Positions 1 to 41,100 of a stretch of 41,100 nucleotides of DNA are shown one piece after another (position 1 is the first letter of the stretch; the number at the start of each line of letters is the position of its first letter). The translations under genes were made by a program, and so were the position numbers. Below the pieces are notes generated by a model, which searched no databases, had not been told where the DNA came from, and worked only from the letters and a program-made list of their open reading frames with translations. The stretch comes from Nemertoderma westbladi (lineage: Eukaryota > Animalia > Xenacoelomorpha), in contig JAUCBJ010000820.1 in assembly GCA_032718475.1 (NCBI GenBank), positions 1 through 41,100 of the forward strand. The letters run 5' to 3'.

Positions 1-605
1 CTACCAGAAGGTAGGGGTGGGCGCTACTCCTATCTGCTACCCGAGGGTAGGGGTGGGCGCTACTCCTATCTGCTAACCGAAGGTAGGGGTTGGCGCTACT
101 CCTATCTGCTACCCGAGGGTAGGGGTGGGCGCTACTCCTATCTGCTACCCGAGGGTAGGGGTGGACGCTACTCCTATCTGCTAACCGAAGGTAGGGGTGG
201 GTGCTACTCCTATCTGCTACCCGTAGGTGTTGGTGGGAGCTACTCCTATCTGCTACCCGAAGGTAGGGGTGGGAGCTACTCCTATCTGCTACCCGAAGGT
301 AGGAGTGGGCGCTACTCCTGTCTGCTACCCGAAGGTTGGGGTGGGCGTTACTCCTATCTGCTACCCGAGGGTAGGGGTGGGCGCTACTCCTATCTGCTAC
401 CCGAAGGTAGGGGTGGGAGCTACTCCTATCTGCTACCCGAAGGTAGGAATGGGCGCTACTCCTATCTGCTACCCGAAAGAAGGGGTGGGCGCTACTCCTA
501 TCTGCTACCCGAGGGTAGGGGTGGGCGCTACTCCTATCTGCTACCCCAAGGAAGGGGTGCGCGCTACTCCTATCTGCTACCCGAGGTAGGGGTGGGCGCT
601 ACTCC
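1..605. repeat. 36-bp minisatellite (copy 1, runs off the window start)
   Basis: Tandem unit CTACCCGAGGGTAGGGGTGGGCGCTACTCCTATCTG with point variants and no spacers. The 12-aa periodic ORFs are its translation. Confidence 0.97.
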
Positions 606-687
606 GCGAGGTGTATGAAAGGCTGCTGGCGAGGATTGACATCCAATAGATTTTAAGCCAGCCGCTCAAACAACTGAGTTAGCCCCG
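606..687 (-). mobile_element. Degenerate tRNA-SINE head abutting the 36-bp array (also at 2955-3036)
   Basis: ATGAAAGGCTG and GCCGCTCAAACAACTGAGTTAGCCCCG align with GATGAAAGGCTG and GGCGCTCAACCAACTGATCTACCCCG of the SINE at 35601-35821. Confidence 0.65.
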
Positions 688-859
688 AATACAGTATTTT
701 TCATTTCACAAGGTACACCGGTCAAGCCGGTATTTATATTGAAGTAAAAAGTACATATTAATACTGAATAAAAACCGAACAAACTATACAAAATTAAAAA
801 TGTCGTGAGGTTCATAGGTTAATTATTGTAAATGGAGGAAAAATCTGTGCAAAAGATAC

Positions 860-1865
860 TTATTTTAAGAAATACTGCAGTATGCGGTTATGTTTTGCCG
901 CAAATCCGCATTGGCCAGAGTTATAACAGTTATATATAAAGTCCGCATTGACAATATCTTTTCCTGTTGGATGTCCGTGGTTTATGTGAGATTTCAGTGT
1001 CCGTTTGTGGTACCGGTTTACACACATTGAAAATAGTGAGGGTATCGGGAATTCTCGAGTCGCTCGCATATATGTACTTCCCAGTCCAGGATAGCGCCGC
1101 TTTGACTGATAGTTCCAGATAAGACCAAGACGTAGCAGCAACTGAAGTTTGAGATGTGGACTAACTACCAAACGCAGCATGCAATTAGTCACGTCACGGT
1201 ATACCTCAAGTGATAGATCTCTACATCCTGAGAGTTTCCTTAATGTAGCATTATTGACGTACGATCCAACATAAAGAAGTCCCCTGAGTATCTTTCTATA
1301 ATATGCATTCATAGATTCGATTTCATCTTGATTTAGATTCCCTATTATGAATTTTATTTTGTACAGAATTGCTGGTATGGCCATCCTGGACCAAAGATTG
1401 AACACTGTGTTTATGGTGTACCATCGAATGGTCCAGCCATTTTTGTGAAACGCTTGTGACATAGACGCAAGAGTTTGAATTATGACTGAGTAATTAGTGT
1501 TACAGTTATTATTTCCATATAAGGTGTGGCCAAGGAATTTGATTGTTTGGGATTCAGGGAATAGGCAATTTGCTGAGTTGATGAATAGGGGTCGGTATGT
1601 GTTTTTGGGTATAATGCTCATCCATTTTGATTTTGTGGGTTCCATATTTAGGTTCAATTTATCCATTTCATATGATAGTAATGCTAGCATACTAGTAATC
1701 TCCTCTTTATTATTGCACAATAAAACTATATCATCCGCATAGCAAACTAGACCTGACCAGATGTTGTGAAAAGATACTCCAAGGCCTGTTTTCTCAACTG
1801 AATCTAAGGCTCCCTTTAAATAGACATTAAATAGCGTTGGTGACAACAATGATCCTTGTTTTACA
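860..1865 (-). pseudogene. 5'-truncated non-LTR retrotransposon RT (motif B to C-terminus), copy 1
   Basis: VKQGSLLSPTLFNVY, YADD and KFLG motifs followed by a LINE-type thumb/C-terminal region. An in-frame TAA lies a few codons upstream of VKQG, so motif A and the endonuclease are absent. The 3' UTR has a stem-loop ACCGG-TCAAG-CCGGT at 717-731. Confidence 0.88.
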
Positions 1866-2132
1866 AGGTTACAAGATTACAATGTTACTTATTATAATCA
1901 AAACAATAATCGTCATGAGCCCAGGTTATAGATATATATTGGTCAATTGTCAACACGTAACCTTTATTTACTGGTTTACACCCTGTCACAATCAAACTAC
2001 TGTAGGCCTACATCGACAACAATTTATAATTACTGAGAAAAAAAACCCTAACAGTGTTGTTTCAAAGGCTTCGTATATTGGGGGGCTCCCTCCACCAACT
2101 TCTTAAAACCCGTAGGTAATCAGCGAGTATTT

Positions 2133-2955
2133 GTTACCCGAGGGTAGGGGTGGGCGCTACTCCTATCTGCTAACCGAAGGTAGGGGTTGGCGCTACTCCT
2201 ATCTGCTACCCGAGGGTAGGGGTGGGCGCTACTCCTATCTGCTACCCGAGGGTAGGGGTGGACGCTACTCCTATCTGCTAACCGAAGGTAGGGGTGGGTG
2301 CTACTCCTATCTGCTACCCGTAGGTGTTGGTGGGAGCTACTCCTATCTGCTACCCGAAGGTAGGGGTGGGAGCTACTCCTATCTGCTAACCGAAGGTAGG
2401 GGTTGGCGCTACTCCTATCTGCTACCCGAGGGTAGGGGTGGGCGCTACTCCTATCTGCTACCCGAGGGTAGGGGTGGGCGCTACTCCTATCTGCTACCCG
2501 AGGGTAGGGGTGGACGCTACTCCTATCTGCTAACCGAAGGTAGGGGTGGGTGCTACTCCTATCTGCTACCCGTAGGTGTTGGTGGGAGCTACTCCTATCT
2601 GCTACCCGAAGGTAGGGGTGGGAGCTACTCCTATCTGCTACCCGAAGGTAGGAGTGGGCGCTACTCCTGTCTGCTACCCGAAGGTTGGGGTGGGCGTTAC
2701 TCCTATCTGCTACCCGAGGGTAGGGGTGGGCGCTACTCCTATCTGCTACCCGAAGGTAGGGGTGGGAGCTACTCCTATCTGCTACCCGAAGGTAGGAATG
2801 GGCGCTACTCCTATCTGCTACCCGAAAGAAGGGGTGGGCGCTACTCCTATCTGCTACCCGAGGGTAGGGGTGGGCGCTACTCCTATCTGCTACCCCAAGG
2901 AAGGGGTGCGCGCTACTCCTATCTGCTACCCGAGGTAGGGGTGGGCGCTACTCCG
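2133..2955. repeat. 36-bp minisatellite (copy 2, about 23 units)
   Basis: Same unit. Variant units (AACCGAAGG, GGACG, GGGTG, CCGTAGGTGTT) recur in the same order, indicating block duplication inside the array. Confidence 0.97.
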
Positions 2956-3208
2956 CTAGGTGTATGAAAGGCTGCTGGCGAGGATTGACATCCAATAGAT
3001 TTTAAGCCAGCCGCTCAAACAACTGAGTTAGCCCCGAATACAGTATTTTTCATTTCACAAGGTACACCGGTCAAGCCGGTATTTATATTGAAGTAAAAAG
3101 TACATATTAATACTGAATAAAAACCGAACAAACTATACAAAATTAAAAATGTCGTGAGGTTCATAGGTTAATTATTGTAAATGGAGGAAAAATCTGTGCA
3201 AAAGATAC

Positions 3209-4214
3209 TTATTTTAAGAAATACTGCAGTATGCGGTTATGTTTTGCCGCAAATCCGCATTGGCCAGAGTTATAACAGTTATATATAAAGTCCGCATTGA
3301 CAATATCTTTTCCTGTTGGATGTCCGTGGTTTATGTGAGATTTCAGTGTCCGTTTGTGGTACCGGTTTACACACATTGAAAATAGTGAGGGTATCGGGAA
3401 TTCTCGAGTCGCTCGCATATATGTACTTCCCAGTCCAGGATAGCGCCGCTTTGACTGATAGTTCCAGATAAGACCAAGACGTAGCAGCAACTGAAGTTTG
3501 AGATGTGGACTAACTACCAAACGCAGCATGCAATTAGTCACGTCACGGTATACCTCAAGTGATAGATCTCTACATCCTGAGAGTTTCCTTAATGTAGCAT
3601 TATTGACGTACGATCCAACATAAAGAAGTCCCCTGAGTATCTTTCTATAATATGCATTCATAGATTCGATTTCATCTTGATTTAGATTCCCTATTATGAA
3701 TTTTATTTTGTACAGAATTGCTGGTATGGCCATCCTGGACCAAAGATTGAACACTGTGTTTATGGTGTACCATCGAATGGTCCAGCCATTTTTGTGAAAC
3801 GCTTGTGACATAGACGCAAGAGTTTGAATTATGACTGAGTAATTAGTGTTACAGTTATTATTTCCATATAAGGTGTGGCCAAGGAATTTGATTGTTTGGG
3901 ATTCAGGGAATAGGCAATTTGCTGAGTTGATGAATAGGGGTCGGTATGTGTTTTTGGGTATAATGCTCATCCATTTTGATTTTGTGGGTTCCATATTTAG
4001 GTTCAATTTATCCATTTCATATGATAGTAATGCTAGCATACTAGTAATCTCCTCTTTATTATTGCACAATAAAACTATATCATCCGCATAGCAAACTAGA
4101 CCTGACCAGATGTTGTGAAAAGATACTCCAAGGCCTGTTTTCTCAACTGAATCTAAGGCTCCCTTTAAATAGACATTAAATAGCGTTGGTGACAACAATG
4201 ATCCTTGTTTTACA
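3209..4214 (-). pseudogene. 5'-truncated non-LTR retrotransposon RT, copy 2
   Basis: Translation identical to copy 1. Confidence 0.88.
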
Positions 4215-5211
4215 AGGTTACAAGATTACAATGTTACTTATTATAATCAAAACAATAATCGTCATGAGCCCAGGTTATAGATATATATTGGTCAATTGTC
4301 AACACGTAACCTTTATTTACTGGTTTACACCCTGTCACAATCAAACTACTGTAGGCCTACATCGACAACAATTTATAATTACTGAGAAAAAAAACCCTAA
4401 CAGTGTTGTTTCAAAGGCTTCGTATATTGGGGGGCTCCCTCCACCAACTTCTTAAAACCCGTAGGTAATCAGCGAGTATTTACTTCCATTTTCCCTATGG
4501 ATTGTTTAATTATGTTTGCTTCAAACCCACCCGCCCCCACCACCCCCACCCACCCACCCACCCCCACCATGGCTACCATGAATTACATCGTTCCAGGTAG
4601 CTTACACCCCTACCTGATTTCTTTAATCACCCTGTAGTTGATTGTTTACTTCACTATGTATGATAAAATTGTAGGGGGTTGCGCCTCAAGGCAAATCTGT
4701 ACCAGTTCATACTGTATCTATCTAATCTATTCCTAGTTAGACAGCGAAGCAGTAACATATTTAATTAAATTATTTCCGGGTCGGGCGCATCGTTTTTAGG
4801 CTTAATGTCGCCAAAGAAAGTTATTAAAAACCACCCAACCAATGTATAATTGGCCCACATTTATCTTTACTCAATATCCGCACATTCGTTATAGCAAACA
4901 ACGAGAAATAATAAAGTATTTCGCTCACACCGGAACTGATACCGTTACTGTAATGCGTTAGTCATTACACTACCATAGCATTTAATTTTATATGTTTTTT
5001 TGCTATTATTTTTATCTATCTTCTCCTTAGAAATCAGTCAGTAATTATGTGATTGTTTAACTGTAAAGCTGAAGAAAACAAAGATGAATTTATGTTAAAA
5101 TTTAACCCACGTAGTAGTTCATGTAGGTCTCTCATATCAGTTCATCACCCGGAAACTCGTGTTTGCGATTTATTCACACAATTTTATGATAGCAACCACT
5201 TCGTGCAAACG

Positions 5212-5431
5212 GGGTGTAAATGCTACGCCGTAACGCCGACAATCGACAACCAATGCCGACAACCATTATTAAAGATAATTAATGTTATTTATTAATTGAG
5301 GGAAAGGAAAGGTTTGGAAGGTTAGTCTAACGCTAACCAAAACAATAAACGAGAGTTACGAACTCAGGTTACATTTTCAAATTTTCTGTTGTCGGCAGTG
5401 GTTGCCGGTTGTCAGCGTAGTGTTTACACCC
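5212..5431. mobile_element. 220-bp MITE with imperfect TIRs and a 9-bp TSD (Mutator/MULE-like)
   Basis: Ends GGGTGTAAA...TTTACACCC, with imperfect TIRs extending about 45-50 bp. GTGCAAACG is duplicated at 5203-5211 and 5432-5440. Confidence 0.85.
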
Positions 5432-6911
5432 GTGCAAACGCAACATCCTATCCATTCAATTGATTTTTAAACAGCTACACGGTAATGCAATTTTTAAGCC
5501 ACTTCCGTAATTGTTAAACCAACAAATCAGCGCCGGTTTTTATTTTTGGGAGCGCCATGCGCCAAAGTCGGCGCGCTTTACGATTTTCGAGCGCGCCACG
5601 CGCCACATTGGCGCGCTTTTATTGTAAAGCGCGCCGGATTAATCTGGCGCAAAGTGTATGGATTCCAGTCTGGGCCAAGCAGCCAAGGTCTGTCTGTAGC
5701 ATTCCCGCCACGGGGAGTAGCAAAAAGAAGTGCTGGCAGGCTGGACAACGTGGAAATGGTTTAGTTTCGCTGTCGGTTCTCCTTTTATCAATATTTTGTT
5801 TGTGTCTCGATAATGCAGCGGTTGCTGTGTGTCTACTTCTCATCGCATATATTACATTCGACTACTTTTTTAATCGTCTCATTACTGCTTCCATGTAACT
5901 ACTGTACCATGAGAAAGAATAAGGCCCCTTTAAGCCTCTTAAAGTATTGAATTAACAAAACCTTCTACTGTATTATGTACCGGTCCGGTATTGGCTTTGG
6001 CTATTATTACTGTTGCTTCAATTCTTAATATTTTGCTTTGCTGTACCTACTGAACTGTTCTGCCTGACGCCTGACTGCTGACTGCTTTCGGTATAACTTG
6101 TATAATGAAACAGACAAGGCTGCAAAGCTGGCAAGGGGAGGGTGATAATAGTGAATACAGATACTGAGATATGGAATAATGTTAACCTGAACTTTTTAAT
6201 GTTAGCAATATTCCATTCTCATTTACTCTGTGTTGTACTCTGTAATTGTTGACTCTGTAATTGTAATTGTAATAGACACTCCAAATAACTGCACGACAAG
6301 TAAAAATGCATATAACTAACTGCACGCATAAAATATAATATAAATAAATAACACGAGGAAGAAAAACTGGAAATAATTGGACAATTAGGTTTATGGAGGG
6401 AGAAGATAACCCAGGCAGTAGCTGCACTTATGAGTGAGTATCTCAGGTAGATCAATATGAAAACTTAAAAACGTTTCACTCAAAAAGAATTAAAAAAAAA
6501 AATTTTAATACAAAGTTTACAAAAAACATATCAATAAAACTAATACGAAACGGGCAAGGTCGCATTGCTACGTAGTTTCACAGTAGATACTGTAGCTCAC
6601 TTGAACAGATTTAAAATTAAAAATAAGGTAAAATTAATTGATATCATAAGAACAAATACAACAGAACGAGGCAGGGTGGAATTAATATGTGCTGTACAGT
6701 AGTTACAGTAGGCAGTCTAAGCACACTAGATAATTATTACTGAACAGATTGATGATTGAATGCAAAATGCACGTGAGTAAAAAAATAACAAAATATAAGT
6801 AACAAAGACGACACGGAACGAGGCAGGGGGGATTTGTACGTAGCTATACAGTAGTTAAAAGCTCAACGATAAGTATTACTGATAAAATTAAAATATGTTA
6901 CGGACTGATTA

Positions 6912-7377
6912 CTAATTAATACAGTGACACAGATGGCTGAAGTCTATATTGCATATTCGGCGATTAAAGGTAACTAAATTAATTGCATTGACAGTCTCTA
7001 AATGTAGAGAATTCCAAACTAATACAGACCTGTTTGCAAAGCGGTTTCTAGAGACAACTAATCTACATTGTTGCACGAATAGTTTCATATTATGTCCCCG
7101 CAAACCCTCTCTGTTCGCATCCATAAAAAAAATCGCTAAAACATAGGTCAATGTTGTTGTGACATATATTATACACCATTCGGATGTCGAAAATAATTAG
7201 CCTAATTTCTAACATTTGTAAGTTGAGGTGTGATAGTCTGTTAGAGTAACTGCTATCGGTGAGAATTAATTTGCATCTGGAGACTAAGCGTCTGGTGAAA
7301 TAGCGTTGAACGCTCAACCAAATTAATGTTGAACAATTGGTGCGGCGACCAAACCACCGTGCAGTACTCTAACAGAG
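6912..7377 (-). pseudogene. CR1-type LINE ORF2 C-terminal fragment
   Basis: LLEYCTVVWSPH, VQRYFTRRL, YSNRLSHLNL, LRGHNMKL and FANRSVLVWNSL are characteristic CR1 ORF2 C-terminal motifs. The fragment is frameshifted. Confidence 0.9.
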
Positions 7378-8215
7378 TGGATCATTCTCTGACCATAGGC
7401 AAAGACATCAAATGTTTTTAAAAATATACTTTTTCCATGTTTTTTTTTCTGACCAAAAATTTCAAAAAAAAAATTTTCGTAGCCAGTACTGCCAATCGAT
7501 TCGCCATCAAAAATAACGCAAAAAATTTTTTTTTCAAAATTTTAAATTACTGTAAATTTTTGGCGACTGGGGGGGGGGTCAATTTTTTTCGATCCGCTAT
7601 AACTCCGGAACGCTTTGTCCAAATTCGATGGGGTTTTCATTTTTCAACTTAATTTGATGTCCTCTTTCAGCCTATCCATGTTTCCAAACCCCAAACAGCG
7701 CCGTTCAAAAATTAATTTTTTCCAGTTCTAGAATTTTACAAATTTCAAAAAAGTTGCAGTATTTTATTAACCCCTTTACGGAATTCGATAGCGTTTTCGA
7801 TTTTTATATTAAACGCAATATCCTGAATCTCACTAGCCTAGTTTCGCGTCACCAACGCCAAGACTTCATACTTTTTGAGGAAAATTTTTCTAGAATAATT
7901 TTTATTTAATTACATTCATCGCGATTTCTTATTACTGGTTGCACTTGAATTGATGGAGTTTTCAATTTATTAACTAAACACGATATCGCGCATCGCACCA
8001 GCGTGGTTTCGAAATTCCAAAACGAGGTCTTCACTAGTTGCAGGTCGATTTTGTTCTAGAATTGAGTAACTAATAATAGATCGTATTTATTAATAATTAT
8101 TGTATGAAATAAGATTGTATTTTTACATAATTATTAGTTCTATAATAATTCTCGTTGTCTCTTTTATTTGAAATAAAAAGTCGGTTCCTTATCGGGCCGC
8201 TAGGCCCGTCACTAG

Positions 8216-9154
8216 TTAGCAAGTCGTTAGACTTGATTACTGTAAGAATTGTTGACTGACTGGCTGGCTGACTGACTGGCTGGCTGACTGACTGGCTGGC
8301 TGATCTACAGCCAAAACTACTCTAACGATTTTGATGAAATTTTCACAGCATCTAGATACCGCGATTCTAAGGTCCCTGGCATGATCGGCTACTCCGTCCA
8401 TAGCCTCTGGGCTCGAAAAATAGAGATAAACGAAAAAAACGCCATTGGCGCAATGGTAAAATAACACCCATGACAGCTGGTGTCCTGATGAAAACTGGCT
8501 TATGTAATGCATTTCTACACAAAGCTTAGTATAAATCGATGAGGTTGCCAAGATTATTGTACTTAGTACACCCATACTGTTTGTTTAGGCCCTGCACTCT
8601 CTGTCAAAGCAAATATTAACTGGTTGATTTAGTTTGTCTGGTTGATTTAGTGCAAGCTGAATGACTGTAGGTTACAGAGTACTATTGCACTGTATTTTAT
8701 TTTTAAATCTTTTGGCCAACATTAATACTGTGGAGGCTTTATGCTTATAAGGCGGAATGTTTACTCAGCCTCATACTGATACTCTGTAAGGCTTACACTA
8801 ACATTATAGTTTGAAATATAAAAATAACTGCTTATTATCTGTATTGGGTTAATCATTGTGGCATTCAAAATGTTTTGTTAGGTGAATGACATTTAGTGGC
8901 TAAGATTATTCTCTGTCAGATTCCCTTCACACCATAGGCAAACATTGTTGAGGCTGAGGGAATTTACTTTAGTTTACTCTACTGAGTCATTCAGCTGAAT
9001 GGATTTGAGCAATTGCCAAATTACAGAGTGGGATCTCTCTCTGACCATAGATAAATAACACTTCCCTTCTGAACAAAGGTAAACATTGTTGAGGGAACTT
9101 ACCTTTGATTGACGACTTCCGACTTGCTTAACGGCGTCTTGACGCCGTCACTAG
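8216..9154 (+). mobile_element. Type-B rolling-circle element
   Basis: Head TTAGCAAGTCGTTAGACTTG, tail CGACTTGCTTAACGGCGTCTTGACGCCGTCACTAG. Confidence 0.85.
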
Positions 9155-12100
9155 TTAGGAACCGAGAGGTTCATTACTGTAAGAATTGTTGGCTGATTGA
9201 TTGACTGGCTGGTTAATCTATAGCCAAAACTACTCTAACGATTTTGATGAAATTTTCACAGCGGCTGGATACCGCGATTCTAAGGTCCCTGGTATGTTCC
9301 GCTATTTCGTCCATGAGCCGTGGGCTCGAAAAATAGACATAAACGAAAAAACGCCATAGGCGCAATGGTAAAATAACACCAATAACAGCTGGTGTCGTGA
9401 TGAAAAATGGCTTATGTAATGGATTTCTACACAAGGCTTAGTATAAATCGATGAGGTTGCCAAAATTATTGTACTTAGTACACCCATACTGTTTGTTTAG
9501 GCCCTAGGACACTCTGTCAAAGCAAACATTATTAACTGGTTGGTTTAGATTGAAATCTATTATCGCCTCAGCTGAATTACTCTTCCCAATGCATTCTATG
9601 AGAATATCTCACTCTGCTAATGTAAGCTGAATGACTTTAAGTACACAGTGTGTTGGCTACATTAATGCCAACATTATTGCAAAATGTTTTATTGTTGGAT
9701 TACTCTCTGTCAGTCTTCCCTTCAGAACATTGTATAGGGAATTTACTTTAGTTTACTCTACTGTGCCATTCAGCTGAATGGATTTGGGCGATTGCCAAGT
9801 TACAGAGTTGGATCATTCTCTGACCATAGGCAAAGACAAATCTTTTTAAAAATATAATTTTTCCATGTTTTTTTTTCTGACCAAAAATTTCAAAAAAAAT
9901 TTTTCGTAGCCAGTACTGCCAATCGATTCGCCATCAAAAATAACGCCAAAAAATTTTTTTGCAAAATTTTAAATTACTGTAAATTTTTGGCGACTGGGGG
10001 GGGGTCAATTTTTTTCGATCCGCTATAACTCCGGAACGCTTTGTCCAAATACGATGGGGTTTTCATTTTTCAACTTAATTCAATGTCCTCTTTCAGCCTA
10101 TCCATGTTTCGAAACCCCAAACACCGCCGTTCAAAAATAAATTTTTTCTCGTTCTAGAATTTTACAAATTTCAAAAAAGTTGCAGTATTTTATTAACGCC
10201 TTTACGGAATTCGATAGCGTTTTCGATTTTTATATTAAACGCAATATCCTGAATCTCACTAGCCTAGTTTCGCGTCACCAATGCCAAGACACTGTGCCAT
10301 TCAACTGAATGGATTTGAGCGATTGCCAAGTTACAGAGTTGGATCATTCTCTGACCATAGGCAAAGGCAAATCTTGTTAAAATATACTTTTTCCATGTTT
10401 TTTTTTCTGACCAAAAATTTCAAAAAAATTTTTTCGTAGCCAGTACTGCCAATCGATTCGCCATCAAAAATAACGCCAAAAAATTTTTTTGCAAAATTTT
10501 AAATTACTGTAAATTTTTGGCGACTGGGGGGGCTCAATTTTTTTCGATCCGCTATAACTCCGGAACGCTTTGTCCAAATTCGATGGGGTTTTCATTTTTC
10601 AACTTAATTCGATGTCCTCTATCGGCTACATTAATGCCAACATTAATACTGTGGAGGCTGTATACTTATAAGATGGAATGTTTACTCAGCCTTATACTGA
10701 TACTCTGTAAGGCTAAGACCAACATTATTGCAAAATGTTTTATTGTTGGATTACTCTCTGTCAGTCTCCCCTTCAGAACATTGTATAGGGAATTTACTTT
10801 AGTTTACTCTACTGTGCCATTCAGCTGAATGGATTTGAGCGATTGCCAAGTACAGAGTTGGATCATTCTCTGACCATAGGCAAAGACATCAAATCTTTTT
10901 AAAAATATACTTTTTCCATGTTTTTTTTCTGACCAAAAATTTCAAAAAAAATTTTTCGTAGCCAGTACTGCCAATCGATTCGCCATCAAAAATAACGCAA
11001 AAAATTTTTTTTGCAAAATTTTAAATTACTGTAAATTTTTGGCGACTGGGGGGGGTCAATTTTTTTCGATCCGCTATAACTCCGGAACGCTTTGTCCAAA
11101 TTCGATGGGGTTTTCATTTTTCAACTTAATTCGATGTCCTCTTTCAGCCTATCCATGTTTTGAAACCCCAAACAGCGCCGTTCAAAAATTATTTTTTTCT
11201 AGTTCTAGAATTTTACAAATTTCAAAAAAGTTGCAGTATTTTATTAACGCCTTTACGGAATTCGATAGCGTTTTCGATTTTTATATTAAACGCAATATCC
11301 TGAATCTCACTAGCCTAGTTTCGCGTCACCAATGCCAAGATTTCATACTTTTGAAGAAATTTTTCTAGAATATTTTTTATTTAATTACATTTATAGCGAT
11401 TTCTTATTACTGATTGCACATGAATTGATGGAATGACTATTAGGTATACAGTGTATCGGCTACATTAATGCCAACATCATTGCAAAATGTTTTATTGTTG
11501 GATTACTCTCTGTCAGTCTCCCCTTAAGAATATTGTATAGGGAATTTACTTTAGTTTACTCTACTGTGCCATTCAGCTGAATGGATTTGAGCGATTGCCA
11601 AGTTACAGAGTTGGCTCATTCTCTGACCATAGGCAAAGACAAATCTTTTTAAAAATATAATTTTTCCATGTTTTTTTTTCTGACCAAAAATTTCAAAAAA
11701 AATTTTTCGTAGCCAGTACTGCCAATCGATTCGCCATCAAAAATAACGCAAAAAATTTTTTTTGCAAAATTTTAAATTACTGTAAATTTTTGGCAACTGG
11801 GGGGGGGGGTCAATTTTTTTCGATCCGCTATAACTCCGGAACGCTTTGTCCAAATTCGATGGGGTTTTTATTTTTCAACTTAATTCGATGTCCTCTTTCA
11901 GTCTATCCATGTTTCGAAACCCCAAACAGCGCCGTTCAAAATTTAATTTTTTCTAGTTTTAGAATTTTACAAATTTCAAAAAAGTTGCAGTATTTTATTA
12001 ACGCCTTTACGGAATTCGATAGCGTTTTCGATTCTTATATTAAATGCAATATCCTGAATCTCACTAGCCTAGTTTCGCGTCACCAACGCCAAGACTTCAT

Positions 12101-12287
12101 ACTTTTTGAGGAAAATTTTTCTAGAATAATTTTTATTTAATTACATTTATAGCGATTTCTTATTACTGGTTGCACATGAATTGATGGAGTTTTCAATTTA
12201 TTAACTAAACACGATATTGCGCATCGCACCAGCATGGTTTCGAAATTCCAAAACGAGGTCTTCACTAGTTGCAGGTCGATTTTGTTC

Positions 12288-12615
12288 TGTTCTGTCCTGT
12301 CGATTTTGGCATCATGTAGCGGAGATGCAGAACGGAAAACGCGACTCAATTTGTGAGTCTCTGATCAAAGAAAACTTTGGTTCTCGGTACAGAGATGGGA
12401 ATTAGTTGTGAGCGAGTTTGGTTGTGTTTTATCCGAGGTTGATTAAGGTGATAATTGTCGGTTAATTAGTTTGGATGGCATTCGGTGCTGATAGTAACGT
12501 TGCAACTATTCGAATCAACTATCTTAGCTCAATTATTAATGATGGATGCTATACATGATAAAGTTTGTTTATATATATTGTGTAAATACTTATAAAATAA
12601 ATAACACAATTTACA
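12288..12615. mobile_element. 328-bp insertion in a type-A element, solo-LTR-like (second copy 24992-25319)
   Basis: Absent from the other A units. It has TGT...ACA ends, AATAAA near the right end, and TTTTGTTC(T) repeated on both sides. Confidence 0.55.
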
Positions 12616-12787
12616 TTTTGTTCTAGAATTGAGATTGAGCAACTAATAATAGATCGACTTATTAATAATTATTGTTTGAAATGTGATTGTATTTTTACAT
12701 AATTATTAGTTCTATACTAATTTTCATTGTCTCTTTTATTTAAAATAAAAAGTCGGTTCCTTATCGGGCCGCTAGGCCCGTCACTAG

Positions 12788-13812
12788 TTAGCAAGTCGTT
12801 AGACTTGATTACTGTAAGAATTGTTTGCTGATTGACTGGCTGACTGACTGACTGACTGACTGACTGACTGACTGACTGACTGACTGACTGACCTACAGCC
12901 AAAACTACTCTAACGATTTTGATGAAATTTTCACAGCAGCTAGATACCGCGATTCTAAGGTCCCTGGCATGATCGGCTACTCCGTCCATAGCCTCTGGGC
13001 TTGAAAAATAGAGATAAACGAAAAAACGCCATAGGCGCTATGGTAAAATAACACCAATGACAGCTGGTGTCCTGATGAAAAATGGCTTATGTAATGCATT
13101 TCTACACAAAATGTTAGTAATAAATCGATGAGGTTGCCAAGATTATTGTACTTAGTACACCCATACTGTTTGTTTAGGCCCTACCAACCACTCTCTGCAA
13201 ACAAACATCAACTGGTTGGTTTGCTATTCTATAGGGAGCCACCTAACAAGGAAGTACATACAGTGCCAACTTTATAATCATTCACTGGGTTAGCCGGCTA
13301 TTACAGCCTCAGCTGAATAACTCTTCCCCCTGCTGAATGACTATTAGGTATACAGTGTATCGGCTACATTATGCCAACATTAATACTGTGGAGGCTGTAT
13401 GCTTATAAGGCGGAATGTTTACTCAGCCTGCTACTGATACTCTGTAAGGCTTACACTAACATTATAGTTTGAAATATAAAAATAACTGCTTATTATCTGT
13501 ATTGGGTTAATCACTGTGGCATTCAAAATGTTTTGTTAGGTGAATGACATTTAGTGGCTAAGATTATTCTCTGTCAGATTCCCTTCACACCATAGGCAAA
13601 CATTGTTGAGGCTGAGGGAATTTACTTTAGTTTACTCTACTGAGTCATTCAGCTGAATGGATTTGAGCAATTGCCAAATTACAGAGTGGGATCTCTCTCT
13701 GACCATAGATAAATAACACTTCCCTTCTGAACAAAGGTAAACATTGTTGAGGGAACTTACCTTTGATTGACGACTTCCGACTTGCTTAATGGCGTCTTGA
13801 CGCCGTCTCTAG
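12788..13812 (+). mobile_element. Type-B rolling-circle element
   Basis: Same B head, tail CGACTTGCTTAATGGCGTCTTGACGCCGTCTCTAG. Confidence 0.85.
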
Positions 13813-14632
13813 TTAGGAACCGAGAGGTTCATTACTGTAAGAATTGCTCGAGACTGGCTGACTGACTGACTGATCTACAGCCAAAACTACTCTAACGATT
13901 TTGATGAAATTTTCACAGCGGCTAGATACCGCGATTCTAAGGTCCCTGGTATGTTCCGCTATTTCGTCCATGAGCCGTGGGCTCGAAAAATAGACATAAA
14001 CGAAAAAACGCCATAGGCGCAATGATAAAAACACCAGCTGGCACTCATGAAAAATGGATAGAGATAGCCTAGTAATGATATTACAATAGGAATGGCCACC
14101 TAACAAGGAAATGCTTTCTCTGCCAAGTTTTATCCTCACTCTACAACTCAGACAGTAAGCAAACAAAAGCCGTGGGATTCTAATGTATTACATCATAAGC
14201 TGATTGCTCTCCCAATAGCCCTCACACACTCACTGAATCCAATGAAATCGAATATCTATTAGCATAATGCGAATAGCTGGTAAGGTGAATGCCATTTTAG
14301 TTATTGTGTACTGTTGATTGCAGAGTTGTCTGCTATGTTGTATGTATTTAAATAAAATAATTTTCGTAGAGGGAAGTTAATTTGGGATTACTCTCTATCA
14401 GATGTAAGCAAAGCTGTTCAATGGGGTGGGCCATGGGACCCAAATATGGTACATTATGCATGGCAAACATTAATAAAATCATTCAGTCAACCTGGAGGGT
14501 ATTTGCTTCGTTAACTCTACTGTGCGAAAAACGAATTCATAATGTTACCCATACTTCAGGTGAATGAATTTTTAGATATTTGTACTGAAGGCAAGGATTT
14601 CTGATATAATTAAAATACAAGACAGGGGCTTG

Positions 14633-14990
14633 TTTCGATATATGTAGTTGCGCCCTTCGAGCAGCACGTGAGTTAATCAAATATTAGACACAATGTTTGA
14701 CTTTGTCCCTTCGAGCAGCACGTGAGTTTTGCTTTGACCCTTCGATATATGTATTTGCGCCCTTCGAGCAGCACGTGAATTACATCAAATAATAGACACA
14801 TTGTTTGACTTTGTCCCTTCGAGCAGCACGTGAGTTTTGCTTTGACCCTTCGATATATGTATTTGCGCCCTTCGAGCAGCACGTGAATTACATCAAATAA
14901 TAGACACATTGTTTGACTTTGTCCCTTCGAGCAGCACGTGAGTTTTGCTTTGACCCTTCGATATATGTATTTGCGCCCTTCGAGCAGCAC
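14633..14990. repeat. 108-bp tandem repeat, about 3.3 copies
   Basis: Each unit carries CCCTTCGAGCAGCACGTGA twice. The overlapping ORF shows 36-aa periodicity. Confidence 0.92.
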
Positions 14991-15006
14991 GGGGAGTCGA
15001 CTCAGA

Positions 15007-15860
15007 CCGAGCCAAGCCGAGCTAAGCCGAGCCAAGCCGAACCGAGCCGAGCCGAGCCGAGCCGAGCCGAACCGAGCCGAGCCGAGCCGAGCCGAGCCGA
15101 GCCGAGCCGAGCCGAACCGAGCCGAGCCGAGCCGAGCCGAGCCGAGCCGAGCCGAGCCGAGCCGAGCCGAGCCGAGCCGAGCTGAGCCGAACCGAGCCGA
15201 GCCGTGCCGAGCCGAGCCGAGCCGTGCCGAGCCAGCCGAGCCGAACCGAGCCGAGCCGAGCCGAGCCGAACCGAGCCGAGCCGATCCGAGCCGAGTCGAG
15301 TCGAGACCGAACCGAGCCGAGCCGAGCCGAGCTGAGCCGAGCCGAGCCGAGCCGAGCCGAGCCGAACCGAGCCGAGCCGAGCCGGGCCGAGCCGGGCCGA
15401 GCCGGGCCGGGCCGAGCCGAGCCGAGCCGAGCCGAGCCGAGCCGAGCCGAGCCGATCCGAGCCGAGCCGAGTCGAACCGAACCGAGCTGAGCCGAGCCGA
15501 GCCGAGCCGAGCCGAGCCGAGCCGAGCCGAGCCGAGCCGAGCCGAGCCGAGCCGAACCGAGCCGAGCCGAGCCGAGCCGAGCCGAGCCGAGCCGGGCCGA
15601 GCCGGGCCGAACCGAGCCGAGCCGGGCCGAACCGAGCCGAGCCGAGCCGAGCCGGGCCGAGCCGGGCCGAGCCGAGCCGGGCCGAACCGAGCCGAGCCGA
15701 GCCGAGCCGAGCCGAGCCGAGCCGAGCCGAGCCGAGCCGAGCCGAGCCGAGCCGAGCCGAACCGAGCTGAGCCGAGCCGAGCCGAGCCTAATCGAGCCAA
15801 ACCGAGCCGATCAAGCCAAGTCGAACTTAATCGTGCCCAATCGTGCAAGACCGAGCCGAG
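15007..15860. repeat. (GCCGA)n pentanucleotide satellite, about 850 bp
   Basis: Directly visible, with variants ACCGA, GCCGG and GCTGA. Confidence 0.98.
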
Positions 15861-15925
15861 CTCGTTGTCTCTTTTATTTGAAATAAAAAGTCGGTTCCTT
15901 ATCGGGCCGCTAGGCCCGTCACTAG

Positions 15926-18900
15926 TTAGGAACCGAGAGGTTCATTACTGTAAGAATTGTTAGCTGACTGGCTGGCTGGCTGGCTGGCTGACTGGCTGAT
16001 CTATAGCCAAAACTACTCTAACGATTTTGATGAAATTTTCACAGCATCTAGATACCGCGATTCTAATGTCCCTGGCATGATCGGCTACTCCGTCCATAGC
16101 CTCTGGGCTCGAAAAATAGAGATAAACGAAAAAACGCCATAGGCGCAATGGTAAAATAACACCCATGACAGCTGGTGTCCTGATGAAAAATGGCTTATGT
16201 AATGCATTTCTACACAAGGCTTAGTATAAATCGATGAGGTTGCCAAGATTATTGTACTTAGTACACCCATACTGTTTGTTTAGGCCCTGCACTCTCTGTC
16301 AAAGCAAATATTAACTGGTTGGTTTGCTATTCTATAGGGAGCCACCTAACAAGGAAGTACATACAGTGCCAACTTTATAATCATTCACTGGGTTAGCCGG
16401 CTATTACAGCCTCAGCTGAATAACTCTTCCCAATGCTTTCTATGGCGATCTACAAGGTTACTCTCTCTTCTATGTTAATTGATGTGTAAGCTGATTGACT
16501 GTTAGTTACACAGTGTGTTGGGTACTATTGGATTGCACTGTATTTATAATAATAATTGTTTTATTTTTAAATCTTTCAGCCAACATTAATTCCGTGGAGG
16601 CAGTATGCTTATAAGGTTCCACCTTGTAAGCAAGAAAGCAAGCACTCTCTGTCAGTCTCCCCTTCAGAACATTGTATAGGGAATTTACTTTAGTTTACTC
16701 TACTGTGCCATTCAGCTGAATGGATTTGAGCGATTGCCAAGTTACAGAGTTGGATCATTCTCTGACCATAGGCAAAGACATGAAATCTTTTTAAAAATAT
16801 ACTTTTTCCATGTTTTTTTTCTGACCAAAAATTTCAAAAAAAATTTTTTCGTAGCCAGTACTGCCAATCGATTCGCCATCAAAAATAACGCAAAAATTTT
16901 TTTTTGCAAAATTTTAAATTACTGTAAATTTTTGGCGACTGGGGGGGGTCAATTTTTTTCGATCCGCTATAACTCCGGAACGCTTTGTCCAAATTCGATG
17001 GGGTTTTCATTTTTCAACTTAATTCGATGTCCTCTTTCAGCCTATCCATGTTTCGAAACCCCAAACAGCGCCGTTCAAAAATTAATTTTTTCTAGTTCTA
17101 GAATTTTACAAATTTCAAAAAAGTTGCAGTATTTTATTAACGCCTTTACGGAATTCGATAGCGTTTTCGATTTTTATATTAAAAGCAATATCCTGAATCT
17201 CAATAGCCTAGTTTCGCGTCACCAATGCCAAGACTTCATACTTTTTGAGAAAAATTTTTCTAGATTAATTTTTATTTAATTACATTTATCGCGATTTCTT
17301 ATTACTGGTTGCACATGAACTGATGGAGTTTTCAATTTATTAACTAAACACGATATCGCGCATCGCACCAGCGTGGTTTCGAAATTCCAAAACGAGGTCT
17401 TCACTAGTTGCAGGTCGATTTTGTTCTAGAATTGAACAACTAATAATAGATCAAATTTATTAATTGCCAAGTTACAGAGTTGGATCATTCTCTGACCATA
17501 GGCAAAGACATCAAATCTTTTTAAAAATATACTTTTTCCATGTTTTTTTTCTGACCAAAAATTTCAAAAAAAATTTTTTCGTAGCCAGTACTGCCAATCG
17601 ATTCGCCATCAAAAATAACGCAAAAATTTTTTTTTGCAAAATTTTAAATTACTGTAAATTTTTGGCGACTGGGGGGGGGGTCAATTTTTTTCGATCCGCT
17701 ATAACTCCGGAACGCTTTGTCCAAATTCGATGGGGTTTTCATTTTTCAACTTAATTAGATGTCCTCTTTCAGCCTATCCATGTTTCCAAACCCCAAACAG
17801 CGCCGTTCAAAAAATAATTTTTTCCAGTTCTAGAATTTTACAAATTTCAAAAAAGTTTCAGTATTTTATTAACGCCTTTACGGAATTCGATAGCGTTTTC
17901 GATTTTTATATTAAACGCAATATCCTGAATCTCACTAGCCTAGTTTCGCGTCACCAACGCCAAGACTTCATACTTTTTGAGGAAAATATTTCTAGAATAA
18001 TTTTTATTTAATTACATTTATCGCGATTTCTTATTACTGGTTGCACATGAATTGATGGAGTTTTCAATTTATTAACTAAACACGATATCGCGCATCGCAC
18101 CAGCGTGGTTTCGAAATTCCAAAACGAGGTCTTCACTAGTTGCAGGTCGATTTTGTTCTAGAATTGAGCAACTAATAATAGATCGAATTTATTAATAATT
18201 ATTGTATGAAATATGATTGTATTTTTACATAATTATTAGTTCTATACTAATTCTCGTTGTCTCTTTTATTTAAAATAAAAAGTCGGTTCCTTATCGGGCC
18301 GCTAGGCCCGTCACTAGTTAGGAACCGAGAGGTTCATTACTGTAAGAATTGTTAGCTGACTGGCTGACTGACTGGCTGACTGATCTACAGCCAAAACTAC
18401 TCTAACGATTTTGATGAAATTTTCACGGCGGCTAGATACGGCGATTCTAAGGTCCCTTGTATGTTCCGCTATTTCGTCCATGAGCCATGGGCTCGAAAAA
18501 TAGACATAAACGAAAAAACGCCATAGGCGCAATGGTAAAATAACACCAATGACAGCTGGTGTCCTGATAAAAAATGGTTTATGTAATGCATTTCTACACA
18601 AGGCTTAGTAATAAATCGATGAGGTTGCCAAGATTATTATACTTAGTACACCCATACTGTTTGTTTAGGCCCTGCACTCTCTGTCAAAGCAAATATTAAC
18701 TGGTTGATTTAGTTTGTGGTTCTACACAGGCTTAGTATAAATCGATGAGGCTGCCAACTGGTTGGTTTAGTTTGCAATCTATTACCGCCTCAGCTGAATA
18801 ACTCTTCCCCCTGCTGAATGACTATTAGGTATACAGTGTATCGGCTACATTAATGCCAACATTAATACTGTGGAGGCTGTATACTTATAAGATGGAATGT

Positions 18901-21900
18901 TTACTCAGCCTTATACTGATACTCTGTAAGGCTAAGACCAACATTATTGCAAAATGTTTTATTGTTGGATTACTCTCTGTCAGTCTCCCCTTCAGAACAT
19001 TGTATAGGGAATTTACTTTAGTTTACTCTACTGTGCCATTCAGCTGAATGGATTTGAGCGATTGCCAAGTACAGAGTTGGATCATTCTCTGACCATAGGC
19101 AAAGACATCAAATCTTTTTAAAAATATACTTTTTCCATGTTTTTTTTCTGACCAAAAATTTCAAAAAAAATTTTTCGTAGCCAGTACTGCCAATCGATTC
19201 GCCATCAAAAATAACGCAAAAAAATTTTTTTGCAAAATTTTAAATTACTGTAAATTTTTGGCGACTGGGGGGGGTCAATTTTTTTCGATCCGCTATAACT
19301 CCGGAACGCTTTGTCCAAATTCGATGGGGTTTTCATTTTTCAACTTAATTCGATGTCCTCTTTCAGCCTATCCATGTTTTGAAACCCCAAACAGCGCCGT
19401 TCAAAAATTATTTTTTTCTAGTTCTAGAATTTTACAAATTTCAAAAAAGTTGCAGTATTTTATTAACGCCTTTACGGAATTCGATAGCGTTTTCGATTTT
19501 TATATTAAACGCAATATCCTGAATCTCACTAGCCTAGTTTCGCGTCACCAATGCCAAGATTTCATACTTTTGAAGAAATTTTTCTAGAATATTTTTTATT
19601 TAATTACATTTATAGCGATTTCTTATTACTGATTGCACATGAATTGATGGAATGACTATTAGGTATACAGTGTATCGGCTACATTAATGCCAACATCATT
19701 GCAAAATGTTTTATTGTTGGATTACTCTCTGTCAGTCTCCCCTTAAGAATATTGTATAGGGAATTTACTTTAGTTTACTCTACTGTGCCATTCAGCTGAA
19801 TGGATTTGAGCGATTGCCAAGTTACAGAGTTGGCTCATTCTCTGACCATAGGCAAAGACAAATCTTTTTAAAAATATAATTTTTCCATGTTTTTTTTTCT
19901 GACCAAAAATTTCAAAAAAAATTTTTCGTAGCCAGTACTGCCAATCGATTTGCCATCAAAAATAACGCAAAAAATTTTTTTTGCAAAATTTTAAATTACT
20001 GTAAATTTTTGGCGACTGGGGGGGGGTCAATATTTTTCGATCCGCTATAACTCCGGAACGCTTTGTCCAAATTCGATGGGGTTTTTATTTTTCAACTTAA
20101 TTCGATGTCCTCTTTCAGTTTATCCATGTTTCGAAATCCCAAACAGCGCCGTTCAAAAATTAATTTTTTCTAGTTCTAGAATTTTACAAATTTCAAAAAA
20201 GTTGCAGTATTTTATTAACGCCTTTATGGAATTCGATAGCGTTTTCGATTTTTATATTAAACGCAATATCCTGAATCTCACTAGCTTAGTTTCGCGTCAC
20301 CAATGCCAAGACTTCATACTTTTTGAGGAAAATTTTTCTAGAATAATTTTTATTTAATTACATTTATCGCGATTTCTTATTACTGGTTGCACATGAATTG
20401 ATGGAGTTTTCAATTTATTAACTAAACACGATATCGCGCATCGCACCTGCGTGGTTTCGAAATTTCAAAACGAGGTCTTCACTATTTGCAAGTCGTTTTG
20501 TTCTAGAATTGAGCAACTAATAATAGATCGAATTTATTAATAATTATTGTATGAAATATGATTGTATTTTTACATAGTTATTAGTTTTATACTAATTCTC
20601 GCTGTCTCTTTTATTTAAAATAAAAAGTCGGTTCCTTATCGGGCCGCTAGGCCCGTCACTAGTTATTAGGAACCGAGAGGTTCATTACTGTAAGAATTGT
20701 TAGCTGACTGGCTGGCTGGCTGGCTGGCTGACTGGCTGATCTACAGCCAAAACTACTCTAACGATTTTGATGAAATTTTCACAGCATCTAGATACCGCGA
20801 TTCTAAGGTCCCTGGCATGATCGGCTACTCCGTCCATAGCCTCTGGGCTCGAAAAATAGAGATAAACGAAAAAACGCCATAGGCGCAATGGTAAAATAAC
20901 ACCCATGACAGCTGGTGTCCTGATGAAAAATGGCTTATGTAATGCATTTCTACACAAGGCTTAGTATAAATCGATGAGGTTGCCAAGATTATTGTACTCA
21001 GTACACCCATACTGTTTGTTTAGGCCCTAGGACACTCTGTCAAAGCAAATATTAACTGGTTGCTTTAGTTTGAAATCTAATATCGCCTCAGCTGAATTAC
21101 TCTTCCCAATGCATTGTATGGGAATATCTCACTCTGCTAATGTAAGCTGAATGACTGTTACTTACACAGTGAGTTGGCTACATTAATGCCAACATTATTG
21201 CAAAATGTTTTATTGTTGGATTGCTCTCTGTCAGTCACCCCTTCAGAACATTGTATAGGGAACTTACTTTAGTTTACTCTACTGTGCCATTCAGCTGAAT
21301 GGATTTGAGCGATTGCCAAGTTACAGAGTTGGATCATTCTCTGACCATAGGCAAAGACATCAAATGTTTTTAAAAATATACTTTTTCCATGTTTTTTTTT
21401 CTGACCAAAAATTTCAAAAAAAAATTTTTCGTAGCCAGTACTGCCAATCGATTCGCCATCAAAAATAACGCAAAAAATTTTTTTTGCAAAATTTTAAATT
21501 ACTGTAAATTTTTGGCGACTGGGGGGGGTCAATTTTTTTTCGATCCGCTATAACTCCGGAATGCTTTGTCCAAATTCGATGGGGTTTTCATTTTTCAACT
21601 TAATTTAATGTCCTCTTTCAGCCTATCCATGTTTCCAAACCCCAAACAGCGCCGTTCAAAAATTAATTTTTTCCAGTTCTAGAATTTTACAAATTTCAAA
21701 AAAGTTGCAGTATTTTATTAACCCCTTTACGGAATTCGATAGCGTTTTCGATTTTTATATTAAACGCAATATCCTGAATCTCACTAGCCTAGTTTCGCGT
21801 CACCAACGCCAAGACTTCATACTTTTTGAGGAAAATTTTTCTAGAATAATTTTTATTTAATTACATTTATCGCGATTTCTTATTACTGGTTGCACTTGAA

Positions 21901-24900
21901 TTGATGGAGTTTTCAATTTATTAACTAAACACGATATCGCGCATCGCACCAGCGTGGTTTCGAAATTCCAAAACGAGGTCTTCACTAGTTGCAGGTCAAT
22001 TTTGTTCTAGAATTGAGTAACTAATAATAGATCGAATTTATTTAATTATTGTATGAAATAAGATTGTATTTTTACATAATTATTAGTTCTATAATAATTC
22101 TCGTTGTCTCTTTTATTTGAAATAAAAAGTCGGTTCCTTATCGGGCCGCCAGGCCCGTCACTAGTTAGGAACCGAGAGGTTCATTACTGTAAGAATTGTT
22201 GGCTGATTGATTGACTGGCTGGCTGGCTAATCTATAGCCAAAACTACTCTAACGATTTTGATGAAATTTTCACAGCGGCTGGATACCGCGATTCTAAGGT
22301 CCCTGGTATGTTCCGCTATTTCGTCCATGAGCCGTGGGCTCGAAAAATAGACATAAACGAAAAAACGCCATAGGCGCAATGGTAAAATATCACCAATAAC
22401 AGCTGGTGTCGTGATGAAAAATGGCTTATGTAATGGATTTCTACACAAGGCTTAGTATAAATCGATGAGGTTGCCAAGATTATTGTACTCAGTACACCCA
22501 TACTGTTTGTTTAGGCCCTAGGACACTCTGTCAAAGCAAATATTAACTGGTTGGTTTAGTTTGAAATCTAATATCACCTCAGCTGAATTACTCTTCCCAA
22601 TGCAATCTATGGGAATATCTCACTCTCTGCTAATGTAAGCTGAATGACTGTTACGTACACAGTGAGTTGGCTACATTAATGCCAACATTATTGCAAAATG
22701 TTTAATTGTTGGATTACTCTCTGTCAGTCTCCCCTTCAGAACATTGTATAGGGAATTTACTTTAGTTTACTCTACTGTGCCATTCAGCTGAATGGATTTG
22801 AGCGATTGCCAAGTTACAGAGTTGGATCATTCTCTGACCATAGGCAAAGACATCAAATCTTTTTAAAAATATACTTTTTCCATGTTTTTTTTTCTGACCA
22901 AAAAATTCAAAAAAAAATTTTTTGTAGCCAGTACTGCCAATCGATTCGCCATCAAAAATAACGCAAAAAATTTTTTTTGCAAAATTTTAAATTACTGTAA
23001 ATTTTTGGCGACTGAGGGGGGGTCAATTTTTTTCGATCCGCTATAACTCCGGAACGCTTTGTCCAAATTCGATGGGGTTTTCATTTTTCAACTTAATTCG
23101 ATGTCCTCTTTCAGCCTATCAATGTTTCGAAACCCCAAGCAGCGCCGTTCAAAAATTAATTTTTTCTAGTTCTAGAATTTTACAAATTTCAAAAAAGTTG
23201 CAGTATTTTATTAACGCCTTTACGGAATTCGATAGCGTTTTCGATTTTTATATTAAACGCAATATCCTGAATCTCACTAGCCTAGTTTCGCGTCACCAAT
23301 GCCAAGACTTCATACTTTTTGAGGAAAATTTTTCTAGAATAATTTTTATTTAATTACATTTATCGCGATTTCTTATTACTGGTTGCACATGAATTGATGG
23401 AGTTTTCAATTTATTAACTAAACACGATATCGCGCATCGCAACAGCGTGGTTTCGAAATTACCAAAACGAGGTCTTCACTAGTTGCAGGTCGATTTTGTT
23501 CTAGAATTGAGCAACTAATAATATATCGAATTTATTAATAATTATTGTATGAAATATGATTGTATTTTTACATAATTATTAGTTCTATACTAATTCTCGT
23601 TCTTTCTTTTATTTAAAATAAAAAGTCGGTTCCTTATCGGGCCGCTAGGCCCGTCACTAGTTAGGAACCGAGAGGTTCATTACTGTAAGAATTGCTCGTG
23701 GCTGACTGGCTGGCTGGCTGATCTACAGCCAAAACTACTCTAACGATTTTGATGAAATTTTCACAGCGGCTAGATACCGCGATTCTAAGGTCCCTGGCAT
23801 GATCGGCTACTCCGTCCATAGCCTCTGGGCTCGAAAAATAGACATAAACGAAAAAACGCCATAGGCGCAATGGTAAAATAACACCAATAACAGCTGGTGT
23901 CGTGATGAAAAATGGCTTATGTAATGGATTTCTACACAAGGCTTAGTATAAATCGATGAGGTTGCCATGATTATTGTACTCTGTACACCCATACTGTTTG
24001 TTTAGGCCCTAGGACACTCTGTCAAAGCAAATATTAACTGGTTGGTTTAGTTTGAAATCTATTATCGCCTCAGCTGAATTACTCTTCACAATGCATTCTA
24101 TGTAAGTATCTCACTCTGCTAATGTAAGCTGAATGACTTAAGTACACAGTGTGTTGGCTACATTAATGCCAACATTATTGCAAAATGTTTTATTGTTGGA
24201 TTACTCTCTGTCAGTCTCCCCTTCAGAACATTGTATAGGGAATTTACTTTAGTTTACTCTACTGTGCCATTCAGCTGAATGGATTTGAGCGATTGCCAAG
24301 TTACAGAGTTGGATCATTCTCTGACCATACTGTAGGCAAAGACAAATCTTTTTAAAAATATAATTTTTCCATGTTTTTTTTTCTGACCAAAAATTTCAAA
24401 AAAATTTTTTCGTAGCCAGTACTGCCAATCGATTCGCCATCAAAAATAACGCAAAAAATTTTTTTTGCAAAATTTTAAATTACTGTAAATTTTTGGCAAC
24501 TGGGGGGGGGGGGTCAATTTTTTTCGATCCGCTATAACTCCGGAACGCTTTGTCCAAATTCGATGGGGTTTTTATTTTTCAACTTAATTCGATGTCCTCT
24601 TTCAGTCTATCCATGTTTCGAAACCCCAAACAGCGCCGTTCAAAATTTAATTTTTTCTAGTTTTAGAATTTTACAAATTTCAAAAAAGTTGCAGTATTTT
24701 ATTAACGCCTTTACGGAATTCGATAGCGTTTTCGATTCTTATATTAAATGCAATATCCTGAATCTCACTAGCCTAGTTTCGCGTCACCAACGCCAAGACT
24801 TCATACTTTTTGAGGAAAATTTTTCTAGAATAATTTTTATTTAATTACATTTATAGCGATTTCTTATTACTGGTTGCACATGAATTGATGGAGTTTTCAA

Positions 24901-27900
24901 TTTATTAACTAAACACGATATTGCGCATCGCACCAGCATGGTTTCGAAATTCCAAAACGAGGTCTTCACTAGTTGCAGGTCGATTTTGTTCTGTTCTGTC
25001 CTGTCGATTTTGGCATCATGTAGCGGAGATGCAGAACGGAAAACGCGACTCAATTTGTGAGTCTCTGATCAAAGAAAACTTTGGTTCTCGGTACAGAGAT
25101 GGGAATTAGTTGTGAGCGAGTTTGGTTGTGTTTTATCCGAGGTTGATTAAGGTGATAATTGTCGGTTAATTAGTTTGGATGGCATTCGGTGCTGATAGTA
25201 ACGTTGCAACTATTCGAATCAACTATCTTAGCTCAATTATTAATGATGGATGCTATACATGATAAAGTTTGTTTATATATATTGTGTAAATACTTATAAA
25301 ATAAATAACACAATTTACATTTTGTTCTAGAATTGAGATTGAGCAACTAATAATAGATCGACTTATTAATAATTATTGTTTGAAATGTGATTGTATTTTT
25401 ACATAATTATTAGTTCTATACTAATTTTCATTGTCTCTTTTATTTAAAATAAAAAGTCGGTTCCTTATCGGGCCGCTAGGCCCGTCACTAGTTAGCAAGT
25501 CGTAGGACTTGATTACTGTAAGAATTGTTGGCTGATTGACTGGCTGGCTGGCTGGCTGACTGGCTGGCTGGCTGGCTGGCTGATCTACAGCCAAAACTAC
25601 TCTAACGATTTTGATGAAATTTTCACAGCGGCTAGATACCGCGATTCTAAGGTCCCTGGTATGTTCCGCTATTTCGTCCATGAGCCGTGGGCTCGAAAAA
25701 TAGACATAAACGAAAAAACGCCATAGGCGCAATGGTAAAATAACACCAATGACAGCTTGTTGATGGAATTTACATTTGATTGATGACTTCCGACTTGCTT
25801 AACGGCGTCTTGACGCCGTCTCTAGTTAGGAACCGAGAGGTTCATTACTGTAAGAATTGTTAGCTGACTGGCTGGCTGGCTGGCTGGCTGACTGGCTGAT
25901 CTATAGCCAAAACTACTCTAACGATTTTGATGAAATTTTCACAGCATCTAGATACCGCGATTCTAATGTCCCTGGCATGATCGGCTACTCCGTCCATAGC
26001 CTCTGGGCTCGAAAAATAGAGATAAACGAAAAAACGCCATAGGCGCAATGGTAAAATAACACCCATGACAGCTGGTGTCCTGATGAAAAATGGCTTATGT
26101 AATGCATTTCTACACAAGGCTTAGTATAAATCGATGAGGTTGCCAAGATTATTGTACTTAGTACACCCATACTGTTTGTTTAGGCCATGCACTCTCTGTC
26201 AAAGCAAATATTAACTGGTTGGTTTGCTATTCTATAGGGAGCCACCTAACAAGGAAGTACATACAGTGCCAACTTTATAATCATTCACTGGGTTAGCCGG
26301 CTATTACAGCCTCAGCTGAATAACTCTTCCCAATGCTTTCTATGGCGATCTACAAGGTTACTCTCTCTTCTATGTTAATTGATGTGTAAGCTGATTGACT
26401 GTTAGTTACACAGTGTGTTGGGTACTATTGGATTGCACTGTATTTATAATAATAATTGTTTTATTTTTAAATCTTTCAGCCAACATTAATTCCGTGGAGG
26501 CAGTATGCTTATAAGGTTCCACCTTGTAAGCAAGAAAGCAAGCACTCTCTGTCAGTCTCCCCTTCAGAACATTGTATAGGGAATTTACTTTAGTTTACTC
26601 TACTGTGCCATTCAGCTGAATGGATTTGAGCGATTGCCAAGTTACAGAGTTGGATCATTCTCTGACCATAGGCAAAGACATGAAATCTTTTTAAAAATAT
26701 ACTTTTTCCATGTTTTTTTTCTGACCAAAAATTTCAAAAAAAATTTTTTCGTAGCCAGTACTGCCAATCGATTCGCCATCAAAAATAACGCAAAAATTTT
26801 TTTTTGCAAAATTTTAAATTACTGTAAATTTTTGGCGACTGGGGGGGGTCAATTTTTTTCGATCCGCTATAACTCCGGAACGCTTTGTCCAAATTCGATG
26901 GGGTTTTCATTTTTCAACTTAATTCGATGTCCTCTTTCAGCCTATCCATGTTTCGAAACCCCAAACAGCGCCGTTCAAAAATTAATTTTTTCTAGTTCTA
27001 GAATTTTACAAATTTCAAAAAAGTTGCAGTATTTTATTAACGCCTTTACGGAATTCGATAGCGTTTTCGATTTTTATATTAAAAGCAATATCCTGAATCT
27101 CAATAGCCTAGTTTCGCGTCACCAATGCCAAGACTTCATACTTTTTGAGAAAAATTTTTCTAGATTAATTTTTATTTAATTACATTTATCGCGATTTCTT
27201 ATTACTGGTTGCACATGAACTGATGGAGTTTTCAATTTATTAACTAAACACGATATCGCGCATCGCACCAGCGTGGTTTCGAAATTCCAAAACGAGGTCT
27301 TCACTAGTTGCAGGTCGATTTTGTTCTAGAATTGAACAACTAATAATAGATCAAATTTATTAATTGCCAAGTTACAGAGTTGGATCATTCTCTGACCATA
27401 GGCAAAGACATCAAATCTTTTTAAAAATATACTTTTTCCATGTTTTTTTTCTGACCAAAAATTTCAAAAAAAAATTTTTCGTAGCCAGTACTGCCAATCG
27501 ATTCGCCATCAAAAATAACGCAAAAATTTTTTTTTGCAAAATTTTAAATTACTGTAAATTTTTGGCGACTGGGGGGGGGGTCAATTTTTTTCGATCCGCT
27601 ATAACTCCGGAACGCTTTGTCCAAATTCGATGGGGTTTTCATTTTTCAACTTAATTAGATGTCCTCTTTCAGCCTATCCATGTTTCCAAACCCCAAACAG
27701 CGCCGTTCAAAAAATAATTTTTTCCAGTTCTAGAATTTTACAAATTTCAAAAAAGTTTCAGTATTTTATTAACGCCTTTACGGAATTCGATAGCGTTTTC
27801 GATTTTTATATTAAACGCAATATCCTGAATCTCACTAGCCTAGTTTCGCGTCACCAACGCCAAGACTTCATACTTTTTGAGGAAAATATTTCTAGAATAA

Positions 27901-28217
27901 TTTTTATTTAATTACATTTATCGCGATTTCTTATTACTGGTTGCACATGAATTGATGGAGTTTTCAATTTATTAACTAAACACGATATCGCGCATCGCAC
28001 CAGCGTGGTTTCGAAATTCCAAAACGAGGTCTTCACTAGTTGCAGGTCGATTTTGTTCTAGAATTGAGCAACTAATAATAGATCGAATTTATTAATAATT
28101 ATTGTATGAAATATGATTGTATTTTTACATAATTATTAGTTCTATACTAATTCTCGTTGTCTCTTTTATTTAAAATAAAAAGTCGGTTCCTTATCGGGCC
28201 GCTAGGCCCGTCACTAG
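15926..28217. repeat. Higher-order duplications within the cluster
   Basis: 15926-18317 matches 25826-28217 (offset 9900). About 10620-11790 matches about 18840-20010 (offset 8219). About 11790-12787 matches about 24494-25491 (offset 12704). Offsets are taken from identical ORF translations. Confidence 0.9.
25492..25825 (+). mobile_element. Minimal type-B element (334 bp, internally deleted)
   Basis: B head (CAAGTC-GTAG-GACTTG) and B tail retained, most of the interior missing. Confidence 0.85.
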
Positions 28218-29728
28218 TTAGGAACCGAGAGGTTCATTACTGTAAGAATTGCTCGTGGCTGGCTGACTGGCTGGCTGGCTGACTGATCTACAGCCAAAAC
28301 TACTCTAACGATTTTGATGAAATTTTCACAGCGGCTAGATACCGCGATTCTAAGGTCCCTGGTATGTTCCGCTATTTCGTCCATGAGCCGTGGGCTCGAA
28401 AAATAGACATAAACGAAAAAACGCCATAGGCGCAATGGTAAAATAACACCAATAACAGCTGGTGTCGTGATGAAAAATGGTTATGTAATGGATTTCTACA
28501 CAAGGCTTAGTATAAATCGATGAGGTTGCCAAGATTATTGTACTTAGTACACCCATACTGTTTGTTTAGGCCCTGCACTCTTTGTCAAAGCAAATATTAA
28601 CTGGTTGATTTAGTTTGTGGTTCTACACAGGCTTAGTATAAATCGATGAGGCTGCCAACTGGTTGGTTTAGTTTGCAATCTATTACCGCCTCAGCTGAAT
28701 AACTCTTCCCCCTGCTGAATGACTATTAGGTATACAGTGTATCGGCTACATTAATGCCAACATTATTGCAAAATGTTTTATTGTTTGATTACTCTCTGTC
28801 AGTCTCCCCTTCAGAACATTGTATAGGAAATTTACTTTAGTTTACTCTACTGTGCCATTCAGCTGAATGGATTTGAGCGATTGCCAAGTTACAGAGTTGG
28901 ATCATTCTCTGACCATAGGCAAAGGGAAATCTTGTTAAAATATACTTTTTCCATGTTTTTTTTTCTGACCAAAAATTTCAAAAAAAATTTTTCGTAGCCA
29001 GTACTGCCAATCGATTCGCCATCAAAAATAACGCAAAAAATTTTTTTTGCAAAATTTTAAATTACTGTAAATTTTTGGCGACTGGGGGGGGTCAATTTTT
29101 TTCGATCCGCTATAACTCCGGAACGCTTTGTCCAAATTCGATGGGGTTTTCATTTTTCAACTTAATTCGATGTCCTCTTTCAGCCTATCCATGTTTCGAA
29201 ACCCCAAACACCGCCGTTCAAAAATAAATTTTTTCTAGTTCTAGAATTTTACAAATTTCAAAAAAGTTGCAGTATTTTATTAACGCCTTTACGGAATTCG
29301 ATAGCGTTTTCGATTTTTATATTAAACGCAATATCCTGAATCTCACTAGCCTAGTTTCGCGTCACCAATGCCAAGACTTCATACTTTTTGAGGAAAATTT
29401 TTCAAGAATAATTTTTATTTAATTACATTTATCGCGATTTCTTATTACTGGATGCACATGAATTGATGGAGTTATCAATTTATTAACTCAACACGATATC
29501 GCGCATCGCACCAGCGTGGTTTCGAAATTCCAAAACGAGGTCTTCACTAGTTGCAGGTCGATTTTGTTCTAGAATGGAGCAACTAATAATAGATCGAATT
29601 TATTAATAATTATTGTATGAAATATGATTGTATTTTTACATAATTATTAGTTCTATACTAATTCTCGTTGTCTCTTTTATTTAAAATAAAAAGTCGGTTC
29701 CTTATCGGGCCGCTAGGCCCGTCACTAG

Positions 29729-29786
29729 TATTATGTTACACACTTTGTAAGCCTTTGACACTTGCTGGCTGCAATATTTGCTGAAA
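29729..29786 (-). pseudogene. 58-bp stranded internal piece of the same CR1 ORF2
   Basis: Translates FSKYCSQQVSKAYKVCNII and joins in frame to ...KDLGVIMTKNLN at 31287 once 29787-31286 is removed. Confidence 0.85.
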
Positions 29787-31286
29787 TCAGGAACCGAGAG
29801 GTTCATTACTGTAAGAATTGCTCGAGACTGGCTGGCTGACTGATTGATTGACTGACCTACAGCCAAAACTACTCTAACAATTTTGATGAAATTTTCACAG
29901 CGGCTAGATAGCGCGATTCTAAGGTCCCTGGTATGTTCTGCTATTTCGTCCATGAGTCGTGGGCTCGAAAAATAGACATAAACGAAAAAACGCCATAGGC
30001 GCAATGGTAAAATAACACCAATAACAGCTGGTGTCGTGATGAAAAATGGCTTATGTAATGGATTTCTACACAAGGCTTAGTATAAATCGATGAGGTTGCC
30101 AAGATTATTGTACTCAGTACACCCATACTGTTTGTTTAGGCCCTAGGACAAGGACACTCTGTCAAAGCAAATATTAACTGGTTGGTTTAGTTTGAAATCT
30201 ATTATCGCCTCAGCTGAATTACTCTTCCCAATGCATTCTATGGGGATATCTCACTCTGCTAATGTAAGCTGAATGACTTAAGTACACAGTGTGTTGACTA
30301 CATTAATGCCAACATTATTGCAAAATGTTTTATTGTTGGATTACTCTCTGTCAGTCTCCCCTTCAGAACATTGTATAGGGAATTTACTTTAGTTTACTCT
30401 ACTGTGCCATTCAGCTGAATGGATTTGAGCGATTGCCAAGTACAGAGTTGGATCATTCTCTGACCATAGGCAAAGACATCAAATCTTTTTAAAAATATAC
30501 TTTTTCGATGTTTTTTTTCTGACCAAAAATTTCAAAAAAAAATTTTTCGTAGCCAGTACTGCCAATCGATTCGCCATCAAAAATTACGCAAAAAATTTTT
30601 TTTGCAAAATTTTAAATTACTGTAAATTTTTGGCGACTGGGGGGGTCAATTTTTTTTCGATCCGCTATAACTCCGGAACGCTTTGTCCAAATTCGATGGG
30701 GTTTTCATTTTTCAACTTAATTCGATGTCTTCTTTCAGCCTATCCATGTTTCGAAACCCCAAACAGCGCCGTCCAAAAATTATTTTTTTCTAGTTCTAGA
30801 ATTTTACAAATTTCAAAAAAGTTGCAGTATTTTATTAACGCCTTTACGGAATTCGATAGCGTTTTCGATTTTTATATTAAACGCAATATCCTGAATCTCA
30901 CTAGCCTAGTTTCGCGTCACCAATGCCAAGATTTCATATTTTTTGAGGAAAATTTTTCTAGAATAATTTTTATTTAATTACATTTATAGCGATTTCTTAT
31001 TACTGATTGCACATGAATTGATGGAGTTTTCAATTTATTAACTAAACACGATATCGCGCATCGCACCAGCGTGGTTTCGAAATTCCAAAACGAGGTCTTC
31101 ACTAGTTGCAGGTCGATTTTGTTCTAGAATTGAGCAACTAATAATAGATAGAATTTATTAATAATTATTGTATGAAATATGATTGTATTTTTAGATAATT
31201 ATTAGTTCTATACTAATTCTCGTTGTCTCTTTTATTTAATAAAATAAAAAGTCGGTTCCTTATCGGGCCGCTAGGCCCGTCACTAG
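29787..31286 (+). mobile_element. Solitary full-length type-A element, 1500 bp
   Basis: Starts TCAGGAACCGAGAGGTTC and ends TCGGTTCCTTATCGGGCCGCTAGGCCCGTCACTAG. It sits between A and T of the CR1 host (CTGAAA^TTAAGA) with no TSD. Confidence 0.92.
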
Positions 31287-33215
31287 TTAAGATTTTTAGT
31301 CATAATAACCCCAAGATCTTTACAGGATTCCTTGAGTTCTAGAATGTCACGTTTTACTCCAACGGGTTAGAGAATCTAACGCTAGTTGCATATTTAACGA
31401 ATTTTCACTGCTGTCATAAATTTTCAAATCATCAGCAAATAGTTTGCAATCGACATATGTCAATTCTGAAGGCAAATCATTTACAAACACAAGGAATAAA
31501 ATCGGTCCCAAGACGCTTCCTTGGGGAGTTCCCGATATGACATCAGCATAATCTGAGTACTTATTGCCTACTAATATGCACTGTTTGCGATTTGTTAAAA
31601 AGGCCCGAATCCAGTCTAATAGACTACCCATGATCCCATACGCAGCCACCAACTTCTGTAAAAGTTTTGTGTGTACCACCTTGTCGAATGCTTTCTCAAA
31701 GTCGATATAAATTATATCAACATTATGTTTTTTATCTAAAAGCTTATACCAATCATTATTGGTGCACTCGAGTAAATGGGTGGCTGTGGGTCGCCGCTTC
31801 AGAAAACCATGTTGATTTTTTGAAATAATGCTGTTTGAAAGGAGGTACTTTAAGAGCTCATTTTTTATACATGTTTCCATTATTTTGCAAGCAATGCATG
31901 TCAGAGATATCGGCTGATAGTTGTATGGGTTTGATGGGTTATCTTTCTTAAACAGTGGTACAACAATGGCGGTGCGTCAAATATTCGGTAAGGAGTGCGA
32001 ACTAAAAGATATATCAAATATCGCAGACAGAGGCGCAGCCAGGTGTCTAGCCAAGCTTCGAAATAAAAGACTAGGCAAGCCATCTGGTGTGGAGCCAGAT
32101 TTGTTCTGTAAGTCACGTAAAATCTTATATACTGTACTGCACTAGGATTAAAATTAACATCACTTAAATAGGAATCATTAGGCGTCGCACGATTAAACGT
32201 AGGAATATTGCCATCATTTTGACAATAATCTTCCGCCAGTACTGTAGAAAGTCCTGGCCTTGATAAGCGTCATCAACGATCACATCACCATTGTATTTCA
32301 AGGGGGCAACTCCCGATTTATAATTACGTTTTGAATTTACGTAGCTAAAAATAGCATTTGGACATCCAGACGTTAGAATCTGGTTTTCTTTCAGACACAG
32401 ATTTCTAAATATTGTTCTAGAAATTTCTTTCGAACAGCGGTCATACGCTAATTTTCCCTGGTTCGAATGTCGCCTTCTCCACAGTAATTTTTTTTTACGT
32501 TGTAGTTTCTTAATGTGATCGGGATAACGCTTCTTTAGTGAAACCGGAATTTCTTTACGAGGAATAAAACGATTTATTCCCTGTTTAAGAACATCATCAA
32601 AAACACTCCAATATGTATCTACTGTACCACAAGAATGAAAATTACGTGACCAGTCTTGAGCTTCTAAAAATGAAGAAAAGGCTGCGTAGTCGGCATTCTT
32701 AAAGTCTAAATAATGTAATGGTTCACTGTTAACAAATTGGTATGGACCACATAGGTTAAAGGTTACAGACGAATGGTCACTTGTGGAAAAACCTCCGTTT
32801 ACAGTGACGTCACTAACACAGAGTACGTCACTGGTGAAAACGAAGTCTAGCGTACTTTCCCCCCTCTGGTGGGTTTATTTACAAGTTGAGTGAACCCTGC
32901 CTCGTGTACACAATTAAAAAAGCTCTTATATACATCAGATTCCGGAAAGGTCATTGCCTCCCAGTTAAATTCGCGGAAATTAAAATCACCAATTTGCTCC
33001 ACAGTCTACCCCACAGTTTGCTGTGGGGTAACTAACATCAGAAAGATGAGAAATACACTCACAAAATCACTTGACATATTCCAAACTACTACACAATGAA
33101 CTATTGCTGTGATAGGCACAAATTAATCTTGGTGCATCGCCAAGAATATCAACTGCAATAATTTCACAATCCTCATATTTTTTATCCGGAAAAATTCTGG
33201 CACAAGAAATGAAAC
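31287..33215 (-). pseudogene. CR1-type LINE ORF2, APE endonuclease + RT part (decayed)
   Basis: APE motifs GDFNF (about 32985), LDFVFT (about 32840) and SDH (about 32778). RT motifs QHGF, YIDFEKAFDKV, GTPQGSVLGPILF, FADD and KDLGV. Contains stops and frameshifts. Confidence 0.93.
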
Positions 33216-33706
33216 TTTGATCAAATTCTGGATTGACGTGATTGGTTGCTGATTAGTAGCAGCTTTCTCCAACCACATTACTTAGTTTTATACAAAATGG
33301 AATGATGTTAACTGGAAAAGCCACGATCTAAGCACCAGTTCCTTAGGCTACATCTGTCCAGCTGTCTCTACATACTGGCATATACATACGGCAGTACGGG
33401 CTAGTACCAGGCACCAGTAACCTACCCAACGTTAGACCGAAACCGAACTGCTACGAGAATCGTACAGCCGTATTTCTGTAGTTGTCAGTTGGGATACCGC
33501 TTACCGGTAGATGTGAGCTATACCTATAAAGTTAACGACTGAACGACTGCACAGCAGTACAATACAGCAGTAACTGCAGTCCCTAAGGCAGCAGTAGTGC
33601 TGTGGCTTTCCGCAAATTTAAATATGAAAAAAGATATGTAAAATTTCTTCAAATTTTAAAATTGTTAATGCCAAAATTAATAATTTTTACCCCTCTTTCA
33701 ATTTTC

Positions 33707-33788
33707 GATTCAGATTGGGTTCAGATTTGGTATAATTCTCGAGATCGGGTCCAGATTGGGTTCAGATTGGGTTCAGATAGGTCCAGAT
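33707..33788. repeat. Short 12-bp repeat cluster (CAGATTGGGTT-like)
   Basis: Several imperfect copies are visible. Confidence 0.6.
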
Positions 33789-33950
33789 ATGACTTAAGTA
33801 CTATACAAATAATAGTAAAAAAGTAACCATTGCCTTCTATGGCCTTTGACTATTAATTTTAACATTTTTGCTTGTTAAAGTCAAATCAAGCTGCACCGTT
33901 TGACTTCGCTTTGCCTTTTCTTTGGCAGTTTTGACTTTTTTCTGATTGAC

Positions 33951-34028
33951 TTTTTACCAGGATTTGCCTTTTTACCAGGATTTGCCTTTTTACCAGGATT
34001 TGCCTTTTTACCAGGATTTGCCTTTTTA
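33951..34028. repeat. 18-bp tandem repeat x4 (TTTTTACCAGGATTTGCC)
   Basis: Perfect copies are visible. Confidence 0.95.
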
Positions 34029-35169
34029 GTAAATGATGCCTCCAGGGCACAGTGGGCGAGGGATCTGTTTACAGACCTCTAGCTACCTATAGACAGAAGT
34101 AACCAAGGATTAGGTTGTTTATTCAGGTATTTTCAGGTCGGTTTTCAGTGTGACTGATTTAAATTCAACATAAATCAAAGTCGGACAATGAAACGAAATG
34201 AAACTTAGTAAATAGTTAAATGTGGAGTCAGACCCCCCCCCCCCCGTCCTTATTCATTTAACCTCCCTCCCTACAATATATTGTAAATACATAATGGCTT
34301 ATGAGTCTTCCCTACAGCAGGCCTCCTGTTCCAGGACTGGTACGAGATTTATACCGGGGTAGTACACCGACTATAGTCTATAGGCCCGGTTACTGCGCGG
34401 CATTTTTATGTGCATGAGCTTTTTTTTAACTGTTTTTCAAGCTTTTTTGAGCTTTTTTTTAAGCTAGTTTTGCCTGTTTCTAACGTTCAGTTAAAAAGGA
34501 GAAAATATGATTGTTCTAGAATTAGATAATTGGCCTCATTTTGTTTGTTTTTAAGTGAGATGGTTGGTTAGTAGCTATCCTACTGAATTGATAGTAATTT
34601 AATCCCAAAAATGTAATTATGCGCACTAAAGTTGTGCCTCGAAATATTAACATCACTTTGGATGAGCTATTCCCTAGTTGCATTGGGAGCTAGTAGTGTG
34701 GGGCGAGCCACGAAAGTAAGCTATCTTAGCATACGGGTACCACTAACTCAATCGATGTGTCTGTCGTTCTGTTGTGTCCAATTTTGAACGTTAATAACTC
34801 GGCCAAAAGGTACACATGTTTTCCAAGTTAATTCGTTATTTTTAAGTTGATTACGGTAAAAACAGGACTTTACTGCCAGCCCTTTAATGAAAATTAATTA
34901 TTTTCGAGTATAAGATTTAAATAATTGTTAAAGCTTTTGCGACTGAAATTCACATTTTCTTAGCAATGCGCTGTTCTACTCCAAACTCATAGAATTGATT
35001 AAGTATAGATAAGATTCACAAAATCCATACGCCCCGACGTGTTCAATTCTGGTATACATGTCTTTGCTTTACGGGAATACGGCCAATACGAGTTATTTTC
35101 CCATTTTCTTGGTTCCCGGCCATCTCTAGTATATTTAGAAATGAAGCGACAGCCGTTAGTCAGCGGGGT

Positions 35170-35369
35170 GATCATATTAAGTGATTTGTGGATATAGGGG
35201 CAAGAGGGTCTATCGCTGCGCTGACAATAAAAACACTCGGTGTTAGTGGAGTAAGGTTTCGGCTTTCCGCCCTACAGACTCTTCACTACTTACTCCACTA
35301 ACACCGAGTGTTTTCATTGTCAGCGATAGACCCTCTTGTCCCTATGTCCACAAACCACTTAATATGATC
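35170..35369. repeat. 200-bp foldback / inverted repeat (probable MITE)
   Basis: Arm 35170-35255 is the reverse complement of 35289-35369 apart from a few substitutions and one 5-bp indel. The spacer is 33 bp. Confidence 0.9.
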
Positions 35370-35600
35370 TCTAGTAAACAATGCAGTAACTAAGCTTCTG
35401 ATTGGAAGTTGCTATGTATATCACCATATGGTGCATGGTTCTAAGAATTCCTTGCTTTCGATGGTTGGACGCCATATGGTCAATTTATGTATAATTTGGT
35501 GATGTTATGGAGTTGCAGCTATTAATAAATGTAAAGACTTGATTATCTTATTTAGATCTAACGAGGTAAGCTGTGGTGGGTTAATGAATAGTAGCAAACA

Positions 35601-35821
35601 GTCGGCCGAAGCCGGAGGCGACCCGAAGGCTCCTCTTTCGATAGCTGCTACCCGAGGGTAGGGGTGGGCGCTACTCCTATCCCAAGATTTGCTCCCAGTT
35701 ATTTAACTGGTACTCATTTTATCTACCCCAGTGGATGAAAGGCTGAGTGGACCCTAGCGGGGCTGAACCTACAACCATTGGATTGCAGGCCCGGCGCTCA
35801 ACCAACTGATCTACCCCGCCC
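35601..35821 (-). mobile_element. tRNA-derived SINE (family 1)
   Basis: Minus strand reads A-box-like TAGATCAGTTGG, B-box-like GGTTCAGCCC, a core CCACTCAGCCTTTCATCC...GATAAAATGAGTACC, and a structured 3' region containing one copy of the 36-bp repeat core. Confidence 0.8.
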
Positions 35822-36721
35822 GGTACTAATCGGTACTAATTAATAGTACCGATTCACAATCAATTGGTGTGCATGAAAATATATGTTATTTGATAGCCCC
35901 AACGTGTGTGAGGCTAAAAACTCCTTATTCATGAGTAAAATTATCACAAGTCAGTAAATCAGGTCCCAGAGTGTATTTCAGTCAGGTCCATAATACCACA
36001 TCCCTAACAGGTGTGACAAACTACAGTATGATTCTTATTAACAATCTGTTGTAATTACCTTAAGTCACATACCTGTATGTTATCTAGAACACAACACCAA
36101 AAACGGAACTGTTAATACTATCCCGTCGTGAACATACTGTAGTTGTTAGAAATTATATAGAGACAATCAATCGAATGATACAACGGCACATTTTTGTAAG
36201 CCGATGTATTTCAGGCTGGGCTCCCTCACGGGACATACGCCGCGCTAGCTGATTTATATCTGATGTTAACACGTTTGGCAAAATTAAGCAAGATTTCTGT
36301 GATAATAATATTTGACGGTGAAAATTATTGAAGTCTTCTAAATGCGCGAACAATAATTGTACTTATAAATTATACAGCTGTAATCCCCATAGCCTATTTA
36401 ATTTTAGTTTTAATTAGTTCAAGTGATCTAAACGTAATTAAGTCTAAATGTCCCGGTCACTCTATTCTTCCAGCTCCCTCATTCCTTGGCATACTTGCTA
36501 TTGCCTAGCCTAGCTGTGAACCAGTCCAACCACATCACCACTACTTGAACAATGGGTAATTACTGTACATCTATAGGACATAAGCAGTAGTGTAAGGTGC
36601 CAGACTAATAAGTCAGCTTGCGTATTATTTATCTCGCAAAATGATTGGCTGAGTATTTAATCGTGATTCTTTAGAATAATTAGCTAAATGAATGGGAGAA
36701 TCTTTTAGGCTCGTTAAGCCA

Positions 36722-38612
36722 AGGAATGCCTGTTCACCATCCATGGGTGATCTTCCACAGTAAACCCTTCCACTCTGCTTCCTAAAGGAATGCCTATTCA
36801 CCACCATGGGTGATCTTCCACAGTAAACCCTTCCACTCTGCTTCCTAAAGGAATGCCTGTTCACCACCATGGGTGATCTTCCACAGTAAAACATTCCAAT
36901 CTGTTTCCCAAAGGAATGCCTGTCCACCACCATGTGTGATCTTCCACAGTAAACCCTTCCACTCTGTTTCCTAAAGGAATGCCTGTTAACCACCATGGGT
37001 GATCTTCCACAGTAAACCCTTCCACTCTGTTTCCTAAAGGAATGCATGTTCACCACCATGGGTGATCTTCCACAGTAAAACATTCCAATCTGTTTCCCAA
37101 AGGAATGCCTGTCCACCACCATGTGTGATCTTCCACAGTAAACCCTTCCACTCTGCTTCCTAAAGGGATGCCTGTTCACCACCATGGGTGATCTTCCACA
37201 GTAAAACATTCCAATCTGTTTCCCAAAGGAATGCCTGTCCACCACCATGTGTGATCTTCCACAGTAAACCCTTCCACTCTGTTTCCTAAAGGAATGCCTG
37301 TTAACCACCATGGGTGATCTTCCACAGTAAACCCTTCCACTCTGTTTCCTAAAGGAATGCATGTTCACCACCATGTGTGATCTTCCACAGTAAACCCTTC
37401 CACTCTGTTTCCTACAGGAATGCCTGTTCACTACCATGGGTGATCTTCCACAGTAAACCCTTCCTCTCTGTTTCCTAAAGGAAGGCCTGTTCACCACCAT
37501 GGGTGATCTTCTACAGTAAACCTTTTCACTCTGTTTCGTAAAGGAATGCCTGGTGACCACCATGGGTGATCTTCCACAGTAAACCTTTTCACTCTGTTTC
37601 CTAAAGGAATGCCTGTTCACCACCATGGGTGATCTTCCACGGTAAACCCTTCCACTCTGTTTCTTAAAGGAATGCCTGTTCACTACCATGGGTGATCTTC
37701 CACAGTAAACCCTTCCACTACACGTTTCCTAAAGTAATGCCTGTTCACCACCATGGGTGATCTTCCACAGTAAACCCTTCCACTCTGTTTCCTAAAGGAA
37801 GGCCTGTTCACCACCATGGGTGATCTTCCACAGTAAACCTTTTCACTCTGTTTCGTAAAGGAATGCCTGATGACCACCATGGGTGATCTTCCACAGTAAA
37901 CCTTTTCACTCTGTTTCCTAAAGGAATGCCTGTTCACCACCATGGGTGATCTTCCACAGTAAACCTTTTCACTCTGTTTCGTAAAGGAATGCCTGATGAC
38001 CACCATGGGTGATCTTCCACAGTAAACCTTTTCACTCTGTTTCCTAAAGGAATGCCTGTTCACCACCATGGGTGATCTTCCACAGTAAACCCTTCCACTA
38101 CACGTTTCCTAAAGTAATGCCTGTTCACCACCATGGGTGATCTTCCACAGTAAACCCTTCCACTCTGTTTCCTAAAGGAAGGCCTGTTCACCACCATGGG
38201 TGATCTTCCACAGTAAACCTTTTCACTCTGTTTCGTAAAGGAATGCCTGATGACCACCATGGGTGATCTTCCACAGTAAACCTTTTCACTCTGTTTCGTA
38301 AAGGAATGCCTGATGACCACCATGGGTGATCTTCCACAGTAAACCCTTCCACTCTGTTTCCTAAAGGAAGGCCTGTTCACCACCATGGGTGATCTTCCAC
38401 AGTAAACCTTTTCACTCTGTTTCGTAAAGGAATGCCTGATGACCACCATGGGTGATCTTCCACAGTAAACCCTTCCACTCTGTTTCTTAAAGGAATGCCT
38501 GTTCACCACCATGGGTGATCTTCCACAGTAAACCCTTCCACTCTGTTTCCTAAAGGAATGCCTGTTCACCAAGATGGGTGATCTTCCACAGTAAACCTTT
38601 TCACTATGTTTC
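36722..38612. repeat. 63-bp minisatellite, about 30 units
   Basis: Unit AGGAATGCCTGTTCACCACCATGGGTGATCTTCCACAGTAAACCCTTCCACTCTGTTTCCTAA. The 21-aa periodic ORFs are its translation. Confidence 0.97.
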
Positions 38613-38788
38613 CGAAGTTGCCTTGGTTCCCATTTATTGACCACTGAAGGATAAAAGCCAGGGTTGGGCTAGGCTGCAGCATTTATACTTTATAGCACTA
38701 TGCCCAAACAATGCTGCCCCATCTAGGGATAGAACCAGGACTTCCTAATTGGAACCCCAGGAAAGTCACCACTAGACCAAGCTGCTGC
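38613..38788 (-). mobile_element. tRNA-derived SINE head and core (family 2) leading into the 63-bp array
   Basis: Minus strand has A box TGGTCTAGTGG (38779-38769) and B box GGTTCTATCCC (38736-38726). Its core at 38625-38668 aligns with the SINE core at 35709-35750. Confidence 0.72.
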
Positions 38789-39018
38789 TTGGTCTTGTGG
38801 TGACACTATAGTAATAATATTGAAAATATGTTCCCCGTTATTTAACATGCAAAATGTAGATATATTTATATATGGAACTATATATATGTATATATATATA
38901 TATGGATTTTCACGAATTTATTCATATGATAGTTTCATTTAGTGCATTAAGAAAGGCATTAAGAATATTCCAACAGTAAACAGAAATTGTCAAATTATAG
39001 CTAAATTTTTATCCATAG

Positions 39019-39286
39019 GATCCAGAGGAATTTGAACAAATGTTCAAGGTTGACATCCCTACATTCGATATGATATAAAAGGAATCAATCCTTTGGTAAC
39101 AGATAAGCGTTTCTTATTTGGACAATAATTGCCATTAATTAGCATAGAAACTGATCTACAGTATACGCTGCAATATTTTAGCAGTTGTCTTACTCGTCGT
39201 TAAAACAACAATAGCTACAGAGTACAGTACCATACCGTACGGAAATCATATATATCAAAGAGAATTCCTATTATTTGTGAAAGTGA
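39019..39286 (+). pseudogene. Probable PIF/Harbinger transposase N-terminal remnant
   Basis: Manual translation across frameshifts and stops gives DPEEFEQMFKVDIPTFDM..KGINPLV..LISIETDLQYTLQYF..NNSYRVQYHTVRKSYISKRIPIICES. This resembles the HARBI1-type HTH region. No DDE motifs were seen. Confidence 0.5.
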
Positions 39287-41100
39287 GTAGGCCTACAGTA
39301 TTATAATTTTAAGGGATTCCATACTATTTGTATGACTAAGCCTATATATAGTTTCATTTTGACTTTCGGAAATATTGCTAACTGATGAAATGTTTTGAAA
39401 TCCTGAATCAATATATTTCAGATGGTCGTACAAAAATCACCCGCTTTTGTTGTTTCTCACCACCTTCCGAGCCGAGCCAGCGAGAGTGTTCATCTGACGT
39501 GACAATCCGCTAACAGGTACCGGTAGGCCATGCAAGATAATATCAACTCATCTTATAGGCCTAAAGTTAAAGATAGAATAACAATAATAGATATGTAGGT
39601 AGGTGACAAGGGGAGGGAGAGGGATGATGGGGGGACTTGACCGAAATACCATCTCGGCGAATTAATATTTCTCCTCCCTGTTAAAATATTTATTAGGGAT
39701 TGATCAGGTTATATTGACACGTTATTCTAACCAAAACAATAAACTAATGACATACCATATACTACAGAGATACACGTCAAATGTATCTACAGTAAATCTG
39801 TTTAGAGACAAATGCTACAGTATGTATGATTTGATCTCAGCTTTAAACATGCGTGAGTCAGAATCGAAGACCTTGAAGAATTCTACAAAGATAATAGCTA
39901 AATTACTGTCTTTCCTCATATTCTTCTGTGGGTTGTAGGGTGCTGTGGGTCTATCCCGATTCTACGATATGACCCATTCATAGAGTCTCGGGTTTCCTTT
40001 CTTTGGGACAGTAATTAGCGTGTTATGGCCTCATTACTTGAGTGCGATCTTTGCGTGTTACATGTCTTGGAGAATGTAGAATAGGACTAAGCAAAACATT
40101 CATCGATTTTGAAAACCTCTCTAGGTAAGCCTGCGCCATCAACACCACAGGCTTTATTTATCTTAATAGAAGCTGCAACAATTTCTACTTTAGAAAACTT
40201 AAATCGCTGGTAGGGATCTGTTTTAGCGGGATATCTTACACGATATGTAATAATAAACTGATTAATTTACACAGTATAATAACAAAACTCTGACATGAAC
40301 AATTAAGTACCGGTAATATGGGTACTACTGTACAGCATAGCACTCTTCAGCGTGTTGGATAGTGAAGTTGGTGTCCTTATCTTCGATCATTGTACAGTAG
40401 TATGTAGGCCTAGTCCACTATTTCTTTAGCTACAGTAGTTATTTGCAATCCATCTTAAACAGTTATTTACTCTTATTACATCGTAAAATAACAGGATATT
40501 GATTTATAATGATAAATAACTTTCGGAGACGGTCACAAAATCAACAATATATTCCAGAATACAACATAACTATAATTGGCGGGCAAGGTTGCGGTAAAAC
40601 AGGTAAGTTATTTAGTATATTAGTATAATCGTATTATAATATTAGTATTATAGACTTGTTAACTGCTCATTACCAGAGGTTGGAGACGGTTGCGAAGTTA
40701 GATGTTGGTAAGCCTAATGATGTTGGATTTGGGTGGGATGATGGTGTTGAGGTTTCAATCGACCACATTTTCCGCAATTTCTAAAAGAAATCAAAATGTA
40801 TCGCTTTTATTGCTTCAAATTAAAATTTAAATCCGGGTGGGGTGGGGGGGGGGGGGGGGGGTGCAGAGGGAGTGGGTGGGCTTCGTATTAAAAATTTACA
40901 CTATATGGGTCATTGTCTACTTCGATAATTCGTTAATCGTTGTTTAAGAAATTATAATTGTCATGTTGACTGTTTGTGGTCGGATGGCTGACAATTAATG
41001 GCATGCGTGTTTTCGTTGTACTTCGGGTAGGGGGAAGCAATTGGCACGGGACAATTTTCCTGGAGGCAATTAGCCTCGCGGTGTAGACCTAACCGACAGA

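What the first reader, a model, noticed from the sequence alone, without database searches (positions are those of the whole stretch)
7372..31286. Two-key rolling-circle elements: 5' and 3' termini co-vary and are always type-matched
Seen: type A head TAGGAACCGA (overlapping hairpin GAACC-GAGA-GGTTC) is complementary to tail TCGGTTCCT(T)A, followed by CGGGCC-GCTA-GGCCCG and CTAG. Type B head TAGCAAGTCG (hairpin CAAGTC-GTTA-GACTTG) is complementary to tail CGACTTGCT(T)A, followed by ACGGCGTC-TT-GACGCCGT and CTAG. The sequences differ but the geometry is the same. All 10 A heads end at A tails and all 3 B heads end at B tails. Two interior haplotypes just after the head (GGCATGATCGGCTAC vs GGTATGTTCCGCTAT) occur with both head types, so interiors reassort while ends stay matched. 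Known: subterminal inverted repeats, a 5' palindrome, a microsatellite and a 3' stem-loop typify Helentron/DINE-1-like elements. Inference: head-tail base pairing acts as a compatibility code for mobilisation or termination. Caveat: the three B units may not be independent.
Basis: partly seen in the sequence, partly recalled or inferred. Interest (0 to 1): 0.85.

Follow-up and report, generated by a model that had tools for sequence, protein, structure and literature searches.

The report
Rolling-circle transposons with matched ends
A 24-kb head-to-tail pile of non-coding jumping elements holds two end types whose starts and ends are always complementary while the sequence just inside the start is shared between types, which fits the published but, in the papers I found, untested idea that start-to-end pairing likely tells the copying enzyme where to stop.

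Summary
Observation confirmed: 13 of 13 headed units (10 A, 3 B) end in the matching tail; the 9-nt inverted repeats differ at 5 of 9 positions, mirrored in the tail. The 178-column core behind the head is unsorted by type (15 of 20 informative sites four-gamete, 0 fixed differences). These are non-autonomous Helitron2/HLE2 (HINE, DINE-1-like) elements, lying inside one broken LINE. What this locus adds is a natural experiment (two keys, one shared core) and ends that read best as 5'-TT...CTAG-3' at N^T targets. The array does not prove a compatibility code: units are not independent (p from 0.003 to 0.1), and non-crossover gene conversion would keep ends matched passively. No whole genome was held, contigs were too short to link head to tail, and no autonomous partner was seen. 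The scan's notes showed no earlier finding of this element. New member of a known kind; useful as a ready 2x2 swap test.

The parts
6936..7378 (-). Host LINE, C-terminal part (left flank); joins U0 through a short overlap at about 7372-7378
   Evidence: tblastn of RT homologs: P0007 residues 804-959 map to 7378-6936
7372..8215 (+). U0, type A, headless: A-specific 3' module and A tail
8216..9154 (+). U1, type B; subTIR 8218-8226 and 9120-9128; core haplotype 1
9155..12787 (+). U2, type A; subTIR 9157-9165 and 12753-12761; fused mosaic with several restarts of the A module
12788..13812 (+). U3, type B; carries a 119-nt block identical to A units U5/U11
13813..15925 (+). U4, type A with a different interior (108-bp repeat x3.3, (CCGAG)n); only about 210 nt of 5' end and 66 nt of 3' end match other units exactly
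15926..18317 (+). U5, type A; near-identical to U11
18318..20662 (+). U6, type A; followed by 3 extra bases TTA (20663-20665)
20666..22164 (+). U7, type A, single A module; core differs from B unit U1 at 1 of 177 sites
22165..23660 (+). U8, type A
23661..25491 (+). U9, type A; 3' 979 nt identical to U2
25492..25825 (+). U10, short type B (334 nt); core haplotype 2, nearest to A unit U12
   Evidence: its internal joint also in contigs of runs X2 and X4
25826..28217 (+). U11, type A; near-identical to U5
28218..29728 (+). U12, type A; right end of the main array
29729..29786 (-). 58-nt piece of the host LINE between the two insertion sites
   Evidence: its minus-strand translation beat 200 of 200 shuffles against homolog segments; modal alignment offset 11 after the DLG motif (24 of 107), as expected
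29787..31286 (+). U13, type A, separate single insertion with both flanks; head begins TC
31287..33180 (-). Host LINE, endonuclease-to-RT part (right flank)
   Evidence: RVT_1 E=1.2e-23; P0007 residues 105-713 map to 33180-31353
8236..8480 (+). Example of the shared 5' module: ATTACTGTAAGAATTG, (CTGA/CTGG)n microsatellite, 178-column core

Best explanation
The region is a head-to-tail array of 13 non-coding elements plus one separate copy nearby, all inside one broken LINE, with the end structure of Helitron2/HLE2 rolling-circle transposons; it holds two end types with exactly matched 9-nt inverted repeats, and the matching was likely maintained because head-to-tail pairing is predicted to open the 5' hairpin and mark where copying stops. 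Shown: the anatomy, the matching, a core unsorted by type, the LINE host, and that neighbours are never each other's closest relatives. Inferred: (1) a RepHel transposase supplied in trans nicks at the head and releases at CTAG; (2) the element is 5'-TTAG...CTAG-3' and joins its 3' end to a target T, so a resident head (TTAG) is itself a good target and new copies land at junctions with no spacer; (3) multi-unit blocks were also duplicated inside the array; (4) the core moves between A and B by double exchanges (gene conversion or template switching) bounded on the left by the head or microsatellite and on the right by the degenerate central repeats, which leaves ends matched with or without selection; (5) over long times selection for pairing carried 5 mirrored changes through head, hairpin partner and tail.
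For: Matching 13 of 13; 5 of 9 subTIR positions differ between types in both head and tail, tail geometry identical (26 nt to CTAG) and 3 of 6 tail stem pairs exchanged. Hairpins fold at z -2.7 to -3.9. Matched duplex -11.8/-12.1, swapped -3.2/-2.9, hairpins -4.0/-4.9 kcal/mol. Core: 15 of 20 informative sites four-gamete with end type, 0 fixed differences, p-distance AA 0.067, AB 0.064, BB 0.068. 0 of 14 units has a neighbour as nearest relative. 11 of 12 junctions inside the main array read CTAG|TTAG, one has 3 extra bases. Contig joints put a CTAG end in front of TAAG and TTTAC, and a TTAG head behind GAAA. Anatomy matches the Helitron2 definition (PMC3627910).
Against: No autonomous partner with these ends was seen; no genome is held. 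The perfect repeat is 9 nt, below the 11-nt family rule of Thomas 2014 and the size used by HELIANO. Units are not independent: 15916-18864 and 25816-28765 are 99.2% identical, and 1001 nt ending inside a B head are identical before U3 and U10, so part of the array arose by block copying. The number of terminal Ts is ambiguous; U13's site also fits T^T; one X4 contig has CTAG followed by A. A contig in X2 shows a B tail without its subTIR (joint 9042-9131), and in a Helitron1 element the whole right end was not essential (PMC4778049 section 8).
Confidence: 0.68

Rival explanations
1. Passive matching. A and B are two old families, each perhaps with its own transposase that reads end sequence. 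Their cores are homogenised by non-crossover gene conversion, which never separates a head from its tail. Head-tail pairing need not act as a filter today.
For: Short conversion-like tracts exist (U9 switches haplotype for under about 70 nt; Rm = 2). A and B share no homology near their tails, and the last shared 95-nt block has 7 differences between the 2 long B copies and all 12 A copies (counted by eye), so exchange is confined to the 5' part. Thomas 2014 treats different subTIRs as different families.
Against: It does not explain why 5 of 9 changes are mirrored across three arms. Among A units the marker 14 nt behind the head and the last 150 nt occur in mixed combinations, and blocks of 0.7-1.7 kb are exchanged, so flank-changing events do occur in this array.
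Confidence: 0.4
2. The pattern is a small-sample effect: the three B units go back to one or two insertions copied with their surroundings, so 13 of 13 means little.
For: U1 and U3 share 275 identical nt at the 3' end; U3 and U10 share 1001 identical nt upstream; U2-U3-U5-U6 parallels U9-U10-U11-U12. With 1 B of 10 the chance of a match is 0.1.
Against: The U10 tail variants (9098 C>T, 9103 C>A) are abundant in all four runs, its internal joint is in X2 and X4, and B-tail depth is roughly a sixth to a half of A-tail depth in X1-X3 (summed contig depth is no copy number), so B looks like a genome-wide family with at least two tail haplotypes.
Confidence: 0.2
3. The inverted repeat is kept complementary by copying, not by selection: pairing of the ends in the single-stranded intermediate lets repair copy a change from one arm to the other.
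For: The fold of whole U10 puts head and tail in one helix in the centroid structure. Inference only.
Against: The 3' hairpin, which is not part of the inverted repeat, also differs by exchanged pairs; a 9-nt helix is a poor repair substrate (general knowledge).
Confidence: 0.1
4. The array is a rolling-circle concatemer or a satellite made by unequal crossing-over of one unit.
For: Head-to-tail order with no spacer; concatemers are reported for Helitrons (PMC5148889, PMC11934779 passages); some blocks are duplicated.
Against: 0 of 14 units is closest to its neighbour; units run from 334 to 3633 nt and mix two end types; U4, with a different interior, sits exactly at a junction.
Confidence: 0.07

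Closest known systems
Helitron2 / HLE2 non-autonomous elements (Bao and Jurka 2013, PMC3627910), esp. Helitron-1N1_CQu and -1N2_CQu
   Same: 8-15 bp asymmetric TIRs, 5' arm 0-2 bp from the end and part of a 5' hairpin, 3' arm 20-30 bp from the end ahead of a hairpin; compensatory changes between two related elements; pairing proposed to set the endpoint.
   Different: Here the two types share an unsorted core and are interleaved in one array; the passages read say nothing of this for the Culex pair (their Figure 5C was not available).
HINE / DINE-1 (Thomas, Vadnagara, Pritham 2014, PMC4067079); Cg_HINE of oyster (PMC7492417)
   Same: subTIRs, nested 5' inverted repeat, microsatellite, core, central repeats, 3' stem-loop, no target duplication, clustering next to one another.
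   Different: subTIR is 9 nt rather than 11-15; ends read best as TT...CTAG at N^T rather than T-runs at T^T. The oyster groups share flanks and differ inside; here two different end sets share the inside.
proto-Helentron of Phytophthora (PMC4067079; revisited in PMC11417382)
   Same: 5' TT and 3' CTAG ends, insertion between A and T, HLE2 affinity.
   Different: HELIANO places its stem-loop at the 5' end far from the left repeat (HLE2-reverse-like); here the canonical HLE2 layout is intact.
Helitron1 (Helraiser, PMC4778049)
   Same: 3' hairpin then CTAG; target with T on the 3' side; the hairpin stem can be exchanged with about 90% activity kept.
   Different: No inverted repeats or 5' hairpin; 5' TC (here TT in 12 of 13 heads, TC in U13).
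Self-inserted, composite FoHeli elements of Fusarium (PMC5148889)
   Same: HLE2 elements inserting at or near one another's 5' ends; chimeras proposed.
   Different: Those cases are a few copies or multiple 5' termini, not a 13-unit mixed array with two repeat keys.

Membership tests
Helitron2/HLE2 non-autonomous | Asymmetric TIR of 8-15 bp, 5' arm 0-2 bp from the 5' end | tested here: met
   9 bp, 1-2 nt from the end (definition)
Helitron2/HLE2 non-autonomous | 3' arm 20-30 bp from the 3' end, directly upstream of a hairpin | tested here: met
   26 nt in both types; hairpins fold
Helitron2/HLE2 non-autonomous | 5' hairpin that uses part of the 5' arm | tested here: met
   5- and 6-bp stems, z -2.7 and -3.9
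Helitron2/HLE2 non-autonomous | No target site duplication | tested here: met
   U13, the only unit with both host flanks: LINE frame and homolog spacing fit with no added bases; n = 1
Helitron2/HLE2 non-autonomous | Insertion usually between T and T | tested here: inconclusive
   U13 site and one contig joint fit T^T or A^T; U12 right flank, two contig joints and four X4 contigs do not fit T^T
Helitron2/HLE2 non-autonomous | Autonomous RepHel element of the HLE2 clade with the same ends | not testable with these tools
   No genome held; no such ORF in the array
Helentron/HINE family rule (Thomas 2014) | subTIR of at least 11 bp | tested here: not met
   9 bp perfect; so filed under Helitron2/HLE2 in the Bao and Jurka sense, HINE-like only
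Helentron/HINE family rule (Thomas 2014) | Partner transposase with a C-terminal AP endonuclease | not testable with these tools
   No partner in hand
DINE-1 sensu stricto | Microsatellite after the 5' end and a core | tested here: met
DINE-1 sensu stricto | Core homologous to the Drosophila DINE-1 core | not tested
   No DINE-1 sequence was available from the tools
Helitron1/HLE1 | 5' TC and no inverted repeats | tested here: not met
   TT in 12 of 13 heads; inverted repeats present
Helitron1/HLE1 | 3' CTRR behind a hairpin | tested here: met
   CTAG in 14 of 14 tails

The most novel reading that the evidence does not exclude
One transposase serves both end types by reading shape plus the invariant TTAG and TCACTAG, and head-tail pairing works as a self-check: copying stops only at a tail that can open the element's own head hairpin. 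Interiors then recombine freely across types, mismatched recombinants are sterile or read through, and two 'keys' persist as separate species of ends on one shared gene pool of interiors, stacking into mixed arrays by targeting each other's heads.
Probability: 0.3. Interest if true: 0.68.

Novelty: new member of a known kind. Interest (0 to 1): 0.42.

Why it matters
The role of the asymmetric inverted repeats of HLE2 elements was proposed in 2013, and my library search for 'Helentron' with 'transposition assay' found no paper. Two natural end sets with the same geometry, 5 mirrored changes and an interchangeable core give a ready 2x2 design that separates pairing from sequence recognition. If pairing sets the stop, it predicts which tails are bypassed in mixed arrays and so how these elements capture neighbours. 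The locus also shows how junction-targeted insertion can build satellite-like arrays from unlike units.

Tried and rejected
Whole genome not held, so no genome-wide head/tail table. Exact-pattern scans for the core in metagenome contigs and viral contigs: 0 hits; a tail-geometry pattern gave 1 hit with no hairpin, rejected as chance. Contigs of 4 of the 5 listed runs were laid and X4 again: no listed piece spans head to tail, reads are cut at the microsatellite, and tables show only the best rows (32 pieces shown with 4545 hidden; 8 shown with 56 hidden), so they neither show nor exclude chimeras. Rfam: 0 matches in 7000-31500. ORFs in the array are repeat read-throughs, no RepHel (judged by eye). 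No other reverse-strand copies in the window. Literature: 'Helentron + compensatory + terminal' gave two unrelated papers; searches gave 0; one search gave 10 papers, three of which I opened, none showing two repeat keys on a shared core in the passages read. The library lacks most subscription journals, Repbase Reports were not searched, and no supplements or figures were seen (Thomas Additional file 7 and Bao Figure 5C could hold similar pairs). My first reading that U5 and U11 are independent unit-wise insertions was weakened: their right neighbours U6 and U12 share a private module. The GAAC/CAAG likeness to IS801 targets is treated as coincidence. Scan notes by sequence, near and words gave nothing.
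Full report
Observation. Motif search and unit dissection give 13 heads (10 A, 3 B) and 14 tails (11 A, 3 B) between 7372 and 31286, all on the + strand. Every headed unit ends at its own type (13 of 13). U0 has no head. The perfect head/tail complement is 9 nt; the two keys differ at 5 of 9 positions in the head and at the mirrored 5 in the tail, and in both types 26 nt separate the tail arm from the final CTAG. The tail hairpins share the outer CGG/CCG pairs and exchange the inner three pairs. Head and tail hairpins fold with z-scores of -2.7 to -3.9. A 9-nt inverted match arises in 49 of 20000 random window pairs. Free reassortment of tails would give 4.6 mismatches on average and none in 0.3% of shuffles.

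Anatomy. Each unit is: TTAG head hairpin, ATTACTGTAAGAATTG, a (CTGA/CTGG)n microsatellite, a core, a patchwork of degenerate central modules, then a type-specific 3' part: about 800 nt in A (with a weak 160-nt periodicity), about 70 nt in B. U4 and U10 bound the needed ends at roughly 210-260 nt on the left and 66-70 nt on the right. No RepHel frame lies in the array (by eye) and Rfam finds nothing.

Host site. The flanks are two halves of one LINE on the minus strand: RT homolog P0007 maps residues 105-713 to the right flank and 804-959 to the left (5 of 120 homologs were run through tblastn, all alike). The 58 nt between U12 and U13 are the LINE's own continuation: their translation beat 200 of 200 shuffles and aligned most often at the expected offset (24 of 107 homolog segments). 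So U13 is a separate insertion with both flanks and no duplication, U0-U12 grew at a second site 58 nt away, and a deletion took U0's head with about 20 LINE codons (inferred from offsets).

Ends and target. 11 of 12 junctions in the main array read CTAG|TTAG and one has 3 extra bases. U12's right flank is CTAG|TATT, U13's CTAG|TTAAG. Contig joints show a CTAG end before TAAG and before TTTAC, and a TTAG head behind GAAA; four X4 contigs continue CTAGT into unlike A-rich flanks and one has CTAG followed by A. The simplest reading is 5'-TTAG...CTAG-3' inserted before a T, which makes a resident head a natural target. This rests on few sites and the Ts stay ambiguous.

How the array grew. No unit's nearest relative is its neighbour (0 of 14), which rules out a single concatemer. 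But blocks were copied: 15916-18864 matches 25816-28765 at 99.2%, 10620-12288 matches 18839-20504 at 98.6%, and 1001 nt ending inside a B head are identical before U3 and U10. U2-U3-U5-U6 thus parallels U9-U10-U11-U12, with U4 as an extra unit exactly at a junction. Both junction insertion and block duplication likely acted.

Interior exchange. In the 178-column core, 15 of 20 informative sites show both alleles with both end types, no site is fixed between types, and distances are equal (AA 0.067, AB 0.064, BB 0.068); U1 (B) is nearest to U7 (A) and U10 (B) to U12 (A), each at p = 0.006. U3 (B) shares a 119-nt block with U5/U11 (A) that U1 lacks. Exchange stops towards the tail: the last shared 95-nt block has 7 differences between the two long B units and all 12 A copies (by eye). 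So linkage to the head ends after 19 nt, linkage to the tail is long, and head and tail remain in full linkage.

Independence. U1 and U3 share 275 identical nt; U3 and U10 share a slot. Merging relatives raises the chance of full matching to 0.018 or 0.1. Against a purely local story, contigs of organism A carry the element at very high summed depth, the U10 tail variants are abundant in all 4 runs laid, its internal joint is in X2 and X4, B-tail/B-head and A-tail/A-head junctions occur, and A tails sit on unrelated upstream sequence in X4 (X1 and X2 are one sample, and the best holder may be the source of the window). No listed contig piece links a head to a tail, so chimeras are neither shown nor excluded.

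Mechanism. Matched head/tail duplexes are predicted at -11.8 and -12.1 kcal/mol, swapped at -3.2 and -2.9, head hairpins at -4.0 and -4.9: only a matched tail could open the head hairpin. Five mirrored changes across three arms argue that pairing was under selection. Whether it filters chimeras today is open: non-crossover conversion, for which short tracts are visible, keeps ends matched passively because A and B share no homology near their tails; yet long blocks and 5'/3' markers are shuffled among A units, so flank-changing events do occur. I put the overall reading at 0.68 and the active-filter version at 0.3.

Known work. PMC3627910 (passages) defines Helitron2 by exactly this anatomy, reports compensatory changes in two Culex elements, and proposes that pairing destroys the 5' hairpin and sets the endpoint. 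PMC4067079 (parts 1-4 of 8) defines families by an identical subTIR of 11 bp or more, notes Helitrons directly next to one another, and describes proto-Helentron with TT/CTAG ends. PMC11417382 (passages and section 24), PMC5148889 (passages and section 16), PMC7492417 (passages) and PMC4778049 (passages and section 8) cover HLE2 detection, self-insertion, central repeats and Helitron1 hairpin swaps. PMC11934779 and PMC3189936 (passages) added little. I found no description of two subTIR types on one shared core and no HLE2 end-swap assay, within a library that lacks most subscription papers; figures and supplements were not seen.

Verdict. Real and correctly described; a new member of the Helitron2/HLE2 non-autonomous class. 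Interest 0.42.

Noticed in passing
window 21982-21997 and 11 more copies (8031, 12262, 17401, 18133, 20479, 23476, 24966, 27301, 28033, 29544, 31099): About 185 nt before the end of most A units lies TCACTAGTTGCAGGTC, which resembles a tail|B-head junction (15 of 17; reached by 4 of 1000 shuffles, one of four queries tried). Possibly a fossil of read-through into a B-like head.
   Followed up: partly
window 9127-9148 region, contigs of X1 and X2 (table 5c): A variant B tail with 21 other letters between CGACTTG and GTCACTAG; looks like a decayed hairpin with an altered subTIR end, or a third key. Its head is unknown.
   Followed up: no
window 9042-9131, contig of X2: A B tail that lacks the subTIR but keeps the 3' hairpin, depth 80.6; whether it spread is unknown.
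   Followed up: no
window 9159-9172 and 8220-8235: The head stems begin GAAC (A) and CAAG (B), two of the four target tetranucleotides listed for the bacterial rolling-circle element IS801 (PMC3189936 passage). Probably coincidence.
   Followed up: partly
window 24993-25337 and the matching stretch in U2: A 345-nt insert in the A module of U2 and U9; most X4 depth skips it (590 against 22.8).
   Followed up: partly
window 14634-15810: U4 carries a 108-bp repeat (3.3 copies) and a (CCGAG)160 microsatellite as its interior, like HINE elements with central repeats.
   Followed up: no
window 1-4481: Tandem duplication with a 2349-bp period (99.6% identical) of a LINE RT fragment (RVT_1) plus a 36-bp minisatellite; a lone copy of the 36-bp unit lies near 35645-35680.
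   Followed up: no
window 35170-35369: A 200-bp self-complementary element, 79% arm identity, MITE-like.
   Followed up: no
window 36721-38613: 63-bp minisatellite, 30 copies.
   Followed up: no
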